From an uncultured Alphaproteobacteria bacterium (lineage in GTDB: Bacteria; Pseudomonadota; Alphaproteobacteria; Methylaequorales; Methylaequoraceae): a DNA stretch of 64,000 nt. Shown one piece after another: positions 1 to 64,000 of the stretch; positions within the stretch are counted from its first letter, which is position 1, and every line of letters starts with the position of its first letter. Under the pieces are notes generated by a model. It was not told the origin of the DNA. It saw only the letters and a list, made by a program, of their open reading frames with translations, and searched no databases. The position numbers and the translations under genes are program-made. The DNA is taken from positions 66,987 through 130,986 of the forward strand of contig CABZFH010000004.1 in the NCBI GenBank assembly GCA_902524895.1. The letters are read 5' to 3'.

Positions 1-428
1 CCGTTTTTTTTCATTAGTTCTTTTTCTTGATAAAATGTCTCATCTTTTATAGAGTACCAACCTTCGTATTTATCTAAGTAAACTTGATTGTTTTTTACAA
101 GTTTTTCCCAAAAAAATTTAACAGATTCCTTATGTCTTAATTCAGTTGTTCTAATAAAATCATCATTTGAAAGATTTAAAATTTCACTGAGATTAAGAAA
201 ATTTTTAGAAATCATATCAACGTATTCTTGAGGATTTGAATTATTTTTCCTAGCAGCTTTTTCAACTTTCAAACCATGCTCATCAGTTCCAGTTAGAAAT
301 TTAACATCATAATTATAGAGTTTAAAAAATCGCGCAATTGTATCTGAAATTATAGAAGTATATGCATGTCCTATATGAGGTATGTCATTAACATAGTATA
401 TTGGGGTTGTGATGTATAACTCTTTCAT
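1..428 (-). CDS. metG: Methionyl-tRNA synthetase, N-terminal part only (gene runs off the left window edge)
   Basis: Absent from the ORF track because it is open at the window edge. My minus-strand translation from the ATG at 428-426 reads MKELYITTPIYYVNDIPHIGHAYTSIISDTIARFFKLYNYDVKFLTGTDEHGLKVEKAA. This is a class I aaRS HIGH motif in a MetRS-type context. There is a 4-nt ATGA overlap with the holB stop. Confidence 0.85.
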   Translation of the reverse strand, partial: MKELYITTPIYYVNDIPHIGHAYTSIISDTIARFFKLYNYDVKFLTGTDEHGLKVEKAARKNNSNPQEYVDMISKNFLNLSEILNLSNDDFIRTTELRHKESVKFFWEKLVKNNQVYLDKYEGWYSIKDETFYQEKELMKKN

Positions 429-1360
429 TTGCTTAATTTAATCTTACTAAAATAATTTACAAATATCTCTGTAATTTCTTGTTTAATGGATAAGTTCAAA
501 TTCTCATTATTTTGTGTTGTTATTAAATTAAGAAACTCTATTATATTTTTATATAATCTTAAATTTTTATATTCTTTCTTTAAAAGGTTTGTTGTTTCAT
601 AGTAAAAAAAAGATTTTACTATGGTTAAAATTAAATCTTGTTTATCAAAAAATGTATCAATAATTTCCTTTATTTTTAAATGCTCAAGATGATCTCTGGA
701 AATTATAGATTCAATTTTTTTAATAATTTCAATTCCATTAGACTCATAGATTTGTAAAAATAGTCTTGGATTACCATTACTATAATTATAAAAAAAATTC
801 AACATTTCCGAATTATATTCGATATTTTTTATTTTTAAAAAATTTAAAAAATCAATTCTAGACAATTCTTCAAATCTTAAATTAATGCATCTTGAAGATA
901 TCGTTCTTGGAACATTAAATATATTATGTACGATTAAGAAAATAATTAATTTTGAAGGTGGCTCTTCAATAGTTTTCAGGAGTGCGTTTTTTACATTAAT
1001 ATTCAAACTATCAAAGTTATCGATTAAAAGATAAGAGAAACCGTTGTCATCAAAATTTGAGAGTTGAATATTTTCAATTACCTTTCTAATCATAGCCATA
1101 TCGGCTTTGTTTTCTTCTTCGCAATTTATTTCTAGAACAGAACGTATATAAGCTTTTCTCAAATATTTATCAAATTTATCTGATTTTTTAATCTCTTTTT
1201 TTTCTGCCAATGACCAGTAAATAAAACTTTTAATGGCTTTTTTTTTTCCTATACCTTGTGTTCCAAATATTAACCAAGAATGGTGAAATTTTTTTTTAAA
1301 AGAGTTTTTTAGAAATTCTAATTGTTCAAAATGTCCGATAACATCAGAATGTTTAGTCAT
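425..1360 (-). CDS. holB: DNA polymerase III delta-prime subunit
   Basis: Clamp-loader AAA+-like features: GTQGIGKKK, ALLKTIEEPP and an SRC motif (ISSRCINLRF). It sits in the conserved tmk-holB-metG arrangement. Confidence 0.8.
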   Translation of the reverse strand: MTKHSDVIGHFEQLEFLKNSFKKKFHHSWLIFGTQGIGKKKAIKSFIYWSLAEKKEIKKSDKFDKYLRKAYIRSVLEINCEEENKADMAMIRKVIENIQLSNFDDNGFSYLLIDNFDSLNINVKNALLKTIEEPPSKLIIFLIVHNIFNVPRTISSRCINLRFEELSRIDFLNFLKIKNIEYNSEMLNFFYNYSNGNPRLFLQIYESNGIEIIKKIESIISRDHLEHLKIKEIIDTFFDKQDLILTIVKSFFYYETTNLLKKEYKNLRLYKNIIEFLNLITTQNNENLNLSIKQEITEIFVNYFSKIKLSK

Positions 1361-2003
1361 TTTCTAATGCGTAAGGTATTTTAATTTTCAAAAATTTACT
1401 TTTATTGAGACTGTCTATAATACTTTTGTGTACATTTAACCGAGATTGAGAACCATCAATTATTCTTATTCTTTTACTTCTTCTTGCCAATTCTAAGTAG
1501 GATTTTCGTACTTTTTCATGAAATTCAATATTATAAGATTCATACCTGTTTTCATTAGATTTTCTTTTTATTGTTCTGGAAAGTCCAATGTTTGGAGCTA
1601 TGTCAATTAAAAAAGTAATTTTTGGTATAACTTTTTTAATAATCACTTCATTTATTAATTTAAAATATTTTTTTTTAATTCCTTTGGCTAAAATTTGATA
1701 TGCAAATGTTGAATCTATAAATCTATCACACACAATAACATTTTGTTTAATAGCTGGTATAATAATGTTTTTTAGATGTTCATTTCTTGCAGCATTTACT
1801 AGGAGCAGTTCTGTTATAGGGTCCCATTCAAATTTTTGCTTTTTTACTAGAATTTCTCTTATTTTTTCACCTTGAATTGTTCCTCCCGGCTCTCTAGTAA
1901 GAATGACTCTTTTAGTTACTTTCTTCAACGATTTAAAAAGAAACGAAGCTTGAGTGGACTTACCAGTCCCTTCTCCACCTTCCAAAGTGATTAACTTATT
2001 CAT
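1353..2003 (-). CDS. tmk: Thymidylate kinase
   Basis: P-loop LITLEGGEGTGKSTQ, plus REPGGT and DRF motifs. It overlaps holB by 8 nt. Confidence 0.9.
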   Translation of the reverse strand: MNKLITLEGGEGTGKSTQASFLFKSLKKVTKRVILTREPGGTIQGEKIREILVKKQKFEWDPITELLLVNAARNEHLKNIIIPAIKQNVIVCDRFIDSTFAYQILAKGIKKKYFKLINEVIIKKVIPKITFLIDIAPNIGLSRTIKRKSNENRYESYNIEFHEKVRKSYLELARRSKRIRIIDGSQSRLNVHKSIIDSLNKSKFLKIKIPYALEND

Positions 2004-3142
2004 TCTTTTAGACTAAAAATACTTTCTCCAAGTATCAAGTACTTTAACTTAAAAAAAACTTTTGAAAAAAAATTTTTTTCTTTGATCGAAACATCAGAGG
2101 TTAGAGAAACTTTTTTAATTAGATTCCCTTTTTGATCTTTAATTAATAATTCTGCTATTTCATCATTTTTTTTAATTGGTGCAACTAATGGTGAAGTATA
2201 TTTCAACGACACTTTTATTTGTTTTTTTATTGATCTGGGAACATTAATAATTAAATTTTGGTTACTTTTAACTTCAATCTTATTCTCTGATCCATTCCAA
2301 ACATTTATTTTTTCAACTAATTGTCCTTTTTCTAAAATCTTTACGTTTTTAAAATTATTAAAAGCTATATCCATAAATCGTTTTGATTCTTTTTTTCTCT
2401 GGTTATTACTTTCAAGTCCATTTAGAACCAATATCACACGTCTATCTTTTCTTTTTGAAGAGGCTGCTAATCCAAAACCTCCTAATGAGGTTCTCCCTGT
2501 TTTTAAGCCATCAGTATATGGGTCTGAAAATAAAAGTGGATTTCTGTTATTTTGTTTAATATTACTATAAGAAAATTCTTTTTCAGAGTAGATTTTATAA
2601 AGATCAGGAAAATCCCTGATTGTTTTCAAAGATAATTTTAAAATGTCTCTCGCACTCATTAAATGATCTGGGTCGGGCCAACCTGTTGAATTTGAAAAGA
2701 AGGAATCAGTTAAACCTATTTCTTTGGCTAAAATATTTAATTCCTCTGCAAAACTAGATTCTGTTCCAGAAAATCCTTCAGCAATTGTTATACAAGCATC
2801 ATTCCCAGATTGAACAATTATTCCCCTTAAAAGATCTTCAATAGTGACATATGAGTTCACTTTTAAAAACATTTTAGATCCTCCCTTTTTCCATGCTTTT
2901 TCACTTACCTGAAATTTATCTTTAAGCGAAATTTCACCATTATCAATTTTCTTAAATGTGTAGTAAACTGTCATTAACTTGCTCATTGAACTAGGAGACA
3001 TTAATTCATCTGCATTTTTTTCAAATATAACTGAATCCGTTTGCACATCATATAAAATAGCCTGTTGAGCAGATGTGCTAATTGGAAGAGCTTTATTTGG
3101 CAATAAAAAATAAAAAATGGCTAGGACTTTTAAAAATTTCAT
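2000..3142 (-). CDS. D-alanyl-D-alanine carboxypeptidase (PBP5/6 family)
   Basis: N-terminal signal peptide. The SxxK (SMSK), SGN and KTG motifs occur in the correct order. Confidence 0.85.
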   Translation of the reverse strand: MKFLKVLAIFYFLLPNKALPISTSAQQAILYDVQTDSVIFEKNADELMSPSSMSKLMTVYYTFKKIDNGEISLKDKFQVSEKAWKKGGSKMFLKVNSYVTIEDLLRGIIVQSGNDACITIAEGFSGTESSFAEELNILAKEIGLTDSFFSNSTGWPDPDHLMSARDILKLSLKTIRDFPDLYKIYSEKEFSYSNIKQNNRNPLLFSDPYTDGLKTGRTSLGGFGLAASSKRKDRRVILVLNGLESNNQRKKESKRFMDIAFNNFKNVKILEKGQLVEKINVWNGSENKIEVKSNQNLIINVPRSIKKQIKVSLKYTSPLVAPIKKNDEIAELLIKDQKGNLIKKVSLTSDVSIKEKNFFSKVFFKLKYLILGESIFSLKE

Positions 3143-4062
3143 TTGAGTTTTTCTATTATTAATTTTGAATTTTGTAATCCATTATTTTTCAATTTTTCTA
3201 AAATATTTTGTGCAACTGATTGACTTGAAATTGGACCTATTCTAACTCTATAAAAATATCTTTCGTTTACAAATTCACGCTTAATAAATGCTTTAAAATT
3301 TTCTAGTTTTTCTAATAACTTTCTAGCATTTCTGATATCTGAAAAAGCACCAACCTGAATTAACATTTTCTTATCATTAAATTCTTTATCTAATTTAATT
3401 GTTTCATTTTTTGATATTTTTTCTTTTTTTTGATCATTTATTTTTCTTAATTTTATTTTCTTTTGTTCATCATTATTTGATACGTTTGTTTTTATTTCTT
3501 TTTTTACCACCTTCTCTGATTGCCCAGCATCTGATACAAAAACCTCATAATTGGCGTAAGCCATAGCAATCTTTCTACTTTTTTCTTCATTGATTTGTAC
3601 TCTTACTTTTGCTGTCCCACTTTTTAAAATTCCAAGAGTTTCAGCTGCTTTTTTTGATAAATCAATAATTCTTCCTCTTACAAATGGACCTCTGTCATTT
3701 ATTCTAATTTCTAATTTTTTATTATTTTCTAAATTTGTTACGATTACAATTGAGGGAATAGGTAAAGTCTTATGTGCAGCAGAGACAGCATTTTGATTAA
3801 AAATTTCACCATTTGCTGTTTTTTTTCCATGAAAGTTTGGTCCGTACCATGATGCAATTCCGACTTCGTCATACTGATAATCTACTGCGGGATAAAACCA
3901 CTGACCATTAATTTTATATGGCTTACCAACTTTATAACTAGGTCTGTCACCGTAGTTAGAGTCACCTAGAATTTTTGCACTATTAATTATAAAAGATGTT
4001 TCGGAACAACTAGTAATAAAAGACAACAAAAGTATTAGTAATACATATTTATTTTTCTTCAT
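3139..4062 (-). CDS. rlpA: Rare lipoprotein A (DPBB domain plus C-terminal SPOR-like domain)
   Basis: Lipobox ITSC, DPBB core ASWYGPNFHGKKTANGEIF, and a C-terminal LIQVGAFSDIRNARKL SPOR-type segment. Confidence 0.8.
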   Translation of the reverse strand: MKKNKYVLLILLLSFITSCSETSFIINSAKILGDSNYGDRPSYKVGKPYKINGQWFYPAVDYQYDEVGIASWYGPNFHGKKTANGEIFNQNAVSAAHKTLPIPSIVIVTNLENNKKLEIRINDRGPFVRGRIIDLSKKAAETLGILKSGTAKVRVQINEEKSRKIAMAYANYEVFVSDAGQSEKVVKKEIKTNVSNNDEQKKIKLRKINDQKKEKISKNETIKLDKEFNDKKMLIQVGAFSDIRNARKLLEKLENFKAFIKREFVNERYFYRVRIGPISSQSVAQNILEKLKNNGLQNSKLIIEKLK

Positions 4063-5041
4063 TAATTCTATCTGACAAAATATTAACAGCTAGAGCAAAA
4101 TAATTTGATCTATTCCAGTTAAGAATTACATCAAAATTCTTTGTCACTAAAAAGACTCTATTTGAAGATTCATCTGGTATAATTATTCTTAATCTGTTCT
4201 CACTGTAACTCTTTTTAATAGCTAATCCCATAGATTTCCAAAAGTTTTCGTTTTTATAGACTTTTTTCTTTGATAAATCTAATATTTCATTATTTAAAAC
4301 AAACGCTTTGATTTCCTCACCCCAACTAATATCATTTTTCCAACCCATTTTTGATAAATAATTAGCACCTGATGCTAAAGCATCAGAATAATTGTTTAGG
4401 AGGTCTTTTTTACCGTCATTATCAAAATCCTGAGCATAATTTACAAATGTGCTAGGCATAAATTGGGTGTGTCCAAATGCACCTGCCCAGGATCCTTTTA
4501 GGTTTTTTCTTGAAATATGACCATCATCAATAATTTTGAGGGAGTGTTTTAATTCTTTTAAAAAAAAATTAGCTCTTCTACCATCATATGATAATGAAGC
4601 CAGAGAATTTAAAACATCAAATTTTCCTTTGTGTTTTCCATATGAGGTTTCAATTCCCCATAAAGAAACAATAACGTGGGGTGAAACTTTATATTTCTTT
4701 TCAATATCTTTTATCAGAATTAAATGTTCTTTTAATTTTAATCTTCCTATTTCCACTCTGTTGGGTGTTATAACTTTACTTAAATATTGATTAAATGTTA
4801 ACTTGAACTCAGGTTGTTTTTTATCTAATTCAACTACTCTTGAATTAAATTTGATTTCACTTAAAATTTTCACGGTATCAGCTTTTAAATCAAGACTTTT
4901 TAATTCAATTTTTAAATTATTTAACCACTTTTCCCAAGAAATTACATTTTCTTTATATTTAAACTTTGAAGAATCAAGGGGTTCTGAAGATAACCGTTCG
5001 CAAAAAAGAAATATAAAAATAAAAATAAGAGTATTAAACAT
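4049..5041 (-). CDS. Lytic murein transglycosylase (MltB/SLT_2-like)
   Basis: Signal peptide. GIETSYG and TQFMPSTF motifs are typical of the lytic transglycosylase B family. Confidence 0.75.
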   Translation of the reverse strand: MFNTLIFIFIFLFCERLSSEPLDSSKFKYKENVISWEKWLNNLKIELKSLDLKADTVKILSEIKFNSRVVELDKKQPEFKLTFNQYLSKVITPNRVEIGRLKLKEHLILIKDIEKKYKVSPHVIVSLWGIETSYGKHKGKFDVLNSLASLSYDGRRANFFLKELKHSLKIIDDGHISRKNLKGSWAGAFGHTQFMPSTFVNYAQDFDNDGKKDLLNNYSDALASGANYLSKMGWKNDISWGEEIKAFVLNNEILDLSKKKVYKNENFWKSMGLAIKKSYSENRLRIIIPDESSNRVFLVTKNFDVILNWNRSNYFALAVNILSDRINEEK

Positions 5042-6191
5042 TTCTAAATTTTATATTTTTTCTATTTAAATCTTTTATTTTTTTACATCCCATAAGTTTC
5101 ATATTTCTTTCCAATTCATTTTTTAAATTACCAACACATCTTTTTACTGCGTGATAACCTCCTGCAGCTAGTGAATATAAATATAACCTTCCACCAGAAC
5201 ACGCATTAGCTCCTAATGAGAGCGCCTTAAGCATATGAGTGCCTCTTCTTATACCTCCATCGCAAATTACTTCAATTTCACCCCCTACAGAGTCCAATAT
5301 TTCCTTTAATTGGTCAAATGGTGCTCTGGCTCCATCTAATTGTCTCCCGCCATGATTAGAAATCATAATTGCCGAAGCACCAATCTTTACTGCCATTTTT
5401 GCATCTTCTACAGACATTATTCCCTTTAAACAAAAAGGTCCATTCCAATATTTTCTTATATTTTCAGCATCTTTCCAAGACATATTCTGGTCTAGCATTG
5501 TGCTAAAATAATCACCTATTGATATAGCTTGTTTAGTTCCTTCTCCAACATAATTACTTAAAAATGGTAAATCAAATTTTTCTCTAAACAAATAATTTAA
5601 AGTCCAATAAGGAGAAAAAGCATAACTGAAAAAACTACTTAAGGTGAATTTTGGTGGCGAAGTAAACCCAGTTCTCAAATCTCTTTCTCTATTTCCGCCC
5701 GTAATAGTATCAACAGTTAATGCAAGAGCATCAAATTTTCTTTCTTTGCACTCATCTATCATATTTTTTGTTAGTGCTTTATCCTTATGAAAATAGAGTT
5801 GAAATATTTTAGGGGCACTTAAATTAGATATTCTTTTTGCTGAAACTGTTGACAATGAAGATATTCCAAAAAAAATATTAAAATCTTCGGCCGCTTTGCC
5901 AACTGCTAATTCTCCTTCATAATGAAATATCCTCTGCAAAGCAGTTGGTGATAAAAAAAAAGGTAAATTCATTTTTTTTCCAAATATGGTAGTTGATAAA
6001 TCAATATTTTCAACACCTCTTAAAACGTTAGGCACTAAATCACAATTATTAAAGGCCTCAGTATTTCTTTGCAAAGTTACCTCATCATCTGCTGCTCCAT
6101 CGATATAATGAAAAACTGGAAAAGGAAGCCTTCGTTTAGCTAACCGTCTAAAGTCTTCAACATTATTAAAATTTTTAAATTTTTTTACCAT
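5034..6191 (-). CDS. FMN-dependent alpha-hydroxy-acid dehydrogenase (L-lactate dehydrogenase / glycolate oxidase family)
   Basis: SNHGGRQLDG and DGGIRRG motifs; length about 385 aa. Confidence 0.8.
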   Translation of the reverse strand: MVKKFKNFNNVEDFRRLAKRRLPFPVFHYIDGAADDEVTLQRNTEAFNNCDLVPNVLRGVENIDLSTTIFGKKMNLPFFLSPTALQRIFHYEGELAVGKAAEDFNIFFGISSLSTVSAKRISNLSAPKIFQLYFHKDKALTKNMIDECKERKFDALALTVDTITGGNRERDLRTGFTSPPKFTLSSFFSYAFSPYWTLNYLFREKFDLPFLSNYVGEGTKQAISIGDYFSTMLDQNMSWKDAENIRKYWNGPFCLKGIMSVEDAKMAVKIGASAIMISNHGGRQLDGARAPFDQLKEILDSVGGEIEVICDGGIRRGTHMLKALSLGANACSGGRLYLYSLAAGGYHAVKRCVGNLKNELERNMKLMGCKKIKDLNRKNIKFRNV

Positions 6192-6255
6192 AAATAAATT
6201 TGTTAAACTTAACTTAATACATGTATTAAGATATTTTAAGTAATAAATAGAATAA

Positions 6256-7023
6256 ATGGATATTTTTAAAAAAAAACAAAAGCTAAAAAAGAAAAAAAAA
6301 CTAATTCAATTTATTGAAGATTGTAGTCAGTTAGATGAAATTTCAATAAAAACTACAGGAGACTTACAAAATAAATATTTGAAAATAGTACTACATTCAA
6401 TTATGCAATCTTTTCAAATTGATACAAAAATACCAACTTGGATTAAAGAATTAGAAGGTCTTTCAGGAAGAAAGTTTAGATATTTTTTAAATATTTTAAT
6501 AGAAAATCTTGAAAAACCTCGATATTTAGAAATAGGAAGTTGGCTGGGATCTACTGCATGTTCTGCCTCTTATGGAAACAATCTTAAGTTGACTTGTATT
6601 GATGATTGGAGTCAAACATTTAAGGGAATTAAAGAACCGAGAAAAAAATTTTACAAGAACCTCAATAGATCATTGAATAAAAATTCTGTCACAAATGTAT
6701 TAGAGACAGATTACAAGCAAATAAACTACAAAGACATTGGTAAACATAACGTTTTTTTCTTTGATGGACCTCACCACAAACAAGATCATTTTGATGCTAT
6801 AATTTTGACTCAAGATGCACTCGAAGACGAATTTATTATGATTATAGATGATTGGAACTGGAAGCAAGTAAGAGATGGTACAAATCAAGCTTTAAAAACT
6901 CTTAATTTGAAAATTATTTCATTTGTGGAAATTAGAACAACGCAAAATGACTTAAAGCCTTTATTTGAAGGAAAAAATTCAGATTGGCACAATGGTTATG
7001 CATTATTCATTATAAGAAAATAA
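6256..7023 (+). CDS. Hypothetical protein, possibly a class I SAM-dependent methyltransferase (TylF/Methyltransf_24-like)
   Basis: YLEIGSWLGSTACSA resembles a SAM-binding motif I, and FFFDGPHHKQDH resembles the distal acidic motif. The call is weak. Confidence 0.4.
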   Translation: MDIFKKKQKLKKKKKLIQFIEDCSQLDEISIKTTGDLQNKYLKIVLHSIMQSFQIDTKIPTWIKELEGLSGRKFRYFLNILIENLEKPRYLEIGSWLGSTACSASYGNNLKLTCIDDWSQTFKGIKEPRKKFYKNLNRSLNKNSVTNVLETDYKQINYKDIGKHNVFFFDGPHHKQDHFDAIILTQDALEDEFIMIIDDWNWKQVRDGTNQALKTLNLKIISFVEIRTTQNDLKPLFEGKNSDWHNGYALFIIRK

Positions 7024-7028
7024 AAAAA

Positions 7029-7172
7029 TTATTTTTTTTTCAAAGAATGTTTTATCGCACTACTAAAATTCTTCTTATCTTTTTTTGCTAAATACCTTAA
7101 AACAGCAACTTTATCATCGTAATTTTTAGTATCATCGAACAATTTGTTTAAAATTTTTTTTTTATTATTCAT
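7029..7172 (-). CDS. Small hypothetical ORF (47 aa) translationally coupled to yajQ
   Basis: Below the ORF-track size cutoff. The ATG overlaps the yajQ stop (ATGA). It reads MNNKKKILNKLFDDTKNYDDKVAVLRYLAKKDKKNFSSAIKHSLKKK. No family was recognised. Confidence 0.25.
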   Translation of the reverse strand: MNNKKKILNKLFDDTKNYDDKVAVLRYLAKKDKKNFSSAIKHSLKKK

Positions 7173-7657
7173 CAGTCTCTAAAATTTATATATTGAAGTG
7201 GTTGTTTTATATCAAGCTCCTTAACTAAATTTATTGTTTCTTGTAAAATATCTCTTTTATTACCAGAAATCCTTAATTCCTCTCCTCTAATCGCTGTTTG
7301 AACTTTTAGTTTACTAGATTTAATTTCTTTATTAATTTTTTGAGATAGCTCTCTATCTATTCCTTGAATTATCTCGGCAGTTTGGCGTAAAGTTCCACCT
7401 TGAGCGTTTTCAATATTTGAAAACTTAAGAGAGCCGGCATTTAGTTTTCTTTTTACAAAATGAGTTCTCAAAATTTGTTGGACTTGATCAATTTTATAAT
7501 TATCTTCAGCGTTAAGAATGATCTTATTGTCATCTTTTTTTATATTTGATATACTATTTTTGAAATCATATCGCGAGGTGATTTCTCTCATAGCACCATT
7601 GATAGCATTATCAACTTCAGCAAGATCTACTTTTGAAACGATATCAAATGATGGCAT
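7172..7657 (-). CDS. yajQ: YajQ-family nucleotide-binding protein (UPF0234)
   Basis: N-terminus MPSFDIVSKVDLAEVDNAINGAMREITSRYDFK and the 161-aa length are typical of YajQ. Confidence 0.85.
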   Translation of the reverse strand: MPSFDIVSKVDLAEVDNAINGAMREITSRYDFKNSISNIKKDDNKIILNAEDNYKIDQVQQILRTHFVKRKLNAGSLKFSNIENAQGGTLRQTAEIIQGIDRELSQKINKEIKSSKLKVQTAIRGEELRISGNKRDILQETINLVKELDIKQPLQYINFRD

Positions 7658-7807
7658 AATAAATTCAAATTTGAATAGTGATTATAAATATATTTTTAAT
7701 AATATAACAGATTTTTAAAAAATTTGCTAAAATTATGTAATTTAAAATGTTTTAAATATATTTCAGATATTTTATTTATTTATGGATGATTTTTATTTTA
7801 TAACTTT

Positions 7808-8119
7808 ATGATCAAACAATTTATAACTTATATTTTAACTTTTAACATATATTTTCTACAAAATCAGGTTTCTTCTATGAGTGATCAACGAACATGTGAA
7901 CCAGATATAATAAATAAATACAGTAATGTACAAGAAAAACTTAAAGTATGCGATAAAGGAAATAGAATTATTATCAGACATAGTTATAATTTATCATCGG
8001 AAATACTTATTGGAAGGCTTTGTGATCTTAAATTCACAGTATTACACGATAAAAATAAAAGTAAAGTTATCAACTCAAAGAAACAACAGCCTGATTTTGT
8101 TTGCATTTATTTGCCTTAA
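7808..8119 (+). CDS. Hypothetical protein
   Basis: Plain ORF with no recognisable motif, convergent with the helicase gene. Confidence 0.3.
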   Translation: MIKQFITYILTFNIYFLQNQVSSMSDQRTCEPDIINKYSNVQEKLKVCDKGNRIIIRHSYNLSSEILIGRLCDLKFTVLHDKNKSKVINSKKQQPDFVCIYLP

Positions 8120-8127
8120 ATTAATAT

Positions 8128-9942
8128 TTAGCCAATTTTGTAGTAAGGTAATTCCTCAGTATTAGTTACGCCCATTGCTGCAATTCTTTCAATAATTTGC
8201 AATGCCTTTTGAAATTTTCTTTCATTTACTTCAACATTATTGTCGAAAAAATTATGACCACATAAAGAAACTCCATAATTAGTTTGGACAGGCCTTATAA
8301 CACGTCCTTTTGATAATCCGTCACTTAGAGCAGTAAAAACAAATTCGTCTTGCTGCTCGATATTGACTTCTTTTTCATTTAAAAATTCTCTTACTTTCTT
8401 TTCTCCTTCAAGAGTGAGATTCCAAAACTCCGTCTCTGAACTTGTGATATCACCTGAAACATAATTAAAAGCAAGACAAAATGCTAAAAATAATTTTTCA
8501 TATATGTTTGAATCTTTCCAGGCAGAGGATTCCATGCTTTTCCAAACAAATATATTCATTTCTTTATATATTTTTGGAACTCTTTCGAAAAATACTTTGT
8601 GCAAACTATGATCATTTTTGGGTTTATCAATTTTATCATCAATAAATAAGTCTGACCCAGAATAACTACCACACTCACATTTTTCATCAGAACGTAGCTT
8701 TTTTTTATAAATCATAGAACATCTCTTTCCGCTATCTACAAGTCCCTCGCAAAGCATAAAGGTATAATTTCTATCTTTTGTAAACTGTTGTTTGCTAATC
8801 CAATTAAATCGATTTTTAAATTCTAAATAAGACTTTCTATGATTCCATAATTTCCATTTTAACTTCTCAACCGGACCAAAAGTCGAATAATTAGAACTCA
8901 CATCAATAACTAAACATGAATCTTTGTTCTTAGCTGATCTGAGTCCCCTTCCCACAGATTGTCCCCAAAATACTTTTGAAAGCGTTGGTCTTAAATGTAC
9001 AATAATATTACAATTTGGATTATCCCATCCCTCTGACAAAACACCAACTGATACCAAACATTCAACTTCACCTTTTTCATGCTTATCTAATATCAGCATT
9101 CTTTGTTTTAAAGGTGTTTTAGCGGTTATAATTTCTACATTAAGTTTTTTATCTTCAATTTGCCTTTTTGTTTCCTCTGCAACCAAAACATCAGGACAAA
9201 ACCATGCAGATATTGGTTTATTTTTAATATTAATTCGATTTTTTAAATATATGTTACATGCATACTCAATCATTGAGGATTTTATAATAGCATTTGATAA
9301 TTGTTCTATTGGAAAATCTCCTGTGGAAATATCTAAATTATTTAATTCTAAATCATGTATAAAATATGGCTTATAAATTGCTGGAACTAACACATTTTCT
9401 TTTATTAGTTCCTCAATATCAGCACAATCAATGATCGCATCGAACGCTAAACCTAATTGATCTTTCTGGTCGCCTGTCCTTCTTTCAGGTGAGGCAGTTA
9501 ACCCAAGAAGCTTTGAAGAATCCTTTGCAAAACCATCAAATTCATCAAGTAAACCTTTGTATGCCTGCCCATTAGGCGAAACTCTGTGTGCTTCGTCAAT
9601 TATAAGTAGATCGCACATCTTTATAGCTTCAATAAGAAAGTCTCTGGATCTAAGATTTGTGGATATTAATACATCATAACTATCAAAAGGTTTGCCGGTT
9701 TCAGACAAACCTAATTTTTTTACTCTATGCAAATTAGACAACCCTTTTTCTAGTTGCTCTAATAAGACTAATCTGTGACAAAGAACAACAATCCTTTTTT
9801 CTTTGTAAAACTTATTTATAATTTCACTAGCTAGTACAGTTTTACCTGCTCCTGTTGGAGCTTTTAGAATAAATTTCCTGTAATTTTTTATAATTTCAGG
9901 GAATTCATCAATAACTTTTTGTTGCCATCTCCTTAATTTCAT
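8128..9942 (-). CDS. Superfamily-2 DEAD/DEAH helicase (ResIII-type N-terminus) with an unassigned C-terminal domain
   Basis: Motif I APTGAGKT, motif II IIDEAHRV, motif III GLTASP, helicase-C segment SEGWDNPNCNIIVHLRPT and motif VI QSVGRGLR. The last ~230 aa are unassigned. Confidence 0.75.
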   Translation of the reverse strand: MKLRRWQQKVIDEFPEIIKNYRKFILKAPTGAGKTVLASEIINKFYKEKRIVVLCHRLVLLEQLEKGLSNLHRVKKLGLSETGKPFDSYDVLISTNLRSRDFLIEAIKMCDLLIIDEAHRVSPNGQAYKGLLDEFDGFAKDSSKLLGLTASPERRTGDQKDQLGLAFDAIIDCADIEELIKENVLVPAIYKPYFIHDLELNNLDISTGDFPIEQLSNAIIKSSMIEYACNIYLKNRINIKNKPISAWFCPDVLVAEETKRQIEDKKLNVEIITAKTPLKQRMLILDKHEKGEVECLVSVGVLSEGWDNPNCNIIVHLRPTLSKVFWGQSVGRGLRSAKNKDSCLVIDVSSNYSTFGPVEKLKWKLWNHRKSYLEFKNRFNWISKQQFTKDRNYTFMLCEGLVDSGKRCSMIYKKKLRSDEKCECGSYSGSDLFIDDKIDKPKNDHSLHKVFFERVPKIYKEMNIFVWKSMESSAWKDSNIYEKLFLAFCLAFNYVSGDITSSETEFWNLTLEGEKKVREFLNEKEVNIEQQDEFVFTALSDGLSKGRVIRPVQTNYGVSLCGHNFFDNNVEVNERKFQKALQIIERIAAMGVTNTEELPYYKIG

Positions 9943-10020
9943 AGATTGGTATTTTATAATATTTTTTATTGATTATCCATGTATGTTTATGTAATAAGTT
10001 AAAAACTAATTAAAAGAACA

Positions 10021-10425
10021 ATGAGATCTAATTTTTTAAAATCAAAATTACATCGAATAAAATTAACTGATGTTCATATCGATTATGAGGGATCGTGCGC
10101 TATTGATGAGACTATCCTTAATGCATCAGATATTTGCGAGTATGAAATGTTGCATATTTATAATCTTGCCAATGGGAATAGATTTACAACTTATGCGATA
10201 AAAGCAGAAAAAGATTCCGGCATTGTTTCTTTTAATGGAGCAGCTGCATTTCAAGGTAAAGTAAATGATTTAATTATAATTTGTACTTATACACAACTAG
10301 AAGCATCAGAAATAAAAAGTCACAAGCCTAAATTGGTTCATTTCAAAAAGAATGAGAACACAATTGATTTTATAAAATCAACGATTCCATTACAAAAGGC
10401 AAAAATTGTAAACTATAATGTCTAG
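10021..10425 (+). CDS. panD: Aspartate 1-decarboxylase
   Basis: LKSKLHRIKLTD and the self-processing site YEGSCAID. Confidence 0.9.
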   Translation: MRSNFLKSKLHRIKLTDVHIDYEGSCAIDETILNASDICEYEMLHIYNLANGNRFTTYAIKAEKDSGIVSFNGAAAFQGKVNDLIIICTYTQLEASEIKSHKPKLVHFKKNENTIDFIKSTIPLQKAKIVNYNV

Positions 10426-10648
10426 AGGAATGACAATCATAATAGTCTTGCTGCTAATAACAATAACATTATCATTTTGGTATGGACGAAAAAAAGCTCC
10501 GCCACCATGGATGAAATGTAAAGAATCTTTATTTTCTCAGGTAATTTTAAAAAAATGTACTCCTAGTATAATGGCAATTCCAGACTCAGAATTTGAGAAG
10601 CAAAAAAAAGAATTAGATGAGATTAAATTGAATGAAGAAAAGTTTTAA
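10418..10648 (+). CDS. Hypothetical single-pass membrane protein
   Basis: 8-nt overlap with panD and one N-terminal TM helix. Confidence 0.4.
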   Translation: MSRGMTIIIVLLLITITLSFWYGRKKAPPPWMKCKESLFSQVILKKCTPSIMAIPDSEFEKQKKELDEIKLNEEKF

Positions 10649-10651
10649 AAT

Positions 10652-10882
10652 CTATTTTCGAGTATACCTTGAAAGGTTCTTCCATTTTTTTCCAGTAAAT
10701 CTATCGTAAGTATATTTATTACCTTTTTTATCATATGATGTAGAGTATCTAATGTGATCAAAATTATTGGCAACAATTATAAAAGAAAGTGAAAGCCATG
10801 TAATATGAATTAAATAAAGCTTTTTATTATATACTAGTACGTAAATATTTGAGATAATTGCGAAAATATTAAATAAAAACAT
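10652..10882 (-). CDS. Hypothetical small membrane protein
   Basis: ORF with two hydrophobic helices and no recognised family. Confidence 0.35.
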   Translation of the reverse strand: MFLFNIFAIISNIYVLVYNKKLYLIHITWLSLSFIIVANNFDHIRYSTSYDKKGNKYTYDRFTGKKWKNLSRYTRK

Positions 10883-11033
10883 AAAGTACTTTTCTTGAAA
10901 GTTTAAGAAATTAAAAATTAAAATATTATTATACCTTGAAAGTAAACGACTTCAAAAAAAAAAATTAATCATTAATATTTTTATTGTTTTTATTGTTTTT
11001 ACTGATAAAAATTTATTATAAAGATATTTTTAA

Positions 11034-11109
11034 GCCGGTTTAGCTCAGTTGGTAGAGCAACTGATTTGTAATCAGTAGGTCGGGTGTTCGAGTCACCCAA
11101 CCGGCACCA
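11034..11109 (+). tRNA. tRNA-Thr (anticodon UGU), CCA encoded
   Basis: Hand-folded cloverleaf: acceptor GCCGGTT/AACCGGC, D stem GCTC/GAGC, anticodon stem ACTGA/TCAGT with loop TTTGTAA, T arm GGGTG-TTCGAGT-CACCC. Total 76 nt. Confidence 0.95.
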
Positions 11110-11506
11110 CTCAGCAAGAATTTCAGCGATCATATCAAAAATGAATGCCACTAGGGCTCCAAAGTTGACTTATCAAAATTTAATTAGAGTTCTTTAGTTC
11201 TGTTTGTCTTTAGAACAACTTGTTATTGTATGTATAAGGAAGAATATAAAATTTAATACTTCATAATCTTTGTCATCTGACCAGAATCTTTGTGATTAGA
11301 GATAAAGTGAGATTGATAGACTTCAAAATGTATTCGATTTAACTGTTTCATTAATATCATTTTATTAACTTCTTTCTCTCTAATAGATTTATTTTTATTA
11401 TTATTAATTATGTCTAGTTCTATTAGTCTAGTTTTACTTAGTCTAAGACTAAAATCTTTTTTAGTGTGAGACGAAAATGCTTTTAATGAGTGTCTTTATT
11501 TAGACC

Positions 11507-11530
11507 AAAAAAAAAGGTCCAATAAGACCT
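11507..11530 (-). terminator. Putative rho-independent terminator downstream of the DprA-like/PRTase pair
   Basis: On the minus strand, AGGTC-TTATTG-GACCT is followed by a run of nine T. The stem is only 5 bp. Confidence 0.45.
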
Positions 11531-11654
11531 ATTTTAAAATTCAATTTTTACATACTATTAAACTCTAACTTGTTTGTCAAATTAATTTTTTTAAATCACT
11601 GAATTTATTGTATTTTTTTTTTTAAGATTCTTAAATACTTCAACTTAATTATTT

Positions 11655-12545
11655 TCAATAAAATACTTCAAGATCCTCTTTACGTGATAGTGATTTTATA
11701 TCTCTATCGTTCAATAATTTCAAATTACCTGATGTTTTTTCTGGATCTTTAAAACGAAAATGATGATTCCAACAATAAATTTTTTTCCCTTGCTTTCTTG
11801 CAAACTCTATAGTTTTCATGGAACCACCATTTATTTTTGATTCAATTAATATAATACTTTCGCTGATACCACTTTGAAGTCTATTCCTTTCAATAAAGAA
11901 TGCCTTATTCGGTTTACTTTCCAAAGTATACTCAGTAATCAAACAACCATTTTTATTTAAAATCTGATTTGCTAATTCTTGATTTGCTTTTGGATAAATA
12001 TTTTTTAAACCAGAAGGTAGTATGCTTATAGTTGTTCCCTTTTCTAAAGAACCTTTATGAGCATTTTCATCACATCCAAGAGCTAATCCACTAACAATAG
12101 TTACTCCGTTAGACGCTAATTTTTCACTCACCTTGTATGAAATATCCTTTGCGTAATCACTTGAATCTCTAGCACCAATTATAGCAATTTTTTTTTTTGA
12201 TTTTAAAAGAGGTAAATTTCCCATTGAAAATAACAGTGTTGGTGGATTATTTATTATTCTAAACTCATTCGGGTACTGATCATCATAATAATTGATAATT
12301 TTAACCCCCATTTGTTGGCATTTATCAATCTCTCTATTTGCAGCGTCATATGCAATATCAAAACTGGTTTTCGAAATTTCAGGAAGTTTAATTTTTTGTT
12401 TAGATATAACATTAAATGACTTAAAAAACTCCTCTGAAGACTCAAAATCTTTATTTAAATATTTAGAAATCGTAAGAGCTTTAACATTTCCAATTTTTGG
12501 TAATCCCTTTAATGATAAAAGTGTAGTTGTGCTAGGCTTAAACAA
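11655..12545 (-). CDS. DprA/Smf-like (SLOG-fold) protein
   Basis: Rossmann core IAIIGARDSSDYAKDISYKVSEKLASNGVTIVSGLALGCDENAHKGSL matches the DprA signature GxR..S.yG...SGlAxGiDxxAH. Confidence 0.75.
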   Translation of the reverse strand: MFKPSTTTLLSLKGLPKIGNVKALTISKYLNKDFESSEEFFKSFNVISKQKIKLPEISKTSFDIAYDAANREIDKCQQMGVKIINYYDDQYPNEFRIINNPPTLLFSMGNLPLLKSKKKIAIIGARDSSDYAKDISYKVSEKLASNGVTIVSGLALGCDENAHKGSLEKGTTISILPSGLKNIYPKANQELANQILNKNGCLITEYTLESKPNKAFFIERNRLQSGISESIILIESKINGGSMKTIEFARKQGKKIYCWNHHFRFKDPEKTSGNLKLLNDRDIKSLSRKEDLEVFY

Positions 12546-13482
12546 AGGATACAGTTCTTCCTAGGGCTAAACAAATTACTCGATGTGCACCATTTTCAAT
12601 GAGTTTTTTTTTACAAGCCTGAATTGAAGTACCAGAAGTTATTATGTCATCAAGAAGAAGAATAATTTTTCCTTTGATTACATCTAACCATCTTGAGTTT
12701 ATAGATACTGATTTATACTCAATATTTGCATCTCTAACACCACCAGTGGACTTCTTTTCTAGTGAAATAATTCTTTTGATCACGCTCAAATTAGTATCAC
12801 TTTCATAGACCCATTTTTTATCTGCACTTTCATAAAATGATATTACTGCACTCCCATTAGCTATATTAAAATTATCCTCTGATGATAGATTTTTTGCAAT
12901 AATATCAATCGCATTTGCGTTATCCTGTGTAGAAGAAGGTACGGTTGTAATAATAAATTTTCCATTTTGATTTATTAAACCCGTGAGAATGTTAGTAAAG
13001 TATTCAATAGCTTTAATTTTCCTATCTTTAATAGCCAATAATTTTTTTGAAAATTCTATGTCATCTGCGTTAGTTGCGAATTGTAATTTCCTAGTTGGAA
13101 TATATTTACCTATATAAAAAATATTTTTATTGTAGGGATCATCTATATTTTCCTTTAAACTACCATCAATTTCATGCAGCCTATCGGGAGCAAATCTAAA
13201 AACCTCATACCAACTATTTTTTGGGGATAATGTTTCAGTATTCTGTTTTTGTAAAAATCGAGATTCTTTAATTGAATTTACTGCGTGTATATATTGAACA
13301 AGCTTTTTTGATCTTCTATTTACCCAAGAAACACTTTTATTCTTTTTATTTAAAATATTATTTGTAAATCTTCTTGTAAATTCCTCTATTACACCCTCAA
13401 TTTCCTTTAAGCTATTACACCTTGCAGCAATTACCATTAATTCAGTAGCTTTTTTTTTGAAATAAATTTTTTTCAAATCCAT
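12538..13482 (-). CDS. ComF-type phosphoribosyltransferase-domain protein with an unassigned N-terminal ~190 aa
   Basis: PRPP loop ILLLDDIITSGTS, upstream TVPSS, and a C-terminal ALGRT. No ComFC-type Cys4 zinc finger is present. It overlaps the DprA-like gene by 8 nt. Confidence 0.7.
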   Translation of the reverse strand: MDLKKIYFKKKATELMVIAARCNSLKEIEGVIEEFTRRFTNNILNKKNKSVSWVNRRSKKLVQYIHAVNSIKESRFLQKQNTETLSPKNSWYEVFRFAPDRLHEIDGSLKENIDDPYNKNIFYIGKYIPTRKLQFATNADDIEFSKKLLAIKDRKIKAIEYFTNILTGLINQNGKFIITTVPSSTQDNANAIDIIAKNLSSEDNFNIANGSAVISFYESADKKWVYESDTNLSVIKRIISLEKKSTGGVRDANIEYKSVSINSRWLDVIKGKIILLLDDIITSGTSIQACKKKLIENGAHRVICLALGRTVSFV

Positions 13483-13488
13483 TATTTT

Positions 13489-13704
13489 ATGATAATTAAT
13501 TATATTATGAAAATAAATGATAAATATAAAAATGCAGACTCAAACAAAGAAGCAATCAAATTACTTCCTGAAATTATAACCTTTTTAGGCTCTGTATCAG
13601 CTGCCGAAGGAAGAGCATTAAATGATAGGGATGCAGCAACTGAACTAACAAAATTAGCTGACATAGCGGAAGAAATTAAAAAAAAAATTGGATACGGATA
13701 TTAA
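13489..13704 (+). CDS. Hypothetical small protein
   Basis: Plain ORF. The real start may be the internal ATG at about 13507. It is divergent from the PRTase gene with almost no spacer. Confidence 0.35.
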   Translation: MIINYIMKINDKYKNADSNKEAIKLLPEIITFLGSVSAAEGRALNDRDAATELTKLADIAEEIKKKIGYGY

Positions 13705-13735
13705 ATTAATTATAATTCATAAATTAAGGTTTTAA

Positions 13736-13873
13736 ATGGTAATTATAACAGTACCCCCTCAAAGAGAAGATTTTAAATCTGATGATGAATTTAATATTCA
13801 TTACAATAAATGGAAAAAAGAATTCGACAAAATGATAGATAACAAAGACAAATCTGTGGTTAAACATTTTTAA
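13736..13873 (+). CDS. Hypothetical small ORF (45 aa)
   Basis: Below the track cutoff. It reads MVIITVPPQREDFKSDDEFNIHYNKWKKEFDKMIDNKDKSVVKHF. Confidence 0.25.
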   Translation: MVIITVPPQREDFKSDDEFNIHYNKWKKEFDKMIDNKDKSVVKHF

Positions 13874-14014
13874 AATTAATTAATTATTAAATCTTAAGTT
13901 TTAAAGCCTTTCACTTTTGTTAAGCACTAATATTTTTTTATTGCTAAATTAAAAACTTTTTTCCACTCTTTATATGCTTTTTTATAATCTCTATCTAACT
14001 TGTAATCATTTCTT

Positions 14015-14242
14015 TTAGGTGGTGGAAGGATAGTTGTCATTTTGTCTGTTTTTTTCCTTGAAATACTTTTTTTTCCATTTAATTGAATTTAACAAAAAAA
14101 AGATGATAAGCCCCGGTTGGATTATGATAAAAAGCCAGACATTAATCTCTTCATAAGACATCCCTAAATAGTCACTAGCTTTATAAAGAAATTTAATGCA
14201 CCAATTACATACTTCAATCATCACTTGATCGTACATAAACAC
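14015..14242 (-). CDS. Hypothetical small membrane protein
   Basis: ORF with one clear TM helix (VWLFIIIQPGLIIFFLLNSI). Confidence 0.3.
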   Translation of the reverse strand: MFMYDQVMIEVCNWCIKFLYKASDYLGMSYEEINVWLFIIIQPGLIIFFLLNSIKWKKKYFKEKNRQNDNYPSTT

Positions 14243-14304
14243 TCCTTGTTCATTTTAAATTAATATATACTTGGTATTTATAAAATTCCAAATTAATTTG
14301 GGGT

Positions 14305-14350
14305 ATAGTAACGACCTACCGTTCTGGAATAGTAACGACCTAACCGTTCT
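14305..14350 (+). promoter_or_regulatory. Two direct repeats ATAGTAACGACCTA(A)CCGTTCT; candidate operator or iteron upstream of the small-ORF block
   Basis: Copy 1 is 14305-14325 and copy 2 is 14329-14350, identical except for one inserted A. They are unusually G+C-containing for an intergenic stretch here. Confidence 0.45.
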
Positions 14351-14396
14351 ATCTCAAACAGTAAAAAGTTTCCATACATTCAAATTTTCTTGGTTA

Positions 14397-14438
14397 ATAA
14401 TAATTAACAAAGGAGAAATAATAATTAACAAAGGAGAA
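14397..14438 (+). repeat. Perfect 21-bp tandem duplication (2 copies plus a 5-nt partial third) that duplicates a Shine-Dalgarno sequence
   Basis: ATAATAATTAACAAAGGAGAA occurs at 14397-14417 and again at 14418-14438, followed by ATAATGATG. The AAGGAG is therefore present twice. Confidence 0.85.
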
Positions 14439-14441
14439 ATA

Positions 14442-14609
14442 ATGATGAGAAAGAAACAAACTAATTATCTTGAAGAAGCAACTAATAGATTTGTCGAAGA
14501 GCTCAGAAGGAAAGGTATAAAAGTTCAAACTTTAGAACCTAAAGACAGTGTAACATCGACAATAACTTTTATTCCAAGAATAAAAATTAAGGAGAGAAAT
14601 AATGGTTAA
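14442..14609 (+). CDS. Hypothetical small protein (55 aa); shortened version of track ORF 14271..14609
   Basis: An ATGATG lies directly after the second AAGGAG copy. The upstream part of the track ORF runs through the repeats and looks non-coding. Confidence 0.4.
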   Translation: MMRKKQTNYLEEATNRFVEELRRKGIKVQTLEPKDSVTSTITFIPRIKIKERNNG

Positions 14610-14698
14610 AATCATTTGGAAAGAATTAAAAGAAGATGATCCGATTTTTAACACTGGATTTATCATTTCACCTATTAAAATAAAAAAAAGGACTAAAA

Positions 14699-14920
14699 AT
14701 GTTAAGTGAAAAAGAATCAAATGAGCTATCCCAAAGAGTGATTTCAGTACTGTCAAAAGAGAGGTTATCAAAATGTTCTAAAATGCAATTACAGATGATG
14801 GATCGGTTAATGGATCAGGAGCTCGAAGAAGTGAAAAACGATCCGACACAGATCACAGATCCTCAAATAATGGGAATATACGAAATGGTGATGGATCATC
14901 TTCAACCGTATGATTTTTAA
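14699..14920 (+). CDS. Hypothetical small acidic protein
   Basis: ORF preceded by another unlisted 35-codon ORF (14603-14710) that it overlaps, giving phage-like tight packing. Confidence 0.4.
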   Translation: MLSEKESNELSQRVISVLSKERLSKCSKMQLQMMDRLMDQELEEVKNDPTQITDPQIMGIYEMVMDHLQPYDF

Positions 14921-15011
14921 AAAAATATTATACATTTTTTATATCAAGTAATTGATATGGGGAGTTTATTCTCCCCTTTCCCTCTTTTGGATTTAAAGAT
15001 ATAGTTAAATT

Positions 15012-15317
15012 ATGTGGATTCAGTTTAACAATGCATTCTTATCAATAGTAGAAAATAGAGATAATGAACTAGAGTTATTAGTTAGAGCTCGTATTAAAGG
15101 TGACATTGAGAAAATTTTTCCTGAAGCTCATGTATTTGAAGATGATAGTGCAGATTATAAATACAGAGCATTTATTTCAAAGGCTAAGGTTGCGGCTAGA
15201 ATGATGCTTAAGATAACAGAGATTAACTATGATAATTTTAAAAATTCTGTAAAAGAGATTACAAGAAAAAATGCGTATAGCAATATTTGGGTAGAATTAA
15301 GGAAACTTCAAAAATAA
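15012..15317 (+). CDS. Hypothetical protein
   Basis: ORF of 101 aa with no recognised motif. Confidence 0.4.
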   Translation: MWIQFNNAFLSIVENRDNELELLVRARIKGDIEKIFPEAHVFEDDSADYKYRAFISKAKVAARMMLKITEINYDNFKNSVKEITRKNAYSNIWVELRKLQK

Positions 15318-15323
15318 ATTAAC

Positions 15324-16616
15324 TCAAAGTTTTGATATCTCATCATATATTGTATTTCTAACTTTGTTTATCTCATCTTTATTTTTAATAAACTTTTTTG
15401 CAACATCTAAAATTTTATTAGCTGCAGATTCTCTTTTTTTTGATCTAACGTTATTAATCTCAACTACCTTTTCTTGATTTCTAACTTGTGATCTTTGTCT
15501 ACAAATTTCGGAAATATGCTTAGTGATTAATGAGATATGATTAACAAAATTATAGTAAAAGTTATTTTTTTCAAAATCATCTCGTCTACCATTGGGGACA
15601 AGCTTTGAACTTATTATATGAAGCTCACCAATGGTCCAAGCATTGAATCTTGACTCTTGAAACTGATCTAAAAAAATTGTGTTTTCACCGATTTGAATAT
15701 TTCCAACCCGCGCTCTTAATCCAGGAAGTGCAGTACTTTTATTTATGGCACCAAAATATCCATGATTTAACAAAAAGCCATAGGCTAAAAGTTCATTATC
15801 ATTATCCACTATCTCCAACTTTTCGACACCATTAATATAATCAGTAGTTGTTGAATTAAAGTCATATGAATTTCTAAATGTTCTAGTTATCGCTGTTTCA
15901 CCATTAAGTAAAATATTATGATACGAAATTTTAATTTTTTCTCTCAGAAGTTCATTTATTTGATCTTTAAATTTAAAGCTATCTGAAAAAGGAACAGGAG
16001 CAACTTGAGATAGATACTTCTCGATCATCATATTGTTAAGAAGTACATCATTTTTTAATCTGAGTATTTTCTTCAACTCAACCTTAAAATAATGAGCACT
16101 TGTATCACTTGTTTCTTGTAGTTCATGAGTTGTTGAATCATCAACTATTTTTTTTAAATCTGATTTAATTGAATGATCAACCAATAATTTTTTTAATTGT
16201 CGACAATCCCACTTCAAAGTATTTATTTTATTTTCTCCAGCGCATTTACTTGTAAACACTAACTCCTGACAATAAGCTAATCCTGCTAAACGTCCAATAC
16301 CTCTAAACCCTCTAGCATCTGTACCTCTTTTAGGACTGTTTCCAAAAGAAAGAAGTATTTTTGCAAACTCATTACTTGATAGGCCAGTGCCGTTGTCTTC
16401 GATAATAATTGATCTATCTATGTAATTAATATTGATTTTTATTTTACCGTCATCTTCTATTGATTTTAATAACCCTTTACTAACAGCTTTTTCTATTGAA
16501 TCAGCAGAGTTTTGTATATACTCGCGATAAATTGTCAAAGGGTCTAAATACATTCCTGAAGTAAGTAACTCAAGGATGTCTTTACCTATTGTTATTTGTT
16601 TTAAACTACTATTCAT
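15324..16616 (-). CDS. GHKL-superfamily ATPase (HATPase_c_3 / MORC-Hsp90-MutL-like)
   Basis: Bergerat-fold motifs: N box EYIQNSADS, G1 IEDNGTGLS, G2 GFRGIGRLAG. Confidence 0.75.
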   Translation of the reverse strand: MNSSLKQITIGKDILELLTSGMYLDPLTIYREYIQNSADSIEKAVSKGLLKSIEDDGKIKININYIDRSIIIEDNGTGLSSNEFAKILLSFGNSPKRGTDARGFRGIGRLAGLAYCQELVFTSKCAGENKINTLKWDCRQLKKLLVDHSIKSDLKKIVDDSTTHELQETSDTSAHYFKVELKKILRLKNDVLLNNMMIEKYLSQVAPVPFSDSFKFKDQINELLREKIKISYHNILLNGETAITRTFRNSYDFNSTTTDYINGVEKLEIVDNDNELLAYGFLLNHGYFGAINKSTALPGLRARVGNIQIGENTIFLDQFQESRFNAWTIGELHIISSKLVPNGRRDDFEKNNFYYNFVNHISLITKHISEICRQRSQVRNQEKVVEINNVRSKKRESAANKILDVAKKFIKNKDEINKVRNTIYDEISKL

Positions 16617-16621
16617 GATAA

Positions 16622-18235
16622 CTATCTGGCTATAACTTTTCTCATATTTTCTTCAATTTCAGTATCAGGATTATGGTCCAATCCAGCGTCCTCTACTATT
16701 TCATCATCAGCCATAGCAATATTTAGCTTATTTTTTATTTGTTTTTGGGAAGACCAAATTTTTCTGTTTTCTTCTATTGTCAAACGTTTATAAAAAGGAA
16801 TCATATTTCTAATCTTATTATTTTTAATTTTTTTTGATTCTTTCAAATACTCTGAAGGGAAATGTGATGCTAAAAAATTCATTAGTTCTTCAACCTCCGA
16901 TTCATATAGTTTGTTAATTTGTGTATTAAACTCATCTAGTTCAGCTCGACCACCGAATTTCTCAAACCAATCTCTATTAAAAGTAAAATCATGTGGCATT
17001 CTTAGAATTTTTAGAAATTCGTCTTCAGTATCACCAAATGCTTTTTTAAAAAATTCAGGTGCACCACTGACAACTCCGTGAGTTGCTTGGAGAATAATTT
17101 GAATTGAGCGCAAATAATATTTATTCCAATGCTCACCAACATGCCCCCTATCTGGCCTATCTGTTGGTTGATACCTCATTGGAAAAGAATAAATTTGGGT
17201 ACCAAGCTCTTCATTAAGACTGACATTTATTCTCATTCTTTGAAAAAGGTCATTTGGTGTATCATGGAAATTATACAGCATGTAATTTGATAAAAAATTC
17301 AAACCTGAAGCGCTTGCATACCGAACAGCTTGCTCATAGGGTTTTATTAAACCTACATGGTCAAAAGCAATCCTGAGAGGTGATAAACATACTCTACTTA
17401 ACTGTTTCATAAAATGCTCTGATTTTGCTAAAATTCTGGCATCTACACCCTGATTAAAATCAACACGTCTTTGAACTTTTTTACCTGTTCTAGGGTTGAC
17501 CATAGTTGCCCCTTTTGCAAAACCTAAATCGACAACTTCATCAATTATCTCTTTTAATCGAGGAGAAGCCACAACATTATTATCCATTAAAATTAAATCT
17601 TTTTTTGGACCATATAGTTTTTCAATTCCACCAACTATTTTGCTAAGCGGTGGCATTTCGCGCATTCCACCCTCAAGTTTTGGTACTCCACAAAAAGCAC
17701 ATTTTCTAACACACCCTCTTGTTGCGTAAGCGAAATAAGCGTCATGAACGGGATATTTATACTCAATTTGTCCAAGAATACTATAATCTGGTATTAGGTC
17801 CTCAATGGGGGTGCTATCTAAATCTTCGGAATATAGCTCCTCTTCGAAATCATCAAGTTGTAACGATTCTGCTGGAGATTTATCAAGTAAGCCTTGAATG
17901 AAACGAATTCCTCTCCATTTATCTTGAGACAAAAACTTCTCATGCATAAGTGAAGCAGCTATTCCACCTACAAAAATCTTATCGTGTTGTTGACTAACTA
18001 GCTTGGAAGCATATTCAATTGTTTCTGAAATTTTATTCCATTCAAAAGAAAACAATGTTGTAATATAAATTCTATCCCAAACAATTCTTTCCGCACTTTT
18101 ATCTTCACCTTTAATAAATTTAACATTATCTTTTTTACCATTAGCTCCATGGTATTGAGCTATTTTCATTAAACCCAAAGGGGGATATTTGTTTTTGTAT
18201 CCAGGTTCTATCAATAATATGTTTTTATTTGCCAT
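16622..18235 (-). CDS. Radical SAM enzyme with an N-terminal B12-binding-type domain
   Basis: LLIEPGYKNKYPPLGLMKIAQY and IFVGGIAAS suggest a cobalamin-binding-like domain. ATRGCVRKCAFCGV is the CxxxCxxC cluster motif. Confidence 0.75.
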   Translation of the reverse strand: MANKNILLIEPGYKNKYPPLGLMKIAQYHGANGKKDNVKFIKGEDKSAERIVWDRIYITTLFSFEWNKISETIEYASKLVSQQHDKIFVGGIAASLMHEKFLSQDKWRGIRFIQGLLDKSPAESLQLDDFEEELYSEDLDSTPIEDLIPDYSILGQIEYKYPVHDAYFAYATRGCVRKCAFCGVPKLEGGMREMPPLSKIVGGIEKLYGPKKDLILMDNNVVASPRLKEIIDEVVDLGFAKGATMVNPRTGKKVQRRVDFNQGVDARILAKSEHFMKQLSRVCLSPLRIAFDHVGLIKPYEQAVRYASASGLNFLSNYMLYNFHDTPNDLFQRMRINVSLNEELGTQIYSFPMRYQPTDRPDRGHVGEHWNKYYLRSIQIILQATHGVVSGAPEFFKKAFGDTEDEFLKILRMPHDFTFNRDWFEKFGGRAELDEFNTQINKLYESEVEELMNFLASHFPSEYLKESKKIKNNKIRNMIPFYKRLTIEENRKIWSSQKQIKNKLNIAMADDEIVEDAGLDHNPDTEIEENMRKVIAR

Positions 18236-18288
18236 ACCTATATATAGTATCAGAAAACTCTATTAAATACAAAATGTAGGAAAAAATT

Positions 18289-19326
18289 TTAATATTTTTT
18301 GTCTAGAGTTTTTGCTCTTTTTTCAAGAATTTTAGCTAGAGTTTTTAGTTCATATTTAATAGCGTCTTTTATCTTTTTATTTTCATTAGTTGTTTTGGCT
18401 TTTAATAGATCGAATAATTTAGAATCTAAATTTGGGTCATCCCTAAAATTCTGATTTATCTCTTTTAAAGCCGCAACTACACCTGTAGAGGATGGATGAG
18501 ACCTCCATTCGTTTCTTGATTTATGAAAATCTCCATGACTACAAAATTTTTTCAATATTTTTACAGCGTTAGCACCTGCAATTTTAGAAAAATGATTTCT
18601 CCAGACGGTAGAAGAAAAAACACCTTCTTCATCAGCTTTTTGTATTGATGCAATAAAATTTTCATAAAAATTTTTTTTATCTACAGTTTGTGCTTTAAAT
18701 ATATCGTTCAGGTCTCTGGATTTTACTAGCCATGAAATGATACTATATTTATTTTCATCTAATCTATTTTTATTAATTACTTCAATAGTCTCCTTCATTT
18801 CATCAATGTTTTTAGTAGTTAACTTAAATTTATCGTGTATCTCATCTTTAGAAAATTGATTTAATAATGATACAATTTTAAGAGCTTTATTATAGGCTTG
18901 CCATTCGTCTTTACCTTGAACATGAATAAAGTACAAAAACTGTTCTAGCTCTATTTCTGTATAGTCTGATATAACAAGTACATCAATTTTAGGCCAATGT
19001 GGAAGACTCGAATCGTTGTCAATATCTTTTAACCAATGATGGGCGGCTAGCCTTTGATTTCCCTCTATAGCAAGAAATTCATCTGTATATTCAATTTTTT
19101 TGACAACTATAGGTTCAAACATTTGCTTGGCTGTAAGGAGGTCTTCTTTCAGGTCTTTTACTTTTTTTTTTCCTCCTCCATAAAGAAAATGATTCTTGAT
19201 ATCAGAGTGACCCCACTCGGGGTTATGCTGTTTAATATTTAAAATTCTTGGGTTATCAGGGTCAAATTTTATATTATTAAAATCTATACCCTCTTTAGAC
19301 TCTGCCTTAATAAATTCTTTTCTCAT
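18289..19326 (-). CDS. ParB/sulfiredoxin-fold N-terminal domain protein (paralog A)
   Basis: IKFDPDNPRI and LAIEGNQRLAA resemble ParB box motifs. The central ~130 aa are highly similar to the 672-aa paralog. Confidence 0.65.
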   Translation of the reverse strand: MRKEFIKAESKEGIDFNNIKFDPDNPRILNIKQHNPEWGHSDIKNHFLYGGGKKKVKDLKEDLLTAKQMFEPIVVKKIEYTDEFLAIEGNQRLAAHHWLKDIDNDSSLPHWPKIDVLVISDYTEIELEQFLYFIHVQGKDEWQAYNKALKIVSLLNQFSKDEIHDKFKLTTKNIDEMKETIEVINKNRLDENKYSIISWLVKSRDLNDIFKAQTVDKKNFYENFIASIQKADEEGVFSSTVWRNHFSKIAGANAVKILKKFCSHGDFHKSRNEWRSHPSSTGVVAALKEINQNFRDDPNLDSKLFDLLKAKTTNENKKIKDAIKYELKTLAKILEKRAKTLDKKY

Positions 19327-19330
19327 AAAA

Positions 19331-20779
19331 TTAAAGTTTTAAAATTTCTTTTATAATTGAACTAAAATTATACTTAATTTTTCTTTTAAACTCAAATTCG
19401 TCTATGTCACCGATTAAAAGCTTTGCAGACCAATACTTAGCATTTACTAAACTGTCTATCCATTCATCTATAGAATTTTTCATTATTAAGTTATAGATAA
19501 AACAGTCTTTATTTTGAGAGATTCTATGAATTCTATCTTGTGCTTGAAGGTAATCGTCCAAACTTAAAGTTCTATCATAAAAAATACAGTGATTAGCCAC
19601 TGTTAATGTTAAACCCTCCTTAGATGATTGAGGAGTAGCAATTATAATTTTTAAATCATCGTTATTCTTGAATTTTTCAATAGAGCTGTTTCGCTGTTCT
19701 ATAGTTTGTCTACCATGAAGCTCTAGTGGTTTATATTGGCTTAGCACTTTAAACAACCAATAAATGTTCTTAAGATAGGCTGACCAAATAATAAGTTTTT
19801 CTCCGTTAGCTATAATTTTATTTATTATTTTCAAAAGTGATTTAAATTTTCCAGGCTTATTATTATAACTATCATCAATTAAAAAAGGGTTACTAGTTAT
19901 TTGAATCAATCTTATAATTCTTTTAAGAATTGGCTCAGCGTCTTCTTCAACTTTTTTTCCAGATTTTTGGATAAAGATTCTAAATTCCTCTTTTAATTCT
20001 AAATATTTTAAATGTTGATTGTGTTCCCAGTCTGTTTGAACATTTATAAAGTGTTTTTTTGGCAACTTGACTCCACTTTTTTCTTTGGTCTCCCTGACTG
20101 TAAAGTGGCTTATTTTTTCAAAAATTAAAGTTAGGTTATTAGAAAATCTAAGTTGTGCATTTTGGTCATTTTGAAGCTTATTATTTAAATCAAATTTTTT
20201 TTTAAATGACTCAAAATCGTAACCAAGAGCTCTACCATCATCTAAAAATTTAATCTGTGACCAAATATCATAAGGCCTGTTTGCAGAGGGAGTTCCTGTC
20301 ATAATACATTTTTTTTTAAAAGAATTTGATATTTCTAAAAAATTTTGAGTCAATTTACTTAATGGATTTTTTATTTTTGCAGACTCATCTAATATAATTC
20401 CAACTTCATTGTTCAAAGCCAGCTTTTCAATTCTTGGTCTTTCAAGATTAATAACCTCAAAATTTGCTAATAAAAAATTAACATTAGCAAAAAAAAGATC
20501 AGAATTATTTTCAATATTCTGTGATAAAATCCCATAGCTTAAATGACTGTGTTTAGCAATTTCATCTGTCCAATTTTTTATTAAACCTTTTTTAGTAAAA
20601 ACAATGACTTTTGATAAAATTTGATTTTTTAACCAATATAAAATTAAATCAATGGCAATCTTAGACTTACCTAAACCTTGTTCTAAAAAAATAGCACAAT
20701 ACTCAAGGTCTTTAAGTTTTTCATAAGACCTGGATTGTACATCAAGTGCAGTTGAGATACTTTTAAAATAATTTTTCAT
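19331..20779 (-). CDS. SNF2-family helicase/translocase
   Basis: Motif I GLGKSKIAI, motif II ILDESAKIKN, motif III MTGTPSANRPYDIWSQIKFL, motif VI QAQDRIHRISQ. Confidence 0.8.
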   Translation of the reverse strand: MKNYFKSISTALDVQSRSYEKLKDLEYCAIFLEQGLGKSKIAIDLILYWLKNQILSKVIVFTKKGLIKNWTDEIAKHSHLSYGILSQNIENNSDLFFANVNFLLANFEVINLERPRIEKLALNNEVGIILDESAKIKNPLSKLTQNFLEISNSFKKKCIMTGTPSANRPYDIWSQIKFLDDGRALGYDFESFKKKFDLNNKLQNDQNAQLRFSNNLTLIFEKISHFTVRETKEKSGVKLPKKHFINVQTDWEHNQHLKYLELKEEFRIFIQKSGKKVEEDAEPILKRIIRLIQITSNPFLIDDSYNNKPGKFKSLLKIINKIIANGEKLIIWSAYLKNIYWLFKVLSQYKPLELHGRQTIEQRNSSIEKFKNNDDLKIIIATPQSSKEGLTLTVANHCIFYDRTLSLDDYLQAQDRIHRISQNKDCFIYNLIMKNSIDEWIDSLVNAKYWSAKLLIGDIDEFEFKRKIKYNFSSIIKEILKL

Positions 20780-21213
20780 TCTTTTATCGATTTTGAAATG
20801 ACTAAGATATCCTTAAATTCATTTATACTTTTTAAGTAACTAAAAACTCCCAAATACGAAATGCAGGGTACAGCTAAAACAAACAATGAATTTAATTTTT
20901 TTAATTGGGGTTTATTCAGAAAATCTAAGTATGTTCTTATTTGTGTATCTGCTTTATGTTTTAAAGCAACATCTCCATAATTTTTTCTCTCATAAAGCTC
21001 TGAAAATGTTTTTGCTTCCCCTATAATTAAAAAATTTAGACTATATGAAAAAGCGGCAAAATCAGGAAGCTTTGAGCCACCAGGTTGTGGTAAGTTGGCT
21101 AACCATGAGCGATCAGAGGCAGTTTGAATAAAATCATTTGAAGTTTGCAAATATTTTTTCCTGAACCATAACTGAATGTAATCAGTTAGCATGTGATGTA
21201 ATTTTGATGTCAC
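20776..21213 (-). CDS. Hypothetical protein, possible PD-(D/E)xK nuclease fold
   Basis: LPDFAAF followed 15 residues later by IIGEAKT fits D...ExK spacing. Both neighbours overlap it by 4 nt. The call is weak. Confidence 0.35.
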   Translation of the reverse strand: MTSKLHHMLTDYIQLWFRKKYLQTSNDFIQTASDRSWLANLPQPGGSKLPDFAAFSYSLNFLIIGEAKTFSELYERKNYGDVALKHKADTQIRTYLDFLNKPQLKKLNSLFVLAVPCISYLGVFSYLKSINEFKDILVISKSIKE

Positions 21214-22325
21214 TCTTCATGTATATGAGAATCAACAGCACTAGTAAGTGCCTCAAGTTCTCCTGATATTTCTTTAATTAAAAGTTGTATTTCGTGAAAA
21301 TCATTAGATTGAGCTCTTAAAGTATCCTCATCATAATAAGGTTGTAAAGCAGCTGCAAAAGCTTGCAATTCTTCGAGTAATTTTCTTTTTATAGAAGGAG
21401 ATTTATCTTTATCTTGTTTTCTTTCATTAATAAATTCTTGAATTAGTGGAGTAGCATCTTTTTGAAACTGCTTGGATAGAAACCTTTTTCTATAACTTGG
21501 TTTTTCAAACATTCTTGCTAACGGAGCTACTTGTCTAGCGTTTACCAACTTACCTGTTCTAACAGCCTTTGCAAATTCAATATCATCAAATTCTGGCTCA
21601 AATTTTGACTTATATTTGTTATATTCTTCAAAAAAAGCAAATAATTGTGGAGTGAAAGGTTTAGGTCCTTCAATGCATTCTTCGTGGTTTTGGTCAAAAA
21701 ACTTTTTTACTCTTTCCATATGATTAAATGCATTAATCCTTAATTCTAAACTCCCTCTTGCAGCACTACTTCCGCATTTAGCAAGTATTTGTTCATATTG
21801 AACAGAATCTTTTTTTTTTATGTACGCTAATTTTTTTGCCCTTGAATATGGGGGCCATTCCTTAACACCGACAATATGAGCAATCGCCATAACATCCTCA
21901 AAATCATCTTCATTCTCTAAGACACAGCAGATAATTTTATTTGTCCATGGCTCAGGGTTATTCTGTGAATTTAAATCTTTGTAAATCGCAAGCCTTGTAT
22001 TACCCTCAGATACGATATATTTATATTCACCTTCAGGTTTGGGTAATTCTAAAGCATGTATTGGATTAATAATACCTTTCTTAGCTTTTATAGAGGCTTG
22101 CAATTGGGCAAAATCTGAAGTAGATGATTGCATTTTGTCAGCGTCAATCATAAAAGATAAAAGTAGTTGACATTTATCTTGAGGAATTTCATTTTCATCA
22201 TCTGGACTAATAAATATGGGAGAACTTGTAGCACTTGTTTCAAGACTTTGTCCAAAAAAGCGAGGATTCTTAGGATTGAACTTTATTTCTTTTATTGGAA
22301 TATTTTTAACTTCTTTAATTGCCAT
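21210..22325 (-). CDS. ParB/sulfiredoxin-fold N-terminal domain protein (paralog B)
   Basis: IPIKEIKFNPKNPRFF and IVSEGNTRLAIY. Confidence 0.65.
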   Translation of the reverse strand: MAIKEVKNIPIKEIKFNPKNPRFFGQSLETSATSSPIFISPDDENEIPQDKCQLLLSFMIDADKMQSSTSDFAQLQASIKAKKGIINPIHALELPKPEGEYKYIVSEGNTRLAIYKDLNSQNNPEPWTNKIICCVLENEDDFEDVMAIAHIVGVKEWPPYSRAKKLAYIKKKDSVQYEQILAKCGSSAARGSLELRINAFNHMERVKKFFDQNHEECIEGPKPFTPQLFAFFEEYNKYKSKFEPEFDDIEFAKAVRTGKLVNARQVAPLARMFEKPSYRKRFLSKQFQKDATPLIQEFINERKQDKDKSPSIKRKLLEELQAFAAALQPYYDEDTLRAQSNDFHEIQLLIKEISGELEALTSAVDSHIHEE

Positions 22326-22335
22326 TTTTTAATTA

Positions 22336-24354
22336 TTACATAAAATTCACTCCATTGGTAATATTATTCTTGAAAACTTTTTTTCTCCCACTAACGTAAT
22401 GAAATAGTTTCATACCGTCTAGTCTTTCTGTTCTACCTACACCTCTTTTAAAAAAAAATCTCTCTTCTGGTTTAATTTTTTTTTCTTTAGCTGTTTTGGA
22501 CTCGTTATATTTTTTATAATAAATTTCAATACCATCAAAATTAGTTTGACAGTCTATTATACAAATTTTTTTATTGCTAATATGTCTGAAAATTTTTAAG
22601 TCCCATGAATTAGAATGTTCTGAACCCATAGTATCATTCAATAAATTATCGATTACTCTGAGATACTTATCATCGTCTTCATAATCATCTTCTTCAATAC
22701 CAATTATTTTTTTATCATCTGTTACTCCAATTAATACGGTCCCTCCTTTGGTGTTTAATAATGAATTCACAGCTTTTAAAGTACTAAATCTTATTACGGG
22801 GTCTTTAGGATTATTTGTCTTTAAATCTTTACTAAATGTTGATTTTAATTCTACAACTGCTGATTCATGATTATCTATCATCGCATCAATTCTGGCAGAT
22901 TCTTCTTGTCTTAATTTTGACGAATCATCTTTATCTATCGTGGTGTCATTAAAAATTTCTAGTCGTTCAAGAATAAAAGCAGCATCTTTTTCTTTAAACT
23001 TTTGTAAAGCTCCCATATTAAAACAGAGTTCTTTAATTACATTTAAATCATGAAGCTCCGAAAACTTTCCCTGTCTTAGATAAAAACTAAACGGTTGTTT
23101 ACATTTTTTTAAAAAACAAAACTCATGCTCTTTTGATAGGTTTTCGTAATTATAAAAAAAATCAAAAAATTCATCTTTAAGTTTATAAATAAAGTCATTA
23201 ATTTCTGATTCGTTAAGTAAATTTTTCTTAAACTTTTCTATTGTAGTATTTTCAAAACTTTTGATCTTCAAACATTTATCGTCAATCTCTAATGTTTTTG
23301 TAAAATGCATAAAACTTTCATATGCTTTTAATTTAATTACACTTGCATTCTTAGCTTCCTCATCAAATTCTTCCGCTATTTTATCTAATTCCTCATCTCG
23401 TTCTTTTGAAGTTTTTCCCTTAAACTCCCTGTCTAAACAAACTGCTTCCTCCCAGGGACTATTAAATTGCATTTGTAGTCTTTTTCTATAGGGAATAAAA
23501 TCATTCTTCTCATTTAATGAATCTAATAAAAGTTCTTTTTTTGATTTTTCAAGATCCCCATGAACACAGAATTGTTTTAAGACAGACAAATTATTTTTTT
23601 TTGCAAGAGCAGCAAAGTGATTTCTCCAAAGAATAGAAGAAAAATCGCCCTCTTCATCACCTTTTTGTATTGATGCAATAAATTTTTCATAAAAAATTTT
23701 TTTATTCACAGTTTGTGCCGTAAATATATCATTCAGGTCTCTAGATTTTACTAGCCATGAAATTATAGAAAACTTATTTTCATCTAGTTTATAATCATTC
23801 ATTAAATCAACAATTTGCTTGATCTGATTAATTTTCTCTGGAGTTACTTTAAATTTTTTACTCACCTTATCTATGCTGAACTTGTTTAGGAATGACACAA
23901 TGTTCAAGGCTTTTTCATAGGAAGACCAATGACTGGGAAATAAAGCTTTATTTGGAAGGCCTTCTTGGAATTTCTTTGATAATTCTTCATCAATAATTAA
24001 GCAAGGAATTCTGATAAAATGTGTGGGAAATTTTTTTTTATTTTCTAGATATCTTTTTTTAAGTTTTAATAAACTAACATATCTCCTAGCACCCTCAATA
24101 ATAAGGTATGAAGGAACAATTTCATGATTTGACCCAATAACATTAAAATCTGATAGTATAACTTTCAAAGGCTCAAAAATACCTTCATTTTCAATACTAT
24201 CCATTAAATGTTTTAATTGATTAGAATCTGATAGAATATCTATTGCTTCTTTTTGTGATGATGGAACTTTACTTGCAAATCGTGCGGAATTTAAATCAAT
24301 TTTTAATTGAAACGCATTTAGTTGCTTGTATTGAGTTTTTGAATTAAGTGTCAT
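22336..24354 (-). CDS. ParB-like domain protein (paralog C) fused to a C-terminal AlbA_2/Schlafen-type domain
   Basis: The N-terminus has YLIIEGARRYVSL. The central module is shared with paralog A. The C-terminus ESAVVELKSTF...NTKGGTVLIGVTDDKKIIGIE matches the AlbA_2 pattern E.K....GG.l.iGv.d.g.i.Gi. Confidence 0.65.
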   Translation of the reverse strand: MTLNSKTQYKQLNAFQLKIDLNSARFASKVPSSQKEAIDILSDSNQLKHLMDSIENEGIFEPLKVILSDFNVIGSNHEIVPSYLIIEGARRYVSLLKLKKRYLENKKKFPTHFIRIPCLIIDEELSKKFQEGLPNKALFPSHWSSYEKALNIVSFLNKFSIDKVSKKFKVTPEKINQIKQIVDLMNDYKLDENKFSIISWLVKSRDLNDIFTAQTVNKKIFYEKFIASIQKGDEEGDFSSILWRNHFAALAKKNNLSVLKQFCVHGDLEKSKKELLLDSLNEKNDFIPYRKRLQMQFNSPWEEAVCLDREFKGKTSKERDEELDKIAEEFDEEAKNASVIKLKAYESFMHFTKTLEIDDKCLKIKSFENTTIEKFKKNLLNESEINDFIYKLKDEFFDFFYNYENLSKEHEFCFLKKCKQPFSFYLRQGKFSELHDLNVIKELCFNMGALQKFKEKDAAFILERLEIFNDTTIDKDDSSKLRQEESARIDAMIDNHESAVVELKSTFSKDLKTNNPKDPVIRFSTLKAVNSLLNTKGGTVLIGVTDDKKIIGIEEDDYEDDDKYLRVIDNLLNDTMGSEHSNSWDLKIFRHISNKKICIIDCQTNFDGIEIYYKKYNESKTAKEKKIKPEERFFFKRGVGRTERLDGMKLFHYVSGRKKVFKNNITNGVNFM

Positions 24355-24395
24355 AAATTAATAGTATAAAATTAAATAAATAATTCAAAAAATTT
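24355..24395. promoter_or_regulatory. 41-bp divergent intergenic region that must hold the promoters of the seven-gene operon and the GxxExxY gene
   Basis: Inferred from gene geometry only. The region is pure A/T-rich (contains TATAAAAT). Confidence 0.35.
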
Positions 24396-24890
24396 ATGAA
24401 AAAATTCTTATACAAACTTGAAGATATTTCAAAAAAAGTATTTAAACAACTATCAGGACTTAAAGAAGAAGATTTTCAAACCGCTCTTGGTATTGAATTT
24501 AGAAAAAATAAAATTGACTTTATGCGTGAAGCTGGACTTGAAGTCTTCTACGATAATCATCCAATTAGTCTTCATGAACTCGACTTTCTAGTTCCTCCCT
24601 GTATGGATTTAAAAGAACCCATCATCATTGAAACAAAAGTTAATTCGGCCATAGCAGAAGATCATCGTCAACAATTGAGGAATTACCTTCGTTCAGCCGC
24701 AAAAAATGATAATGCTATCATTAAAAAAATTAAAACAGGATTAATACTTAACTTTAAAAAGAATGAAGTTTTTACCGAAAGTGTTCGTCAACGCAAAGAA
24801 ACTCAAGATATTGAGATTGAGGTATGGACATATGAAAAAAACAAGTTTACTCAACAATTCTCTAATAAAAAGATCGAAGAAAAATCCTAA
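24396..24890 (+). CDS. GxxExxY-family protein (PD-(D/E)xK nuclease superfamily)
   Basis: GLKEEDF (a GxxExxF variant), followed by LDFLV and IIIETK (D...ExK). Confidence 0.55.
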   Translation: MKKFLYKLEDISKKVFKQLSGLKEEDFQTALGIEFRKNKIDFMREAGLEVFYDNHPISLHELDFLVPPCMDLKEPIIIETKVNSAIAEDHRQQLRNYLRSAAKNDNAIIKKIKTGLILNFKKNEVFTESVRQRKETQDIEIEVWTYEKNKFTQQFSNKKIEEKS

Positions 24891-25021
24891 AATTTTTTTT
24901 TGGCCATTATGTTATACACTATAAGCCCTTACCCTACCTGCAAAAAATTAAAAAATTGATTTCAGAAAACTAATAGATTATTAATTTATCTAACAGTTTT
25001 AACTTTTATTACGAGTTATAG

Positions 25022-25300
25022 ATGAAGAATTTAAAGGGTACTGATTTCCAGAAAATGGTTTGGAATGAGATAAAAAAAATTCCCAAGGGGAAAATAATTA
25101 CATACAAAGAACTTGCTATAAAGATAGGTAAGCCGAAAGCGTATCGTGCTGTTGCTAGTGCGTGTGCTAAGAATCCGTTATTAGAAATTATTCCTTGTCA
25201 TAGAGTTATAAGAAGTGACGGTAAAATGGGTAATTATATGGGTGATAAAGGAATAGAAAGAAAGAAAAAACTACTTGAAAAAGAAGGTATAAAATTTTAG
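25022..25300 (+). CDS. Methylated-DNA-protein-cysteine methyltransferase-family protein (C-terminal DNA-binding/acceptor domain only, 92 aa)
   Basis: Active-site motif IIPCHRVIRSDG, preceded by the helix-turn-helix region TYKELAIKIGKPKAYRAVASA. Confidence 0.8.
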   Translation: MKNLKGTDFQKMVWNEIKKIPKGKIITYKELAIKIGKPKAYRAVASACAKNPLLEIIPCHRVIRSDGKMGNYMGDKGIERKKKLLEKEGIKF

Positions 25301-25310
25301 GAATACATTT

Positions 25311-25514
25311 ATGATTCAAAAAACACTTATTATCATTGGAGTTTTATTTATTCTTGTAGGGTTATTATATCCATTTTTGAGAGACATTGGATTGGGTAGA
25401 TTACCAGGTGATATTATTATTAAAAAAGAAAACTCTTCTTTTTATTTTCCAATAGTTACCTGTATTGTTGTGAGTGTAATTATTAGTTTAATACTGATGT
25501 TTTTCAGAAAATAA
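25311..25514 (+). CDS. Small two-TM membrane protein (DUF2905-like)
   Basis: 67 aa with two TM helices and an RLPGDI motif, as I remember for DUF2905. Confidence 0.55.
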   Translation: MIQKTLIIIGVLFILVGLLYPFLRDIGLGRLPGDIIIKKENSSFYFPIVTCIVVSVIISLILMFFRK

Positions 25515-25524
25515 CAGAGAAACC

Positions 25525-26148
25525 TTACTTTATTACATCAAAAATTGCATTTTCTGCAAAGTTAGTTGATCTGCAAGTTCGTGTAGGAATACTTCCTGAA
25601 ATAGGATTGATAACATTTATTGTTTGATAGCCTCCTGATACAAAACTATAAGTTTGGTTTAGTTTAGGATCATAATACCCAAGTGCATGTTGTGTTGAAA
25701 ACGTATAATTTGTATTAATACTTATTTTTGTAGATTCATTATCAATTTTTTGTATATCGATATTCATTTTTGCTTCAAGTACTGCCAATAAGCCAGTTTT
25801 AGCATAATCAATGTAAGAACCTTTGAATTCTTCACCAGTAAAAAAAAGAGTATATTCAAAATCACCACAATCTATAAAATCTTCAACTCCTTTTGAACCA
25901 AATGATAAAGTTAAAAATCCAGAATCTTTGTCTAAGTTTTCGATTTTAAAAAAAGAATCACTTACAAAATCAATTACAGAGGTCCAAGTTTCGTCAAAAT
26001 TTTTATTAATAATTACGGAATTTTTGAAATTAGTATCATCAATATTTGGTGGAACATATTTACCGATATTTTCTGTAATTTTTTCTACTTTTGTTGCACA
26101 CGAAGAAAGAAGAATTGTCATAAATAGAGATAAAAGAAATCTTTTCAT
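25525..26148 (-). CDS. Hypothetical lipoprotein
   Basis: Signal peptide with lipobox LLSSC. Confidence 0.5.
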   Translation of the reverse strand: MKRFLLSLFMTILLSSCATKVEKITENIGKYVPPNIDDTNFKNSVIINKNFDETWTSVIDFVSDSFFKIENLDKDSGFLTLSFGSKGVEDFIDCGDFEYTLFFTGEEFKGSYIDYAKTGLLAVLEAKMNIDIQKIDNESTKISINTNYTFSTQHALGYYDPKLNQTYSFVSGGYQTINVINPISGSIPTRTCRSTNFAENAIFDVIK

Positions 26149-26310
26149 CTAAATTATATATGAATCTAAATTATAAACTCAAGCAATGATAAAATATTTA
26201 ATAAGGTATTAAGTAAACTAACACATAAATCTCTCAGATTAAATTTACATTAGTTTTACTTAATTATTAATGGTATCAATAAGTAGTTTGATTTTCAAAT
26301 TTAACTGAAA

Positions 26311-26362
26311 TTTTGATTGGTAATGAATAGGTCGGGTTTTAAAGGCACTTAGCTTACACCAC
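26311..26362 (+). repeat. Decayed direct copy of the 3' half of tRNA-Thr (att-like island boundary)
   Basis: By hand alignment, 26329-26362 (AGGTCGGGTTTTAAAGGCACTTAGCTTACACCAC) matches tRNA positions 11077-11110 (AGGTCGGGTGTTCGAGTCACCCAACCGGCACCAC) at 24 of 34 positions without gaps. The first 9 and last 6 positions all match. The 14 nt upstream match at 11 of 14. Confidence 0.5.
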
Positions 26363-26756
26363 AAAGTTTATATTCATTTTAATCTACTAGTCTAGACTGA
26401 GGTAAAAAATTTATTGCTCATTTGATAGATTAACGTGGTGAATAATATTTTTAAAATTGAAGAATTCATTAGTTTTGGATTTCTAGTATTAATATTTATA
26501 ATCGTACTGTTCTTATTTTTCACTAATAGATTTTAGAATAACTTACATAAAATTAATAATAGTTTTTAGAAAATAGATGCGTAGATCCTAACTTAATTAA
26601 AAATTTATTATTATTATGATTCCCTACCTAATAGTATTCTGGTAATTTGCTCTTATAACAAAAATATTGTTCTAATTAAGTTACATTAATAAGAATATAT
26701 ATGTAACCTCCTATTTGAGAAATTCAGAAAATGAGAAATAATTAGTCATTAATAAA

Positions 26757-27119
26757 CTACTTTTTTGGCGGATATTTAACAATTATATAAATTGAAATCA
26801 AAAATCCTGAAAAATACAAAGCTAAAAAAACAGAACTGGGAAAATTAAAGAAAATTATTTTTGATAAATATTTGCTTATAAAGGTTTGATTTGTAACGAT
26901 TCCTCTTAAATCATTTTCTAAAATAGTCAAGGGGCAAATAATACCAAACAAACTTTCAATTGTAACTAATGTAATTAAGAACAAATGTGTATATCTTATT
27001 TTTTTACTACTTACCCAATTCCATTTTTTGGAATATCCATAAGGCACTAGACCAAAAAGGCTAATTATAAAAAAAACAATCAAAAAATGAATTATTAAAA
27101 TTAAATCAGCTACTAGCAT
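26757..27119 (-). CDS. Hypothetical multi-pass membrane protein (DUF2784-like)
   Basis: 120 aa with four hydrophobic helices and CPLT in helix 3. The family assignment is from memory. Confidence 0.45.
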   Translation of the reverse strand: MLVADLILIIHFLIVFFIISLFGLVPYGYSKKWNWVSSKKIRYTHLFLITLVTIESLFGIICPLTILENDLRGIVTNQTFISKYLSKIIFFNFPSSVFLALYFSGFLISIYIIVKYPPKK

Positions 27120-27130
27120 ATTTTAACAAA

Positions 27131-27424
27131 TTATATGATTTCAAGATTTCCTGCTTCATTCTTATTTATTTCTTCACCCTTTAGAATTATTTTCTTTCTT
27201 TCAATTCCTTTGTTCCTCATATATCCAACCATTTTATAATTACTTCTTATAACTTTGTATTAAGGAATGGTTAATATTTTTAGATTTTTAGTATCTGCTT
27301 TAGCTACTGCAAGATAGGCTTTTAGGTTTCCAATTTTAATTGCAATTTCTCTATAAGTGGATATTTTGCCTTTTAAAATTTTTTTAATTTGTTTCCAAAT
27401 CATTTTCTGAAAAGCTGTATCCAT
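27131..27424 (-). pseudogene. MGMT-family pseudogene, paralog of 25022..25300, with an in-frame TAA at the active-site Cys position
   Basis: Not in the ORF track. My translation is MDTAFQKMIWKQIKKILKGKISTYREIAIKIGNLKAYLAVAKADTKNLKILTIP*YKVIRSNYKMVGYMRNKGIERKKIILKGEE. It aligns with ...TDFQKMVWNEIKKIPKGKIITYKELAIKIGKPKAYRAVASACAKNPLLEIIPCHRVIRSDGKMGNYMGDKGIERKKKLLEKE. The stop lies at 27260-27262. Confidence 0.75.
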
Positions 27425-27432
27425 GGTATTTT

Positions 27433-28146
27433 TCATCTATTTAATTTTCTCCATTTTTTGGGATGAATGAATTTGCCCTCCCATATACCCAATCTATTTT
27501 CTGAAGCAAACTTCTCATCTAAAATATAATCTGAAGAATAATCTTTATATGCTAAAGCCCAACCATTTCTTACTAATTCTTTATTAATATTAGTATTTCC
27601 AACAAAACATTCAGCTACAACACGCTTATATCTATCTACATCTTTTTGTTCACACCTGACGAATTTGCTACCAATTAGTGAATTTAAAAAATCCCTTGAT
27701 TTGACTCCGCAATTATAATTTTTTTTATTAATCTCACAGATTTGTTTCATCTCAGGAGCATCGATACCATGCAGTCTATATTTTATTTTATCAATATGAA
27801 TAGTATCACCGTCAATAATTCTTATATTATTGATTAATCTAGATGTGTTTAATCTTTTATCTTTCTTACCTATTAAATCTGATTCGTAACATAATGGCTC
27901 ATAACCCCCAGGTTTTGAATAAGCACTCCTTTTACCACATTTCTTTCCATTGGTCATTATTGAATAAGGACAAGGACATTGACCTGGATATTTTGCTATA
28001 GATTCATTAATCAACTGCTCAGATGTTTTGCCCACGCATGCATTACTGGTAAAAAATACAAAAATTAGAAAAAAGTTAAAAAAAAATAAATTTTTTGAAT
28101 AATATTCTCTTTTAATAAAATTTTTTTTAAAATTAAAAAACACCAT
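27433..28146 (-). CDS. Secreted or membrane-anchored thermonuclease (SNase) family protein with a Cys-rich N-terminal module
   Basis: IIDGDTIHIDKIKYRLHGIDAPE and GWALAY SNase motifs. The N-terminus has a TM/signal segment plus CPCPY...CGKRSAYSKPGGYEPLCY. Confidence 0.8.
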   Translation of the reverse strand: MVFFNFKKNFIKREYYSKNLFFFNFFLIFVFFTSNACVGKTSEQLINESIAKYPGQCPCPYSIMTNGKKCGKRSAYSKPGGYEPLCYESDLIGKKDKRLNTSRLINNIRIIDGDTIHIDKIKYRLHGIDAPEMKQICEINKKNYNCGVKSRDFLNSLIGSKFVRCEQKDVDRYKRVVAECFVGNTNINKELVRNGWALAYKDYSSDYILDEKFASENRLGIWEGKFIHPKKWRKLNR

Positions 28147-28464
28147 AAAACTATCTTGTAAATAATAATTAAAATTATTTTAATCTCCTAATCTTTATTT
28201 ATTTTTCAGAAAAGTTTTATTTCATTTAAGCTCTCAATAACAAATTTTTATATGATATAGAATAACTTGTGTTACCCATCCACTTTTTTGACTTTTTATA
28301 AATTTTTGCAAATTCTGAGACTTCCTTAGATGAAGACATGCATTTGTCAAAAAATATTATAAACCATAAAAAGGTTGTTGCTCGACATTTTCATACTAGA
28401 AAATAAAGAGGTGGAGATTGTCTACCCTAAATAAACACAAGTATTAGAATATTCACTATTTTTA

Positions 28465-29445
28465 TTAATTTTGAGTATTAATTACTTTTATAAAAATTTC
28501 AGCATACTTATTTAATTTCTGCAAACCAACACCATTGAGTCTACTAAACTCATCATGAGTTTTTGGCTTATGAAGCACCATCTGATGCAAAGTTGCATCG
28601 GAAAAAATTATATATGCTGGAACTCTAAGTTCTTTGGCTAATTTTAACCGCATTGACTTTAAATCAGTTAACAAATTTCTGTCGCTTTCAATCATTTCAT
28701 TATTTAAAATATCTTTCTTAAACTTTTTTTCTTTGTGAGGTTTTTTTTCATCAGTTCTTTTATAAAAATAATCTTCCTCCCCCTTAAGTATTTTTTCTCC
28801 ACTTGGAGTAATTTCGATTGCACCATATTTTTGTATATTAATTCTTAAATTATCAGAAGAAACTAATTGACGTATAAAGTTAGTCCAAAACTCTTTGCTA
28901 GCTGATCTTCCTACACCAAAAGTTTTTATTCTGTCGTGACCTCTTTGCTTGATTTTAGAATTACCTACACCTCTGAGTATATCAATAATATGATTAGAAC
29001 CAAAGCTTTGTCCTGTTCTATAAATTGCAGACATTGCCATTTGAGCATATTCAGTACCTTCAATCATTCGTGGAGGATTAGTACAATTATCACACCTACC
29101 ACAAGGTTCACATTTTTCTCTAAAATATGAAAGTAATGTCTGTTTTCTGCATGTAGCTGAATCACAATAAGTCATCAACGAATCTAAACGTTTAATTTCT
29201 TTAATTTTAAATGTTTCAGAGGCCTCACTGTCATATATCCATTTTCTTCTTTGAAATAAATCCTGAAGACCGAATATCAGCAAAGTATCAGAATCAATGC
29301 CATCCCTTCCCGCTCTTCCAATTTCTTGATAAAAGTTTTCCATGCTGCCTGGCAAACTAGTATGGGCTACAAATCTTACATTAGATTTATCTATACCCAT
29401 TCCAAAAGCTATTGTGGCACAAATTACAATATTATCCTCACTCAT
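28465..29445 (-). pseudogene. recQ: recQ lacking its 5' half (helicase C-terminal lobe, zinc/RQC and HRDC regions retained)
   Basis: It starts inside helicase motif V-VI: ICATIAFGMGIDKSNVRFVAHTSLPGSMENFYQEIGRAGRDG. Next come the Cys cluster CRKQ...CEPCGRCDNC and the HRDC-like end FSDATLHQMV. Motifs I-IV (about 290 aa) are absent. Confidence 0.85.
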
Positions 29446-29640
29446 AAATTTCTTGAACTAGCCAGGAAAGAAAGAAAAGCAGGTAATAGAACTTTGCTTG
29501 ATGTCTTAGGTGGAGAGACATCATTAATAAATGCTCAAGCTGATGCAATTGGTGCTACAATTGAAGTTCAGATAAATAGTTTCACTTTACTTAGTTTGAT
29601 GGGTAAACTTACAACAGACAGAATTATATTAATTAAATAA
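29446..29640 (+). pseudogene. 3'-terminal remnant (about 64 codons) of a TolC-family gene
   Basis: LELARKERKAGNRTLLDVLGGETSLINAQADAIGATIEVQINSFTLLSLMGKL aligns without gaps to the C-terminus of the intact TolC at 45831..47162 (FEGVEQEAGVGTRTTFDILSAQQALTDAESNLVNAKFQLINSSFDLLQACGLL). It begins exactly where the recQ fragment ends. Confidence 0.65.
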
Positions 29641-29747
29641 TAAAATTTTTTTGTCGAAATAAGATATAATGAAATAGAAAAATTTAAAACATGTAAAACT
29701 ACAAAAAAATAATAATTTCAATGGCATGTTGATTACTTTTAAACAAA

Positions 29748-32681
29748 GTGTACACAGAAAAAAAAAATATAGATGACCTTTTAAAAAAAGTTATAGACAA
29801 AAACAGTCAAAATAATTCTGTTGAAAATTTAAATGAGTCTAAACAAGTAAATTTAGTCTCTGAAAATGAACGTAACAATAGCATGGGTGATTCAATTGAT
29901 AAGATTTTGCACGACGCTATGCTTGAGAGTGCTAATACAAGCATAGAAAAAATAAGGAATAAATTATCAAATTTTTCAGAAAGTTTTGAAAACAAATCTT
30001 ATCATTCCACTATTTCTCAACATGATTTTTTTGATAAAATAAACGATAAATTTAATTTTGATCAGGAAAATGAGAGATTAGAAACAAGCTCTTTTTTTGA
30101 CGAGTTTGAATATAAAAATATACCAGATTGGATAATTACCGCCGATTTTAACAGAACTGAAACTGATTTGATCGCTACAGGAAAAAATTATGAAGAAATT
30201 ATTTTTTCTGATTATTTTACTTATCACGACTTACCATCAATAGTTACTCAAAATGGATTATTACTTAAAGGGTCGACACTTAAAACACTTGCAGGATCTT
30301 TGGCACCAAATCAATTTGCTCAAGTCTCTGGAAATGAAGTATTATCAATAGGTGAGGTATCTAATACAAAAGGAATTGTCAAAGCATCGAGACTTGATGG
30401 CAATGTTTACACGCTTTCAAAGGGAGATCCAATTTTCAAAGGAGATGTAATTGAAACAGGCCCAAATAGTTCTGTTGGTCTTACTTTTTTAGATAAAACA
30501 ACACTTTCATTATCGGAGGGTGGAAAAATGGTTCTTGACGAGCTCGTTTATGATCCAGCAACAGGGGCAGGAGATTTTGCCGTTGACATGTTAGAGGGTG
30601 CTTTTAGTTTTGTTAGCGGTGAAATTGCAAAAACTGGTGAAGATTCAATGACAGTAACTACCCCAGTTGCTACAATTGGTATCAGAGGAACTACAGTAGC
30701 AGGAAAAGCTGCAGTTGAAGGAAATGAAAATTCCTTTACTTTACTTCAGGATGCAGGTGGTGAAGTTGGTGAAATTTCTATTAGTAATTCCGCTGGAAGT
30801 CAAACATTATCTCAGGTTGGTGCAACCACAAGTGTCTCAAGTTTTAATGCACTACCTCCACCACCAATTATCTTGTCTGCTGCTGAAATTCAAGCTAATT
30901 ACGGAACTGCATTAGATGTACTTCCTCCAACCCCAGCGATTGCACCCCAACCTCAACCATCACCGCCACCTCAAGAAGAATCTCAAACTCTAGAAGAAGA
31001 ATCTGAAACAGACGGGGAAAATGAAAATTCTGAGGAAAGTTCCGAAGAAGATGAAATAACAGAAGAAAATGAAACCGACGAAGAAAACGAAGAAATTGTG
31101 GAGGAAGAAAATAACGAAGAAGATATTCTTGAAGGAGATGAAGAATTGATTGCAGAAAGTGAGGAAACTCCTGAATCTCAGGATGAAAGTATTGATGCTG
31201 CTGAAGAAAATTCATCACTTGAATCTGATTCAGTCAATAATGACGAACTAGAGGATACAAATAATTTAATTCAAGAAGAGGGTCTTGATGAGTTAATCGA
31301 AAGCGCGGCTGAGGAAGAACTATTATCTGAACAAGCCCTGGCAGATATCAATGATTCTGAACTATTATCTGATTTTGAAGATTCAGGTGGGCCGGGAGAG
31401 TTTGGAGCTAACTTAGGTCCTGAAAATATTGATAATGAGGTTCTTGGTGGAGGTATTTTGACTGAATTAGGAGATAACGATTTTGGAGGTGCTGAAAATC
31501 AGGGATTCGGTGGAATTGAACCTTTTGACAGTTTTGGAGCTTCAGGAGCATTTGGTACAGGTATTTTTATGAGTGGAGATAGTTTTGGAATTGAATTATC
31601 ATCAGAATCATCTTTCTTTAGTCCATTTGGTGAAGAAGAGATGTTTATGAATTCTATGATCATGCCTGGAGCTGAGGATAATCTGTATGGTACGGGTTTT
31701 GGAGATATTGGGTTTATGGACGGTTTTATCGAATCTTATGATTCGTATGATGAAGAAGTAACTGATGAATATTTCGAAGATCCATCTTTATATGAAGATT
31801 ATGAGACAATTAATAGTTCTGATGAAGAGGAAACGGAAACTTCTTCCAATTCTTCATCATCCACAACAGGTACAACAGCAAATGACAATTTAACAGGAAC
31901 CAATGCAAATGATACAATTTCAGGTTTAGCTGGGAATGATAACATAAACGGAAACGAGGGCGATGATATATTAGACGGAAATGACGGACTTGATACAATA
32001 AGAGGTGGCGAGGGCAATGACACAATAAGAGGAGGTGACGCAAATGATACACTTTATGGTGGTCTTGGAAATGATATAATTTATGGAGGACTAGGCGCAG
32101 ATACAATAAACGGAGGTAATGGTATTGATACAATTTATGGTGGTACTGGCTCAGATACAATTAAAGGAGGTTTAGGGTATGATAACTTTGTCATGACCGA
32201 TATATCTGATGCGGTTGATACAATAACAGATTTTGAACAAGGGGATAGAATTGTTGCGCTATACGAGCCTTCTCATCCAACCTTTACCAGAAGTGGAGTA
32301 GAGCACGTCCATAATACTAATTTTACATACGACATTGATGCGAACGGAAATAATTTACCCAATTTTTTAAACTTTATGTATAATTTTGATAACATTCCCA
32401 GCGGAGATTACAGTGATCCAACAGAAGTTTCAAAAGGTTTTGAATTTAGATTCTATGATTCAAATGATTATTACGATGCAAGCAGTACAATAAAAACAGA
32501 TTTTATGATAATAACTGGTGATGGAACAAATTCTGCTATGTTTCATTGGGATGATCAAGATTATGATGGAAGTTTTCATCTAGACGATTCTGAATTAACT
32601 TTATTGGGCACACTAGAAAATTTTGAAAATGATTTATTAACTTCAAATGAGTTAACAGTAACTCTTCCATATGGTGCATAA
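29748..32681 (+). CDS. Large secreted RTX-type protein (FecR-like domain, long acidic low-complexity linker, Ca-binding nonapeptide repeats); probable T1SS substrate
   Basis: FecR-like segment GIVKASRLDGNVYTLSKGDPIFKGDVIETGPNSSVGLTFLDKTTLSL, an E/D/S-rich region, and eleven GGxGxDxUx repeats. The GTG start is uncertain. Confidence 0.8.
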   Translation: MYTEKKNIDDLLKKVIDKNSQNNSVENLNESKQVNLVSENERNNSMGDSIDKILHDAMLESANTSIEKIRNKLSNFSESFENKSYHSTISQHDFFDKINDKFNFDQENERLETSSFFDEFEYKNIPDWIITADFNRTETDLIATGKNYEEIIFSDYFTYHDLPSIVTQNGLLLKGSTLKTLAGSLAPNQFAQVSGNEVLSIGEVSNTKGIVKASRLDGNVYTLSKGDPIFKGDVIETGPNSSVGLTFLDKTTLSLSEGGKMVLDELVYDPATGAGDFAVDMLEGAFSFVSGEIAKTGEDSMTVTTPVATIGIRGTTVAGKAAVEGNENSFTLLQDAGGEVGEISISNSAGSQTLSQVGATTSVSSFNALPPPPIILSAAEIQANYGTALDVLPPTPAIAPQPQPSPPPQEESQTLEEESETDGENENSEESSEEDEITEENETDEENEEIVEEENNEEDILEGDEELIAESEETPESQDESIDAAEENSSLESDSVNNDELEDTNNLIQEEGLDELIESAAEEELLSEQALADINDSELLSDFEDSGGPGEFGANLGPENIDNEVLGGGILTELGDNDFGGAENQGFGGIEPFDSFGASGAFGTGIFMSGDSFGIELSSESSFFSPFGEEEMFMNSMIMPGAEDNLYGTGFGDIGFMDGFIESYDSYDEEVTDEYFEDPSLYEDYETINSSDEEETETSSNSSSSTTGTTANDNLTGTNANDTISGLAGNDNINGNEGDDILDGNDGLDTIRGGEGNDTIRGGDANDTLYGGLGNDIIYGGLGADTINGGNGIDTIYGGTGSDTIKGGLGYDNFVMTDISDAVDTITDFEQGDRIVALYEPSHPTFTRSGVEHVHNTNFTYDIDANGNNLPNFLNFMYNFDNIPSGDYSDPTEVSKGFEFRFYDSNDYYDASSTIKTDFMIITGDGTNSAMFHWDDQDYDGSFHLDDSELTLLGTLENFENDLLTSNELTVTLPYGA
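31896..32192 (+). repeat. Eleven consecutive 27-bp (9-aa) RTX calcium-binding repeats
   Basis: GTNANDTIS GLAGNDNIN GNEGDDILD GNDGLDTIR GGEGNDTIR GGDANDTLY GGLGNDIIY GGLGADTIN GGNGIDTIY GGTGSDTIK GGLGYDNFV. Confidence 0.85.
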
Positions 32682-32695
32682 AATAGTATTTAGAT

Positions 32696-34282
32696 ATGAA
32701 ATTTTGGTTTAAAATAATTAAAGATGCTGATGGGATACTAACTCTTTTAGGTTTATCTTTTGTAATAATAACTATGGGTCTGTTAAGTCCATTATTTATA
32801 ATTCAAATTTTTAATAGATACATTACATTTGGCTTAGAAGGTACGTTATTTTTTCTCATAACAGGAGCTTTGATTGTTGCAATTATAGAGTATATATTTA
32901 GAAATTTAAGGCATTCCTTTTGTGCTCGTATCATAGTGCATCCTATAAAACAATTAAAACTTACAATATCTAATTTTTACTTTTATAATTCAAATAATAA
33001 TAATAAAAACAATAATATAATTGATTTAATTGATCTAAAAAATAATGTTTTTCAAACTTTAAATCCTATCAATCAATCAAACGTTTTGGACTTTCTTTTT
33101 GCTGTAATGATTTTAATTATTCTTTTTGTATTAAATGTAAAATTGGCGTTTATTTTTTTAATTTTTTTTATGTTAATTTTTTTAATCCAGGTTTTAATTT
33201 TAAGGTTTAAACTGCAACGTAGTTTAAATAGAAAAGATGATTTAATTTTTTTTTCTGATTTAACGTTTAAATCTGAATATTTAAAGATATTAAATAACTT
33301 CAAATTTATCGGTGGAAATTTATCATTAATTGTGAAAAATCAACTGGATAGCTTAAAACAAATAGCTATTACATCAAGTAATCATATTAATTTTAATCAT
33401 TTTATAATCATACTTAATTCTGTGTTGATTATAGGTGCGGGAAGTTATTTTGTAGTTCAAGGAGATTTAGATATAGGAACTTTAATTGGTTTCAATATTT
33501 TTTCTTCACGCGCGTTACAAATAAGTATTAATGCTCAAAATTCATATTATAACTTTGAAAAAATTAGTAAATATTTTGATTTTACTTCAAATTTCTTGAA
33601 ATCTTACGACAAAAAAAAGAATTTTATTAAATTAAACAATGACAGATTCATAATAAATTTAGATAATTTAAAGCCAAGAGATGCTTCAGAGTCTCCAAAT
33701 CTGATCAAAAATTTTTCCATGGTTGCTAATCCTGGAGAGATAACAAACATTTCTGGTCCAAATAGTTCTGGAAAAACCCTTTTATGCAAATTAATTTTAG
33801 GTTTGGAGAGCTCATATGGTGGAGAGATAAAAATCAATAATTTTGATCTAGAAAAATTGTCATTGACTTGGTGGAGAAGCATAATTGGTTATGTGCCTCA
33901 AAATCAGTTATGTCTCAACACATCTATTATTGACAATATAGTCATTAATAATGAAAAAATTTCAGAAGAAAAAATTTTGAATAATTTGAAGGTTTATGGT
34001 TTTACTAAAATGCTTAGAAATGCAAATCTATCAATAAATTCTAAACTTTCGAGTAATATTTCTCCTGGAATTCACAAAAGAATTCATTATGCAAGAGTTT
34101 TAATGGCAGACAAAAAAATCATACTTATTGATGACCCTTTTGAAAACTTAGATTCAGAGGGAAAAAGTCATGTTATGAAGTATTTAAATTTATTTAAAAA
34201 TCAAAAAAAAACAGTTATTTGTTTTAGTAATGAAGAAGAAATTATAAAATTTTCAGATCAAAGGTATGAGGTATATGAATAA
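32696..34282 (+). CDS. T1SS-type ABC transporter (TMD plus NBD, no N-terminal C39 domain) with non-canonical catalytic motifs
   Basis: Walker A GPNSSGKT, Q-loop YVPQNQ, signature ISPGI instead of LSGGQ, Walker B ILIDDP (Asp where the catalytic Glu is expected), and H-loop position CFSNE (Asn for His). Confidence 0.75.
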   Translation: MKFWFKIIKDADGILTLLGLSFVIITMGLLSPLFIIQIFNRYITFGLEGTLFFLITGALIVAIIEYIFRNLRHSFCARIIVHPIKQLKLTISNFYFYNSNNNNKNNNIIDLIDLKNNVFQTLNPINQSNVLDFLFAVMILIILFVLNVKLAFIFLIFFMLIFLIQVLILRFKLQRSLNRKDDLIFFSDLTFKSEYLKILNNFKFIGGNLSLIVKNQLDSLKQIAITSSNHINFNHFIIILNSVLIIGAGSYFVVQGDLDIGTLIGFNIFSSRALQISINAQNSYYNFEKISKYFDFTSNFLKSYDKKKNFIKLNNDRFIINLDNLKPRDASESPNLIKNFSMVANPGEITNISGPNSSGKTLLCKLILGLESSYGGEIKINNFDLEKLSLTWWRSIIGYVPQNQLCLNTSIIDNIVINNEKISEEKILNNLKVYGFTKMLRNANLSINSKLSSNISPGIHKRIHYARVLMADKKIILIDDPFENLDSEGKSHVMKYLNLFKNQKKTVICFSNEEEIIKFSDQRYEVYE

Positions 34283-35513
34283 GGATTGGAAGAAATGGGA
34301 TTATAAGAATGAAATGAGTTTTTCATCTTCTAAAAAGAAAATAAAAGTTTTCAGTACAAAATTAAAGATTTCTATATTGATTTTTATAATTTTATTTTTT
34401 AGCTTAATTAATATAAAGATATTAGAAGTTTTAAGTTTGGCAGACGGAAAAGTAATTCCACAAGGAAGAATAAAATTTGTTCAACATTTAGAAGGTGGAA
34501 TTGTTGAGAAAATTTTAATTTCTGAAGGAGATAAAGTAAAAATGAATCAACCATTAATTACATTATCTAAGGCAAAGGCCTCCTCAGAATATGAAGAAAT
34601 AAATACAAGATTAAAATCTGTTGAGCTATCAATTTTAAGAATAAATGCTGAAAAAAAATATTTAAATGAAATTCCAAATGATAAAATTCAAAAATTTGAT
34701 TTAAACCGAGTTAAGTCTGAAAATCAATTTTTAATGAGTAGAAGAAAAAAAATCGAATCTGAAAAAGATACCATGAAAAAGAATATTTTAAATATTCAAA
34801 AGAGATATGATTTGACAAAAGAACAGACACAGATTAGCGAAGAATTATTAAAAGTAAAAGCCACTAATAGATTTAAGCATCTTGAATTATTACGAGAATT
34901 ATCTAATTTAGAGGGTCAACTTGATGAACAAAAAAACAAGTTACAGACTTTAAGTCTTAACTTTGTAGAACAACTAGAAAGTGAGATGAATGAACTTAAG
35001 AAAGAAAAGTCAGAACTCTTAAAAAGAATAACAAAATATACGGACAGTCTTGATAGAACTACATTAAAAAGTCCTGTCAACGGTGTTGTTAAGTTGATTT
35101 CTGTTAACTCTAAAGGTGCCATTGTAGCTCCGGGTGTCACTGTTGTAGAAATTGTACCTGAAAATGAAAAACTTATTATTGAGGCCCAACTACCATTGTC
35201 AGAAATTGGATTCATAAAAAATGGTTTGGATTGTATTATTAGGCTCAAATCTAGTGATGGTTCAAGATTTAAACCAATAAACGGAAAGGTTGTTTTTGTT
35301 GGTGCTGACAGAATCTCTAATCAAAACAATGATGGTTTTTACTTAGTAAAAATCGAAACCAAAGAAAATTCATTTTTAAAAGGAAATCAATCTTTTAACC
35401 TTTATTCTGGTGTGCCTGTGACAGCAGGAATAATTACTGGGAAAAGAAGTTTTGTTGATTATTTTTTTTCACCATTTAGAAAAAATATTAATTTTGCTCT
35501 TTCCGAAAGATAA
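34266..35513 (+). CDS. HlyD-family membrane fusion protein (T1SS)
   Basis: One N-terminal TM, a long coiled coil and a C-terminal barrel with SGVPVTAGIITGKRS. It overlaps the ABC gene by 17 nt. Confidence 0.8.
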   Translation: MRYMNKDWKKWDYKNEMSFSSSKKKIKVFSTKLKISILIFIILFFSLINIKILEVLSLADGKVIPQGRIKFVQHLEGGIVEKILISEGDKVKMNQPLITLSKAKASSEYEEINTRLKSVELSILRINAEKKYLNEIPNDKIQKFDLNRVKSENQFLMSRRKKIESEKDTMKKNILNIQKRYDLTKEQTQISEELLKVKATNRFKHLELLRELSNLEGQLDEQKNKLQTLSLNFVEQLESEMNELKKEKSELLKRITKYTDSLDRTTLKSPVNGVVKLISVNSKGAIVAPGVTVVEIVPENEKLIIEAQLPLSEIGFIKNGLDCIIRLKSSDGSRFKPINGKVVFVGADRISNQNNDGFYLVKIETKENSFLKGNQSFNLYSGVPVTAGIITGKRSFVDYFFSPFRKNINFALSER

Positions 35514-35816
35514 TTAAAATGTACTTTTAGTAATAATCTCTGATTTATAAATAATACCTTGGTTTTTTTTATGCAATTCAAGAAAAAAAAATAACTCATT
35601 AAAAATTTTTTCACTTTCTTCTTCAGAAACAATTAACGTCAATATTTCTGATTCTCCTGCATCACCAAATTGCTTTCTACTGAAAAGATCATTTGTTCTT
35701 CCGTTAGCAAATCCGACAGTTTTGACTGATTTCTTTTTGGAGAATTTCTCTATAACATTATGACCAAGTCCTTTCCTGATTAATCCACCAATTTCAATAA
35801 AATTATTTTTTTTCAT
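35514..35816 (-). CDS. PII-like small regulatory protein (second of a pair)
   Basis: About 100 aa with a beta-alpha-beta pattern. Its position downstream of a DUF1538 gene fits the remembered gene context. Motif evidence is weak. Confidence 0.4.
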   Translation of the reverse strand: MKKNNFIEIGGLIRKGLGHNVIEKFSKKKSVKTVGFANGRTNDLFSRKQFGDAGESEILTLIVSEEESEKIFNELFFFLELHKKNQGIIYKSEIITKSTF

Positions 35817-36168
35817 TTTCTACTCTTTTTAAAACATCTTGTGGTATATAAGTAGCTACTCTGTCTAACTTACTCATCCACATGATTCCTTTTCCAGGTG
35901 TGTCTAAATCTCCTGAGAGATACATTGATTCGAAAACTCTATTAGATTGTTCTTTTGAGACAATTATTCTAATCACCTCTTTTTGTTCATCAATTGTGAC
36001 TCCTATAAGTCCCAGCCTATCTCTAATTCCAGTACCTTTTGCATAGTTAATTGTCGCACCTTGAGCCCCAACCGCACTCGCTGCTTTTACGATTTTATCT
36101 GCATTTCCACTTTCGACTACACATGTAATTAAATAAACATCAGATAAATATGTAATTTGTCTAGCCAT
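35803..36168 (-). CDS. PII-family (GlnB-like fold) regulatory protein
   Basis: LITCVVESGNADKIVKAASAVGAQGATINYAKGTGIRDRLG...KEVIRIIV is PII-like. It overlaps both neighbours. Confidence 0.55.
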   Translation of the reverse strand: MARQITYLSDVYLITCVVESGNADKIVKAASAVGAQGATINYAKGTGIRDRLGLIGVTIDEQKEVIRIIVSKEQSNRVFESMYLSGDLDTPGKGIMWMSKLDRVATYIPQDVLKRVENEKK

Positions 36169-37885
36169 TAGTTTCTCCTTTTTGTCTTAGTTTTATGAAT
36201 ATACCCATGATCAGTACAGCTAATATAGGACAAATACTTGCCATTGACAAAATACCAAATCCCTCGGTAGCAGAAACAGCATTTCCTAATCCTAACCCCA
36301 TTGCCAATACTAATGGTACAGTGACAGGTCCAGTTGTTACTCCTGCGCTATCCCATGCAACATTCACAAATTCTTCTGTAGAAAAATATGTCAAAATAAT
36401 TGCAGTCAAATAAAGAGGTATTAATAACATTGCAAGATCAAAATTAAAAATTATCTTTCCAACGCCTAGTGCAATTCCAAAAGCTACACCACTTGCAACA
36501 CTATACATCAACATTGCTTTTCTAAACGCACCATTTGTTAGATCTTGTACCGTTGCGCCTAATGCATTTAAAGCTGGTTCAGCTAATGTTGATCCAAATC
36601 CAAGTATCCAGGCGAATATTATAACAATTGAAAGTCCTAATGACTTGTTATAAATAGGCGAGATATCACTAGAATCAATTTTCATAAATGCTGCAGGTAA
36701 AATATCACCTGCTTGACCTCCTATTGCTCCTAATCCATAGGTCAAACCCAAGTTAAATATGCACATACCAATTATTGATAATGTTAATCCATAACCAGTT
36801 ACTAAATTATTAGGTAATTTAGACTTAAGAATAATGAATAAGACAAACATTAAAAAAATTACTAGTGGAAGAATTGATTGAATTCCTGCAAGAATTTCAA
36901 TAAATGGTGTTTGATTCCATTTTGATTCTTCAAGTCCTTGAAACGTGGAATTAGAAGTAGTCAACAAAGCCGCATCAATAATTTCCTGAGGTGATGATTG
37001 AAGCGAAACAAAAATTGATAAAATTAAAACTGCTATTATAGGAAATATAGATGCTAGAGTTACAACACCAAAACCAGATAGTGATGAATCACCTTTTCCT
37101 GCAGAAGCAGCTATACCGATTCCTAAAGATAAGACAAGAGGAACAGTTACCGGACCAGTTGTAACTGCTCCGCAATCCCATGCTAAACCAAGAATTGTTC
37201 TCAAATCTGGATTATTCCATGCATATAAAGTTAAAAGAATGGCAGGTATGAGAGAAAGATATATCATTGGTTTTAACGACCACCCTCTGACAAACCTCAA
37301 AGTTCCAAGAACTGCAGCTAAACCAACTCCAGCTCCAACCATTAGAACTAGTGGTTGGGTCCAGTTATTTAAAAGCTCATACAAATATGGCGCTTTTGCT
37401 ACATCAATTCCCCCGCCAAATGCCTGTAATGCCCCAATTGCGGGTTCAGCGAAGGTGACACCAACTCCTAATATTGCAATTATTAAAAGCACAACCCCCA
37501 TAGAAGCTTTTTTTGGTAAGTTATCACCAATTATTGTGCCAAATGGCATAAGACCAACTTTGAGTCCTTCCATAAAAACTGCAAGTCCAATAATAACTGC
37601 AACTAATCCTAAACCTATAATTGTTGCTTCTTGAATCGGTTGCCTTAATATTAGTAACTGAAAAATAAATAAGTAGGCTGCTAATGGCATCACAGCTTTT
37701 ATCTGTTCAAATATTCTTGATGAAGTATATGGTATTAATAAATTTAAGGCTTTAAAAAACCCTATATTTATCTTTTCCGGTTTTAGAGCTAATTTTCCAG
37801 ATTTTTCTGGTTTTGGGGTAAGTATGTTATAACTTATTGATCTATGTCTAATCTCAGATTCATGAACAAAATCAGAATACTTCAT
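36161..37885 (-). CDS. DUF1538-family integral membrane protein (two internal repeats)
   Basis: The internal duplication is visible: AWDCGAVTTGPVTVPLVLSLGIGIA and AWDSAGVTTGPVTVPLVLAMGLGLG. More than 12 TM helices. Confidence 0.6.
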   Translation of the reverse strand: MKYSDFVHESEIRHRSISYNILTPKPEKSGKLALKPEKINIGFFKALNLLIPYTSSRIFEQIKAVMPLAAYLFIFQLLILRQPIQEATIIGLGLVAVIIGLAVFMEGLKVGLMPFGTIIGDNLPKKASMGVVLLIIAILGVGVTFAEPAIGALQAFGGGIDVAKAPYLYELLNNWTQPLVLMVGAGVGLAAVLGTLRFVRGWSLKPMIYLSLIPAILLTLYAWNNPDLRTILGLAWDCGAVTTGPVTVPLVLSLGIGIAASAGKGDSSLSGFGVVTLASIFPIIAVLILSIFVSLQSSPQEIIDAALLTTSNSTFQGLEESKWNQTPFIEILAGIQSILPLVIFLMFVLFIILKSKLPNNLVTGYGLTLSIIGMCIFNLGLTYGLGAIGGQAGDILPAAFMKIDSSDISPIYNKSLGLSIVIIFAWILGFGSTLAEPALNALGATVQDLTNGAFRKAMLMYSVASGVAFGIALGVGKIIFNFDLAMLLIPLYLTAIILTYFSTEEFVNVAWDSAGVTTGPVTVPLVLAMGLGLGNAVSATEGFGILSMASICPILAVLIMGIFIKLRQKGETNG

Positions 37886-37954
37886 AACATTTCAATAGTA
37901 TTACAAATCTTTATTAATTCAATCTTTTTAAATTAAAAGAAAATACATCAAAAA

Positions 37955-38392
37955 CTATGAATAGATCATTTGTGCTAGCCTATGGTGAAGTTGTAAAGCT
38001 AATGCTCTAATGACATTTGGTTCATCCTTGACTAATTTTTTAAGATTATCACTTGAAATTGGAAGATTGTAATCTGAGTTTTTTGCTAACTCAATTGCAA
38101 ACTCTTTAATTAGTTTGTGGAGTTCAAGGCTCGAAGATAACAACAATTCATTTAAGGCAGAAGGTTTTATCTCAACAATTTCAGCAGGTGTAACAGCCTT
38201 TATACTAGCTTTTCTTTCTTCACCAAGAATAAGAGATAACTCTCCAAAAATTTCTCCCTCTGAAATTTTTCCAACCTTATCTCCATCCCTTTCAACATTG
38301 AATGATCCAGAAATAACCAGATAAGCTGCATCACCCTTGTCACCTTGTTTAAAAACAAATTGATCTGGTAAAATTTTTATTTTTGTTGTCAT
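37955..38392 (-). CDS. Stand-alone cyclic-nucleotide-binding domain protein
   Basis: CAP-effector-domain signature GEIFGELSLILGEERKASIKA. Confidence 0.8.
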   Translation of the reverse strand: MTTKIKILPDQFVFKQGDKGDAAYLVISGSFNVERDGDKVGKISEGEIFGELSLILGEERKASIKAVTPAEIVEIKPSALNELLLSSSLELHKLIKEFAIELAKNSDYNLPISSDNLKKLVKDEPNVIRALALQLHHRLAQMIYS

Positions 38393-38398
38393 TATTAA

Positions 38399-40756
38399 TC
38401 ATTTAGTAGTAGCAACAAAAACACCATCCCATATTTCAGGAGGGGGGTAGTTTTTGAAATCTATAATTCGTTTCTGAATAATACTATAATACTCTTTCAT
38501 TACTCCCTTCAATAGGTTTTCATTATTTTTTATAATTTTTAACGCTTCGTCCCAATTCTTATTAAAATAAAAATTTAAAAGATTTTCATGTTGTTCTTTA
38601 AAAAATTTAAATTCATTTTTATTTCTTAGTTCACTGTCTCCAAGAAGAGTAAATATAGAAACAGCTTCTTTTTTGCCTTTAACTGCGATTTTATCTAATT
38701 GCAAAGTAGCAAACTCGTGCTGAACTTCTGTATTGGTTTCTTCTCCGATAACTGTTTTTACTCCGTAACCTTTTGATTGTCCTTCAAGTCTTGATGCTAA
38801 ATTAACAGAGTCGCCTAATACTGAATAATCAAATCTTTGATCAGAGCCCATATTACCTACTACACATTCTCCTGTATTAATACCAATCCCAATTTTTAAT
38901 TCTAGATATTCTATTTTTGCAACTTTAGCTTCTTTTTCCCTCTGTTCATTTAATTTTTTTAGTTCTTCATGCATCTCCAAAGTTGCCGTACATGCTTGAG
39001 ATTCATGATCTTTTGAATTAAGTGGTGCATTCCAAAATGCCATTATACAGTCTCCCATGTATTTATCTATTGTTCCATTGTGAGAAATAATTTTGTCTGT
39101 CAAAGGTGTTAAAAATCTATTTATCAATTTTGTAAGTCCTTGAGGATCAGATTTAAATAATTCAGAAATTGCTGTAAACCCTCTTACATCACAAAAGAGA
39201 AATGTCATTTTTTTAGTTTCACCCCCCAATTTTAGCTTATTTGGATCTGCTGCTAATTGTTCTACGAGTGCTGGTGATAAGTATTGAGAAAAAGCACCTC
39301 GAATTTGTTTTTTTTCGTTTGCATCTCTCAAATAATTTGCAAATGTAGTTGAAAAATAAATCATAAAACTCGATAGAGCAGCAAAAGTTGGATCGAAAAG
39401 TATTTTTTTATCAATATATAAACTTAAACTTATATAAAACGCTGCTCCAACGATTATACAAAAAAAAGAAATATTTAAAATAGGACCAAATTTGAATGAC
39501 GAAAATGTAAAAATTAAACCTAAAATTACAATGAACATTGATTCATAAAAAGGCATATTTACTCCTGATTTTAAAAACGGAGCTCCAATGATTTCTACTT
39601 TCTCAGCTTTTTTTATTGCCTCATTGGCGTCTAAACCTAACTTGAGTGAATTATCGTAAATTTCTTGAGATTTTTTTTTACTTGAATAATATAAAATTGC
39701 AGAAATAATTGTATCGATTAGATTAGCGTGAATTTCAACACCAGGCATTCTTTTGTCAACTGATGTGGGTTTAATGTCTTTAAGCCCAATTGCTGAAGTG
39801 CCTAAAATTCCTAGTTTTCCTTTGAGTCTTTCAGCCCCAACTTTGCCGCTAATTATATCAGAAGCGCTTACATAATATCTAGGGTTTTCAACATTTTGTT
39901 TGTCTGAGCTACCGTAATGAACCCAGACCCTTCCTTCAGCATCAGTTGGTATTGAGGCTTTACCAATTGCTTTTGTTTGAATTATAATTTCTTCAATTCC
40001 ATTAATGCCAGTTTTGCTTGCAATACTATTTCCTTGAAATGCAACTCGAATCATTTCTAGGGCTAAAGTTGGTCTAATTTTATTATCAATATTTGAAATT
40101 ATTGGTATTCTTCGAATAATTCCGTCAGGTTCTTCTGACAAAGAGATAATACCGGCTCCAGAACTAGCTTTTTCGAATGAAGGAACATTGGCAAGAAGGC
40201 CGGGGTATTTTTTTAACCATTTTTTTTTGGGATCTTCACCCAAAATCGCTTTAACAGAGGTATCTCTAACATCATTTCTTTTTGAATCTCCAATTTCATT
40301 CATAGCTGAATGACCTAAAACTACCGGTATCGTATTCATAGCACTAACGGCTATTTCCTCATTTGAAGGAAGTTCTAAAAGTTTTTTATGTAAATCGGGG
40401 TAATTATCTTTTAGGTTTTTTGCAATAAACTCTGGTGAGGTTCTATCCTTTTCAGAAAACAAAACATCTAAGCCAATAACTAACATACCAGCTTCACCAG
40501 ATTTTTTAAAAAGTTCTGCAAGGATATTTCTTGACCAAGGCCATTGACCAATTTCTTTTAGAGATTTTTCATCAATATCTATAATAACAGAGTAAGTATT
40601 TCCATTTGTTTCTCTTGGCTCATGCCTTTGCAGTACATCAAAATATTTTAAACGAAAAATTTCAATTAATTCTGGATCCGAAATTCTAATTCCACCGAAC
40701 AAAAAAGCTGAAAGAATCGCAAATAAACTTACAAGTGATCTAAATTTTAGTTTCAT
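38399..40756 (-). CDS. CHASE2-sensor class III adenylate/guanylate cyclase
   Basis: N-terminal TM plus a large extracytoplasmic domain and a TM cluster (CHASE2 architecture). Cyclase core: FLFCDVRGFTAISE, YMGDCIMAFWNAP, GINTGECVVGNMGS, YSVLGDSVNLASRLEG. Confidence 0.85.
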   Translation of the reverse strand: MKLKFRSLVSLFAILSAFLFGGIRISDPELIEIFRLKYFDVLQRHEPRETNGNTYSVIIDIDEKSLKEIGQWPWSRNILAELFKKSGEAGMLVIGLDVLFSEKDRTSPEFIAKNLKDNYPDLHKKLLELPSNEEIAVSAMNTIPVVLGHSAMNEIGDSKRNDVRDTSVKAILGEDPKKKWLKKYPGLLANVPSFEKASSGAGIISLSEEPDGIIRRIPIISNIDNKIRPTLALEMIRVAFQGNSIASKTGINGIEEIIIQTKAIGKASIPTDAEGRVWVHYGSSDKQNVENPRYYVSASDIISGKVGAERLKGKLGILGTSAIGLKDIKPTSVDKRMPGVEIHANLIDTIISAILYYSSKKKSQEIYDNSLKLGLDANEAIKKAEKVEIIGAPFLKSGVNMPFYESMFIVILGLIFTFSSFKFGPILNISFFCIIVGAAFYISLSLYIDKKILFDPTFAALSSFMIYFSTTFANYLRDANEKKQIRGAFSQYLSPALVEQLAADPNKLKLGGETKKMTFLFCDVRGFTAISELFKSDPQGLTKLINRFLTPLTDKIISHNGTIDKYMGDCIMAFWNAPLNSKDHESQACTATLEMHEELKKLNEQREKEAKVAKIEYLELKIGIGINTGECVVGNMGSDQRFDYSVLGDSVNLASRLEGQSKGYGVKTVIGEETNTEVQHEFATLQLDKIAVKGKKEAVSIFTLLGDSELRNKNEFKFFKEQHENLLNFYFNKNWDEALKIIKNNENLLKGVMKEYYSIIQKRIIDFKNYPPPEIWDGVFVATTK

Positions 40757-40762
40757 GAAAAA

Positions 40763-42478
40763 TTATGGTTCTGCAAAACTGTTACCTAATGTTCTTACTA
40801 AAGGATAAATAAAGTAGGTGATCAATCGTCTTTTTCCAACTTTAATCTTTCCCGATACTTTCATTCCTGGCATAATATTAAATCCTGGTGGTGTATCTTT
40901 TAGTAGATTCTCTGTTATTTCTGCTCTTGCTCTGTAGTAGTTTCCTGTTTGTCCGTCAACATTTTCATTTACTGTGTCTGCGGATATATAATTTATCTTT
41001 CCTTTCAGTTCTCCGTGTTTTTGAGCCGGAAGCGCACTTAATTGAATTTTTACAGATGTATCCGGAATTAATTTACTGATGTCAGAGGGATCAACATCAA
41101 AAACAGCAAGAAGTTCAACTCCAACAGGGACTAGAGTGACTACAGCATTTCCAGGATTAATAACTGCTCCCGGATAAAGTGAATGCAGATCAAGGACCAT
41201 TCCATCTGACGGTGCTTTGACAATTACATCCGTTTGCTGTCTATTAAGTTTTTTTATGTCTTCAACTAAAGCCATCTTCTGATCTTCAAGAGTTACAAGC
41301 TCATCATTAATTCCACCAAACCATTGACTCATATATTCTTCCTTACTGGATTTAAGTTCACTTAATTTGTTTGTTGTTTTGGTGTATTCTTTTTCCAAGG
41401 AAAGCGTTTTGTTTCTTTCACCAAGTACTTGTGCTTCAGGTACTAAGTCAAGTTTAAATAGGCTTTTTTTTGATGCCTCCAGTTGTTTTTGTATCTCTAA
41501 TTGTTCTGAAATAAACCTCAAATCGTCTTCTGTAGAAGCTATTTGTTTTTTTAAAGAAGCAGATTTAGCTAAAAATTGTTCTTTTTTATCTTTAAATATA
41601 GTGTTTTGTCTGCTATCGATTGGGTTTCCAACATTTTTATTATTTCTTAAATTTGACTGTTTCTTTAGCCTGTCTATTTTGGCCTCTATAACATTAAGTT
41701 GATAGTTTAATTTTCTTTTATCGGCCTTTTGAAGAATATCATCAAATATTACAAGAGATTCGCCTTCAGTAATCTTTTGTCCTTTTTTAACTAACACTTC
41801 TCTTACTACTGACTTATAATTTGATTGTACTTCAATGTTCGGTACAATTGTGGTAATTTTACCGGATGCTGACACTGATGTATCAATTACAGAAATCGAG
41901 CTCCACAGAATTAGGAAGAGAATTAAAAAACCTAAGGAAAAAATAGTATATTTCACTGGTTGGGGAACCTTTCTGCCTTTAATTCTTTCAATATCGGAAT
42001 CATATTCCTCTAATAATTCTCTCATTAAATCATTTTTTTTTCTTTCCTCTATTTGATCAGCAGTTAAATTATTTGAAATTTGTTCTTTATCTTCTTCTTC
42101 ATTTGAGGATTCAAAAGCATCAACTGTGAGTTTTTCATTGGCATTTCTTGCATAACCTGCAAGTTGCTGCATCATATTAAATGCTGTTTGAGGCGAGTTT
42201 TTTAAAAAAACTAAAAGCGCATTTTGATCTATCTCTTTTACTATAGTTTCTTTGGTAGCTCTTGCCATAGCACTTCTAGGTTGCCTATCAATTAGTGCCA
42301 TTTCACCAAACAAGGCACCTTTTTTTAACTTTGCAAGAGTTATATATTCGTCACCATTAAATTTGCAAATCTCAATTTCTCCACTAGAAACTTGATATGC
42401 AAAATCTCCAACTTCCCCCTCACGAAAAAGAACATCACCTGCTGCCAAACTTCTTAATTTAGGCTTATTTTCAGTCAT
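40763..42478 (-). CDS. HlyD-family membrane fusion protein with an N-terminal cNMP-binding domain
   Basis: Residues 1-~115 read GDVLFREGEVGDFAYQV...GALFGEMALIDRQPRSAMARA (CAP effector domain). One TM helix, a coiled coil and a HlyD barrel (MPGMKVSGKIKVGKRR) follow. Confidence 0.8.
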   Translation of the reverse strand: MTENKPKLRSLAAGDVLFREGEVGDFAYQVSSGEIEICKFNGDEYITLAKLKKGALFGEMALIDRQPRSAMARATKETIVKEIDQNALLVFLKNSPQTAFNMMQQLAGYARNANEKLTVDAFESSNEEEDKEQISNNLTADQIEERKKNDLMRELLEEYDSDIERIKGRKVPQPVKYTIFSLGFLILFLILWSSISVIDTSVSASGKITTIVPNIEVQSNYKSVVREVLVKKGQKITEGESLVIFDDILQKADKRKLNYQLNVIEAKIDRLKKQSNLRNNKNVGNPIDSRQNTIFKDKKEQFLAKSASLKKQIASTEDDLRFISEQLEIQKQLEASKKSLFKLDLVPEAQVLGERNKTLSLEKEYTKTTNKLSELKSSKEEYMSQWFGGINDELVTLEDQKMALVEDIKKLNRQQTDVIVKAPSDGMVLDLHSLYPGAVINPGNAVVTLVPVGVELLAVFDVDPSDISKLIPDTSVKIQLSALPAQKHGELKGKINYISADTVNENVDGQTGNYYRARAEITENLLKDTPPGFNIMPGMKVSGKIKVGKRRLITYFIYPLVRTLGNSFAEP

Positions 42479-42481
42479 AAA

Positions 42482-44641
42482 TTAAATCGCTTTTTTAATC
42501 TTTTGTTGATGAACACCTAACATATCGATCTGCTTATAATACGTATCTCTAAAAAAGCCACTTTGATTTAGTAATTCTTCAAAACCTCCTTCTTGCGAAA
42601 TGGTAGATTTTTCAAGTACAAAAATTTTATTACAAAGTCGAAGGTGCCATAATCTACTAGAGACAATTATAACTGTTCTTCCAACTGCGATATCCTCAAG
42701 TGCGTCATATAATTTTATTTCACTATCTACATCAAAACCACTGATAGCATCGTCAAATATTAGAATTCTTGGATTTCTGATAAGTGCTCTAGCTATTTGA
42801 AGTTTTTGTCTCATTCCTGTAGATAAATTTGCAGCATTTTCCTCTAAAACTGTTTCATATCCTTCAACGAAGTTCTCAATATCTTCATGAGCAGAAACCT
42901 TCTTTGCAGCCCAAATTATTCTATCCATAGAAGAATTTGGCATTGGTCTAGCAATATTCTCTCTTATTGTGCCTGGAAAAAAATAACTACTATCATCGAC
43001 AAGAGAAACTTGAGAACGTAGATGACTTAAATCTAAGAGTCTCAAATCACTGTTGTCGTATGAAATCATTCCAGACTTCGGTCTATACAAACCAACTAAT
43101 AATTTTGTAAGAGTACTCTTACCACACCCACTTTTGCCAGTTAATCCAATAACTTGTCTGGGATTAATATTTAAATTTATATTCTCAAGTATCTTGGTTT
43201 CATCATCATATCCAAAATCTAGATTTTTAACCGAAATTTGTCCCATTAGTTGAGGCTTTTGTCCTTTTGAAGTATTATCAGATGGGGCATCTATTATGCT
43301 TGATAGAATTTTAACTGAGTTGAGTAGTTTTCCTATTTCAGTTTTTAAAGTTACTAATGAAATAATCGGTGTAGAAACTCTAGATGCAAGCATATTAAAT
43401 CCTACAAGTATTCCAGCTGATAATCCACCAGCAAAAACTAAATGAACACCAACAAAAATAACCATTGCTGTCATTAGTTGATTAATAGTTGATGTCACAT
43501 TCTGAAGAATTGCATTTTTATGCTGAAGTTTTTCAGAAGAAATAATATAGTTTGCTTCAATATCTCTCCAAGCATCCTTAATACTTGGCTCGAGAGCTAA
43601 TCCTTTTACATTTTCTATTCCATGTACTGCAATTGAAACAAATTCTTGTCTTTTTGACTCGTCTTTACTCATTTCTATTGAAGCATCCCTTGATTTTTTT
43701 GAAAAATACATTGAGCTCAATGCTCCAGCAATGCTAAAAACCAAAACAACTGAAAATAAAACAGGACTATAAAAAAAAAGAATTGGAACAAAGACAACTA
43801 ATGCGATTGAATCTAATGCAGTTGAAAAAATTTTTTGTGTTAACAAATTTTTAATTAAACTAATTTGAGAAGTAAACTTTGCAAACATGTCCGATTCTTT
43901 GTTGTATCTTTGCATTGGTAGAGATAAAAGTTTATCAAACGCTTTTATAGACAACTTTGCTTCAACTTTTTGAGATAAGAAATCTAGTAAGTATAATTTT
44001 AGATATCCTAAAACCCCGTTGCACAGATATGCTACAACTACTCCGGAAGTAATAACATACAAAGTTGAATAAGCTTCATAATTTACAACTTTATCTAAGA
44101 CTAACATCATAAAAACTGCAGGAATCACTGCAAAAATATTTAAAATTAACGCCACCACAAGTAGTTGAACGATTACAGAACGATTTCTCAAACTTTCACC
44201 TATTAACCAAGATATTGAAAATTCGCTTGTTTCTTCAAAAAGTTTTAATTTAGGCTTAAGTAATATTAAATTTCCTAACCAAGCTTTTTTAAGTTCTTCA
44301 ATTGAAATTTGTTGAGGTTTTGGGTTTGGATTACCAGCATCTAAACATAACAAAAATTTTTCATCATTTTTTTTCAGCATTCTTAATCCAATAATATAAC
44401 GTCCATTCTTAAGCTTTAATATTTGTTGTTTTTTTTTTAACAATTCAGCTAATTCTTCAGCTTTGACTTGAACAGATTTGGCTTTTAGATCAAATGCATT
44501 TGCTAACTGACACATTTCTTCAGAGGTTAACTCTCTATTTTCAATTTGAAATTTTTCAGGTATATCATTGGGACCTACATGAATACCATATTGTCTTGAT
44601 ATTAAAATAATTGATTTTTGCGATCCTCTCAAAACAGTCAT
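42482..44641 (-). CDS. HlyB-type T1SS ABC transporter with an N-terminal C39-like domain lacking the catalytic Cys; non-canonical NBD motifs
   Basis: The C39-like N-terminus (~130 aa) has no Cys at the expected N-terminal position. Six TM helices. Walker A GKSGCGKST, Q-loop position LVDDSS (Asp for Gln), signature LSTGM, Walker B LIFDDA (Asp for Glu), H-loop position IVSSRL (Ser for His). Confidence 0.85.
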   Translation of the reverse strand: MTVLRGSQKSIILISRQYGIHVGPNDIPEKFQIENRELTSEEMCQLANAFDLKAKSVQVKAEELAELLKKKQQILKLKNGRYIIGLRMLKKNDEKFLLCLDAGNPNPKPQQISIEELKKAWLGNLILLKPKLKLFEETSEFSISWLIGESLRNRSVIVQLLVVALILNIFAVIPAVFMMLVLDKVVNYEAYSTLYVITSGVVVAYLCNGVLGYLKLYLLDFLSQKVEAKLSIKAFDKLLSLPMQRYNKESDMFAKFTSQISLIKNLLTQKIFSTALDSIALVVFVPILFFYSPVLFSVVLVFSIAGALSSMYFSKKSRDASIEMSKDESKRQEFVSIAVHGIENVKGLALEPSIKDAWRDIEANYIISSEKLQHKNAILQNVTSTINQLMTAMVIFVGVHLVFAGGLSAGILVGFNMLASRVSTPIISLVTLKTEIGKLLNSVKILSSIIDAPSDNTSKGQKPQLMGQISVKNLDFGYDDETKILENINLNINPRQVIGLTGKSGCGKSTLTKLLVGLYRPKSGMISYDNSDLRLLDLSHLRSQVSLVDDSSYFFPGTIRENIARPMPNSSMDRIIWAAKKVSAHEDIENFVEGYETVLEENAANLSTGMRQKLQIARALIRNPRILIFDDAISGFDVDSEIKLYDALEDIAVGRTVIIVSSRLWHLRLCNKIFVLEKSTISQEGGFEELLNQSGFFRDTYYKQIDMLGVHQQKIKKAI

Positions 44642-44670
44642 AATAAACGTATTATATAAGTTATTGGGTA

Positions 44671-44707
44671 AAAAAAAACCCTCTAAAAATTTTAGAGGGT
44701 TTTTTTT
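44671..44707 (-). terminator. Strong symmetric hairpin flanked by A and T runs (bidirectional rho-independent terminator or attenuator) between the substrate gene and the ABC gene
   Basis: AAAAAAAA-CCCTCTAAAA-A-TTTTAGAGGG-TTTTTTTT. Confidence 0.7.
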
Positions 44708-44724
44708 ATCAATGTAGTTATTTA

Positions 44725-45735
44725 TTAAGCCATTCCTGACGTATCGTCATCTGTAGAAGGATCAGGGATAGCAGCATCACCAGCAGGGACGTCAGGTTGG
44801 TCTACTGAAGCGGGGTCATAACCGGGCTCAGGCATTGCTTCTGCAGAACTTTGATCCATGTAAGAGGATGCTTCATCCATTTCTGGGGGATAATCCACAG
44901 GTGCTGGTCCATCATCAAGGCCTCCGTCGTCTGGACCACTTGCTGCCATCATCGGATCTGTTGGCGGCATATCTGGACCCATTTCTGGTGGTGGTGTAGC
45001 AGGACCAAATTCAGGTCCCCCTGGCTCACCAACACTAGCAGGATCTCCACCTGGCGGCGGCATGTCCCCTGGTCCTGCCATATCACCTGGAGGATAGTCC
45101 ATCGGTGCTGGTCCGTCATCGTAACCACCTTCACCTGGACCTTCAGGCGGTTGTGGCGCCATTCCAGTAGCTGGGTCAATAGCTGGACCTGCCATATCAC
45201 CTGGAGGCATATCTGCTGGGCCTGCCATATCACCTGGACCTTCAGGCGGTTGTGGCGCCATTCCAGTATCTGGATCAATAGCTGGACCTGCCATATCACC
45301 TGGAGGCATATCTGCTGGGCCTGCCATATCACCTGGAGGAGGCATATCACCTTCCGTACCTGGAGGTGGCATATCCGCTGGTCCCATATCAGTCATACTT
45401 GATGGACCATCCATCCCAGTTGGGGGGCCATCCATTGGACCATATTCTGCTTCAAAAGCACTATCTACAGAGGTTCCAGCTGCATCAAAAGCTTCCATTG
45501 GATCCATGCTAGGGTTAGCTTCCATAGCAGAAGTAAAACCTTCAGTGGCTGAAGTAACCATTGTATCAACCATACCAGAATCAGCTCCCATATCTGTCAT
45601 TACGGCACCTGCGGCTTCAGTAGCTGCACTTAATGCTTCCGCAGGAGATCCACCTGAATCAAGTACTGCAGTGTAAGCATCCTGGGCTGCAGATCCAGCT
45701 GAATCTGCCATATTATCATATTCATATGGTGGCAT
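44725..45735 (-). CDS. Extremely acidic Pro/Gly/Asp/Met/Ala-rich repetitive protein with no Lys, Arg, His, Cys or Trp; putative T1SS cargo
   Basis: 336-aa ORF with an AAGGAAA RBS. Third codon positions remain A/T-biased like the host. It sits between tolC and the ABC/MFP genes. There is no signal peptide. Confidence 0.7.
   Translation of the reverse strand: MPPYEYDNMADSAGSAAQDAYTAVLDSGGSPAEALSAATEAAGAVMTDMGADSGMVDTMVTSATEGFTSAMEANPSMDPMEAFDAAGTSVDSAFEAEYGPMDGPPTGMDGPSSMTDMGPADMPPPGTEGDMPPPGDMAGPADMPPGDMAGPAIDPDTGMAPQPPEGPGDMAGPADMPPGDMAGPAIDPATGMAPQPPEGPGEGGYDDGPAPMDYPPGDMAGPGDMPPPGGDPASVGEPGGPEFGPATPPPEMGPDMPPTDPMMAASGPDDGGLDDGPAPVDYPPEMDEASSYMDQSSAEAMPEPGYDPASVDQPDVPAGDAAIPDPSTDDDTSGMA
45132..45329 (-). 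repeat. Two tandem copies of a 99-bp (33-aa) unit, 97/99 identical
   Basis: Unit 45132-45230 versus 45231-45329 differs at two positions only. It encodes GPGDMAGPADMPPGDMAGPAIDP(D/A)TGMAPQPPE. Confidence 0.9.
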
Positions 45736-45830
45736 ATTAATTTCCTTATTTTAAAAGTTTATTTGCTATTACATTTTGCTTTTACATTATTTGATGATAA
45801 AAAACTTTTCAATTTGGTTCAAGTTAAAAA

Positions 45831-47162
45831 CTAAATTTTGATTTTTAAATAATTAAAAGTTAACAAGCCACAAGCTTGCAGTAAATCAAAAGAAGAATTA
45901 ATTAATTGAAATTTTGCATTAACTAAATTTGATTCTGCATCGGTTAATGCTTGTTGAGCACTTAATATATCAAATGTAGTTCTTGTTCCAACGCCAGCTT
46001 CTTGTTCTACTCCTTCAAATGCTACTAGATTTGATTCAACAGAGGCTTCAAGGGCTTTAATGCTAGACTTTAAACTTTCAATTTTTTTCCAGGCACTTTT
46101 GACTTCATGTTGAAGATTAATTTTTTTACTTTCAATTTTTCTTTGTGAGATAATTGCAGTATTCTTTGATTTTTCAAGATTAAAAAAATTATGCCCTTTA
46201 TTAAATAAAGGCATGCTTAGGTTTGCTGTTACCTCAAAAGAATCTTTTCTTTCAATTGTTCTTGAACTTTCCATAGTTTTTCCGTAAGAGCCACTAATTG
46301 AGAACTCAGGAAAAAAGTTTAAAGTGTTTGATCGAATTTGAATTTTAGAGTTTATAAGTTCAAACCTTAACTTATTAAGATCAGGATTATTTAAAAAAGC
46401 CAATTCTAGAGATTCATTTAAAGATGTTGGAAGATTTGGTATTTTTCCAAATTTCAACCAATCTATCGGATTATTTGATGTAATCTTTTCTTTGTTCTTT
46501 TTTTTCCAGTTTATATCTGGTTCTCTTCCAACAACGGCTACGTATTCAGAAATAGCAATTTCTAAATTATTTTCTGCCTCTATTCTCTCAGATATTGCTT
46601 TTTCAAGGCTAGCTTTAGCAAGAAAAACATCTGTTTTCGTTACGCTTTTAAATTCAAATCTCTGTTCTGTGGCAACTAATTTTGTATTTAAGGTAGTTTC
46701 ATTTTTGATAGCTACGTCCAGTAAAAACCTTTCTTTTAAAACCGTGTAAAATGCTTTTGACGCTCTTAAAAGAACATCTTGAATTATTGATTTATCAGCA
46801 AATCTTTGAGCTTTTAAATTGTTTTTTGCAGATTCAAAAGATAAAAATTTGCTAGATCCAAGAGGTTGACTTATGTCTATATCGATAGTGGATGGGTTAA
46901 GTGCGTCATAACCGTAGTTAGATGTATCAGGAAATGATTCAGTGATTTTTCTACCCTGAGACATCGATAATTCAACTGATGGTAAAAAATCTGTTTTTGA
47001 GATAACAACTTCTTTTATCTTATTTTTTAAATCTAATTTACTTTTGTTTATGTCGGGATAGTACTTATAACTATCTATTAGAGTATCTTCAAGGGTTTCA
47101 GAAGATAAATTTGTGTCGAGAGTTATTAATAAAAAAAGTAATGAAAAATAATAAACTATCAT
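45831..47162 (-). CDS. tolC: TolC-family outer-membrane channel
   Basis: Signal peptide and two OEP repeats. The C-terminal GTRTTFDILSAQQAL...LL motif is typical of TolC. Confidence 0.85.
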   Translation of the reverse strand: MIVYYFSLLFLLITLDTNLSSETLEDTLIDSYKYYPDINKSKLDLKNKIKEVVISKTDFLPSVELSMSQGRKITESFPDTSNYGYDALNPSTIDIDISQPLGSSKFLSFESAKNNLKAQRFADKSIIQDVLLRASKAFYTVLKERFLLDVAIKNETTLNTKLVATEQRFEFKSVTKTDVFLAKASLEKAISERIEAENNLEIAISEYVAVVGREPDINWKKKNKEKITSNNPIDWLKFGKIPNLPTSLNESLELAFLNNPDLNKLRFELINSKIQIRSNTLNFFPEFSISGSYGKTMESSRTIERKDSFEVTANLSMPLFNKGHNFFNLEKSKNTAIISQRKIESKKINLQHEVKSAWKKIESLKSSIKALEASVESNLVAFEGVEQEAGVGTRTTFDILSAQQALTDAESNLVNAKFQLINSSFDLLQACGLLTFNYLKIKI

Positions 47163-47270
47163 AATGAAATAATCGCAAAATTTATAATACTTCTTCCGCT
47201 CAAATTAATAAATTTTTTTATTTTTTTCTTTGATTATTTTTAAACTATGTAATATTACAAAAATCATTTA

Positions 47271-47347
<77 letters not shown>

Positions 47348-47409
47348 CTTCACTCCGGAAAGAATTAAAAAATTGATTTTTTTTGAACTGTTTAATATTA
47401 TGACTAATT

Positions 47410-48027
47410 ATGTTTTTTTATCGATTTATAAGAATTGATACTTGTATTTTTTTTGGGTTGTTATTTTTCCCCTTTTTATTGTTTTGTAATTATGATAAAG
47501 CAATTGAATTATATAAAAATAAGGAATATCCAGAATCTATATTAGAATTTAAAAGGTTTATAGATTCTGAAATAGAACATGAGAAAAAAAAAGATGCTAT
47601 GTACAATCTCGCCATTATTTATGATTTTGGCTTAGGAATAAAAGAAAACAAAGATAAGGCCGTTAAATGGTATAAAAAAGCATCAAATTTAAATCATAAA
47701 ATTGCTCAATTCAATCTAGCATGGATGTTTTACAATGGTGAGAAGCTTGAGAAAAATAACTTTGAGGCTTTCAATTATTATCTAAGATCTGCTAATCAGG
47801 GTTATAATAAAGCACAATTTAATTTAGCTAATTTATATTTTGCAGGCGAGGGGACAATAAAAGATTATGTGGAATCATATAAATGGTTTAAAATTTCTTC
47901 TTTAAATGGAATCAAGGAAAGTGAAAATTTTTTATCTACATTAATCAGAAAACTTCATCCCGAAGAATTAACCTTAGCAAATCAGAAAGTTGACGACTGG
48001 ATAAAAAGCTACAAACAAAATCAATAA
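47410..48027 (+). CDS. Sel1-repeat (TPR-like) protein
   Basis: Repeated KAVKWYKKASNLNHKIAQFNLAWMFYNGEK / AFNYYLRSANQGYNKAQFNLANLYFAGEG units, plus an N-terminal hydrophobic segment. Confidence 0.75.
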   Translation: MFFYRFIRIDTCIFFGLLFFPFLLFCNYDKAIELYKNKEYPESILEFKRFIDSEIEHEKKKDAMYNLAIIYDFGLGIKENKDKAVKWYKKASNLNHKIAQFNLAWMFYNGEKLEKNNFEAFNYYLRSANQGYNKAQFNLANLYFAGEGTIKDYVESYKWFKISSLNGIKESENFLSTLIRKLHPEELTLANQKVDDWIKSYKQNQ

Positions 48028-48130
48028 TATTTTTTAAATCAATAATATCTATAAATATAATAAATTTTACATATAATTAATTTTATCATACTATAATATT
48101 AACATTCCTCCCGAATTTAAAAAAAAAGCA

Positions 48131-48487
48131 TCAATTTGGTGCTTTTTTTTTGTTGCAATTATAAATTAAAATTTTTCTTTTTTTATAAATAGTCCACTCA
48201 TAGGAACTTAGATTTAAAACACTATAATTCTCATATATACTATTATACATTATTATTTCTGTTTCATTAAAATGCTTAATTTTGTCATAAATAATTCCTG
48301 ATTGATAAATGATCTCTTTTTTATTTACATCTATTATTTTGTAAAATTTTGAAATTATATTAAAAGCATTAGCATTATTTATAATTTTGCAGTTTAAATG
48401 TATTTGTTCAGAAGCTAATTTCTTTTTCAAAGTAAAAGATAATAATATGATAATTGAAATTATAAAAAATTTTAAATATTTAATCAT
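48131..48487 (-). CDS. Hypothetical exported protein
   Basis: ORF with an N-terminal hydrophobic signal-like segment. Confidence 0.35.
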   Translation of the reverse strand: MIKYLKFFIISIIILLSFTLKKKLASEQIHLNCKIINNANAFNIISKFYKIIDVNKKEIIYQSGIIYDKIKHFNETEIIMYNSIYENYSVLNLSSYEWTIYKKRKILIYNCNKKKAPN

Positions 48488-48498
48488 ATAATTATTTA

Positions 48499-48575
48499 TG
48501 GCGACCCCGGTACGATTCGAACGTACGACCTACTGCTTAGAAGGCAGTTGCTCTATCCAGCTGAGCTACGGGGCC
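48499..48575 (-). tRNA. tRNA-Arg (anticodon UCU), CCA encoded
   Basis: The reverse complement is GGCCCCGTAGCTCAGCTGGATAGAGCAACTGCCTTCTAAGCAGTAGGTCGTACGTTCGAATCGTACCGGGGTCGCCA. It folds as a cloverleaf with anticodon loop CTTCTAA. Confidence 0.95.
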
Positions 48576-48710
48576 AGGTTTCCTCTCACATTTCACAATA
48601 TAATTTAATGTATTTATTAAATATACAATTAAATTTATAAATAAAATAAGTTTTAATTTAGTTATTAGTTATTATATGTTCAAAATTAACAATTCTTAAA
48701 TTAATTAATT

Positions 48711-50189
48711 ATGGACAAGGCTTATCAAGGTTTAAAAAAAATATTTGAACGTAACTCCATACTTTCAGATATTGATAACTTACTTCAATGGGATTTGTCT
48801 ACGATTATGCCTGAAAAATCTAGAGAAAATAGAACTAAACAACTGTCACTATTATCTGAGTTAAAATGTGAAATATTTTCGGATATAAAAGTTAAAAAAT
48901 TATTTGATAGTGTTAACAAGGATAAGTTAAATATCACTGAGCACTCAAATTTTAGAGAAATGCAAAAAGCTTTTATCTACTTTGACACAATACCGAAAAA
49001 ATTAATAAAAAAAAAAACTGAAATAGCTGCAATGTGTGAAGGAAAGTGGAGAAAAGCCAGGAAACAAAAAAATTTTAACTTAGTAAAAAAAGAAATGTCA
49101 GAGTTGATAAAAATAGTTAGGGAAGAAGGCAAATTTTTATCAGAAGTCTATGAGTGTTCAAAATATGATGCTCTTCTAAAATGTTATGAAAATTCATTTA
49201 GCACTAAACAGATTGAAGTTTATTTTGAGGATTTAAAAAACTTTATTAATCAAAAATATAACATAATAGTAAATAATCAAATAGGGTCTAAGTGCGTGAA
49301 GATAAATATTAGTGAAAAGGAACAATTCGAACTATCTAAATTTTTTATGAAGAAATTGGGATTTGACTTTAAAAGAGGTAGGCTTGATATGAGTGCTCAC
49401 CCATTTTGTGGTGGTTCTATTGGTGATGTGAGAATTACCACACGCATCAACTCCAACAATAATTTTTCTGCATTTGAAGCAGTTATGCATGAAACTGGTC
49501 ATGCATTATATGAACAAAATCTTCCAAAAAATTGGAGTCATCAACCAGCCGGAAAATCTGGAGGAATGGCATTGCATGAGAGTCAATCACTTTTTATAGA
49601 GATGCAGATAATGAAATCAAAAGAATTTATAACTTATCTTACAAAAGTTTTAAATCAAAAATTCTTAAATCAAAAATCACAGATTAATATTAATGATTTA
49701 TATAATACACTTAATAAAGTTGAAAAAAGTTTTATTCGTGTCGAAGCTGATGAAGTAACCTATCCCCTTCATGTAATATTAAGATTCAATATTGAAAAGC
49801 AAATTATTGAAAATGGCATTGGTACTGAGGAATTACCAGATCTTTGGAATTCAGAATTTATGAAGATTTTTGGCATGGAAATTAAAGATGACTCAGACGG
49901 ATGTTTGCAAGATATTCATTGGTATGTAGGATTATTCGGATATTTTCCTACCTATACACTTGGTGCTATGATTTCAGCTCAATTTGCATATCAATTTAGG
50001 AAAGATATTAAAAATTTAGATAAATTTATTGATGTTGGAGATTTTAAAATAATAAATAAATGGTTAAAAAAAAATATCCATCAGAAAGCTTCTTTTTTTT
50101 CAACAAATGAAATTCTAAAAATGATCACTGGTAAATCATTGGATCTCAATTATTTTACTAAATACCTACAACAAAAATATATCAGTTAG
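48711..50189 (+). CDS. Carboxypeptidase Taq (M32) family metallopeptidase
   Basis: HETGHALYE (HExxH), HESQS and DIHW motifs. Confidence 0.85.
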   Translation: MDKAYQGLKKIFERNSILSDIDNLLQWDLSTIMPEKSRENRTKQLSLLSELKCEIFSDIKVKKLFDSVNKDKLNITEHSNFREMQKAFIYFDTIPKKLIKKKTEIAAMCEGKWRKARKQKNFNLVKKEMSELIKIVREEGKFLSEVYECSKYDALLKCYENSFSTKQIEVYFEDLKNFINQKYNIIVNNQIGSKCVKINISEKEQFELSKFFMKKLGFDFKRGRLDMSAHPFCGGSIGDVRITTRINSNNNFSAFEAVMHETGHALYEQNLPKNWSHQPAGKSGGMALHESQSLFIEMQIMKSKEFITYLTKVLNQKFLNQKSQININDLYNTLNKVEKSFIRVEADEVTYPLHVILRFNIEKQIIENGIGTEELPDLWNSEFMKIFGMEIKDDSDGCLQDIHWYVGLFGYFPTYTLGAMISAQFAYQFRKDIKNLDKFIDVGDFKIINKWLKKNIHQKASFFSTNEILKMITGKSLDLNYFTKYLQQKYIS

Positions 50190-51127
50190 ATACTATCAAG
50201 TGTTTTTATATGCGCTAATACTCCCTTAGCATTTCCATGCAAGTTATAGCCACCTTCTAAGATTGAAATTATTTTATTATCACAAAATTTTTTGGATAAA
50301 TTCATTACTATTTTAGTTAATTTTTCAAAACCTTTATCTGAAATTTCAAAACAACCTAAAGGATCGTCATGCCTACCGTCAAATCCAGCAGAAATCAATA
50401 TAAATTCAGGTTTGAATTTGCTAGCTCTTGGAACAAGAATATTATTAAAAACTTCTATTATTTTTTCATCGTTTGTACCGCATGGAAGGTGGACATTAAT
50501 ATTATAACCTTTTCCTTTACCAATACCTATTTTTGTAGTTTGACCTGTACCAGGGTAAGCATCTTTATCATGTGTTGAAAAAAATAAAACTGTATTATCA
50601 TCGTAGAACATATCTTGAGTGGCATTTCCATGATGGTAATCCCAATCAACAATTAATATCTTCTTATAATTATATTTTTTTTGAAGATATTTTGCAGTTA
50701 TTGCAATGTTATTAAAAAAACAAAATCCTTCTACTTTCCCGGTATTTATTGCATGATGACCAGGAGGTCTTATGGCACAAAAAATATTACTACATCTATT
50801 TTTTTCTATCTTTTCAACTGCTGATAGGCAACTTTTTACGCCAGATATTGCAACCTCATATGCTTCTGGATAGTTTTCTTTAATAGATTCAATATGATTA
50901 TCTGTATGTACCGTATTTAGCCATTGTTTAACTTTGATATGTTTTTTAAATGAAATACATTTGTTTAATAAGTTATGTTTTTTTAATTGGTCATAAATAT
51001 AACTTATTCTTTTCGGTGATTCAGGATGATCAGGTGAAAGATGAAATTTCTGGAATATTTTGTCTACCATGATTTTATTTTTGGTTGAGATTTTTATTCC
51101 ATTCGCGCTTACAAAACTACATTTCAA
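50186..51127 (-). CDS. Histone deacetylase-family amidohydrolase (acetoin utilisation / acetylpolyamine type)
   Basis: RPPGHHA, DWDYHHGNATQ and EGGY motifs. Confidence 0.85.
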   Translation of the reverse strand: MKCSFVSANGIKISTKNKIMVDKIFQKFHLSPDHPESPKRISYIYDQLKKHNLLNKCISFKKHIKVKQWLNTVHTDNHIESIKENYPEAYEVAISGVKSCLSAVEKIEKNRCSNIFCAIRPPGHHAINTGKVEGFCFFNNIAITAKYLQKKYNYKKILIVDWDYHHGNATQDMFYDDNTVLFFSTHDKDAYPGTGQTTKIGIGKGKGYNINVHLPCGTNDEKIIEVFNNILVPRASKFKPEFILISAGFDGRHDDPLGCFEISDKGFEKLTKIVMNLSKKFCDNKIISILEGGYNLHGNAKGVLAHIKTLDSI

Positions 51128-51203
51128 TAGTTTGAAAAAGAAAAGAAAAAAAGAGTAAAAAAAAACTTTAAATAATTTCTTTTTTGTTTTTGCATATTAG
51201 GTT

Positions 51204-51788
51204 CTATCTTGCTCTTAGAGAAGATTTCCAAGCTACAATTTCTTTTTCACTTTGCATACAACATGATGTTATAGGATATTTTTCTTTAATCTCTGATGAT
51301 AGTCTTGAATCAGTCTCACTTTCTTGAACATACATTATGCATCCAATGCTATGGACTATTCCATTTGAAGCAGTAATGTCTTTCTCTATAACAACCATAT
51401 CTTTCACGTAAATTTCTTCTTTTCTATGTAATGATAATGATTTGTTACTTACGGTTTTTTCAATTGAGATAGATTCATTTAAGTTGTTACTAGAGAAGTT
51501 GCCAATCATTATATGATCCATCATTAAATTTTTTCTAAAATATTCATCTTCTAATAAAGAATATTCTTTTCTAAATTTTTTAAAAGCTTCATTGTTAGGT
51601 GCAAAAATTGTCCAGTCCCAAGGTAATTTTTTTTTGAGTATATCGTCTAATCCTGATGTTAATATATATTGGTGAAACTCACTCAAATTTGAATTATTGC
51701 TTATTATATCTAAAACTGATGACTGCGAAGCCCAAATCTTATTGTAACCAAAAAATAAAAAAACATAGAAGATGAACTTGATAAACAT
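51204..51788 (-). CDS. Fasciclin (FAS1) domain protein, secreted
   Basis: Signal peptide, plus TIFAPNNEAF and ASNGIVHSI FAS1 motifs. Confidence 0.75.
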   Translation of the reverse strand: MFIKFIFYVFLFFGYNKIWASQSSVLDIISNNSNLSEFHQYILTSGLDDILKKKLPWDWTIFAPNNEAFKKFRKEYSLLEDEYFRKNLMMDHIMIGNFSSNNLNESISIEKTVSNKSLSLHRKEEIYVKDMVVIEKDITASNGIVHSIGCIMYVQESETDSRLSSEIKEKYPITSCCMQSEKEIVAWKSSLRAR

Positions 51789-51853
51789 TTAACTTTTAAT
51801 GTATTGTTAAAATTAAGACTTTATTTTATATTACAAAATTATAGAAGAATAAA

Positions 51854-52180
51854 CTAGCTTTTTTTTGCCCAATCCAGATATTCTTTATTTGTATTTTTAG
51901 AATTTAGTATTGTTATGAAAGGCACATCATAATCATGATTAACTTTAATAAAACTGATAACAGACTTTGGATCAGAAATAGTTTTAATTAATAAAGATAC
52001 TTCACTAGAACTTTTTATTTTATTATCTTCGAGGTAAAAGCTTCTTATATCATTAGTTATATTAATACAAACCGCTTTTTTGTTTTTTAATAGTGTCTTT
52101 GTTATTTTTTTTGCAGATTTCATTGAGCCGCAAATGGTATAGATTATATTAAACATTAAAATTAAAAGGGTAGAATACAA
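51854..52180 (-). CDS. cutA: CutA1-like divalent-cation tolerance protein
   Basis: The size and pattern ...AKKITKTLLKNKKAVCINI...YDVPFI are CutA-like. The true start is probably the internal Met at about 52156. Confidence 0.6.
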   Translation of the reverse strand: MYSTLLILMFNIIYTICGSMKSAKKITKTLLKNKKAVCINITNDIRSFYLEDNKIKSSSEVSLLIKTISDPKSVISFIKVNHDYDVPFITILNSKNTNKEYLDWAKKS

Positions 52181-52248
52181 TTTTTTTTATTAATTATTAC
52201 ATAATTATTAAATAAAAAAAAACTTTTAGTAATTTTTGGGAAAATTTT

Positions 52249-53172
52249 ATGAAACATACTAAAGTCATTAAAATTGAAGGCTTAGATAAATTATATAAAG
52301 ATGGAACTATGGCACTCATTAATATTAATTTAAATGTTAAAAAGGGAGAAATTTTTGCTTTGCTTGGACCAAATGGAGCAGGTAAAACAAGCTTGATTAA
52401 TTCCGTATGTGGAATAGTCAAGTTTTCAAAAGGAAATATTCAAGTTTTTGGTTATGATGTTTTAAAAGAATATAGAAAATCAAGATCACTAATTGGTTTA
52501 GTTCCACAGGAATTAACAACGGATTCATTTGAAACTGTTCAAAATACTGTTTCATTTTCAAGAGGGCTTTTTGGGAAAAAAAAATGTGATATTAAAATTG
52601 AAAATATACTTAAAAATTTATCTTTATGGGATAAAAGAAAATCACAGATTAGAACTCTTTCTGGTGGAATGAAAAGAAGAGTAATGATCGCAAAAGCACT
52701 TTCCCATGAACCCGAAATTTTGTTTTTGGATGAACCATCAGCCGGAGTTGATGTAGAACTTCGTAAATCTATGTGGAATCAAATAAGAAATCTTAAAAAG
52801 TCAGGTGTTACAATTATTCTCACAACTCATTATATTGAAGAGGCAGAGGAAATGGCTGATAGGATAGGAATCCTTAATAAAGGTAAGTTAATTATGGTGG
52901 AGAGGAAAAATAGAATTATGAAAAATTTAGGAAAAAAAATATTTGAAATCACTTTAAAAAAAAATATAAAATCTTTGCCTAGTGTATTTAATGGATTTGA
53001 TTTAGAAATTTATAGCGACACTAAACTTATTTACTATAATAACCCAAAAAATTCAAAAACTATTGTCGACGTTTTAGATAAATTAAAATTGCATTCTATA
53101 GATGTTGAAGATATTACTACAAAAAGGAATTCTTTAGAGGAAATTTTTATAAATATTGTAGGACAAAAATGA
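52249..53172 (+). CDS. ABC transporter ATP-binding protein (ABC-2 exporter type)
   Basis: Canonical [27 protein letters not shown] and TTHYIEEA motifs. Confidence 0.85.
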
Positions 53173-53930
53173 ATTTCACAAGCATATTTGCAATTTATAA
53201 ATTTGAAATGTCTAGAACGTTTCGTACCGTTACTCAATCTATTGCAGCACCAGTAATATCAACAATTTTATATTTTATTGTTTTTGGTTCGGCAATTGGT
53301 TCAAGAATTAGTGACATTGATGGAATAAGTTATGCATCTTTTATTGTTCCGGGATTGATAATGTTAACAATACTTAGTCAGAGTATTTCAAACGCATCAT
53401 TTGGAATTTATTTTCCTAGATTTACAGGTACGATTTATGAAGTTCTTTCTGCTCCGATATCTTTTTATGAGATAGCATTAGGTTACGTTGGTGCAGCTAC
53501 TTCAAAGTCAATGATTATTGGAATGATTGTTCTGTTAACTTCTAGTTTTTTTGTTGATTTAGAAATTAAACATCCAATTTGGATGTTTTTTTATCTATTC
53601 GCTACCTGTTTAACATTTTGTTTGATAGGTTTTATTATTGGTATTATGTCTGATGGATTTGATAAATTACAATTAGTGCCCTTACTTATAATAACACCTC
53701 TAACATTTTTGGGGGGTAGTTTTTATTCAATTTCAATGCTTCCTGACTTCTGGCAAAAGATTTCCTTACTTAACCCCTTATTGTACCTAATCAGTGGTTT
53801 TAGATGGAGTTTTTATGAAAATTCAGATGTTAATATTTTGATCAGTTTTGGTATGATAATTTTATTTCTGATAATTTGTATTTCAGTTATATATTATATT
53901 TTTAAGACAGGTTATAAGCTTAGAGAGTAA
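53169..53930 (+). CDS. ABC-2 family transporter permease
   Basis: Six TM helices and a 4-nt overlap with the ATPase gene. Confidence 0.75.
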
Positions 53931-53932
53931 TT

Positions 53933-54193
53933 ATGAATTACGCATTATATTTTGGTTTGGTTGCTGGTATTTGCACTACAATAAGTTTTTTACCACAAGT
54001 ACTGAAAATTTGGAGAACAAAAAGCGTTTATGATATATCTTTATTAACGTATTTAATATTTACTTTTGGTGTGGCTAATTGGTTGATATATGGTTTAATT
54101 ATCAGAGAAAAACCCATAATATTAGCAAACACAGTAACGCTAATTTTATGTCTGCTAATATTGATCGGTATAGTAAAATTTAAGAAGAAATAA
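53933..54193 (+). CDS. SemiSWEET / PQ-loop small transporter
   Basis: 86 aa with three TM helices and the PQ motif FLPQVLKIWRTKS. Confidence 0.65.
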   Translation: MNYALYFGLVAGICTTISFLPQVLKIWRTKSVYDISLLTYLIFTFGVANWLIYGLIIREKPIILANTVTLILCLLILIGIVKFKKK

Positions 54194-54194
54194 A

Positions 54195-54431
54195 TTATCT
54201 TAATAAAGCAAGAGCTTCATTAAGTATTTCTTCAGACTTTTGAACGTTTCCGCTTTTTAATTCTAATTCACCTTTATTCCTTAGATTTAGAACTTTAACA
54301 ATGATAGCTTTATCAAGATTTTTATTAAACTCTAATTGCTTGTCTATTTGAGCCATTGAAGAATATGGACAAGCTAAGGATATATTAGAAATAAATAATG
54401 CGGAAAAAAACATTAAACTAATTTTTTTCAT
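54195..54431 (-). CDS. Hypothetical small exported protein
   Basis: ORF with a signal peptide. Confidence 0.35.
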   Translation of the reverse strand: MKKISLMFFSALFISNISLACPYSSMAQIDKQLEFNKNLDKAIIVKVLNLRNKGELELKSGNVQKSEEILNEALALLR

Positions 54432-54451
54432 AACTTTTCTCCTTTTATTAA

Positions 54452-55048
54452 TTAAATATCATTTTTTTCGAGCAATTCAATAGCTTTAAAAATATTTTTA
54501 CTAACCAAATCCAGATATTTCGTCATTGCTTTTTCAACCGCAGTTTTTGCTACTTTTTTTGGATCACACACAAAAAAGTCTTTTCTGGTTGCTGAACCAA
54601 CCGCTCTAATTTTTGAATCAAAGATTTTTTTATTTCCATTAAAAAAAGAAATTTCACCATTTAATACCAGATTAAATTCTGATTGATCTCCGTTATAATC
54701 AAACTTTGCGAAGGCTTTTTTTTGTGAAATCTTTAAAAATAAGTTTTCATTGTTTTCAATCAAATCAATAGAATTATCAAACTTTAGATTGGAAAAAATA
54801 TTCTTCAATAGTTTATTTATTTCATAGTCGTAAATATCATGAATATTTATATTGAATTTTTTTTTTTCACACCTAAAAAAATTATAATTTTTTTTTAGTT
54901 CCCAACCTTTAGAATCTAAGGACACAAAAAATTCATCTTTAATTAGTTTTAAATTTTCTGGTTCCTCAATAATTAATTTGTTACTACTCTGTGAACAATT
55001 TAGTAATAACAATATACAAAATAAAATCTTATAATTAGCTTTAAACAT
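54452..55048 (-). CDS. Hypothetical lipoprotein
   Basis: Signal peptide with lipobox LLNC. Confidence 0.45.
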   Translation of the reverse strand: MFKANYKILFCILLLLNCSQSSNKLIIEEPENLKLIKDEFFVSLDSKGWELKKNYNFFRCEKKKFNINIHDIYDYEINKLLKNIFSNLKFDNSIDLIENNENLFLKISQKKAFAKFDYNGDQSEFNLVLNGEISFFNGNKKIFDSKIRAVGSATRKDFFVCDPKKVAKTAVEKAMTKYLDLVSKNIFKAIELLEKNDI

Positions 55049-55117
55049 TTTACAAAAAAGTTTAATTTGATTTTAATACTTTATTGAGAAAATTAAATAT
55101 TTTTTGGAAATTATATT

Positions 55118-56560
55118 ATGGATTTAAAACAAATAGGTTTTAACTTTGACAATTCATATTTGAACCTTTCTCAAACAACTTACATAAAAATAAAACCTCA
55201 GCCTGTTTCAAACCCTTCAATGGTTCTTTTTAATAAAGAGCTTGCTAAAGAACTGAATTTAGATTTCTCCAAAATACCATCTGAATTCATATCTAAGATA
55301 TTTGCAGGCAATCTAATTCCCAATAACACCGAGCCTTTTTCGCAAGCTTATGCTGGCCATCAATTTGGTCACTTTACAATTTTAGGAGATGGAAGAGCAA
55401 GTATTATTGGAGAACATTTAAATCAAAAAAATCAAAGATATGATATACAGTTAAAGGGATCGGGGAGAACGCCTTTTTCACGGAATGGTGATGGTAGAGC
55501 CGCCCTTGGACCTATGTTAAGAGAATATTTAATTAGTGAATCTCTTTATTCTTTAGGTATACCCACTACTAGATCTCTAGCTGTAGTAAAAACTGGAGAA
55601 TCTGTTCAAAGAGAAATCATTCATCCTGGTGCAATCTTATCAAGAGTTGCTAGTTCTCATATAAGAATAGGAACGTTTCAATATTTAGCTTCTAATAATA
55701 ATACAAGTGATTTAAAAAATTTGTTAGATTATACAATTAACAGACACTATCCAGAAATAAAAAAATCTAAAGATTCTGCTGTTGAATTGTTACATTCTTT
55801 TATGCTTAGACAAATAAATTCGGTTATTGAATGGATGAGAGTAGGCTTTGTGCATGGAGTAATGAATACTGATAATATGACTTTAAGTGGAGAAGCAATA
55901 GATTTTGGACCTTGTGCATTTATGGATGTTTATAAACCAAATACTTTTTTTAGTTCTATTGATTATAATGGTAGGTATTCTTATAAAAATCAGCCAATAA
56001 TTACGAAGTGGAATATTGCAAGATTTGCTGAAAGTATTATTCCACTTATTGATAAAAATAAAGAAACCTCAATTAAACTTGCTACTGAGGTACTAGAGTT
56101 ATTTGATAAATATTTTCAAAAAAATTGGTTAGAGATGATGAGATCTAAAATTGGACTAATAAGAAAACATAAGGACGACAAAAAGTTAATTTTAAGGTTA
56201 TTGACAATTATGGAAGAAAGAAGAATGGATTTTACTAATACTTTTAGAATGTTAAATCAAAAAAAATTATATTCAAAAAGCTTAGACTTTAAAAACTGGT
56301 ATAGTGATTGGCAAAAAAGAGTTGGAAATTTTGGCTCTTTTGAATCATCACAAAAAATTATGATGATAAAAAACCCATCAGTTATTCCAAGAAATAATTT
56401 AGTTGAACAGGTTTTAAATGATTCAAAATTTGGAAACTATAAATCAATTAAAAATTTTTTGAGGATTTTAAAAAAACCGTATAAAAACTACCTTAAAGAA
56501 ACTATATTTATTAAAGATCCAAAAATTGATCCAAGTTATAAAACTTTTTGCGGAACATAG
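55118..56560 (+). CDS. selO: Protein adenylyltransferase SelO (YdiU/UPF0061)
   Basis: QAYAGHQFGHFTILGDGRA, LKGSGRTPFSR and HGVMNTDNMTLSGEAIDFGP motifs. Confidence 0.9.
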   Translation: MDLKQIGFNFDNSYLNLSQTTYIKIKPQPVSNPSMVLFNKELAKELNLDFSKIPSEFISKIFAGNLIPNNTEPFSQAYAGHQFGHFTILGDGRASIIGEHLNQKNQRYDIQLKGSGRTPFSRNGDGRAALGPMLREYLISESLYSLGIPTTRSLAVVKTGESVQREIIHPGAILSRVASSHIRIGTFQYLASNNNTSDLKNLLDYTINRHYPEIKKSKDSAVELLHSFMLRQINSVIEWMRVGFVHGVMNTDNMTLSGEAIDFGPCAFMDVYKPNTFFSSIDYNGRYSYKNQPIITKWNIARFAESIIPLIDKNKETSIKLATEVLELFDKYFQKNWLEMMRSKIGLIRKHKDDKKLILRLLTIMEERRMDFTNTFRMLNQKKLYSKSLDFKNWYSDWQKRVGNFGSFESSQKIMMIKNPSVIPRNNLVEQVLNDSKFGNYKSIKNFLRILKKPYKNYLKETIFIKDPKIDPSYKTFCGT

Positions 56561-56563
56561 TTT

Positions 56564-57466
56564 ATGCGTAACCTCTTAATTAACTTACTTTGTTTTAATA
56601 TAATACTTCTTTTATTTGCAAACGTTTCTGCTGCTTCCAGAGATTCTCTTAAAGTGATAACAACGTTTACTATTCTGGCGGATATGGCACAAAACGTTGC
56701 AGGTGATTTGGCAATAGTTGAGTCTATAACTAAACCAGGAGCGGAAATACATGATTATCAACCAACACCCAAAGATATTTCTAAAGTAAAGGATGCAGAC
56801 TTAATTTTATGGAATGGTTTTAATTTAGAAATTTGGTTTGAAAAATTCTTTGTTAATTTTAAAAATATTCCCAGTGCAATACTCACAACAAATATTGTTC
56901 CAATTCCAATCAAATATGGAGATTATAAAGGAAAACCTAACCCACATGCATGGATGAATATTGAAAATGCAATTATTTATATTGATAATATAGAAAAAGC
57001 ATTGTCAAAAATTGATAAAAAAAATGAAAAAATTTACAAATTAAATGCTAACAATTATAAACAAGAAATTTTAAAAAATATTCGTCCCATTAAAGACAAA
57101 ATTCTTTCAATACCAACTAAAAAAAGATGGTTGGTTACATGCGAGGGAGCTTTCAGCTACCTTACAGAGTATTACGAAATGAAAGAATTATTCATATGGC
57201 CAACAAATTCCGATACTATGGGCACACCAAAACAAGTTAAAAATGTAATTGATGTAATTAATAATAATCAGATTGAAGTCATATTTTGTGAAAGTACTGT
57301 ATCACAGAAACCTGCATTACAAATTGCAAAAGAAACCAATATTTCTTATGGTGGAATGCTTTACGTTGATAGTCTATCAACAAAAAATGGGTCTGTTTCA
57401 ACATATTTAGATTTATTAAAAAAAACCTCTCTCACAATTATGGAGGGATTGTTACTTAATGAGTAA
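56564..57466 (+). CDS. Metal (Mn/Fe/Zn) ABC transporter substrate-binding protein, TroA/cluster-9 family
   Basis: Signal peptide. LKVITTFTILADMAQNV, EIHDYQPTPKD and NPHAWM motifs are typical of SitA/MntC/ZnuA-like SBPs. Confidence 0.8.
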   Translation: MRNLLINLLCFNIILLLFANVSAASRDSLKVITTFTILADMAQNVAGDLAIVESITKPGAEIHDYQPTPKDISKVKDADLILWNGFNLEIWFEKFFVNFKNIPSAILTTNIVPIPIKYGDYKGKPNPHAWMNIENAIIYIDNIEKALSKIDKKNEKIYKLNANNYKQEILKNIRPIKDKILSIPTKKRWLVTCEGAFSYLTEYYEMKELFIWPTNSDTMGTPKQVKNVIDVINNNQIEVIFCESTVSQKPALQIAKETNISYGGMLYVDSLSTKNGSVSTYLDLLKKTSLTIMEGLLLNE

Positions 57467-58301
57467 ATTTGGAATAATTGCTGAGGGTTTATCAGTTACT
57501 TACAAAAATGGTAAAAATGCACTAGCAAATGCCTCATTTAAGGTACCCCTAGGATCTATCGCAGCTCTTGTCGGTGTCAATGGTTCTGGAAAATCCACTG
57601 TTTTTAAAGCTATTATGGGTTTTGTACCAATAACTTACGGTAAGATAAAAATTTTAGATATGAGTGTTCAAAGTGCTTTAAGGCAAAGCTTAGTCGCATA
57701 TGTACCCCAGTCAGAAGAAATAGATTGGAATTTTCCTGTTTTGGTAAGTGATGTTGTTATGATGGGCAGATATGGTTTTATGGGTCTGATGAGGAATCCC
57801 TCAAAAAATGATATTTACGCTGTGGATGATGCTTTAACAAAAGTTGGAATGATAGCTTTTAAAAATAGTCAAATTGGAGAATTATCTGGCGGTCAAAGAC
57901 AAAGAGTATTTTTTGCAAGAGCAATAGCTCAAAATAGTAAAATCATTCTTCTAGATGAGCCTTTTACTGGTGTTGATGTTTTAACAGAAGAGGTAATGAT
58001 GCAGATTTTAAGAGATATGCGTGATGAAGGAAAACTTATCCTAGTTTCAACACACAATCTTGGATCCGTACCGAGATTTTGTGATCAAACTATTTTACTA
58101 AAAAAAAGAATTCTAGCTTACGGTGAAACTAAAAGAATTTTTAATAGAAAGAATTTAGAAAATACATTTGGAGGAGTTTTAAGACATTTTGTACTGGGTG
58201 GATCTGATTTACATGACGATAATGACAATAGAAAAGTCCACATAATTACCGATGATGAAAGACCATTTATTACTTATGACGACAAGGACGTAACAAAGTG
58301 A
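57459..58301 (+). CDS. Metal ABC transporter ATP-binding protein
   Basis: GVNGSGKST, LSGGQRQRV, LLDEPFTGVD and VSTHNL motifs. Confidence 0.85.
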   Translation: MSKFGIIAEGLSVTYKNGKNALANASFKVPLGSIAALVGVNGSGKSTVFKAIMGFVPITYGKIKILDMSVQSALRQSLVAYVPQSEEIDWNFPVLVSDVVMMGRYGFMGLMRNPSKNDIYAVDDALTKVGMIAFKNSQIGELSGGQRQRVFFARAIAQNSKIILLDEPFTGVDVLTEEVMMQILRDMRDEGKLILVSTHNLGSVPRFCDQTILLKKRILAYGETKRIFNRKNLENTFGGVLRHFVLGGSDLHDDNDNRKVHIITDDERPFITYDDKDVTK

Positions 58302-59146
58302 TAGATTTTTTATTGTCACCTTTCTCTTATGATTATATGTTTAAAGCAATATGGATTAGTGCATTAGTTGGTACTATATGCTCTTTTCTTTCAGCATTTT
58401 TAGTTTTGAAGGGATGGTCTTTGATTGGGGATGCTCTAAGTCACTCAATAGTTCCAGGAGTTGCCGGAGCTTACATATTAGGTCTACCATTCTCATTTGG
58501 AGCTTTTATAGCAGGAGGATTAGCGGCAATTTCAATATTATTTCTACAAAAGTTTTCAGGTTTAAAAGAAGATACCATCATAGGTTTGACCTTTACTTCG
58601 TTTTTTGGTTTAGGTCTTTTTATGGCATCTATCTCACCCATGTCAGTTAGTATCCAAACCATTATTCTAGGAAATATACTTGGCATTTCTGACTATGATA
58701 TTTTTCAAATTTTAATAATTTCTTTTATCACAATAATGATTTTGCTATGGAAATGGAAAGATTTAATGGTGGTTTTTTTTGATGAAAAACAAGCTAAAAC
58801 CATAGGTTTGCGTCCATTTTTTTTAAAGGCTGTATTTTTTATGCTATTGTCTGCCACATGTGTAACTGCATTACAAACTGTTGGAGCTTTTTTAGTAATT
58901 GCTTTAATTATAACGCCTGGAGCTACTGCTTATTTATTGACTGATAGATTCTCAAAATTACTACTTTATAGCACAATTATAGGGTTTTTTTCATGTTTTA
59001 TTGGAGCATACATAAGTTATTTCCTTGACGGTGCAACTGGCGGAGTTATTGTGATTTTACAAACAATATTGTTTATTTTGGTTTTTTTATTTGCACCGAA
59101 ACATGGATATCTTAGGAAATTAAGAATGTATAAGAAAATAAAATGA
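58298..59146 (+). CDS. Metal ABC transporter permease (ABC-3 family)
   Basis: Multi-TM protein with GDALSHSIVPGVA, paralogous to the next gene. Confidence 0.8.
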   Translation: MIDFLLSPFSYDYMFKAIWISALVGTICSFLSAFLVLKGWSLIGDALSHSIVPGVAGAYILGLPFSFGAFIAGGLAAISILFLQKFSGLKEDTIIGLTFTSFFGLGLFMASISPMSVSIQTIILGNILGISDYDIFQILIISFITIMILLWKWKDLMVVFFDEKQAKTIGLRPFFLKAVFFMLLSATCVTALQTVGAFLVIALIITPGATAYLLTDRFSKLLLYSTIIGFFSCFIGAYISYFLDGATGGVIVILQTILFILVFLFAPKHGYLRKLRMYKKIK

Positions 59147-59982
59147 TAGATTTTTTACTGGATCCATTTAATTTTAGATTTATGAATAATGCATTTCTTA
59201 TGGCAGTTATGATTTCTATCCCAACGTCAATGTTGTCTTGCTATCTTGTTCTTAAAGGTTGGTCTTTAATGGGAGATGCTATAAGTCATGCAGTTCTTCC
59301 AGGAATTGTTTTGGCATATATCTTTAAAATACCATTAATAATTGGAGCTTTTATTGCTGGTCTTTTCTGTTCACTAGTCTCTAGTTTTATTAGTGAAAAT
59401 AGTAGAATAAAAAAAGATACAGTATTAGGTGTAGTATTTTCTGGAATGTTTGGAATAGGTTTGGTCCTAGTAACAAAAGTTTCAACTAATTTGCATCTCG
59501 ATCATATTTTATTTGGAAATATTCTAGGTATTACAAATGAAAATTTATTACTAAGTATTTCAATATCTGCATTTGTAAGCTTTCTCATATTTATGAAAAG
59601 GAAGGATCTAATGCTTTTTGCATTTGACGAAATTCAATCAAATGTTCTAGGCATAAACAATAAATACTTAAATTTTTTGCTGATAACATTAACATCTGTT
59701 ACAGTAGTTGCTACTTTATCTTCAGTAGGAATTATACTTTCAATAGGTTTGTTGATCACTCCAGGTGCAATTGTGTTTTTATTAACAAAAAAATTTGATC
59801 AAATGTTGATTTTATCAATTTTAATAACTTCCATATCAGCTTTTTTTGGAGTTTATTTAAGTTTTTTTATGGATAGTTCCCCTGCACCAACAATTATACT
59901 AATTTTATCTTGTATTTTTTTTGGAACCTTAATTTTAAAAACAGCATACAAAAAAGAATTTAGAAAAAAATATTTTAAATAA
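59143..59982 (+). CDS. Metal ABC transporter permease (ABC-3 family), second subunit
   Basis: GDAISHAVLPGIV motif and a 4-nt overlap with the previous gene. Confidence 0.8.
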   Translation: MIDFLLDPFNFRFMNNAFLMAVMISIPTSMLSCYLVLKGWSLMGDAISHAVLPGIVLAYIFKIPLIIGAFIAGLFCSLVSSFISENSRIKKDTVLGVVFSGMFGIGLVLVTKVSTNLHLDHILFGNILGITNENLLLSISISAFVSFLIFMKRKDLMLFAFDEIQSNVLGINNKYLNFLLITLTSVTVVATLSSVGIILSIGLLITPGAIVFLLTKKFDQMLILSILITSISAFFGVYLSFFMDSSPAPTIILILSCIFFGTLILKTAYKKEFRKKYFK

Positions 59983-60020
59983 ACTAGTTAACTTGATAAT
60001 CAGTATTGCAAGATTGAAGA

Positions 60021-61697
60021 TTAAATTATTGCAGTTATTTTTCCTAATCTTTTCGTAAGTTCCATATTTTCGGAGTAGTCAACTGGAATACCAATAATAG
60101 CTGGTCCTTTTTGCATGCTAGCCTCTTTTAGTGCGGAAGGCAGTTCCTCAGCTTTAGTTAATTCAACGCCCCACATCCCAAAAGAATCAGATAGAAACTT
60201 AAAGTTAGGATTATTAAACTTTAAATCAGAGTGATTTCCTTCATATTGCAATTGCTGTTTCCACTTTATTAATCCATAACTACCATCAAGCCATACTATA
60301 ACTATAATATTTATTTTATATCTTACTGCAGTTTCAAGTTCTTGAACATTCATCAAGAATCCAGCATCTCCATTTATAGAAACAATCTTTTTTTTAGGAA
60401 AAGCCATTTTGGCCCCAATAGAACCTGGTAGGGCAAAGCCCATGGTACAAAAACCATTTGAAATCAAACATGTATTTGGCACTGCACAATTATATTCTCT
60501 TGCCACCCACATTTTGTGTGCTCCGACATCAGATAATAAGATATCGTCATTGTTCATAAATTTTCTCACCTCAGACAAAATTCTTTGAGGTTTCATGGGA
60601 AAAGAATTATCATGATTATTTAATTCCAAATCTTTGGTCATAAGATTTCTAAGTTTTTTTCTTTTTTTAATATTAAATAACGGTAATTTATTCTTATTAA
60701 TTTTTTCCAAGAGCCTTTTATTTAATTGGTATAAAGCAGCAGCTAAGTCTGAAATTATTTCAACATCTGGTAAATAATCTTTATCAATCTCGGCAGGGGT
60801 ATAATCAACGTGAATTATTTTTTTCTTTTTTTTTTTAAGTCTATTCCAAGCAGATGGACTGTATTCAACTAAATCGTATCCTATTGTAATCACTAAATCA
60901 GATTCATCGATAGCTAAATTATTAAAATCTCCGCTACCCAATCCAATTGTATAGAGACAATGCTCATCATCTTTTGAAATTCCTCCTTTTCCCATGAATG
61001 TGTTAACTACACCTATACCTAAATTTTTAGTTAAAACTCTTAAACGATTTGAAGCTCTTTTTCTTACAGTACCATTGCCTGCTAAAATTATTGGATTTTT
61101 TGATTTTAAGATTAAATCTAACGCATCATTTACAGCTCGATAATCTGCAGCCGGTCTTCGAATAAGAGTTGGCTCTATCGGTTTATCTATGATTTTTTCT
61201 TTTGCAACATCCTCAGGAATTTCCAAAACTGTTACCCCAGGTTTTTCTGCTTCAGCTATCTTAAAAGCTTTTCTGACCATCTCTGAAATGTTTTCTGAAG
61301 ATAAAATTGTTTGTGCCCACTTTGATATTGGTTTTATCATTCCAATAGAATCCATTATTTGGTGACTTTCTTTGTGAAGTCTTTTCGTTGATCCTTGACC
61401 AATGATCGCTACAACAGGTGCATAATCCATATTTGCATCCGCTAATCCAGTCATCAAATTAGTAACACCTGGTCCTAATGTTGATAGGCATACACCTGCT
61501 TTTCCAGTCAATCTCCCATAAGCATCGGCCATAAAAGCTGCTGATTGTTCATGTCTACACAAAATAAATTTTATTTTTTTACTTTTTTTTAGAGATAACA
61601 TAAAATCAGCATTTTCCTCTCCAGGCAAACCAAATATTCTTGTGACTCCCTCTTTTTCAAGACATTTAATCAACAAATCCGAAGCTTTCATTACCAA
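60021..61697 (-). CDS. Thiamine-pyrophosphate enzyme, acetolactate synthase large-subunit-like
   Basis: N-terminal LIKCLEKEGVTRIFGLPGEEN, GPGVTN and the TPP-binding motif NGDAGFLMNVQELETA. Confidence 0.8.
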   Translation of the reverse strand: MVMKASDLLIKCLEKEGVTRIFGLPGEENADFMLSLKKSKKIKFILCRHEQSAAFMADAYGRLTGKAGVCLSTLGPGVTNLMTGLADANMDYAPVVAIIGQGSTKRLHKESHQIMDSIGMIKPISKWAQTILSSENISEMVRKAFKIAEAEKPGVTVLEIPEDVAKEKIIDKPIEPTLIRRPAADYRAVNDALDLILKSKNPIILAGNGTVRKRASNRLRVLTKNLGIGVVNTFMGKGGISKDDEHCLYTIGLGSGDFNNLAIDESDLVITIGYDLVEYSPSAWNRLKKKKKKIIHVDYTPAEIDKDYLPDVEIISDLAAALYQLNKRLLEKINKNKLPLFNIKKRKKLRNLMTKDLELNNHDNSFPMKPQRILSEVRKFMNNDDILLSDVGAHKMWVAREYNCAVPNTCLISNGFCTMGFALPGSIGAKMAFPKKKIVSINGDAGFLMNVQELETAVRYKINIIVIVWLDGSYGLIKWKQQLQYEGNHSDLKFNNPNFKFLSDSFGMWGVELTKAEELPSALKEASMQKGPAIIGIPVDYSENMELTKRLGKITAII

Positions 61698-61785
61698 CTT
61701 ATATAAATAGAATTACTAATTGAGGTTTTAATTATGATATAAAAAAACATATGAAAATTCAAATTTATTCAAATAATTATTTGAA

Positions 61786-62163
61786 ATGAAATTAATAAAT
61801 TTTATATTGTTTTTCTTTTTTTCAAATTTAGGTATTTTTAATATGTCTCAAACATTTGCCGAAGAACCATGCATAATCAAAAATATTCTATTAATACCAG
61901 AGAATCTGAATTGTTCTAATAATGATTTGATTTTTGCTTATTTTTCTTTTGACTCGAGATACAGTAACCATAAGTATATTTTTAATGAGGTCTATAATGT
62001 TGATATAGTGGACAACTATTTGTCACTAATTAGAAATTTCTTAAAAAACTATTGTAAAGTTAATAATAAGGTAAAAATAAAATATATAATAAATTTTAAT
62101 AAAAATGGTGATGAGAAATACAACAACAGAGTCATTATTTCATGTAATTATAAATACCCATGA
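61786..62163 (+). CDS. Hypothetical exported protein
   Basis: ORF with an N-terminal signal-like segment. Confidence 0.35.
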   Translation: MKLINFILFFFFSNLGIFNMSQTFAEEPCIIKNILLIPENLNCSNNDLIFAYFSFDSRYSNHKYIFNEVYNVDIVDNYLSLIRNFLKNYCKVNNKVKIKYIINFNKNGDEKYNNRVIISCNYKYP

Positions 62164-62315
62164 ATGAAAAAGAATCTGAGCTTAAAGTTTGTCCTTTGTG
62201 TGATGCGCCATTACCATTTAAGCCTATTAACATTAGTTATTACAATAAATCTAATAAAATCTGTGATGATTGCTTTGAAATAGAAAAAAATGAGAGTAAG
62301 GAAAAAAAAGTGTGA
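62160..62315 (+). CDS. Small Cys-rich (CxxC...CxxC) zinc-ribbon-like ORF, 51 aa
   Basis: Below the track cutoff. ATGA overlap with the upstream stop. It reads MNEKESELKVCPLCDAPLPFKPINISYYNKSNKICDDCFEIEKNESKEKKV. Confidence 0.35.
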   Translation: MNEKESELKVCPLCDAPLPFKPINISYYNKSNKICDDCFEIEKNESKEKKV

Positions 62316-62463
62316 TCTCTGCAAAAATTTGGGTCCAACATTATTTAGATGCAGATGGAATAATATCTTAAAATGGAATTTTATTTGTGAAAAGTGTTTG
62401 GTGTTTGCAAAAACTAAACCTTACTATCAATACGGTGGTACATGGAAGGAAAAAAAATTATAA
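62290..62463 (+). CDS. Small Cys-rich (CxxC...CxxC) zinc-ribbon-like ORF, 57 aa
   Basis: Below the track cutoff. It overlaps the previous small ORF by 26 nt in another frame. It reads MRVRKKKCDLCKNLGPTLFRCRWNNILKWNFICEKCLVFAKTKPYYQYGGTWKEKKL. Confidence 0.4.
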   Translation: MRVRKKKCDLCKNLGPTLFRCRWNNILKWNFICEKCLVFAKTKPYYQYGGTWKEKKL

Positions 62464-62493
62464 AAAAATGACAAAATTTTAAGTTTGTAAATT

Positions 62494-63501
62494 ATGGATC
62501 TATTCACACAAGGTTTACTTGGAGCCTCACTATCGTCATCATTAGCATTAAAAAAAAAATCATATAAGGTTGCATGCTTTGCAGGTTTTTTGGGAGGATT
62601 ACTTCCGGATTTTGACATCTTAATTAGATCAAAAAATGATCCGCTACTTTTTTTAGATTTTCATAGACATTTTACACATTCTATATTTTTTTGTCCTATT
62701 GGTAGTATGTTTCTAGCACTATTGTTGTATTTTATTCAAAAAAAAACTTTTAAATTTTCTGAGCTTTATCTTTACTCTCTTTTAGGATTTCTATCTCACG
62801 GATTGTTAGATGCGTTTACAAGTTATGGAACACATTTATTCTGGCCATTTTCTAACGAGAGGATTTCCTTAAATATAATTTCAATTATTGATCCAATTTA
62901 CACTCTAATATTATTTTTTTCTTTAGCTTTTTTTTATTTTTTCAAATCAAAAAAAATTATTAAAGTTGGAATTTTATGCTCAATTTTCTATTTATTTATT
63001 TGTTTTATAAAACATGAAAGAGTTGAAAAAATTGTGTATCAAATTTCTGAACAAAAAAAACATGATATTGAAAAACTTTTAATTAAACCAACAATAGGTA
63101 ACAATTTTCTTTGGAGAACAATATATCTTTATAATGGAATATATTATATTAATGTAGTGTATATGCCAAATTTTAAAGAAGGATACTATATAAAAGGAGA
63201 TACTGTCAGGTTTATTGATAAAGAAAAGATATTACCTGAATTAGGAATAAATTCTAAGCAGAGGAATGATATCTTAAGATTTGCAAAGTTTTCAAATGAA
63301 TATATTTATTTCCACCCAAGCTATAAAAATGTGATAGCAGATTTAAGATATGGAAAAATGCCTTATGACAGTGAAGCACTGTGGGGTATTGAATATGATT
63401 TAGAAAAGCCAAACGATCATGTAAAATATCTTAATCTAAGAAATTATGAAAAATCAGATTACAAAAAATATTGGGAAATGATAAACGGAAAATTAGATTA
63501 A
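62494..63501 (+). CDS. Membrane-bound metal-dependent hydrolase (YdjM/DUF457-like)
   Basis: N-terminal MDLFTQGLLGA, HRHFTHS, several TM helices and a soluble C-terminal domain. Confidence 0.6.
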   Translation: MDLFTQGLLGASLSSSLALKKKSYKVACFAGFLGGLLPDFDILIRSKNDPLLFLDFHRHFTHSIFFCPIGSMFLALLLYFIQKKTFKFSELYLYSLLGFLSHGLLDAFTSYGTHLFWPFSNERISLNIISIIDPIYTLILFFSLAFFYFFKSKKIIKVGILCSIFYLFICFIKHERVEKIVYQISEQKKHDIEKLLIKPTIGNNFLWRTIYLYNGIYYINVVYMPNFKEGYYIKGDTVRFIDKEKILPELGINSKQRNDILRFAKFSNEYIYFHPSYKNVIADLRYGKMPYDSEALWGIEYDLEKPNDHVKYLNLRNYEKSDYKKYWEMINGKLD

Positions 63502-63595
63502 AATTATATTTATGAATGTATTATGAATAAATAACTCAGGTTAGATTAAGTTCTATATTGTTAGGATTATTTTATATTTAATTAAGGAGAAAAAT

Positions 63596-63673
63596 ATGGC
63601 TTGGAATACACCAAAGATTACTGAAATTTCAGTAGGTTTAGAAATTAATTCTTACGCTTGCGCTGAGAAGTAA
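63596..63673 (+). CDS. pqqA: PqqA-like peptide (coenzyme PQQ precursor), 25 aa
   Basis: Not in the ORF track. A strong RBS AAGGAGA lies 5 nt upstream. The peptide MAWNTPKITEISVGLEINSYACAEK carries the E-x-x-x-Y pair (EINSY) and the MAWxTP start that I remember from alphaproteobacterial PqqA. Confidence 0.7.
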   Translation: MAWNTPKITEISVGLEINSYACAEK

Positions 63674-63690
63674 TTTTAACTTATAATGAA

Positions 63691-63722
63691 AACCTGACAT
63701 AGATTTTGTCAGGTTTTTTTGT
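63691..63722 (+). terminator. Rho-independent terminator directly after pqqA
   Basis: AACCTGACA-TAGATTT-TGTCAGGTT followed by TTTTTTTG. Confidence 0.7.
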
Positions 63723-63802
63723 TTAAATTTTACTCAATAATGTTGTTATTGAGAAATTTATATGTAAAACATAATAATAATTTAATTTTTTAAGAGTAAA
63801 TC

Positions 63803-63961
63803 ATGACACTATTTAAGCTTGCAATATCTAGTGCTTTTGTTACAGGCGCCTTAGCTGCTGGTGCCTTTATAACAGGAACTGCTTTGGGATATTGCTCACA
63901 AAAAAAAGATATTGTGAACAAATTAAAGCAACTCACTATAAAAAAAAGACCTTCTGAATAA
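63803..63961 (+). CDS. Hypothetical small membrane protein (52 aa)
   Basis: Below the track cutoff. It reads MTLFKLAISSAFVTGALAAGAFITGTALGYCSQKKDIVNKLKQLTIKKRPSE, with one Gly/Ala-rich TM helix. Confidence 0.3.
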   Translation: MTLFKLAISSAFVTGALAAGAFITGTALGYCSQKKDIVNKLKQLTIKKRPSE

Positions 63962-64000
63962 AGAAATAATTGCTCTTTATTATATAGCTCTATTTCCCCT

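What the first reader, a model, noticed from the sequence alone, without database searches (positions are those of the whole stretch)
11034..26362. About 15-kb accessory island anchored on tRNA-Thr, bounded by a decayed copy of the tRNA 3' half, with no integrase
Everything between tRNA-Thr (11034-11109) and 26362 looks accessory: the DprA/PRTase pair, tiny phage-like ORFs, the seven-gene operon, GxxExxY, a short MGMT, and small membrane and lipoproteins. At 26329-26362 a 34-nt stretch aligns without gaps to the tRNA 3' end at 24/34 positions (the first 9 and last 6 positions all match). The similarity continues about 14 nt upstream into the anticodon arm (11/14). That is the classic footprint of site-specific integration into a tRNA gene (attL inside the tRNA, attR as a partial duplicate). 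The divergence of the repeat and the absence of any integrase or excisionase ORF suggest an old, immobilised island. The 545 bp next to the tRNA (11110-11654) have no ORF.
Basis: partly seen in the sequence, partly recalled or inferred. Interest (0 to 1): 0.6.

Follow-up and report, generated by a model that had tools for sequence, protein, structure and literature searches.

The report
Layered defence island at tRNA-Thr
This is a real but ordinary kind of genomic island: anti-phage defence genes inserted next to a threonine tRNA gene of a small marine alphaproteobacterium. It is stuck there because a deletion removed its integrase and one attachment site, while relatives keep intact, mobile versions at the same spot.

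Summary
tRNA-Thr(UGU) lies at 11034-11109. The tRNA-like stretch at 26314-26361/2 matches its 3' part at 35/48 (24/34 for the last 34 nt). No dinucleotide shuffle of 400 reached that, and it is the best non-self match in the 1.43-Mb genome.

The region has two layers.

- Layer 1 (11110-24939) holds ShosTA, small ORFs, a seven-gene GHKL/radical-SAM/SNF2/ParB-like operon and GxxExxY. It belongs to a "type A" island family that in relatives (G054, G010, G017, G020) ends GxxExxY-integrase-attR, with 50-79-nt perfect repeats of the tRNA 3' part. The window keeps only the last ~9 codons of that integrase (…RAYSV*, 24912-24939, minus strand). A deletion at the 8-nt microhomology CCCTACCT (24932-24939) removed the rest and the attR.
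- Layer 2 (24940-26361) holds MGMT, DUF2905 and a lipoprotein. It is therefore an older attR relic, orthologous in the sister species.

Relatives carry DISARM, type III R-M and other cargo at this site, and some have no large insertion there. Base composition is not atypical.

tRNA-linked islands with partial tRNA repeats are already described in SAR11. Neighbouring features of this window were noted before in this scan.

The parts
11034..11109 (+). tRNA-Thr(UGU). It is the attL/attB target. The repeated block starts at tRNA nucleotide 29 (window 11062; TGATTTG, anticodon stem/loop) and runs past the 3' end.
   Evidence: 76 bits; in relatives, perfect direct repeats of 50-79 nt start exactly at this position.
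11110..11654 (.). ORF-free stretch beside the tRNA. The first ~100 nt are the conserved tRNA-downstream segment (CTCAGCAAGAATTTCAG plus decayed copies of the twin GGGGCTCCA motif). 11498-11620 is a terminator-like segment shared with another island.
   Evidence: no ORF of 50 aa or more. (alignment A2 with G010, G017, G013, G020). (11498-11620 is 79% identical to G010 island L005:2945-3069; a similar piece lies at G000:C8:20685-20769).
11655..12545 (-). ShosA: DprA-like antitoxin of the ShosTA defence system.
   Evidence: PADLOC ShosA, 2.2e-69. (PF02481, 1.9e-62).
12538..13482 (-). ShosT: phosphoribosyltransferase toxin of ShosTA.
   Evidence: PADLOC ShosT, 2e-19. (Pribosyltran); found in 1 of 42 family genomes, this one only.
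13489..15317 (.). Block of small ORFs (71, 75, 112, 73 and 101 aa) plus a conserved intergenic element at 14246-14417. The 75-aa and 101-aa ORFs recur in relatives' islands at 85-94% aa identity. No phage-family support.
   Evidence: no Pfam hits; only two PHROG hits near E=0.01. (collinear with G054, G017 and G013 islands).
15324..24354 (-). Seven-gene operon: GHKL/HATPase_c_3 (430 aa), radical-SAM-like (537 aa), 345 aa, SNF2 helicase (482 aa), 145 aa, 371 aa, and 672 aa with a Schlafen/AlbA_2 domain. Candidate defence system; main cargo of layer 1.
   Evidence: domains; no PADLOC system match. (radical-SAM gene in 4 of 42 family genomes at 80-95% aa). (first two genes 89-96% aa, the rest 25-54%, in G017 and G054).
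24396..24890 (+). GxxExxY / PD-(D/E)XK_3 protein. In four of the five intact type-A islands (G054, G010, G017 and L040? no — G054, G010, G017) it sits immediately before the integrase; in G020 a DrmMII-like methyltransferase is there instead.
   Evidence: PF13366, TIGR04256. (84-88% aa, directly upstream of intA in G010, G017, G054; absent from the G020 locus).
24912..24939 (-). Remnant of the last ~9 codons and stop of the type-A integrase gene (reads GRVRAYSV*). The deletion junction lies at the 8-nt microhomology CCCTACCT (24932-24939).
   Evidence: alignment A3. (blastn w24395-24939 = G054rc 16382-16927, ending 28 nt inside intA). (intA C-terminus GGGRAYSV* versus window GRVRAYSV*); homology to G001's sequence downstream of its attR starts at 24932.
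25022..26148 (.). Older layer: short MGMT (25022-25300, +), DUF2905 (25311-25514, +), 207-aa lipoprotein (25525-26148, -; lipobox LLSSC).
   Evidence: 77-93% aa and up to 0.90 identity at 4-fold sites across genera, where core genes show 0.26-0.54; 87-95% nt identity to the sister species here, against mostly 94-100% in the genes right of the relic.
26276..26362 (+). Decayed type-B attR. The island-side arm (26276-26313) is followed by the displaced tRNA-Thr 3' part (26314-26361/2; 35/48).
   Evidence: (nhmmer 5.9e-22).
26757..28146 (-). Right flank (core): DUF2784, a decayed MGMT paralogue (27131-27436, stop at the active-site Cys) and an SNase-domain protein.

Best explanation
The region 11110-26361 is a composite, immobilised genomic island built by successive site-specific integrations into the 3' part of tRNA-Thr(UGU).

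Mechanism, shown in relatives and inferred here: a P4-type tyrosine integrase (Arm-DNA-binding, central and catalytic domains) recombines an element-borne copy of the tRNA 3' segment with the chromosomal tRNA. That segment runs from the anticodon stem to a few to ~30 nt past the CCA end. Integration regenerates the tRNA (attL) and leaves the displaced 3' part as a direct repeat (attR) at the far end.

The first event was a 'type B' element. It left MGMT-DUF2905-lipoprotein and the now decayed attR with its arm at 26276-26361.

Later a 'type A' element entered the regenerated tRNA. Its backbone ends in GxxExxY, integrase and attR. Its cargo here is ShosTA plus a seven-gene GHKL/radical-SAM/SNF2/ParB-like operon.

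A microhomology-mediated deletion (CCCTACCT, 24932-24939) then removed almost all of the integrase gene, the type-A attR and about 100 nt of tRNA-downstream sequence. This locked the island in place.

Functionally, the island is a defence-gene carrier at a hotspot where relatives hold other defence systems.
For: Integration is shown in relatives. Perfect direct repeats of the tRNA 3' part flank 14.7-28-kb inserts: G017 79 nt, G054 58 nt, G011 53 nt, G010 51 nt, G020 50 nt. All start at the same tRNA position.

Each of these islands has a full-length tyrosine integrase. intA (375-389 aa) lies next to attR in G010, G017, G020 and G054. intB (451 aa) lies next to the tRNA in G011. Both have Arm-DNA-bind_3, Phage_int_M and Phage_integrase domains.

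G054 is collinear with the window from the 75-aa ORF through the operon and GxxExxY. It then continues into intA and attR exactly where the window's homology stops, at 24939.

The window keeps the integrase's C-terminal codons RAYSV*. From 24932 onward it matches the sequence that in sister species G001 lies about 100 nt downstream of an intact attR.

The relic is statistically solid. It shares the type-B arm with intact attRs of G001 and G011. An orthologous relic sits at the same place in G001.

The content is accessory. ShosT is in 1 of 42 and the radical-SAM gene in 4 of 42 family genomes. Operon genes 1-2 are 89-96% aa identical across genera whose core genes are 56-72% identical.

G002 and G022 have DUF2905/lipoprotein within 55-500 nt of the tRNA.

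Ten of the 30 family genomes in which the tRNA pattern was found carry a second copy.

Cargo elsewhere includes DISARM (G020), type III R-M plus a UvrD/NERD helicase (G010), and a C5-methyltransferase plus helicase plus HNH protein (G001).
Against: - No integrase activity, excision product or attP was observed. All mechanism steps are inferred from sequence.
- The island is not compositionally distinct: GC 28.8% against 28.9% for the genome, with typical tetranucleotide distance.
- G001's intact attR beside MGMT is type B, not type A. So the type of the attR deleted from the window is inferred only from the adjoining integrase remnant.
- G001's assembly lacks the tRNA and left flank, so no same-genus empty site is available.
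- The left end of the window's island lacks the HD-domain and wHTH genes seen in other type-A islands. Part of the content, for example ShosTA, may therefore have arrived by recombination rather than with the integrase.
- The defence function of the operon is untested.
Confidence: 0.82

Rival explanations
1. One reading: one old 15-kb island (11110-26362) whose single attR has decayed in place and whose integrase has eroded away.
For: The tRNA and the decayed repeat do bracket the whole accessory region. No integrase ORF is present.
Against: An integrase 3' remnant and deletion junction lie at 24912-24939, not near 26362.

The relic carries the arm of a different element type (B) from the GxxExxY-intA backbone (A).

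Sister species G001 has an intact attR to the left of MGMT and the same relic to the right of the lipoprotein. That makes two nested boundaries.
Confidence: 0.08
2. A flexible genomic island maintained by homologous recombination. Cargo is swapped between strains by double crossovers in conserved flanks or backbone modules (panD/tRNA, the 75-aa and 101-aa ORFs, GxxExxY, lipoprotein). Integrases would play no part in how this genome obtained its content.
For: Identity is mosaic. Operon genes 1-2 are 89-96% aa identical but genes 3-7 only 25-54% in G017 and G054.

Conserved modules (101-aa ORF, GxxExxY, lipoprotein at about 85-94% aa) could serve as recombination anchors.

ShosTA replaces the usual left-end backbone.

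SAR11 islands are reported to lack mobile elements almost entirely (PMC11796062).
Against: The integrase remnant and the attR relic with its arm show that integrase-borne elements did occupy this very locus in this lineage. Intact elements with perfect repeats are common in the family. This rival is complementary rather than exclusive.
Confidence: 0.25
3. The 26314-26361 stretch is a chance match or a decayed complete tRNA pseudogene, not an attachment-site relic.
For: AT-rich background. Only 35/48 identity.
Against: 0 of 400 shuffles reach it, and the expectation is 4.5e-8 per window. The 5' half of the tRNA is not represented. The upstream 36 nt instead match the type-B island arm, with 0 of 100 shuffles matching. 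Homologous relics occur in G001 and G017.
Confidence: 0.01
4. A degraded prophage or phage satellite.
For: tRNA integration and tyrosine integrases are typical of temperate phages. Pelagiphages integrate into tRNA genes (10.1101/410191).
Against: The island's small ORFs have no structural or replication phage families. The closest integrases in GenBank phages and IMG/VR are only 24-28% identical. The identifiable large ORFs of the type-A islands examined (G010, G020) and of G001's island are defence genes.
Confidence: 0.03

Closest known systems
tRNA-anchored genomic islands with P4-type tyrosine integrases (for example the pathogenicity/fitness islands of Enterobacteria at tRNA genes; my own knowledge, including Williams 2002 on tRNA sublocations)
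   Same: Integration is into the 3' part of a tRNA gene, with the repeat starting in the anticodon stem-loop. The tRNA is regenerated and a direct repeat of the 3' segment marks the far end. The integrase has an Arm-DNA-binding N-terminal domain. Tandem accretion and loss of the integrase are both seen.
   Different: The host is a roughly 1.4-Mb streamlined marine alphaproteobacterium. In type A the integrase sits at the attR end. The cargo is defence systems. There is no compositional signature, because donors are relatives.
SAR11 (gMED) flexible genomic islands linked to tRNAs with partial tRNA repeats (Molina-Pardines et al. 2025, PMC11796062)
   Same: Islands of streamlined marine alphaproteobacteria that abut tRNA genes. 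[quoted passage not shown] The islands occupy equivalent positions between genomes.
   Different: That study found only one integrase across all its islands and does not name tRNA-Thr in the text I read. Here, in the family searched, at least six species representatives have a full-length integrase at this one tRNA-Thr site, five of them shown with perfect repeats (G010, G017, G020, G054, G011) plus AG-343-F10. Whether this family is SAR11 proper was not established.
Defence-system hotspots in integrative elements (P2/P4 hotspots, Rousset et al. 2022, PMC9122126) and defence islands generally
   Same: A conserved mobile backbone carries interchangeable anti-phage cargo at a fixed position. ShosTA is among the known cargo types.
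   Different: There are no phage or satellite genes. The backbone (HD protein, wHTH, cargo, GxxExxY, integrase) is unrelated. The copy in the window is immobilised.
ShosTA toxin-antitoxin defence system (PMC11961720, PMC12961424)
   Same: Two overlapping genes: a PRTase-domain toxin and a DprA-like antitoxin. Both match the PADLOC ShosT and ShosA models.
   Different: ShosT here has an N-terminal region of about 75 aa (up to about 190 aa by the Pfam domain limits) outside the matched model. Activity is untested.
Temperate HTVC019P-type pelagiphages integrating into tRNA-Cys/Leu (10.1101/410191)
   Same: Tyrosine-integrase-mediated integration into tRNA genes of streamlined marine alphaproteobacteria.
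   Different: The tRNA target differs, there are no phage genes, and the integrases are not closely related (28% identity or less to any phage record searched).

Membership tests
tRNA-integrated genomic island (site-specific, tyrosine integrase) | Directly abuts the 3' end of an intact tRNA gene | tested here: met
   tRNA-Thr(UGU) at 11034-11109. Accessory DNA starts at 11110.
tRNA-integrated genomic island (site-specific, tyrosine integrase) | Direct repeat of the tRNA 3' segment at the distal end (attR) | tested here: met
   For the older layer: relic at 26314-26361, 35/48, with the element arm. For the younger layer the attR is absent in the window, but perfect repeats of 50-79 nt are present in counterpart islands.
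tRNA-integrated genomic island (site-specific, tyrosine integrase) | Encodes an integrase | tested here: not met
   There is no integrase ORF and no tblastn hit in the window. Only a 28-nt remnant of the integrase 3' end survives. Counterpart islands in G054, G010, G017, G020 and G011 encode full integrases. The window copy is therefore a decayed derivative, not a functional member.
tRNA-integrated genomic island (site-specific, tyrosine integrase) | Variable presence among related genomes; an unoccupied site exists | tested here: met
   G002 and G022 have no large insertion at the site. G010, G020, G017, G011 and G001 carry other cargo. ShosT is in 1 of 42 and the radical-SAM gene in 4 of 42 family genomes.
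tRNA-integrated genomic island (site-specific, tyrosine integrase) | Atypical base composition (frequent, not obligatory) | tested here: not met
   GC is 28.8% against 28.9% for the genome. The tetranucleotide distance lies within the genome's range.
ShosTA defence system | Adjacent or overlapping ShosT (PRTase) and ShosA (DprA-like) genes | tested here: met
   PADLOC ShosA 2.2e-69 and ShosT 2e-19. The genes overlap by 8 nt.
ShosTA defence system | Toxin/antitoxin activity and phage protection | not testable with these tools
   Requires expression and phage challenge.
Prophage / phage satellite | Phage structural, packaging or replication genes | tested here: not met
   The island's small ORFs have no significant PHROG hits. 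The Pfam and PADLOC hits are defence-type.
Integrative conjugative or mobilisable element | Relaxase, coupling protein or type IV secretion genes | tested here: not met
   No such Pfam family appeared among the window's island ORFs. Relatives' islands were screened only in part: PADLOC on the largest ORFs and Pfam on three G010 ORFs.

The most novel reading that the evidence does not exclude
tRNA-Thr(UGU) in this family of streamlined marine alphaproteobacteria is the dedicated docking site of two families of small, non-phage integrative elements, types A and B. These elements act as interchangeable carriers of defence systems across genera: DISARM, type III R-M, ShosTA and an undescribed seven-gene GHKL/radical-SAM/SNF2/ParB-like system. 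The window holds a 'fossilised' carrier. If so, these elements are an overlooked route of defence-gene traffic in bacteria usually described as nearly free of mobile elements. They would also be a practical guide for finding new defence systems in such bacteria.
Probability: 0.5. Interest if true: 0.55.

Novelty: new member of a known kind. Interest (0 to 1): 0.36.

Why it matters
The island itself is a textbook object. Its value lies in the context.

It shows, with base-level junctions, how a defence island in a genome-streamlined marine bacterium was acquired by integrase-mediated insertion into tRNA-Thr. It shows how the island was stacked on an older insertion and then locked by a small deletion.

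About one third of the family's species representatives in which the site was found carry a second copy of the tRNA 3' segment there. Five of these were confirmed as intact islands with an integrase and perfect repeats. These lineages are commonly said to lack canonical mobile elements, so this gives a concrete mechanism for their 'flexible islands'.

The hotspot also flags its cargo, including the uncharacterised seven-gene operon, as likely anti-phage systems worth testing.

Tried and rejected
- Chance origin of the repeat was rejected by shuffles, an analytic tail and a genome-wide scan.
- A complete tRNA pseudogene was rejected. There is no 5'-half similarity, and the upstream sequence is an element arm.
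- Rfam on 10500-27500 at E up to 1 found only the tRNA itself and a weak antisense hit on the same bases. Nothing was found at the relic or in the 545-bp gap.
- tblastn of intA and intB against the window found no integrase remnant. The 28-nt remnant was seen only in DNA alignments.
- tblastn of the type-A left-end backbone proteins (HD-domain, wHTH) against 10900-15400 found nothing.
- PHROG search of the small ORFs, GxxExxY and the lipoprotein gave no meaningful hits, so 'phage-like' is unsupported.
- GC and tetranucleotide tests showed that the island is not distinguishable.
- The type-A arm pattern is absent from the window.
- IMG/VR and GenBank phages hold no close relatives of intA or intB.
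- A metagenome scan for the G000/G001-type relic found nothing. A scan for the type-A arm plus core found two contigs.
- G001 lacks the left flank and the tRNA in its assembly, so no same-genus empty site could be shown.
- A literature check for a described GHKL/radical-SAM/SNF2/ParB system found nothing matching.
- The exact taxon (SAR11 proper or a neighbouring clade) was not established. Relatives are named only 'uncultured Alphaproteobacteria bacterium AG-…'.

Full report
**1. The observation**

ARAGORN finds tRNA-Thr(UGU) at 11034-11109 (+), and Rfam's tRNA model scores it at 76 bits.

An ungapped scan with the last 48 nt of the tRNA gives 35/48 at 26314-26361. The last 34 nt give 24/34 at 26328-26361. 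The stated 11/14 for the preceding 14 nt is also correct.

- Genome-wide (1.43 Mb, both strands) this is the best non-self match. It beats every genuine tRNA gene (33/48 or less); the best non-tRNA background is 29/48.
- In 400 dinucleotide-preserving shuffles of the window, the maxima were 29/48 and 23/34.
- A Poisson-binomial tail gives 4.5e-8 expected hits per window.
- There is no ORF of 50 aa or more in 11152-11654.

**2. Gene content**

- 11655-13482 (-) is a ShosTA pair (PADLOC ShosA 2.2e-69, ShosT 2e-19). It is not a competence DprA/ComF pair.
- 15324-24354 (-) holds seven genes: HATPase_c_3/GHKL, radical-SAM-like, a 345-aa protein, an SNF2 helicase, a 145-aa protein, a 371-aa protein, and a 672-aa protein with a Schlafen/AlbA_2 domain. 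Weak N-terminal hits to PD-Lambda-5_A models occur in three of them. No PADLOC system matches.
- These are followed by GxxExxY (24396-24890), a 92-aa MGMT domain protein, DUF2905 and a 207-aa lipoprotein with an LLSSC lipobox.
- The small ORFs at 13489-15317 have no Pfam hit and only two PHROG hits near E=0.01.
- The left flank is a helicase, panD (PF02261) and two 76-aa ORFs. The right flank is DUF2784, an SNase-domain protein and a truncated recQ.

**3. Comparison with relatives**

I ran a DNA search of 9000-28999 against 40 relatives and fetched loci from twelve of them. The results are as follows.

- *Flank conservation.* The left flank and tRNA are conserved family-wide at 70-76% nt identity.
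- *Sites without a large insertion.* In G002 and G022, DUF2905/lipoprotein follow the tRNA within 55-500 nt.
- *Occupied sites.* G010, G020, G017, G054 and G011 carry 14.7-28-kb inserts between the tRNA and a second, perfect copy of its 3' part. The perfect repeats are 51, 50, 79, 58 and 53 nt long. All begin at tRNA nucleotide 29, in the anticodon stem.
- *Two kinds of island-side arm.*
  - Type A (…ATGAAACnGnGTGAAACrGCATTAAAAA|TGATTTG) occurs in G010, G017, G020 and G054. Each has a 375-389-aa tyrosine integrase (intA) immediately inside attR. In three of the four, GxxExxY precedes it.
  - Type B (TCAATAACTTATATGACTyTyGTrTTTTACTGAAATAC|TGATTTG) occurs in G011, with a 451-aa integrase (intB) beside the tRNA. 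It also occurs in the sister species G001, which has an intB pseudogene.
  - Both integrases have the Arm-DNA-bind_3, Phage_int_M and Phage_integrase architecture.
- *Frequency.* Of the 30 family genomes (out of 42) in which the tRNA pattern was found, 10 have two copies.
- *Cargo.* G020 carries DISARM (DrmA, DrmB, DrmMII). G010 carries a type III methyltransferase, a restriction-like protein and a UvrD/NERD helicase. G001 carries a C5-methyltransferase, a helicase and an HNH/type IV-like protein.

**4. The relic at 26276-26361**

Alignment A1 and an nhmmer profile built from the attR sites show that the window's fragment shares two things with the intact type-B attRs of G001 and G011: the tRNA part and about 38 nt of the arm (nhmmer E 5.9e-22). 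The arm pattern hits only 26276-26311 in the window, and no match occurs in 100 shuffles.

G001 has the orthologous relic at the same place, between the lipoprotein and DUF2784, with shared derived changes. G017 has a similar relic next to its lipoprotein.

At the seven positions that distinguish the two tRNA variants of the family, the window relic has the host's own state at five. G017's relic is closer to G017's tRNA, 40 against 35 of 48. The relics in different genera therefore come from separate integrations by related elements, as expected for displaced host 3' halves.

**5. Where layer 1 ends**

G054 is collinear with the window from the 75-aa ORF through the 101-aa ORF, the operon and GxxExxY. 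The identities are HATPase 89%, radical SAM 95%, SNF2 54%, the other operon genes 25-35%, and GxxExxY 84% aa. G054 then continues with intA, attR (58-nt repeat) and the lipoprotein.

The blastn alignment ends at window 24939, which is 28 nt inside G054's intA. On the minus strand the window reads GRVRAYSV*, against GGGRAYSV* in intA (alignment A3).

From 24932 rightwards the window matches the G001 sequence that lies about 100 nt downstream of G001's intact attR. The two homologies overlap in CCCTACCT (24932-24939).

The simplest reading is a microhomology-mediated deletion. It removed intA except for its last ~9 codons, the attR, and about 100 nt of tRNA-downstream DNA. Neither the type-A arm nor any other integrase trace remains.

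**6. Is layer 2 accessory?**

- Across genera, the lipoprotein is 0.82-0.90 identical at four-fold degenerate sites. DUF2905 is 0.70-0.78 identical. Core genes (panD, recQ, SNase) are 0.26-0.54 identical.
- Against the sister species, the lipoprotein (0.89), DUF2905 (0.83) and MGMT (0.63) are less similar at these sites than the core genes (0.93-0.95).
- In 150-column windows against G001, identity is 0.87-0.95 to the left of the relic, 0.79-0.82 across it, and mostly 0.94-1.00 in the genes to its right.

**7. Accessory status and composition of layer 1**

- ShosT was found in 1 of 42 family genomes.
- The radical-SAM gene was found in 4 of 42, in four different genera, at 80-95% aa identity.
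- Composition is uninformative. GC is 28.8% against 28.9%, and the tetranucleotide distance is typical. This fits donors from the same family.

**8. Wider searches**

- Relatives carrying intA are single-cell or metagenome assemblies named 'uncultured Alphaproteobacteria bacterium AG-…'.
- There are no close integrase relatives in GenBank phages (28% or less) or in IMG/VR.
- Two metagenome contigs carry the type-A arm plus core.
  - In one, the tRNA is followed after about 250 nt by arm plus core, with no island between them.
  - In the other, the core is followed by a type-B left arm with GTAACACA repeats. That indicates a tandem A-then-B arrangement.

**9. Literature**

- In SAR11 gMED genomes, seven islands are linked to tRNAs and four contain partial repeats of the same tRNA. 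Only one integrase was found across all islands (PMC11796062).
- Pelagiphages integrate into tRNA-Cys and tRNA-Leu (10.1101/410191).
- ShosTA is a characterised toxin-antitoxin defence system (PMC11961720, PMC12961424).

**10. Verdict**

This is a two-layer, immobilised, tRNA-Thr-anchored defence island, and a decayed member of a known kind of element. The integrase-mediated mechanism is shown by sequence in relatives and inferred for this genome. The defence function of the cargo is inferred from family matches for ShosTA and from context for the operon.

Other notes from this scan cover the operon, the ShosTA pair, the MGMT pseudogene and the recQ scar.

Noticed in passing
window 14246-14417 (also G000:C3:127319-127720): A roughly 170-nt intergenic element lies between the divergent 75-aa ORF and a block of tiny ORFs. 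It contains two direct repeats (ATAGTAACGACCTA[A]CCGTTCT). It recurs at 86-92% nt identity at several loci per genome in many genera of the family. That is far more conserved than core genes. It could be an operator or promoter module, or a small RNA. Rfam finds nothing.
   Followed up: partly
window 25525-26148 (-): The 207-aa lipoprotein shows about 10% nt divergence whatever the phylogenetic distance, whether same genus or other genera. Four-fold-site identity (0.82-0.90) is as high as amino-acid identity (0.83-0.89). This suggests recent spread plus near-neutral or diversifying protein evolution, yet the frame stays open in every genome. In G000, G001, G017 and G011 it sits beside a tRNA-Thr relic (type-B arm not detectable in G011's).
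   Followed up: partly
window 27131-27436 (-): A decayed MGMT paralogue lies next to the SNase gene, with a stop codon exactly at the active-site cysteine (…LTIP*YKV…). In G002 and G022 an intact MGMT occupies this position. In the window the only intact MGMT is the island-borne copy at 25022-25300.
   Followed up: partly
window 28465-29500: recQ is truncated to its C-terminal 326 aa (partial Helicase_C, Zn-binding, RQC, HRDC). Relatives, including G001 at 97.5% aa identity, have ORFs of about 600 aa. Homology to G001 ends abruptly at about 29450-29500.
   Followed up: partly
window 15324-24354 versus L008:1566-8606 (G017) and G054 (L039, reverse complement 8435-16334): The seven-gene operon is a mosaic. 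The GHKL ATPase and radical-SAM genes are 89-96% aa identical across three genera. The SNF2 helicase is 50-54% identical and the ParB-like/other genes only 25-35%. G054's last gene is half the length. This resembles a conserved enzymatic core with swapped specificity modules.
   Followed up: partly
G000:C8:15616-16872 (+), tRNA-Ser(UGA) at C8:25118-25207 (-): The genome has a third kind of tyrosine integrase (418-aa open frame) about 8 kb from a tRNA-Ser. A segment at C8:20685-20769 is similar to window 11536-11620. This may be a second integrase-bearing island.
   Followed up: no
window 11150-11172; L005, L007, L009, L010 about 40-70 nt after the tRNA: A twin motif GGGGCTCCA(C)…GGGGCTCCA(C) lies just downstream of tRNA-Thr in island-bearing genomes and is partly decayed in the window. 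In G017 the start of this region, including the first copy, is duplicated at attR. It could be a tRNA terminator or processing element, or an integrase or host-factor site.
   Followed up: no
L040 (metagenome contig Ga0181576_10007614) and L041 (Ga0315330_10111483): In L040, panD and tRNA-Thr are followed after about 250 nt by the type-A arm and a second core copy, with no island between. In L041, the type-A attR core is followed by a type-B left arm with four GTAACACA repeats (probable arm-type integrase sites) and then the lipoprotein.
   Followed up: partly
L005:2338-2940 and 3270-3587; L007:2636-3214 and 3556-3915; L010:3080-3439: Type-A islands carry a conserved wHTH (HTH_36/MarR-like) protein of about 105-120 aa near their left end (G010, G017, G020, G054). 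G010 and G017 also have a roughly 200-aa HD_4-domain protein there. Both are absent from the window's island. The wHTH protein is a candidate regulator or excision factor.
   Followed up: no

What the first reader, a model, noticed from the sequence alone, without database searches (positions are those of the whole stretch)
15324..24354. Seven-gene coupled operon (3 ParB/Srx-like proteins, SNF2 helicase, PD-(D/E)xK-like protein, B12-domain radical SAM, GHKL ATPase): candidate undescribed DNA-modification/defence system
All seven ORFs lie on the minus strand. Their junctions are +10, -4, -4, +4, +53 and +5 nt, so they read as one ~9-kb transcription unit with translational coupling. Motifs I can read directly: three paralogous ParB/sulfiredoxin-type N-termini (IKFDPDNPRI..IEGNQRL; IKFNPKNPRF..SEGNTRL; IIEGARRY). 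The 672-aa paralog ends in an AlbA_2/Schlafen-type module (ESAVVELKSTF..GGTVLIGVTDDKKIIGIE). There is a complete SNF2 motor (GLGKSKIAI, ILDESAKIKN, MTGTPSANRPYDIW, QAQDRIHRISQ). A 145-aa protein has D..ExK spacing (LPDF..IIGEAKT). A radical SAM enzyme has a cobalamin-domain-like N-terminus and a CVRKCAFC cluster. A GHKL/MORC-type ATPase has EYIQNSADS, IEDNGTGLS and GFRGIGRL. ParB-like proteins are accessory factors in DNA-modification systems (Dnd/Ssp phosphorothioation, Dpd 7-deazaguanine), and SNF2 and GHKL/MORC ATPases recur in restriction-type systems. Here, however, there is no DNA methyltransferase, TGT, cysteine desulfurase/PAPS-reductase, PLD or DUF1998 partner. The combination therefore matches none of the systems I know. 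My inference is that the B12-type radical SAM enzyme, helped by ParB-like NTPases, is the self-marking or nucleotide-modifying arm. The SNF2, GHKL and nuclease-like proteins would then be the sensing and effector arm. The location supports a conflict-system role: it sits inside a tRNA-anchored island, between a DprA/PRTase pair and a GxxExxY nuclease-like gene.
Basis: partly seen in the sequence, partly recalled or inferred. Interest (0 to 1): 0.9.

Follow-up and report, generated by a model that had tools for sequence, protein, structure and literature searches.

The report
Undescribed radical-SAM defence-like gene system
The seven-gene operon is real and is one variant of a widespread, mobile and apparently undescribed gene system, built around a radical SAM enzyme and an Hsp90-like ATPase with swappable helicase-nuclease modules, that most likely marks the host's own DNA and attacks foreign DNA.

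Summary
Seven minus-strand ORFs lie at exactly the stated coordinates, junctions and motifs.

The operon belongs to a conserved modular system found in at least 541 species representatives across about ten phyla, on conjugative plasmids and in prophage-like contigs.

- **Core.** A radical SAM enzyme (rSAM) is about 60% identical across phyla. An Hsp90-like GHKL ATPase follows it, usually overlapping by 4 nt. A DndB/DpdB-like protein usually precedes it.
- **Optional modules.** M2 is ParB-like x2-3 + a PD-ExK nuclease + SNF2. M3 is PIN + a second GHKL. A third option is a DndB-HEPN fusion. In 54 of 60 well-flanked loci at least one is present.
- **Window variant.** It carries core + M2 + a ParB-AlbA_2 protein and has no DndB-like gene.

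M2 is inherited as a block. It is swapped between nearly identical cores: rSAM is 93-95% identical but the ParB-likes only 16-32%. Where flanks allow a check, M2 sits next to the long rSAM, a short phage-type rSAM or, once, two DNA adenine methyltransferases.

No match was found in PADLOC, Pfam, NCBIfam or the searchable literature.

Best reading (confidence about 0.45): a modification-restriction-like defence in which the rSAM core marks DNA. No experiment exists.

The parts
16622..18235 (-). Core enzyme: a radical SAM protein (537 aa) with an N-terminal Rossmann/B12-like domain, a CVRKCAFC cluster motif and a helical C-terminal region of about 160 aa.
   Evidence: - Homologues: 7951 found, the best 120 at 60% identity or more.
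- Conservation: mean column identity 73%. The only invariant cysteines are C175, C179 and C182.
- Fold: AF2 model pLDDT 78. Foldseek hits are MiaB+RNA (E 7e-10), MtaB, TsrM, AprD4, TokK and RimO.
- Phage relatives: phrog_9298 at E 3e-42.
- Distribution: present in all 88 loci examined.
15324..16616 (-). Core partner: an Hsp90/HtpG-like GHKL ATPase (430 aa) with N-terminal ATPase and middle domains followed by long C-terminal helices.
   Evidence: - Pfam HATPase_c_3 at E 9e-13.
- A family profile hits HtpG at E 5e-11.
- AF2 model pLDDT 86.5. The top 50 Foldseek hits are all Hsp90/TRAP1/HtpG/GRP94 over about 420 columns.
- The N-box, G1 and G2 residues are invariant.
- It lies next to the rSAM in 87 of 88 loci, with a -4 nt overlap in 54 loci.
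- An rSAM-GHKL fusion protein exists, P0477.
18289..19326 (-). ParB/Srx-like protein (345 aa). It is the last gene of the M2 cassette and occupies the position just upstream of the rSAM.
   Evidence: - Invariant NPR, G-N-x-R, H and W across the family.
- The family profile hits Noc, ParB and sulfiredoxin.
- hhalign probability is 100% against the other ParB-like families of the system.
- It is only 16-29% identical to its counterparts in genomes whose rSAM is 93-95% identical.
19331..20779 (-). Compact SNF2-family ATPase/translocase (482 aa), part of the M2 cassette.
   Evidence: - Pfam SNF2-rel_dom (E 5e-21) and Helicase_C (E 8e-16), with motifs I, II and VI intact.
- Only generic hits to ZorD, DpdE, DrmD and BrxH in PADLOC.
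- Orthologues at 39% identity or more occur only on plasmids that also carry the rSAM, 7 of 7.
20776..21213 (-). Small PD-ExK nuclease-like protein (145 aa), part of the M2 cassette.
   Evidence: - Invariant P50-D51, E66-A67-K68 and Q91 in 38 orthologues. H6, D32 and D72 are nearly invariant.
- No Pfam, PADLOC or PDB sequence hit. The fold was not tested.
21210..22325 (-). ParB/Srx-like protein (371 aa), the first gene of the M2 cassette.
   Evidence: - Same family as the 345-aa protein.
- Evolves extremely fast. Only 3 clusters at 65% identity or more among 5.8 billion proteins.
22336..24354 (-). Lineage-specific accessory (672 aa): a ParB-like region fused to a C-terminal AlbA_2/Schlafen-type domain. 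It is a likely effector-bearing analogue of the DndB-HEPN protein of other variants.
   Evidence: - Residues 78-274 are 48% identical to residues 79-273 of the 345-aa protein.
- Pfam SLFN_AlbA_2 at E 2e-11, residues 497-612.
- A 296-aa ParB+AlbA_2 version occupies the same place in L008, and none does in L009.
15012..15317 (+). Conserved 101-aa ORF convergent on the operon end, 6 nt from the GHKL stop codon. Membership in the system is uncertain.
   Evidence: - 89% and 94% amino-acid identity in L008 and L009.
- It travels with the rSAM-GHKL segment and is absent from all other loci.
- No Pfam hit.

Best explanation
This is a mobile, modular, DNA-targeting defence system that works like the complex modification-restriction systems (Dnd, Dpd).

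**Shown by comparative genomics**
- The invariant core is a radical SAM enzyme co-translated with an Hsp90-like ATPase.
- In most variants a DndB/DpdB-like protein is coupled upstream.
- One to three optional nuclease-bearing modules hang on this core: M2 (two or three ParB-like proteins, a PD-ExK nuclease and an SNF2 translocase), M3 (a PIN nuclease with a second Hsp90-like ATPase), and a DndB-HEPN fusion.
- The window carries core + M2 + a ParB-AlbA_2/Schlafen fusion.

**Inferred**
1. A DndB-like or ParB-like protein brings the rSAM to DNA. The ATP-driven Hsp90-like dimer holds or activates it.
2. The rSAM uses a SAM-derived radical to place a covalent mark on a base or sugar of resident DNA.
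3. The ParB-like NTP-gated DNA binders and the SNF2 motor scan DNA and let the PD-ExK nuclease cut DNA that lacks the mark.
4. The RNase-type domains (PIN, HEPN, Schlafen-like) act as back-up, abortive-infection effectors.
5. M2 is the part exposed to the arms race. It is replaced wholesale by recombination while the chemistry of the mark stays fixed.
For: **1. The core is tightly linked.**
- rSAM and GHKL are adjacent in 87 of 88 loci, with a -4 nt overlap in 54 loci.
- The two families occur on exactly the same 12 plasmids out of 72,556.
- The pair persists, in reversed order, in a sister clade whose rSAM is 39-47% identical.
- rSAM-GHKL and DndB-rSAM fusion proteins exist.

**2. The usual upstream partner is a DndB-family protein.**
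- It scores above the Pfam cut-off and hits DpdB at E 1e-17.
- It overlaps the rSAM start by 8 nt in 21 loci.
- In PMC12839542, DndB is described as a regulator within the Dnd phosphorothioation system and DpdB as the ATPase that drives DpdA-mediated base insertion. Both are DNA-modification systems.

**3. Dependence runs one way.**
- M2 SNF2 orthologues and the M3 GHKL are never on a plasmid without the rSAM.
- Of 50 metagenomic M2 loci with 3 kb or more downstream, 45 carry the long rSAM.
- The core occurs without M2 in 25 of 60 well-flanked loci.
- This is the pattern of modification genes, which can stand alone, against restriction genes, which cannot.

**4. The exceptions substitute another candidate modification enzyme.**
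- Six loci carry a short phage-type rSAM directly upstream of M2.
- In L161, M2 is packed with 0-12 nt gaps behind a DpnM-like and a CcrM/DpnA-like DNA adenine methyltransferase.

**5. Partner modules process DNA.**
- M2 has SNF2 + PD-ExK. The sister clade has HerA (E 2e-55) + NurA.
- The rSAM homologue of Marinitoga camini virus 1 also sits next to HerA and a gene annotated as a single-stranded exonuclease associated with the Rad50/Mre11 complex.

**6. The rSAM fold is nearest to a nucleic-acid-modifying enzyme.**
- MiaB bound to RNA is the top hit.
- Distant phage homologues lie among DNA methyltransferases, QueD, PAPS reductase and MazG.

**7. Evolutionary rates fit a fixed mark with arms-race readers.**
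- Median pairwise identity is 0.64 for the rSAM, against 0.43-0.44 for the ParB-likes and 0.32 for the nuclease.
- M2 genes co-vary with each other (rho 0.90-0.93).
- M2 is swapped between cores that are 93-96% identical.

**8. The setting is mobile.**
- It occurs on conjugative plasmids and in IMG/VR contigs.
- Neighbours are integrases, transposases, relaxases, ArdC and scattered known defence genes. No neighbour is conserved.
Against: - Nothing shows that DNA is the rSAM substrate. There are no modification data and no phenotype.
- The closest structural relatives act on tRNA, protein or small molecules. AprD4, a sugar dehydratase, gives the best TM-score. That chemistry is closer to viperin.
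- Hsp90-family ATPases are known for protein clients, not DNA (my own knowledge). The paralogous GHKL+PIN pair suggests a 'regulator + toxic effector' logic, which would make the rSAM an effector.
- The rSAM has no variable region that could read a DNA sequence, so specificity would have to come from partners.
- The methyltransferase substitution is a single locus. Its downstream 287-aa ORF could not be identified.
- The two fusion proteins are single metagenomic representatives and could be assembly or frameshift artefacts.
- This window's variant lacks the DndB-like protein on which part of the argument rests.
- Defence-island enrichment was not tested against a background.
Confidence: 0.45

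Rival explanations
1. Sensor-effector (abortive infection or antiviral metabolite) system. The Hsp90-like ATPase senses an invader protein or nucleic acid and releases the rSAM as the effector. The rSAM then makes a viperin-like chain-terminating or signalling nucleotide, or damages nucleic acid by radical chemistry. M2, M3 and the HEPN/Schlafen fusions are additional effectors or sensors wired to the same core.
For: - Paralogous two-gene logic: GHKLb+PIN mirrors GHKLa+rSAM.
- The C-terminal ~130 aa of GHKLa are hypervariable between otherwise near-identical rhizobial loci. Identity is 25-55% there while the rSAM is 95-97% identical. That looks like a sensor surface.
- The rSAM is under unusually strong purifying selection, about 60% identity across phyla. 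This is expected for an enzyme acting on a universal small substrate.
- The best TM-score is to AprD4, a radical dehydratase.
- Core-only and core+DndB loci exist.
Against: - It does not explain why a DndB/DpdB-family protein is co-translated, and once fused, with the rSAM.
- It does not explain why M2 is found with DNA methyltransferases or a different rSAM in place of the core.
- It does not explain why the nuclease modules are strictly dependent on the core.
- The rSAM model's structural matches were MiaB, MtaB, TsrM, AprD4, TokK and RimO, not viperin. No PADLOC viperin model was hit.
Confidence: 0.27
2. A mobile-element DNA-marking or DNA-handling system that is not host defence. The rSAM core modifies the element's own DNA, for example to evade recipient restriction or to regulate transfer or replication. 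M2 (ParB-like proteins + SNF2 + nuclease) is a loading, spreading or processing machine that helps the modifying enzyme rather than a restriction module.
For: - Frequent carriage on conjugative plasmids, next to ArdC, relaxase and TraG genes.
- Phage homologues sit among protective DNA-modification genes.
- In L161, M2 sits behind two DNA adenine methyltransferases and before an unidentified 287-aa ORF. If that ORF is the DpnII-type endonuclease it resembles by eye, a second restriction activity in M2 would be redundant.
- ParB-family proteins are classical DNA loaders and spreaders (my own knowledge).
Against: - Active-site residues are conserved in the PD-ExK protein. PIN_8 matches Pfam at E 3e-25, and the HEPN R-x4-H motif is conserved. 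All point to nucleic-acid cleavage.
- Wholesale swapping of M2 between near-identical cores is typical of arms-race components.
- The system also sits in chromosomal islands of streamlined marine genomes, far from any transfer genes.
Confidence: 0.15
3. It is a diverged member of an already named system (Dpd, Dnd/Ssp, MADS, DISARM, BREX, Zorya, PD-Lambda-5 or Ophion). Alternatively, the rSAM is a housekeeping tRNA or protein-modifying enzyme that merely neighbours an unrelated helicase-nuclease cassette.
For: - Generic SNF2 hits to ZorD, DpdE, DrmD and BrxH.
- Weak N-terminal hits of the ParB-likes to PD-Lambda-5_A and PDC-M38A.
- The DndB-like partner hits DpdB.
- The fold resembles MiaB and RimO.
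Against: - None of the defining enzymes of those systems is present.
- The rSAM, GHKLa, the small nuclease and PIN have no PADLOC hit at all.
- No auxiliary-cluster cysteines for a methylthiotransferase.
- Distribution is sporadic and mobile, with strict rSAM-GHKL and M2-rSAM linkage. That excludes housekeeping function and chance adjacency.
Confidence: 0.05

Closest known systems
Dpd system (DpdA/B/C 7-deazaguanine DNA modification plus DpdD-K restriction)
   Same: - A DGQHR/DndB-family protein is directly coupled to the putative modifying enzyme (DpdB model hit at E 1e-17).
- It includes an SNF2-type helicase.
- It is a large multi-gene island-borne cluster with separable modification and restriction parts.
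   Different: - No TGT/DpdA, no DpdC and no preQ0 genes.
- The enzyme here is a radical SAM protein paired with an Hsp90-like ATPase, neither of which is part of Dpd.
- The window variant lacks even the DpdB-like gene.
Dnd / Ssp phosphorothioation systems
   Same: - A DndB-family protein is present (Pfam DndB above the cut-off in relatives).
- The modifying enzyme is an iron-sulfur enzyme.
- The modification module can stand alone, and alternative restriction modules are exchanged.
   Different: - No DndA/IscS, no DndC/SspD PAPS-reductase-fold enzyme, and no DndD/E or SspB/C.
- No sulfur-mobilising gene.
- The restriction modules are unrelated to DndFGH, SspE or Pbe.
Prokaryotic viperins (pVip) and Ophion, the radical SAM enzymes known in phage defence
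   Same: A radical SAM enzyme sits at the centre of a defence-type locus, and the enzyme is strongly conserved.
   Different: - The rSAM model's structural matches are two-domain enzymes (MiaB, TsrM, AprD4), not viperin.
- No PADLOC viperin hit.
- Ophion is rSAM+PHP+PRTase (bioRxiv 10.1101/2025.09.30.679545). None of those partners is conserved here.
MiaB/RimO methylthiotransferases and cobalamin-dependent class B radical SAM enzymes (TsrM, TokK), plus AprD4
   Same: - The domain plan is the same: an N-terminal Rossmann-like domain followed by a radical SAM barrel.
- They are the best structural matches (E 7e-10 to 9e-5).
   Different: - Only 12-16% identity and TM 0.38-0.54.
- No second cluster of cysteines.
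- The B12-binding Pfam model is not matched in the window protein, and only sub-threshold in a sister protein.
- The helical C-terminal extension is unique.
HerA-NurA and HerA-coupled defence systems (Sir2-HerA and similar)
   Same: The sister clade is a NurA-HerA-GHKL-rSAM operon. It shares the theme of a DNA translocase plus nuclease coupled to another enzyme.
   Different: The window uses SNF2 + PD-ExK instead of HerA + NurA. No described HerA system contains an rSAM or an Hsp90-like ATPase, as far as the searchable literature shows.
Hsp90/HtpG chaperones and sacsin-type Hsp90-like modules
   Same: - The fold of the N-terminal ATPase and middle domains matches.
- The ATP-binding motifs are intact.
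   Different: - Far below the HtpG equivalog cut-offs (48 against 455 bits).
- No canonical Hsp90 C-terminal domain was recognised.
- It is encoded only beside the rSAM or beside a PIN nuclease.

Membership tests
Dpd system | DpdA (TGT-family DNA transglycosylase) | tested here: not met
   No TGT domain in any of the seven proteins, and no DpdA hit in PADLOC.
Dpd system | DpdB (DGQHR ParB-like ATPase) next to the modifying enzyme | tested here: not met
   No window protein hits DpdB or DndB. Relatives do carry one, with DpdB at E 1e-17 and Pfam DndB above the cut-off.
Dnd / Ssp phosphorothioation | A cysteine desulfurase, a PAPS-reductase-fold DndC/SspD, and the DndD/SspC ATPase | tested here: not met
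   No such domains or PADLOC hits in the operon.
MADS | mad1-mad8 gene set including a DNA methyltransferase | tested here: not met
   PADLOC holds the mad models, since they hit unrelated neighbours of other loci. None hit the seven proteins.
DISARM / BREX / Zorya | DrmA/B/C (DUF1998, PLD), or PglZ/BrxC, or ZorA/B, together with the helicase | tested here: not met
   Only the SNF2 core gives generic DrmD, BrxH and ZorD hits. No other component was found.
Viperin-type antiviral radical SAM | A viperin-like radical SAM fold and a match to a PADLOC viperin model | tested here: not met
   The rSAM model's structural matches are the two-domain enzymes MiaB, MtaB, TsrM, AprD4, TokK and RimO, not viperin. 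There is no PADLOC hit.
Radical SAM superfamily | CxxxCxxC cluster motif in a partial TIM barrel | tested here: met
   C175, C179 and C182 are invariant. The barrel is predicted and matches solved radical SAM enzymes. The Pfam score is below the cut-off.
Cobalamin-dependent (class B) radical SAM | An N-terminal domain that actually binds cobalamin | tested here: inconclusive
   The fold resembles TsrM and TokK, but equally MiaB and the B12-independent AprD4. Pfam B12-binding is not hit in the window protein, and scores 25 against 32.1 bits in a sister protein.
MiaB/RimO methylthiotransferases | Three N-terminal cysteines for an auxiliary [4Fe-4S] cluster | tested here: not met
   No conserved cysteines outside the CxxxCxxC motif in the N-terminal domain. 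NCBIfam scores are 16-22 bits against cut-offs of 251-357.
Hsp90/HtpG family (GHKL) | Bergerat ATP-binding fold plus the Hsp90 middle domain | tested here: met
   The top 50 Foldseek hits are all Hsp90 family over about 420 columns. The profile hits HtpG at E 5e-11. It is not an HtpG equivalog (48 against 455 bits).
   The listed sequence and structure matches are all Hsp90, TRAP1, GRP94 or HtpG.
ParB/Srx superfamily | N-terminal domain with the GxxR phosphate-binding motif | tested here: met
   The profile hits Noc at 7e-4, ParB at 0.016 and sulfiredoxin at 0.02, aligning EGNxR with GERR. NPR and G-N-x-R are invariant. The evidence is weak to moderate. NTPase activity cannot be tested here.
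PD-(D/E)xK nucleases | PD...(D/E)xK catalytic motif on a restriction-endonuclease fold | tested here: inconclusive
   The motif is invariant: P50-D51 and E66-A67-K68. The fold was not modelled, and there is no profile or PDB hit.
SNF2 family ATPases | SNF2-related N lobe plus Helicase_C, with motifs I, II and VI | tested here: met
   Both Pfam domains score above the cut-off. The motifs are invariant across 29 orthologues.
Ophion | rSAM + PHP + PRTase three-gene set | tested here: not met
   There is no PHP gene. A PRTase-like gene lies 1.8 kb away (12538-13482). It is not at the corresponding place in the related genome L008, and no conserved neighbour of the system was found elsewhere.

The most novel reading that the evidence does not exclude
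The rSAM installs a previously unknown, radical-chemistry covalent mark on DNA, for example C-methylation or another C-H functionalisation of a base or sugar. It would be delivered by a DndB-like or ParB-like loader and gated by an Hsp90-family ATPase. The mark would be read by swappable ParB-SNF2-nuclease, PIN or HerA-NurA modules. If so, this would be the first radical-SAM-dependent self-marking immune system and the first Hsp90-family ATPase working in DNA transactions. It would be spread across about ten bacterial phyla, including streamlined marine alphaproteobacteria (SAR11-like by my reading of the 28% G+C and the marine single-cell relatives; taxonomy not tested).
Probability: 0.35. 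Interest if true: 0.92.

Novelty: new variant of a known kind. Interest (0 to 1): 0.8.

Why it matters
- **New chemistry for self-marking.** If the best reading holds, radical SAM chemistry joins methylation, phosphorothioation and 7-deazaguanine exchange as a way bacteria mark their own DNA. It could reveal a new natural DNA modification, with possible uses in epigenetic labelling and sequencing.
- **A new role for an Hsp90-type ATPase.** The ATPase would gain a role outside protein folding.
- **Wide reach.** The system is common: at least 541 species representatives, thousands of metagenomic proteins, and rhizobial and sphingomonad plasmids. It is absent from the defence catalogue I could query. 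Defence annotation of soil, plant-associated and marine genomes therefore probably misses it.
- **A natural experiment.** The near-invariant enzyme next to cassette-swapped reader modules shows which parts of an immune system face the arms race.
- **Directly testable.** Culturable, sequenced hosts carry the full system.

Tried and rejected
- **Known-system assignment.** PADLOC, NCBIfam, Pfam and PHROGs gave only generic SNF2 and weak ParB-like hits for the seven proteins. The same was true for orthologues of the missing components.
- **Literature.** The only trace is the ParB-HEPN fusion Saro_3948, listed in a table of PMC3710099. Ophion is a different rSAM system. The library lacks most subscription journals and DefenseFinder was not available, so a description elsewhere cannot be excluded.
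- **Methylthiotransferase reading.** Rejected, because there are no auxiliary-cluster cysteines.
- **MORC/MutL reading of the ATPase.** Rejected.
- **Homology between the ParB-like proteins and the DndB-like protein.** Not detectable by hhalign (probability 0.2%).
- **Promoter and terminator scan.** At chance level.
- **Metagenome scan with the ParB-like alignment.** The family is too divergent to give search patterns.
- **Homologue search with the 371-aa ParB-like protein.** Found only 3 clusters, so M2 independence had to be tested through the SNF2 gene instead.
- **The 287-aa ORF after M2 in L161.** Could not be identified.
- **BFVD fold search.** Added nothing beyond 'B12-binding-like / radical SAM' phage proteins.
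- **Net charge and pI of the proteins.** Uninformative about DNA binding.

Full report
**Observation**

All lie on the minus strand, with junctions of +10, -4, -4, +4, +53 and +5 nt. Every quoted motif is in the translations.

Pfam supports SNF2-rel_dom plus Helicase_C (482 aa), HATPase_c_3 (430 aa) and SLFN_AlbA_2 at the C-terminus of the 672-aa protein. All three score above their curated cut-offs. Radical_SAM in the 537-aa protein scores only below its cut-off.

PADLOC, NCBIfam and PHROGs add only generic SNF2 hits, weak N-terminal ParB-like hits (PD-Lambda-5_A, PDC-M38A, phrog_1033) and a phage radical SAM family, phrog_9298 at E 3e-42. PADLOC contains MADS, Dpd, Dnd, DISARM, BREX and Zorya models, and none is matched as a system.

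The host is a 25-30% G+C marine alphaproteobacterium. The closest loci come from single-cell genomes AG-908-P05 and AG-892-K07.

**The operon is one variant of a widespread system**

The rSAM has 7951 scored homologues. The best 120 are 60% identical or more, and a 26-sequence alignment has 73% mean column identity.

These span:
- Alpha- and Gammaproteobacteria
- Acidobacteriota
- Binatia
- Eremiobacterota
- Verrucomicrobiota
- Gemmatimonadota
- Latescibacterota
- Nitrospinota
- Armatimonadota

The system is also on 12 plasmids, 7 of them conjugative, and on nine IMG/VR contigs.

I called ORFs in 88 loci, built family HMMs and read the architectures. rSAM followed by the GHKL ATPase is universal (87 of 88). 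The stop and start codons overlap by 4 nt in 54 loci.

A roughly 345-aa DndB-family protein usually precedes the rSAM. It scores above the Pfam DndB cut-off and hits the DpdB model at E 1e-17. It overlaps the rSAM start by 8 nt in 21 loci.

Three optional modules occur:

| Module | Composition | Evidence |
|---|---|---|
| M2 | ParB-like, ~140-aa protein, SNF2, ParB-like; one sub-type has three ParB-likes before the small protein and SNF2 | |
| M3 | PIN_8 protein + a paralogous GHKL | |
| DndB-HEPN | ~780-aa DndB fusion with a conserved R-x4-H motif | |

Saro_3948 is listed as a ParB-HEPN fusion in PMC3710099. It is presumably the 769-aa DGQHR protein of pNL1, although I did not verify the locus-tag mapping.

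Among 60 loci with at least 7 kb on both sides, M2 is in 35, M3 in 23 and the HEPN fusion in 14. At least one is present in 54.

The window carries core + M2 with no DndB-like gene, like 12 other loci. It also has the 672-aa protein. This is a 48%-identical duplicate of the 345-aa ParB-like protein fused to AlbA_2/Schlafen. I read it as the counterpart of the DndB-HEPN fusion.

**What the parts are**

- **rSAM.** The AF2 model (pLDDT 78) is a two-domain enzyme: a Rossmann/B12-like N-domain followed by a radical SAM barrel and then a helical C-terminal region. The best matches are MiaB bound to RNA, MtaB, TsrM, AprD4, TokK and RimO. Only the three cluster cysteines are invariant, so it is not a methylthiotransferase. 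Cobalamin use is open.
- **ATPase.** It is Hsp90-like, not MORC-like. A family profile hits HtpG at E 5e-11. The AF2 model (pLDDT 86.5) aligns over about 420 columns with Hsp90, TRAP1, HtpG and GRP94 in all top 50 hits. The ATP-site residues are invariant.
- **ParB-like proteins.** They form one family (hhalign probability 100%) with invariant NPR and G-N-x-R. They have weak but consistent profile hits to Noc, ParB and sulfiredoxin.
- **Small protein.** It has invariant P-D and E-A-K.

**Linkage tests**

1. On plasmids, the GHKL families occur in exactly the 12 records that carry the rSAM. M2-type SNF2 orthologues (39% identity or more) occur in 7, all among those 12.
2. A sister clade (rSAM 39-47% identical) keeps the pair in reversed order in a four-gene operon, NurA-HerA-GHKL-rSAM. 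HerA hits at E 2e-55 and NurA at 0.016, both against the same PDB entry. The rSAM homologue of Marinitoga camini virus 1 also sits beside a gene annotated HerA and one annotated as a single-stranded exonuclease associated with the Rad50/Mre11 complex.
3. An exhaustive search of 1.84 billion cluster representatives found a compact family: 284 at E 1e-30 or better. It includes a DndB-rSAM fusion (P0423) and an rSAM-GHKL fusion (P0477). Both are single representatives, so I treat them as suggestive only.
4. I started from the M2 SNF2 gene in metagenomes. Of 50 loci with at least 3 kb downstream, 45 carry the long rSAM.
   - L163 and L166 carry a short (~410 aa) rSAM of the phage type directly upstream of M2, with no GHKL. 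Four more loci (L136, L168, L173, L184) encode a close homologue of that short rSAM.
   - In L161, M2 is packed with 0-12 nt gaps behind a DpnM-like methyltransferase (E 2e-58) and a CcrM/DpnA-like one (E 8e-59).
   - L181 and L198 have too little flank to judge.
   - So, wherever the flanks allow a check, M2 sits next to a proven or candidate nucleic-acid-modifying enzyme.

**Evolutionary pattern**

Across 36 complete loci, median pairwise identities are:

| Component | Median pairwise identity |
|---|---|
| rSAM | 0.64 |
| SNF2 | 0.55 |
| ParB-likes | 0.43-0.44 |
| GHKL | 0.41 |
| Small nuclease | 0.32 |

M2 genes co-vary with each other (rho 0.90-0.93) more than with the rSAM (0.63-0.70).

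In the two genomes closest to the window, the flanks are 72-91% identical at the nucleotide level. The rSAM is 93-95% identical in protein and the GHKL 89-96%. Yet SNF2 is 49-54% identical, the ParB-likes 16-32% and the small nuclease 18-21%. The same pattern is seen among rhizobial plasmids.

M2 is therefore exchanged as a cassette between near-identical cores.

In rhizobia, the C-terminal ~130 residues of the GHKL are also hypervariable.

**Setting**

The 134 immediate neighbours of 77 loci share no conserved family. The commonest are integrases, transposases, resolvases, relaxases, ArdC and TraG. A scatter of known defence genes also appears: PD-T7-1, NsnA, UzuA, SoFic, mad3/mad8, DndH, PD-T7-5 and Type II methyltransferases. 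I did not compare this with a background.

In the window, tRNA-Thr lies 4.2 kb from the operon end. The same tRNA borders the region in L008, but the cargo between it and the operon differs. That fits a variable island. No integrase or attachment-site repeat was found.

**Mechanism**

I commit to a modification-restriction-like model at about 0.45 confidence.

Shown:
- the core linkage
- the DndB-family coupling
- the one-way dependence of the nuclease modules on the core
- the substitution of the core by other modifying enzymes
- the DNA-processing nature of the partner modules
- the rate asymmetry between core and readers

Inferred:
- that the rSAM marks DNA
- that the Hsp90-like ATPase gates or clamps it
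- that ParB-likes + SNF2 + PD-ExK read and cut unmarked DNA
- that PIN, HEPN and Schlafen-like domains are back-up effectors

The main rival (about 0.27) is a sensor-effector system in which the rSAM is a viperin-like or damaging effector released by the ATPase. It draws on the GHKL+PIN paralogy, the hypervariable GHKL tail and the AprD4-like fold. It leaves the DndB coupling and the methyltransferase and short-rSAM substitutions unexplained.

A non-defence role in handling a mobile element's own DNA is less likely (about 0.15). A known system or chance adjacency is unlikely (about 0.05).

**Novelty and limits**

Nothing I could query describes a DndB-like / rSAM / Hsp90-like ATPase system.

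The logic resembles Dnd and Dpd, so I file it as a new variant of a known kind: complex modification-based defence. The two universal core proteins have no counterpart in any described defence or DNA-modification system that I could query. If the chemistry is confirmed, it would count as a new kind.

All evidence is computational. PADLOC is the 2023 release, DefenseFinder was unavailable, and the literature library omits most subscription journals.

Noticed in passing
window 11655-13482 (-): A DprA/SLOG-like gene (Pfam DNA_processg_A, E 2e-62) overlaps by 8 nt a 314-aa protein with a sub-threshold C-terminal PRTase hit (25.1 against 26.3 bits). The pair lies between tRNA-Thr and the operon and is not at the corresponding place in L008. 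It may be a separate two-gene conflict module; Ophion also uses a PRTase.
   Followed up: partly
window 15012-15317 (+): A 101-aa ORF convergent on the GHKL gene, 6 nt from its stop codon. It is 89-94% identical in protein in L008 and L009 and absent from all other loci. No domain hit. It may be a lineage-specific accessory or regulator.
   Followed up: partly
window 24396-25300 (+): A PDDEXK_3 ('GxxExxY') nuclease-fold gene starts 41 bp upstream of the operon and runs divergently. A 92-aa protein consisting only of the MGMT DNA-binding domain (alkyltransferase-like) follows. Both are syntenic in L008 and L009. Their link to the system is unknown.
   Followed up: no
window 27433-29445 (-): A staphylococcal-nuclease-domain protein, followed by a 326-aa RecQ C-terminal fragment (end of Helicase_C, Zn-binding, RQC, HRDC) that lacks the helicase N lobe. 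The fragment is either truncated or a stand-alone RQC/HRDC protein.
   Followed up: no
L100-L106 (IMG/VR contigs), e.g. L102 4761-11097: A sister four-gene operon, NurA-like / HerA / Hsp90-like GHKL / rSAM (~620 aa with insertions). It occurs in lower-G+C organisms and keeps the rSAM-GHKL pair in reversed order.
   Followed up: partly
L163 7352-13116; L166 7007-12845; homologues of the short rSAM also in L136, L168, L173, L184: A GHKL-less architecture: a short phage-type rSAM (~410 aa, RGCFRKCPFC) directly upstream of ParB / PD-ExK / SNF2 / ParB, followed by a conserved ~225-aa protein of unknown function.
   Followed up: partly
L161 999-7443: The M2 cassette is embedded, with 0-12 nt gaps, between two DNA adenine methyltransferases (DpnM-like and CcrM/DpnA-like) and a 287-aa ORF. 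The ORF looks DpnII-endonuclease-like by eye but could not be verified.
   Followed up: partly
P0336, P0342, P0356, P0358, P0364 (804-824 aa): rSAM homologues (about 48-50% identical) with a ~370-aa helical, repeat-like C-terminal extension of unknown function. A further ~685-aa class also exists.
   Followed up: no
L007, L021, L023, L025 (rhizobial loci), GHKLa C-terminus: The last ~130 residues of the core ATPase are only 25-55% identical between loci whose rSAM is 95-97% identical. In L007 against L021, M2 is also 92-97% identical. The tail is a hypervariable surface.
   Followed up: partly
L089 (Bacteroides phage LoVEphage) and L107-L120: Distant phage rSAM homologues (21-29% identical) sit in replication/modification regions. 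Their neighbours include five or six DNA methyltransferases, QueD/PTPS, PAPS reductase, MazG and DUF5131.
   Followed up: partly
window 29748-44641: A large RTX/FecR-domain protein with two type I secretion sets (ABC, HlyD, C39 peptidase), a CHASE2 adenylate/guanylate cyclase and a cNMP-binding HlyD protein. This is typical variable-region cargo, unrelated to the finding.
   Followed up: no

Follow-up and report, generated by a model that had tools for sequence, protein, structure and literature searches.

Gene content and organization of the locus

The window analysed here, 64,000 nucleotides from the genome of a streamlined marine alphaproteobacterium (genome GC ∼28%), carries on its minus strand a string of six genes. 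These encode, in order, a TolC-family outer-membrane channel, an acidic protein, an HlyB-type ABC exporter, a membrane fusion protein (MFP) bearing a cyclic nucleotide-binding (CNB) domain, a CHASE2 cyclase and a stand-alone CNB protein, with a hairpin between the acidic protein and ABC genes (Table 1). The six ORFs, their order and their coordinates are those of the original prediction, and all of the domains it had claimed were recovered by Pfam and NCBIfam HMM searches and AF2 modelling. The scores of the ABC, MFP and TolC proteins all lie below the curated NCBIfam subfamily cut-offs. TolC has a signal-like hydrophobic segment at its N-terminus (aa 1–19, by hydropathy) and is syntenic in four related loci (L001, L003, L007 and L010).

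Table 1. Features of the locus
Feature	Coordinates	Strand	Evidence
TolC-family outer-membrane channel, 443 aa	45831..47162	-	Pfam OEP 2.7e-45; TIGR01844 6.8e-60
Acidic protein, 336 aa, probable cargo	44725..45735	-	Composition; no Pfam/NCBIfam match; AF2
Tandem duplication within cargo gene	45131..45337	-	99-nt/33-aa unit × 2.1, 98% identical; Tandem Repeats Finder score 400
Intrinsic-terminator-like hairpin, A8-CCCTCTAAAA/TTTTAGAGGG-T8	44671..44707	-	Folding vs shuffles
HlyB-type ABC exporter, 719 aa	42482..44641	-	Pfam Peptidase_C39 4.9e-9, ABC_membrane, ABC_tran; TIGR01846 2e-150
Membrane fusion protein, 571 aa	40763..42478	-	Pfam cNMP_binding 2.2e-18 (aa 9-94), HlyD_3/HlyD_D23; NCBIfam; AF2
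CNB domain of MFP, aa 7-119	42122..42460	-	PF00027 66 bits vs cut-off 27.5
Juxtamembrane charged helix (aa 141-167, DQIEERKKNDLMRELLEEYDSDIERIK) and TM helix (aa 173-197)	41888..42058	-	AF2; hydropathy
CHASE2 class III cyclase (predicted adenylyl cyclase), 785 aa	38399..40756	-	Pfam CHASE2 1.8e-46, Guanylate_cyc 4.6e-22
Stand-alone CNB protein, 145 aa	37955..38392	-	PF00027 2.8e-17, sole domain found
DUF1538/P-II downstream module	35514..37885	-	Co-conserved; Pfam
DUF1538 membrane protein	36161-37885	-	Pfam DUF1538 5.7e-106
P-II-like protein	35803-36168	-	Pfam P-II 1.7e-6
100-aa paralogue of P-II-like protein	35514-35816	-	Paralogous at E = 8e-8

The ABC/MFP, MFP/cyclase and cyclase/CNB gaps measure 3, 6 and 6 nt, exactly as predicted, but same-strand genes in the window are separated by a median of 3.5 nt; such spacing is the norm for this genome and provides no argument for the co-transcription that had been deduced from it.

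A CNB domain fused to the MFP

In the MFP, a cytoplasmic CNB domain is joined by a disordered, acidic linker and a charged helix to a single TM helix, beyond which lies an HlyD periplasmic body. Its AF2 model (mean pLDDT 81) gave Foldseek matches to EmrA, MacA, HlyD (5c21/5c22) and LipC (5nen), and has helices at aa 141–167 and 173–195, with the hydropathy peak at 179–197. Both hydropathy and the model place the CNB domain on the cytoplasmic side of the single TM helix. The best PDB matches of this domain are the CNB domains of PKG, PKA-R and CRP, at 1e-18 to 1e-12. The motif GALFGEMALIDRQPRSAMARA, which the original prediction had quoted, is indeed there as the phosphate-binding cassette (PBC); the cassette FGEMALIDRQPRSAMARA spans nt 42257–42310, coordinates confirmed by translation. 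On proper alignment, G58, E59 and R68 are invariant across the fusion family (21–40% identity; alignments A1 and A5) and FGEMALID is nearly so. These alignments support the predicted complete, canonical CNB domain at the N-terminus of the MFP and indicate that its binding site is under selection.

The identity of the ligand cannot be assumed, because the N-terminal cNMP-type domain of HetC, essential in vivo, was not stabilized by cAMP and bound GTP, GDP and ppGpp (Kd 59 μM; PMC10986499). The MFP domain could likewise be a receptor for a ligand other than cAMP or cGMP (ppGpp or another nucleotide), or a ligand-free assembly or oligomerization domain, with the cyclase not its signal source; most fusion clades have no cyclase in the flanks examined. 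We regard this as unlikely, given the textbook PBC of the window MFP (FGEMALIDxxPRSA), in which the ribose-contacting Glu and phosphate-contacting Arg are invariant family-wide, the similarity of the domain to genuine cNMP-binding domains, and the cyclase and intact-PBC CNB proteins encoded directly downstream in all eight close-clade loci.

The charged helix of the MFP matches in position the short cytoplasmic N-terminus of HlyD, whose charged motif touches HlyB and is indispensable for recruiting TolC (bioRxiv 10.1101/2025.05.27.656419). More generally, a type I secretion system (T1SS) cannot recognize its substrate or assemble without the cytoplasmic domains of its adaptor (PMC8277102). The CNB domain is placed on the part of the adaptor that, in HlyD-type systems, contacts the ABC and is needed for substrate-triggered recruitment of TolC.

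The ABC exporter, the cyclase and the stand-alone CNB protein

The N-terminal C39-like domain of the ABC (aa ∼1–140) aligns best with the HlyB CLD (7sgr, 3zua). As predicted, it is Cys-less, with no Cys among the first 42 residues, and a Tyr occupies the position of the catalytic His (NGRYII aligned to DGRHFI of HlyB); judged by these residues, the domain is inactive.

The cyclase, whose CHASE2 and class III assignments hold, comprises a TM segment, a periplasmic CHASE2 domain (nt ∼39557–40693), three TM helices, a cytoplasmic catalytic domain (nt 38660–39217) and a C-terminal tail ending in PPPEIWDGVF; hydropathy marks segments at aa 3–21 and 401–447. Its best PDB matches are adenylate cyclases. 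The metal-binding Asp residues lie in FCDVRG and YMGDC, and the Asn and Arg in VNLASRLE; the enzyme is catalytically complete. The specificity residues are the Lys in TIDKYMGD, aligned to Glu of the guanylyl cyclase Cya2 (2w01), and the Ser in DYSVLGD, aligned to Thr of CyaB and CyaC. Because the catalytic set is full and carries Lys/Ser at the specificity positions, the product is predicted to be cAMP, where the original prediction had left cAMP or cGMP.

The stand-alone protein is a CNB protein, as proposed, with no DNA-binding domain found by Pfam. Relatives carry two such genes, and the PBC residues G46, E47, G50, E51, R60 and A62 are invariant over both paralogues.

A basic-residue-free acidic protein is the probable cargo

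The acidic protein contains 0 K, 0 R and 0 H, as had been noted, and also lacks C and W. At the window median K+R fraction, the probability of 0 K/R in 336 aa is ∼8e-24. Its gene has a GC content of 52%, against ∼28% for the genome. A four-helix domain at the N-terminus (aa 3–98, nt 45442–45729; pLDDT 93–96) gives way to a disordered stretch of ∼240 aa made up of Pro/Gly/Asp/Met/Ala repeats (pLDDT ∼50). Searches found no Pfam or NCBIfam match and, with the AF2 model, no structural neighbours at E<1. The tandem duplication within the gene is recent, and both repeat unit and copy number vary between orthologues.

Counterparts in related loci were scored by composition. K/R-free acidic, Pro/Gly/Met-rich proteins adjoin the ABC gene in 17 of the 21 fusion loci that could be assessed, covering six clades, whilst no ORF among 2,567 from 810 kb of control loci matched this composition (clade-level p = 3e-6). 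Such a protein stays beside the ABC of the CNB-MFP system in the different clades, even where MFP identity has fallen to 27%. The protein encoded directly upstream of the ABC is probably the cargo.

It might instead have an accessory role in the cytoplasm or periplasm, or act as a polyanionic mimic, with the T1SS exporting another protein, e.g. an RTX/FecR protein from a neighbouring locus. The window protein has no RTX repeats by Pfam, though a CLD like that of the ABC usually goes with RTX cargo, and it ends in ...DTSGMA, without the acidic residue followed by hydrophobic residues found at most counterpart C-termini (DDIV, DDVV, DTDVV, DVDVV, VDPIV); the gene for an RTX protein of 977 aa lies at a distance of 12 kb. 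That RTX protein has its own ABC and MFP adjacent, however, and the persistence of the K/R-free protein beside the ABC, its absence from the control loci and the T1SS-like C-termini of its orthologues make a non-cargo role improbable. A search for a hydrophobic segment in the acidic protein found none, and hence no Sec signal; the long disordered tail would suit unfolded export.

The predicted hairpin downstream of this gene has an MFE of −20 kcal/mol (z = −6.5), with 0 of 200 shuffles equally stable, and an equivalent hairpin lies at the same position in two other loci (L001 and L003). By analogy with hlyCABD, a terminator hairpin after the cargo gene would give a high cargo-to-machine expression ratio.

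Conservation of the fusion and its neighbours

PF00027 and the adaptor barrel occur together in 120 of 120 of the close clusters listed, and at least 34 more distant cluster representatives (50% identity level) match over their full length at 25–40% identity. Members come from marine ‘Rickettsiales’/SAG clades, Magnetococcales, Rhodospirillales, Magnetovibrio, Nisaea, Terasakiella and a Paracoccaceae MAG. By these alignments the CNB-MFP fusions form a conserved family of Alphaproteobacteria. As guessed originally, its members already sit in databases as uncharacterized annotations (‘HlyD family type I secretion periplasmic adaptor subunit’, ‘cyclic nucleotide-binding domain-containing protein’).

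The predicted gene linkage held in close relatives, where the whole cluster is syntenic in 8/8 loci (MFP identity 70–79%), with the cyclase and further CNB proteins immediately downstream of the MFP. It did not extend to the wider family: a cyclase is nearby in 3/11 clades compared with 8/53 controls (15%; p = 0.38, not significant), and most of the distant loci have none within ∼10 kb. Thus, the cyclase linkage is clade-specific and no property of the whole fusion family. Near distant loci there are cyclases of different architecture, namely a CHASE2-AC (L089), a PAS-cyclase (L018) and a short cyclase (L086).

The DUF1538/P-II triad downstream of the window gene string recurs beside CNB-MFP systems in L013, L018 and L086; it was found in 3/11 fusion clades against 0/53 controls (p = 0.004). 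This module and the K/R-free cargo family, both overlooked in the original prediction, are the neighbours most specifically associated with the fusion.

Since in L018 the cyclase abuts this module (directly upstream of DUF1538-PII-PII') and lies 6 kb from the T1SS, the cyclase may primarily serve the DUF1538/P-II module. The cyclase and stand-alone CNB protein could then belong to that module or to a general cAMP regulon, their adjacency to the T1SS being the gene packing typical of this genome, and the MFP would sample the global cAMP pool. The DUF1538 linkage is more specific than the cyclase linkage, and pairs of a CHASE2 adenylyl cyclase and a small CNB protein occur without any T1SS in Hyphomicrobiales. 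Some P-II-like proteins, such as SbtB, bind adenine nucleotides including cAMP. In L086, on the other hand, the cyclase is directly upstream of the ABC, and the joint occurrence of T1SS and DUF1538 modules in three separate clades suggests joint function rather than accidental packing. We give this explanation somewhat less credence than that of a different ligand; even so, it leaves the MFP as a cNMP receptor, and secretion would respond to cAMP.

Comparison with known systems

The HlyB-HlyD-TolC system of Escherichia coli (group 2 T1SS) likewise has three components, an ABC with a catalytically dead N-terminal C39-like domain, and an MFP whose N-terminus is cytoplasmic and which has a single TM helix and a long α-hairpin body. 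In the hly operon, as in the window, the cargo gene is upstream and a terminator hairpin precedes the transporter genes. The window MFP differs in that its HlyD-like cytoplasmic segment is preceded by an extra CNB domain of ∼120 aa, the cargo differs from haemolysin in lacking RTX repeats and K/R/H and in being mostly disordered Pro/Gly/Asp/Met repeats, and the gene string adds a cyclase and a CNB protein.

Sinorhizobium CyaD1, CyaD2 and CyaK combine CHASE2 with a class III adenylyl cyclase, but their output is transcriptional, through the CRP-like, HTH-containing Clr. The CNB receptors of the window lack a DNA-binding domain, and one is a subunit of the secretion machine. In Pseudomonas fluorescens LapD/LapG, c-di-GMP controls the LapA T1SS adhesin post-translationally via an inner-membrane receptor; this receptor is no T1SS subunit, and it controls outer-membrane retention or cleavage rather than the export machine.

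In cassettes of the TIGR03896 ‘bacteriocin-type transport-associated protein’ (cyc_nuc_ocin), cNMP proteins are encoded with NHLP-type ABC/HlyD genes; loci L020–L026 and L074 have ABC-ABC-HlyD and then a small cNMP protein. In these cassettes, unlike the MFP fusion, the cNMP protein is a polypeptide of its own. The window cNMP domains score 30–32 bits against TIGR03896 (cut-off 161), and K/R-free cargo was found in 0/361 ORFs of these cassettes.

Second-messenger gating of a T1SS by way of the MFP had been taken to be experimentally uncharacterized. This stands, our literature search having found no paper on CNB-MFPs or on a T1SS under cNMP control via this subunit, but a related idea has an experimental precedent. 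The closest characterized one is HetC of Nostoc PCC 7120, in which a cNMP-type domain is fused to a peptidase-containing ABC exporter required in vivo, and for which a nucleotide second messenger has been proposed as export regulator (PMC10986499). As in the window, the cNMP-type domain is physically part of the export system. In HetC it is on the ABC rather than the MFP, with no MFP gene nearby, the C39 domain is catalytically active, no cyclase is linked and the tested ligand is ppGpp.

A proposed model for cAMP-gated secretion

Taken as a single explanation, we consider it reasonably probable that TolC, the HlyB-type ABC with its inactive C39-like domain and the HlyD-type MFP form a dedicated T1SS, which in this clade would be docked to a two-gene signalling module, the CHASE2 adenylyl cyclase and the small CNB protein. 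We infer both that cAMP is the ligand and that it gates secretion at all, in either direction. An extracytoplasmic cue at the periplasmic CHASE2 domain would alter cAMP synthesis, and cAMP would be bound by the CNB domains of the MFP, of which there may be about six per inner-membrane complex, after HlyD. Movement of the CNB C-helix could then travel along the linker and the charged helix next to the membrane as far as the interface of ABC and MFP, permitting or blocking cargo engagement, ATPase activity or TolC recruitment. Export would in this way be switched at the post-translational level and need no new transcription. The stand-alone CNB protein or proteins may buffer cAMP or act on the transporter in trans.

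The combination of a CNB domain on a T1SS adaptor with a cyclase and a K/R-free acidic protein appears to be undescribed so far, and suggests secretion that is switched directly by a second messenger.

A type I secretion apparatus of the HlyBD-TolC kind

The six minus-strand open reading frames of the original prediction, from tolC to a small gene for a cyclic-nucleotide-binding (CNB) domain, were recovered at identical coordinates, and the domains it had assigned to the TolC protein, the ABC exporter, the membrane fusion protein (MFP), the cyclase and the 145-aa protein were all found by Pfam. Against NCBIfam, the ABC, MFP and outer-membrane factor were nearest to the HlyB, HlyD and TolC type I secretion subfamilies, each below the curated cut-off: 502 bits for the ABC against TIGR01846 (HlyB; E = 2e-150, cut-off 725 bits), 207.9 against 208.65 for the MFP (TIGR01843) and 203 against 225 for TolC (TIGR01844). 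Because the TIGR01846 score falls short, the ABC is HlyB-like rather than a curated HlyB subfamily member. Its N-terminus matches Peptidase_C39 (Pfam, 4.9e-9), with the PF03412 match beginning at profile position 20. There is no Cys before residue 43, Tyr stands in place of the catalytic His, and the best PDB match and alignment is the C39-like domain (CLD) of HlyB. Group 2 (RTX) type I secretion systems (T1SSs) are marked by a C39-like domain without the catalytic Cys, and the window ABC carries such a domain. For the MFP body, the AF2 model and its Foldseek matches to HlyD, LipC, EmrA and MacA agree with the HlyD type.

Positions and characteristics of features in the window and in comparison loci (L numbers; coordinates are those of the locus named)
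Feature	Locus	Position (strand)	Characteristics
TolC-family outer-membrane factor	Window	45831-47162 (-)	OEP (PF02321) 154.9 bits, 2.7e-45
Acidic K/R-free protein (putative cargo)	Window	44725-45735 (-)	
ABC exporter with type I exporter TMD and NBD	Window	42482-44641 (-)	ABC_membrane (PF00664) 117.6 bits, ABC_tran (PF00005) 107 bits, both above cut-offs
HlyD-type MFP with N-terminal CNB domain	Window	40763-42478 (-)	N-terminal TM and periplasmic hairpin/lipoyl/barrel body; HlyD_3 (PF13437) and HlyD_D23 (PF16576), above cut-offs
CHASE2 cyclase	Window	38399-40756 (-)	C-terminus at 38399-38450
Stand-alone CNB protein	Window	37955-38392 (-)	145 aa
DUF1538/P-II triad	Window	35514-37885 (-)	
DUF1538/P-II triad	L013	3855-6283	
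DUF1538/P-II triad	L018	1928-4316	
DUF1538/P-II triad	L086	8985-11377	
Second T1SS	Window	29748-35513 (+)	Convergent
Sel1-repeat protein	Window	47410-48027 (+)	205 aa
tRNA gene	Window	47271-47344 (+)	Directly upstream of tolC
tRNA gene	Window	48502-48575 (-)	
tRNA gene	Window	11034-11106 (+)	
Tandem CNB genes	L001	14120-15021	
Tandem CNB genes	L003	14113-15010	
Tandem CNB genes	L007	9219-10123	
Tandem CNB genes	L010	14091-14995	
Cassette bordered by transposases or integrase	L088	11693-21578	
Cassette bordered by transposases or integrase	L084	12007-12906	
Cassette bordered by transposases or integrase	L090	6559-7710	
cNMP_binding-GGDEF protein and neighbours	L089	10237-13510	Beside a distant CNB-MFP system
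Acidic family member	L086	11653-14736	1027 aa; 243 Met (24%), 25 His, 1 K, 2 R
Acidic family member	Terasakiella sp. A23		412 aa; 1 K, 0 R; ~35 PPPEGDM repeats; ends DDTDVV
Acidic family members	Magnetovibrio and Rhodospirillaceae		301-329 aa; 0 K/R; 36-43 Met

The MFP carries a conserved cyclic-nucleotide-binding domain

No PF00027 match was found in the ABC (Pfam); the cyclic-nucleotide (cNMP) domain sits on the MFP, where cNMP_binding matches at aa 9-94 (Pfam, 2.2e-18). The two CNB domains of the window score 66.4 and 62.9 bits against PF00027 (cut-off 27.5). PDB sequence matches of the MFP domain are genuine cNMP-binding domains of PKG, PKA-R and CRP. The domain has both the beta-sandwich and the phosphate-binding cassette (PBC) with Gly-Glu and Arg-(Ser/Thr/Ala)-Ala that define the CNB fold; the cassette reads FGEMALIDRQPRSA, and G58, E59 and R68 are invariant across the fusion family.

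The AlphaFold model of the MFP (pLDDT 81) has a CNB domain at aa 7-119, made up of an eight-strand beta-sandwich, the PBC helix and the alpha-B/C helices, followed by a disordered acidic linker (117-142), a charged helix (141-167), a single TM helix (173-195) and the periplasmic body. This topology, together with hydropathy, places the sensor in the cytoplasm, directly N-terminal to the segment equivalent to the short cytoplasmic domain of HlyD. According to published work, both substrate recognition and the assembly of the complex require this HlyD domain (PMC8277102), and its charged motif contacts HlyB and is needed for TolC recruitment (bioRxiv 10.1101/2025.05.27.656419).

PF00027 and the adaptor barrel were combined in 120/120 close homologues among the matches listed (at least 72% identity), and an exhaustive search of 1.84 billion cluster representatives gave at least 34 further clusters whose alignment with the MFP covers the full length, the CNB domain as well, at 25-40% identity. 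Since hundreds of independent contigs carry the fusion, an artefact of gene calling or assembly was rejected. In a 16-member alignment of distant clusters, the PBC is the most conserved segment of the MFP (consensus FGEMALIDxxPRSASARA). The CNB-MFP fusion is a family with a conserved putative binding site. In several distant lineages, transposases or an integrase border the cargo-ABC-CNB/MFP cassette, which hints at horizontal mobility of this three-gene core.

Conceptually, the nearest precedent is HetC of Nostoc, a peptidase-ABC exporter with a fused cNMP-type domain that is essential in vivo and binds ppGpp, not cAMP (PMC10986499). HetC bears this domain on the ABC, its peptidase is active and it has no linked cyclase, whereas in the window system the domain is on the MFP and the C39-like domain has neither Cys nor His; judged by its sequence, the system is not a cNMP-PCAT exporter of the HetC type. 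The predicted ligand of the MFP domain is cAMP or cGMP, with HetC as a precedent that the fold can bind other nucleotides. NCBIfam TIGR03896 (cyc_nuc_ocin) describes separate cNMP proteins in bacteriocin-type export cassettes, and those cassettes are without a K/R-free cargo. The window CNB domains, each a single CNB, reach 32.1 and 29.6 bits against the 161-bit cut-off of this family, whose architecture has two CNB domains. Cyclic nucleotides are not mentioned in the Haft 2010 NHLP paper. Literature searches on cNMP/HlyD, SAR11/T1SS/cyclase, CHASE2/T1SS and Met-rich secreted T1SS proteins returned nothing relevant, and none turned up a paper on CNB-MFP fusions or on T1SS control by cAMP, which at their incomplete coverage is absence of evidence only.

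The cyclase and the stand-alone CNB protein

The cyclase matches CHASE2 (PF05226; 159 bits, 1.8e-46) and Guanylate_cyc (4.6e-22) in Pfam. Its hydrophobic segments (aa 3-21 and 401-447) give, by hydropathy, the usual CHASE2 order of a TM helix, periplasmic CHASE2 domain, three TM helices and cytoplasmic cyclase, and the predicted protein therefore has the extracytoplasmic domain between TM helices that is characteristic of CHASE2 sensors. The best PDB matches of the catalytic domain are adenylate cyclases. Alignment to 3r5g, 6fht, 2w01 and 1wc1 located the metal Asp residues in FCDVRG and YMGDC and the transition-state Asn/Arg in VNLASRLE. The specificity positions hold Lys (TIDKYMGD), which is Glu in the guanylyl cyclase Cya2, and Ser (DYSVLGD), which is Thr in CyaB/CyaC. 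This is the residue set of a class III adenylyl cyclase, and the product should be cAMP. After the catalytic domain, the window cyclase shares with those near the CNB-MFP loci L001, L089 and L018 a C-terminal extension ending in PPxxWDGV(F/Y); the cyclases that carry it differ in their sensor domain, which is either CHASE2 or PAS.

In the 145-aa protein, PF00027 was the only domain found (Pfam, cNMP_binding 2.8e-17). It has no helix-turn-helix DNA-binding domain, and its match to the CRP model NF008732 spans CRP positions 33-129 only; it does not have the make-up of a CRP/FNR transcription factor. Most close relatives have two such genes in tandem after the cyclase, encoding ~146 and 142-154 aa and ~37% identical to each other, and the Gly-Glu and Arg are invariant across both paralogues. 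In the window, L004 and L005 only the first is present, and a short gap comes after it (69 nt in the window). The neighbours of a cNMP_binding-GGDEF protein (323 aa) in L089 are a CHASE2 cyclase, FecR and an M50 peptidase, and this may be a relay from cAMP to c-di-GMP.

Gene linkage across the fusion family

In the close clade (70-79% MFP identity), the order TolC, acidic protein, ABC, CNB-MFP, CHASE2 cyclase is kept in 8/8 loci and continues in all of them with one or two CNB genes, DUF1538, a P-II-like gene and its paralogue, and then the convergent second T1SS. Among the distant fusions listed by the genome scan, which covered at most 80 loci, the ABC and CNB-MFP pair is constant and a cyclase occurs in the flanks of only two further clades: in one as a CHASE2 adenylyl cyclase (CHASE2-AC) 3 kb off in L089, in the other as a PAS-AC in L018 and, just upstream of the ABC in L086, as a short cyclase that may be degenerate. 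Compared with 53 control loci anchored on unrelated cNMP-binding genes, cyclase linkage was enriched per locus (11/25 versus 8/53, p = 0.01) and not per clade (3/11 versus 8/53, p = 0.38). The linkage to a cyclase that was originally proposed is real locally, in the close clade, and as a general feature of the fusion family it was rejected on the clade-level test.

In four Hyphomicrobiales/Methyloceanibacter loci (L035, L044, L062 and L071) that have no T1SS in the vicinity, a small stand-alone CNB protein is encoded ~2.7-3.5 kb from a CHASE2-AC very similar to that of the window (catalytic domain E ~1e-73, CHASE2 E ~1e-52), which suggests that CHASE2-AC and CNB form a free-standing signalling pair. 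The window cluster is best read as docked modules: [cargo-ABC-CNB/MFP], [CHASE2-AC-CNB] and [DUF1538-PII-PII'].

The junctions of 3, 6 and 6 nt at ABC/MFP, MFP/cyclase and cyclase/CNB are as first described, but they were rejected as evidence for the co-transcription that had been argued from them, since same-strand gaps in the window have a median of 3.5 nt and 65% of gaps do not exceed 10 nt. A promoter scan gave 47 sites against 49.6 expected. The hairpin noted after the acidic gene, missed by a terminator scanner, was confirmed by direct folding (-20 kcal/mol, z = -6.5). An Rfam scan found nothing but tRNAs, with no riboswitch in the locus. Divergent from tolC is a Sel1-repeat gene, an arrangement kept in L001 and L003.

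The DUF1538/P-II triad is a second specific partner of CNB-MFP systems: DUF1538, a P-II-like protein and its 100-aa paralogue adjoin them in three clades, against 0/53 controls (p = 0.004). In Halomonas, DUF1538 proteins are reported to form a two-component Na+(Li+,K+)/H+ antiporter (PMC5484666). The P-II-like protein gave only marginal matches against the PDB, with no hint of a ligand. The second T1SS comprises an RTX and FecR-domain protein of 977 aa, an ABC of 528 aa that lacks a CLD and a plain HlyD of 415 aa. Its stop codon directly adjoins that of the 100-aa P-II-like gene with zero intergenic bases, and the arrangement is kept in L001, L003, L004 and L011. Because no second tolC was found near it, the one TolC may serve both T1SSs.

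A K/R-free acidic protein as the putative cargo

K, R, H, C and W are all absent from the window acidic protein, whose gene is 52% GC against ~28% for the genome. At the window median K+R fraction of 14.6%, 336 residues would contain zero K/R with a probability of ~8e-24. Met makes up 10% (at most 3.4% elsewhere in the window), and there are 0.021 side-chain N atoms per residue, ~17-fold less than the window median of ~0.37. Among the loci listed, the neighbour of the ABC is a K/R-free acidic protein rich in Pro/Gly/Asp/Met/Ala in 17/21 flank-retaining fusion loci, spanning six clades and reaching down to 27% MFP identity; the slot in L089 holds an ordinary large acidic protein (5.8% K+R). Open reading frames of at least 120 aa with K+R of at most 1% numbered 0/2,567 in 810 kb of control loci and 0/361 in seven cassettes with separate cNMP proteins. 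The protein is thus a specific partner of the CNB-MFP fusion (clade-level p = 3e-6), and we infer that it is the cognate cargo of this T1SS.

Such a cargo is non-RTX, which is unusual for a CLD-bearing ABC: PF00353 (GGxGxD nonapeptides) matched neither the acidic protein nor its orthologues, and RTX was found only in the neighbouring 977-aa protein. Hydropathy gave no hydrophobic signal in the window protein. Most orthologues end in an acidic residue followed by hydrophobics (DDIV, DDVV, DTDVV, DVDVV, VDPIV), which resembles the motif at the very C-terminus of T1SS substrates of the protease/lipase type; the window protein, unlike them, ends in DTSGMA. Its model has a four-helix N-terminal domain (pLDDT 93-96) followed by ~240 disordered residues. 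Foldseek returned no structural neighbour of this model at E<1, and a homology search with the helical domain only short unnamed fragments. The family, which is undescribed, has no Pfam domain and no informative name. The window gene also carries a 98%-identical 99-nt tandem duplication.

The 1027-aa L086 member is built of repeats such as MPPDAMGGMSPGHMEAM and has two copies of the conserved helical motif of the family (...FSAFQDGLANGMSPADAFEA...). These repeats are similar to the Met/His motifs found in proteins that bind Cu(I)/Ag(I) (CopA/CopB repeats, SilE/PcoE). Because the family lacks K and R it yields no tryptic peptides, and standard shotgun proteomics and metaproteomics would be blind to these proteins even if they are abundant.

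Discussion

The best-supported reading of the cluster is a cAMP-responsive T1SS. CHASE2 would sense an extracytoplasmic cue and the cyclase would set the cAMP level. cAMP would bind the CNB domains on the MFP, and the linker and charged helix would pass movement of the C-helix on to the ABC/MFP interface, where it would control, in either direction, cargo engagement or TolC recruitment. The stand-alone CNB proteins may buffer cAMP or act in trans. The machine itself would work like HlyBD-TolC, from which it differs in the non-RTX cargo and in scoring below the curated subfamily cut-offs. From the original interpretation, the receptor as part of the machine and the local linkage to a cyclase are retained, but not a general cyclase linkage or the argument for an operon from short gaps.

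A far wider reading, which we consider improbable, is that abundant streamlined marine Alphaproteobacteria release K/R-free, Met/Asp/Pro-rich disordered proteins, a class not recognised before, through a cAMP-gated T1SS on an extracytoplasmic cue, as extracellular metal ligands. The Met/His/Asp repeats would then act as a 'sponge' for Cu(I), and the accompanying ion flux would fall to the DUF1538/P-II module. Because they have no tryptic sites, the proteins would have escaped all trypsin-based marine metaproteomics, and they might make up a share of the strong organic metal ligands in seawater, a pool that has long gone unidentified.

The usual view of T1SSs is that they are constitutively competent and regulated transcriptionally or by substrate availability. 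A second-messenger receptor in the adaptor, at the site linking cargo binding to the recruitment of TolC, would switch a one-step secretion system directly, rapidly and post-translationally, and cAMP offers a natural experimental handle on the poorly understood cytoplasmic domain of MFPs. The finding also adds a putative cargo family with up to 24% Met, a four-helix head and a long disordered tail, which would be invisible to tryptic proteomics. The system is open to experiment in a cultured carrier, Terasakiella sp. A23 (GCA_033100395.1), which has the cargo-ABC-CNB/MFP genes at ~129-134 kb of JAWLVJ010000008.1. Since the ~9–12 kb cluster is kept in ~1.5 Mb genomes that have shed most regulation, a strong selective value is implied.
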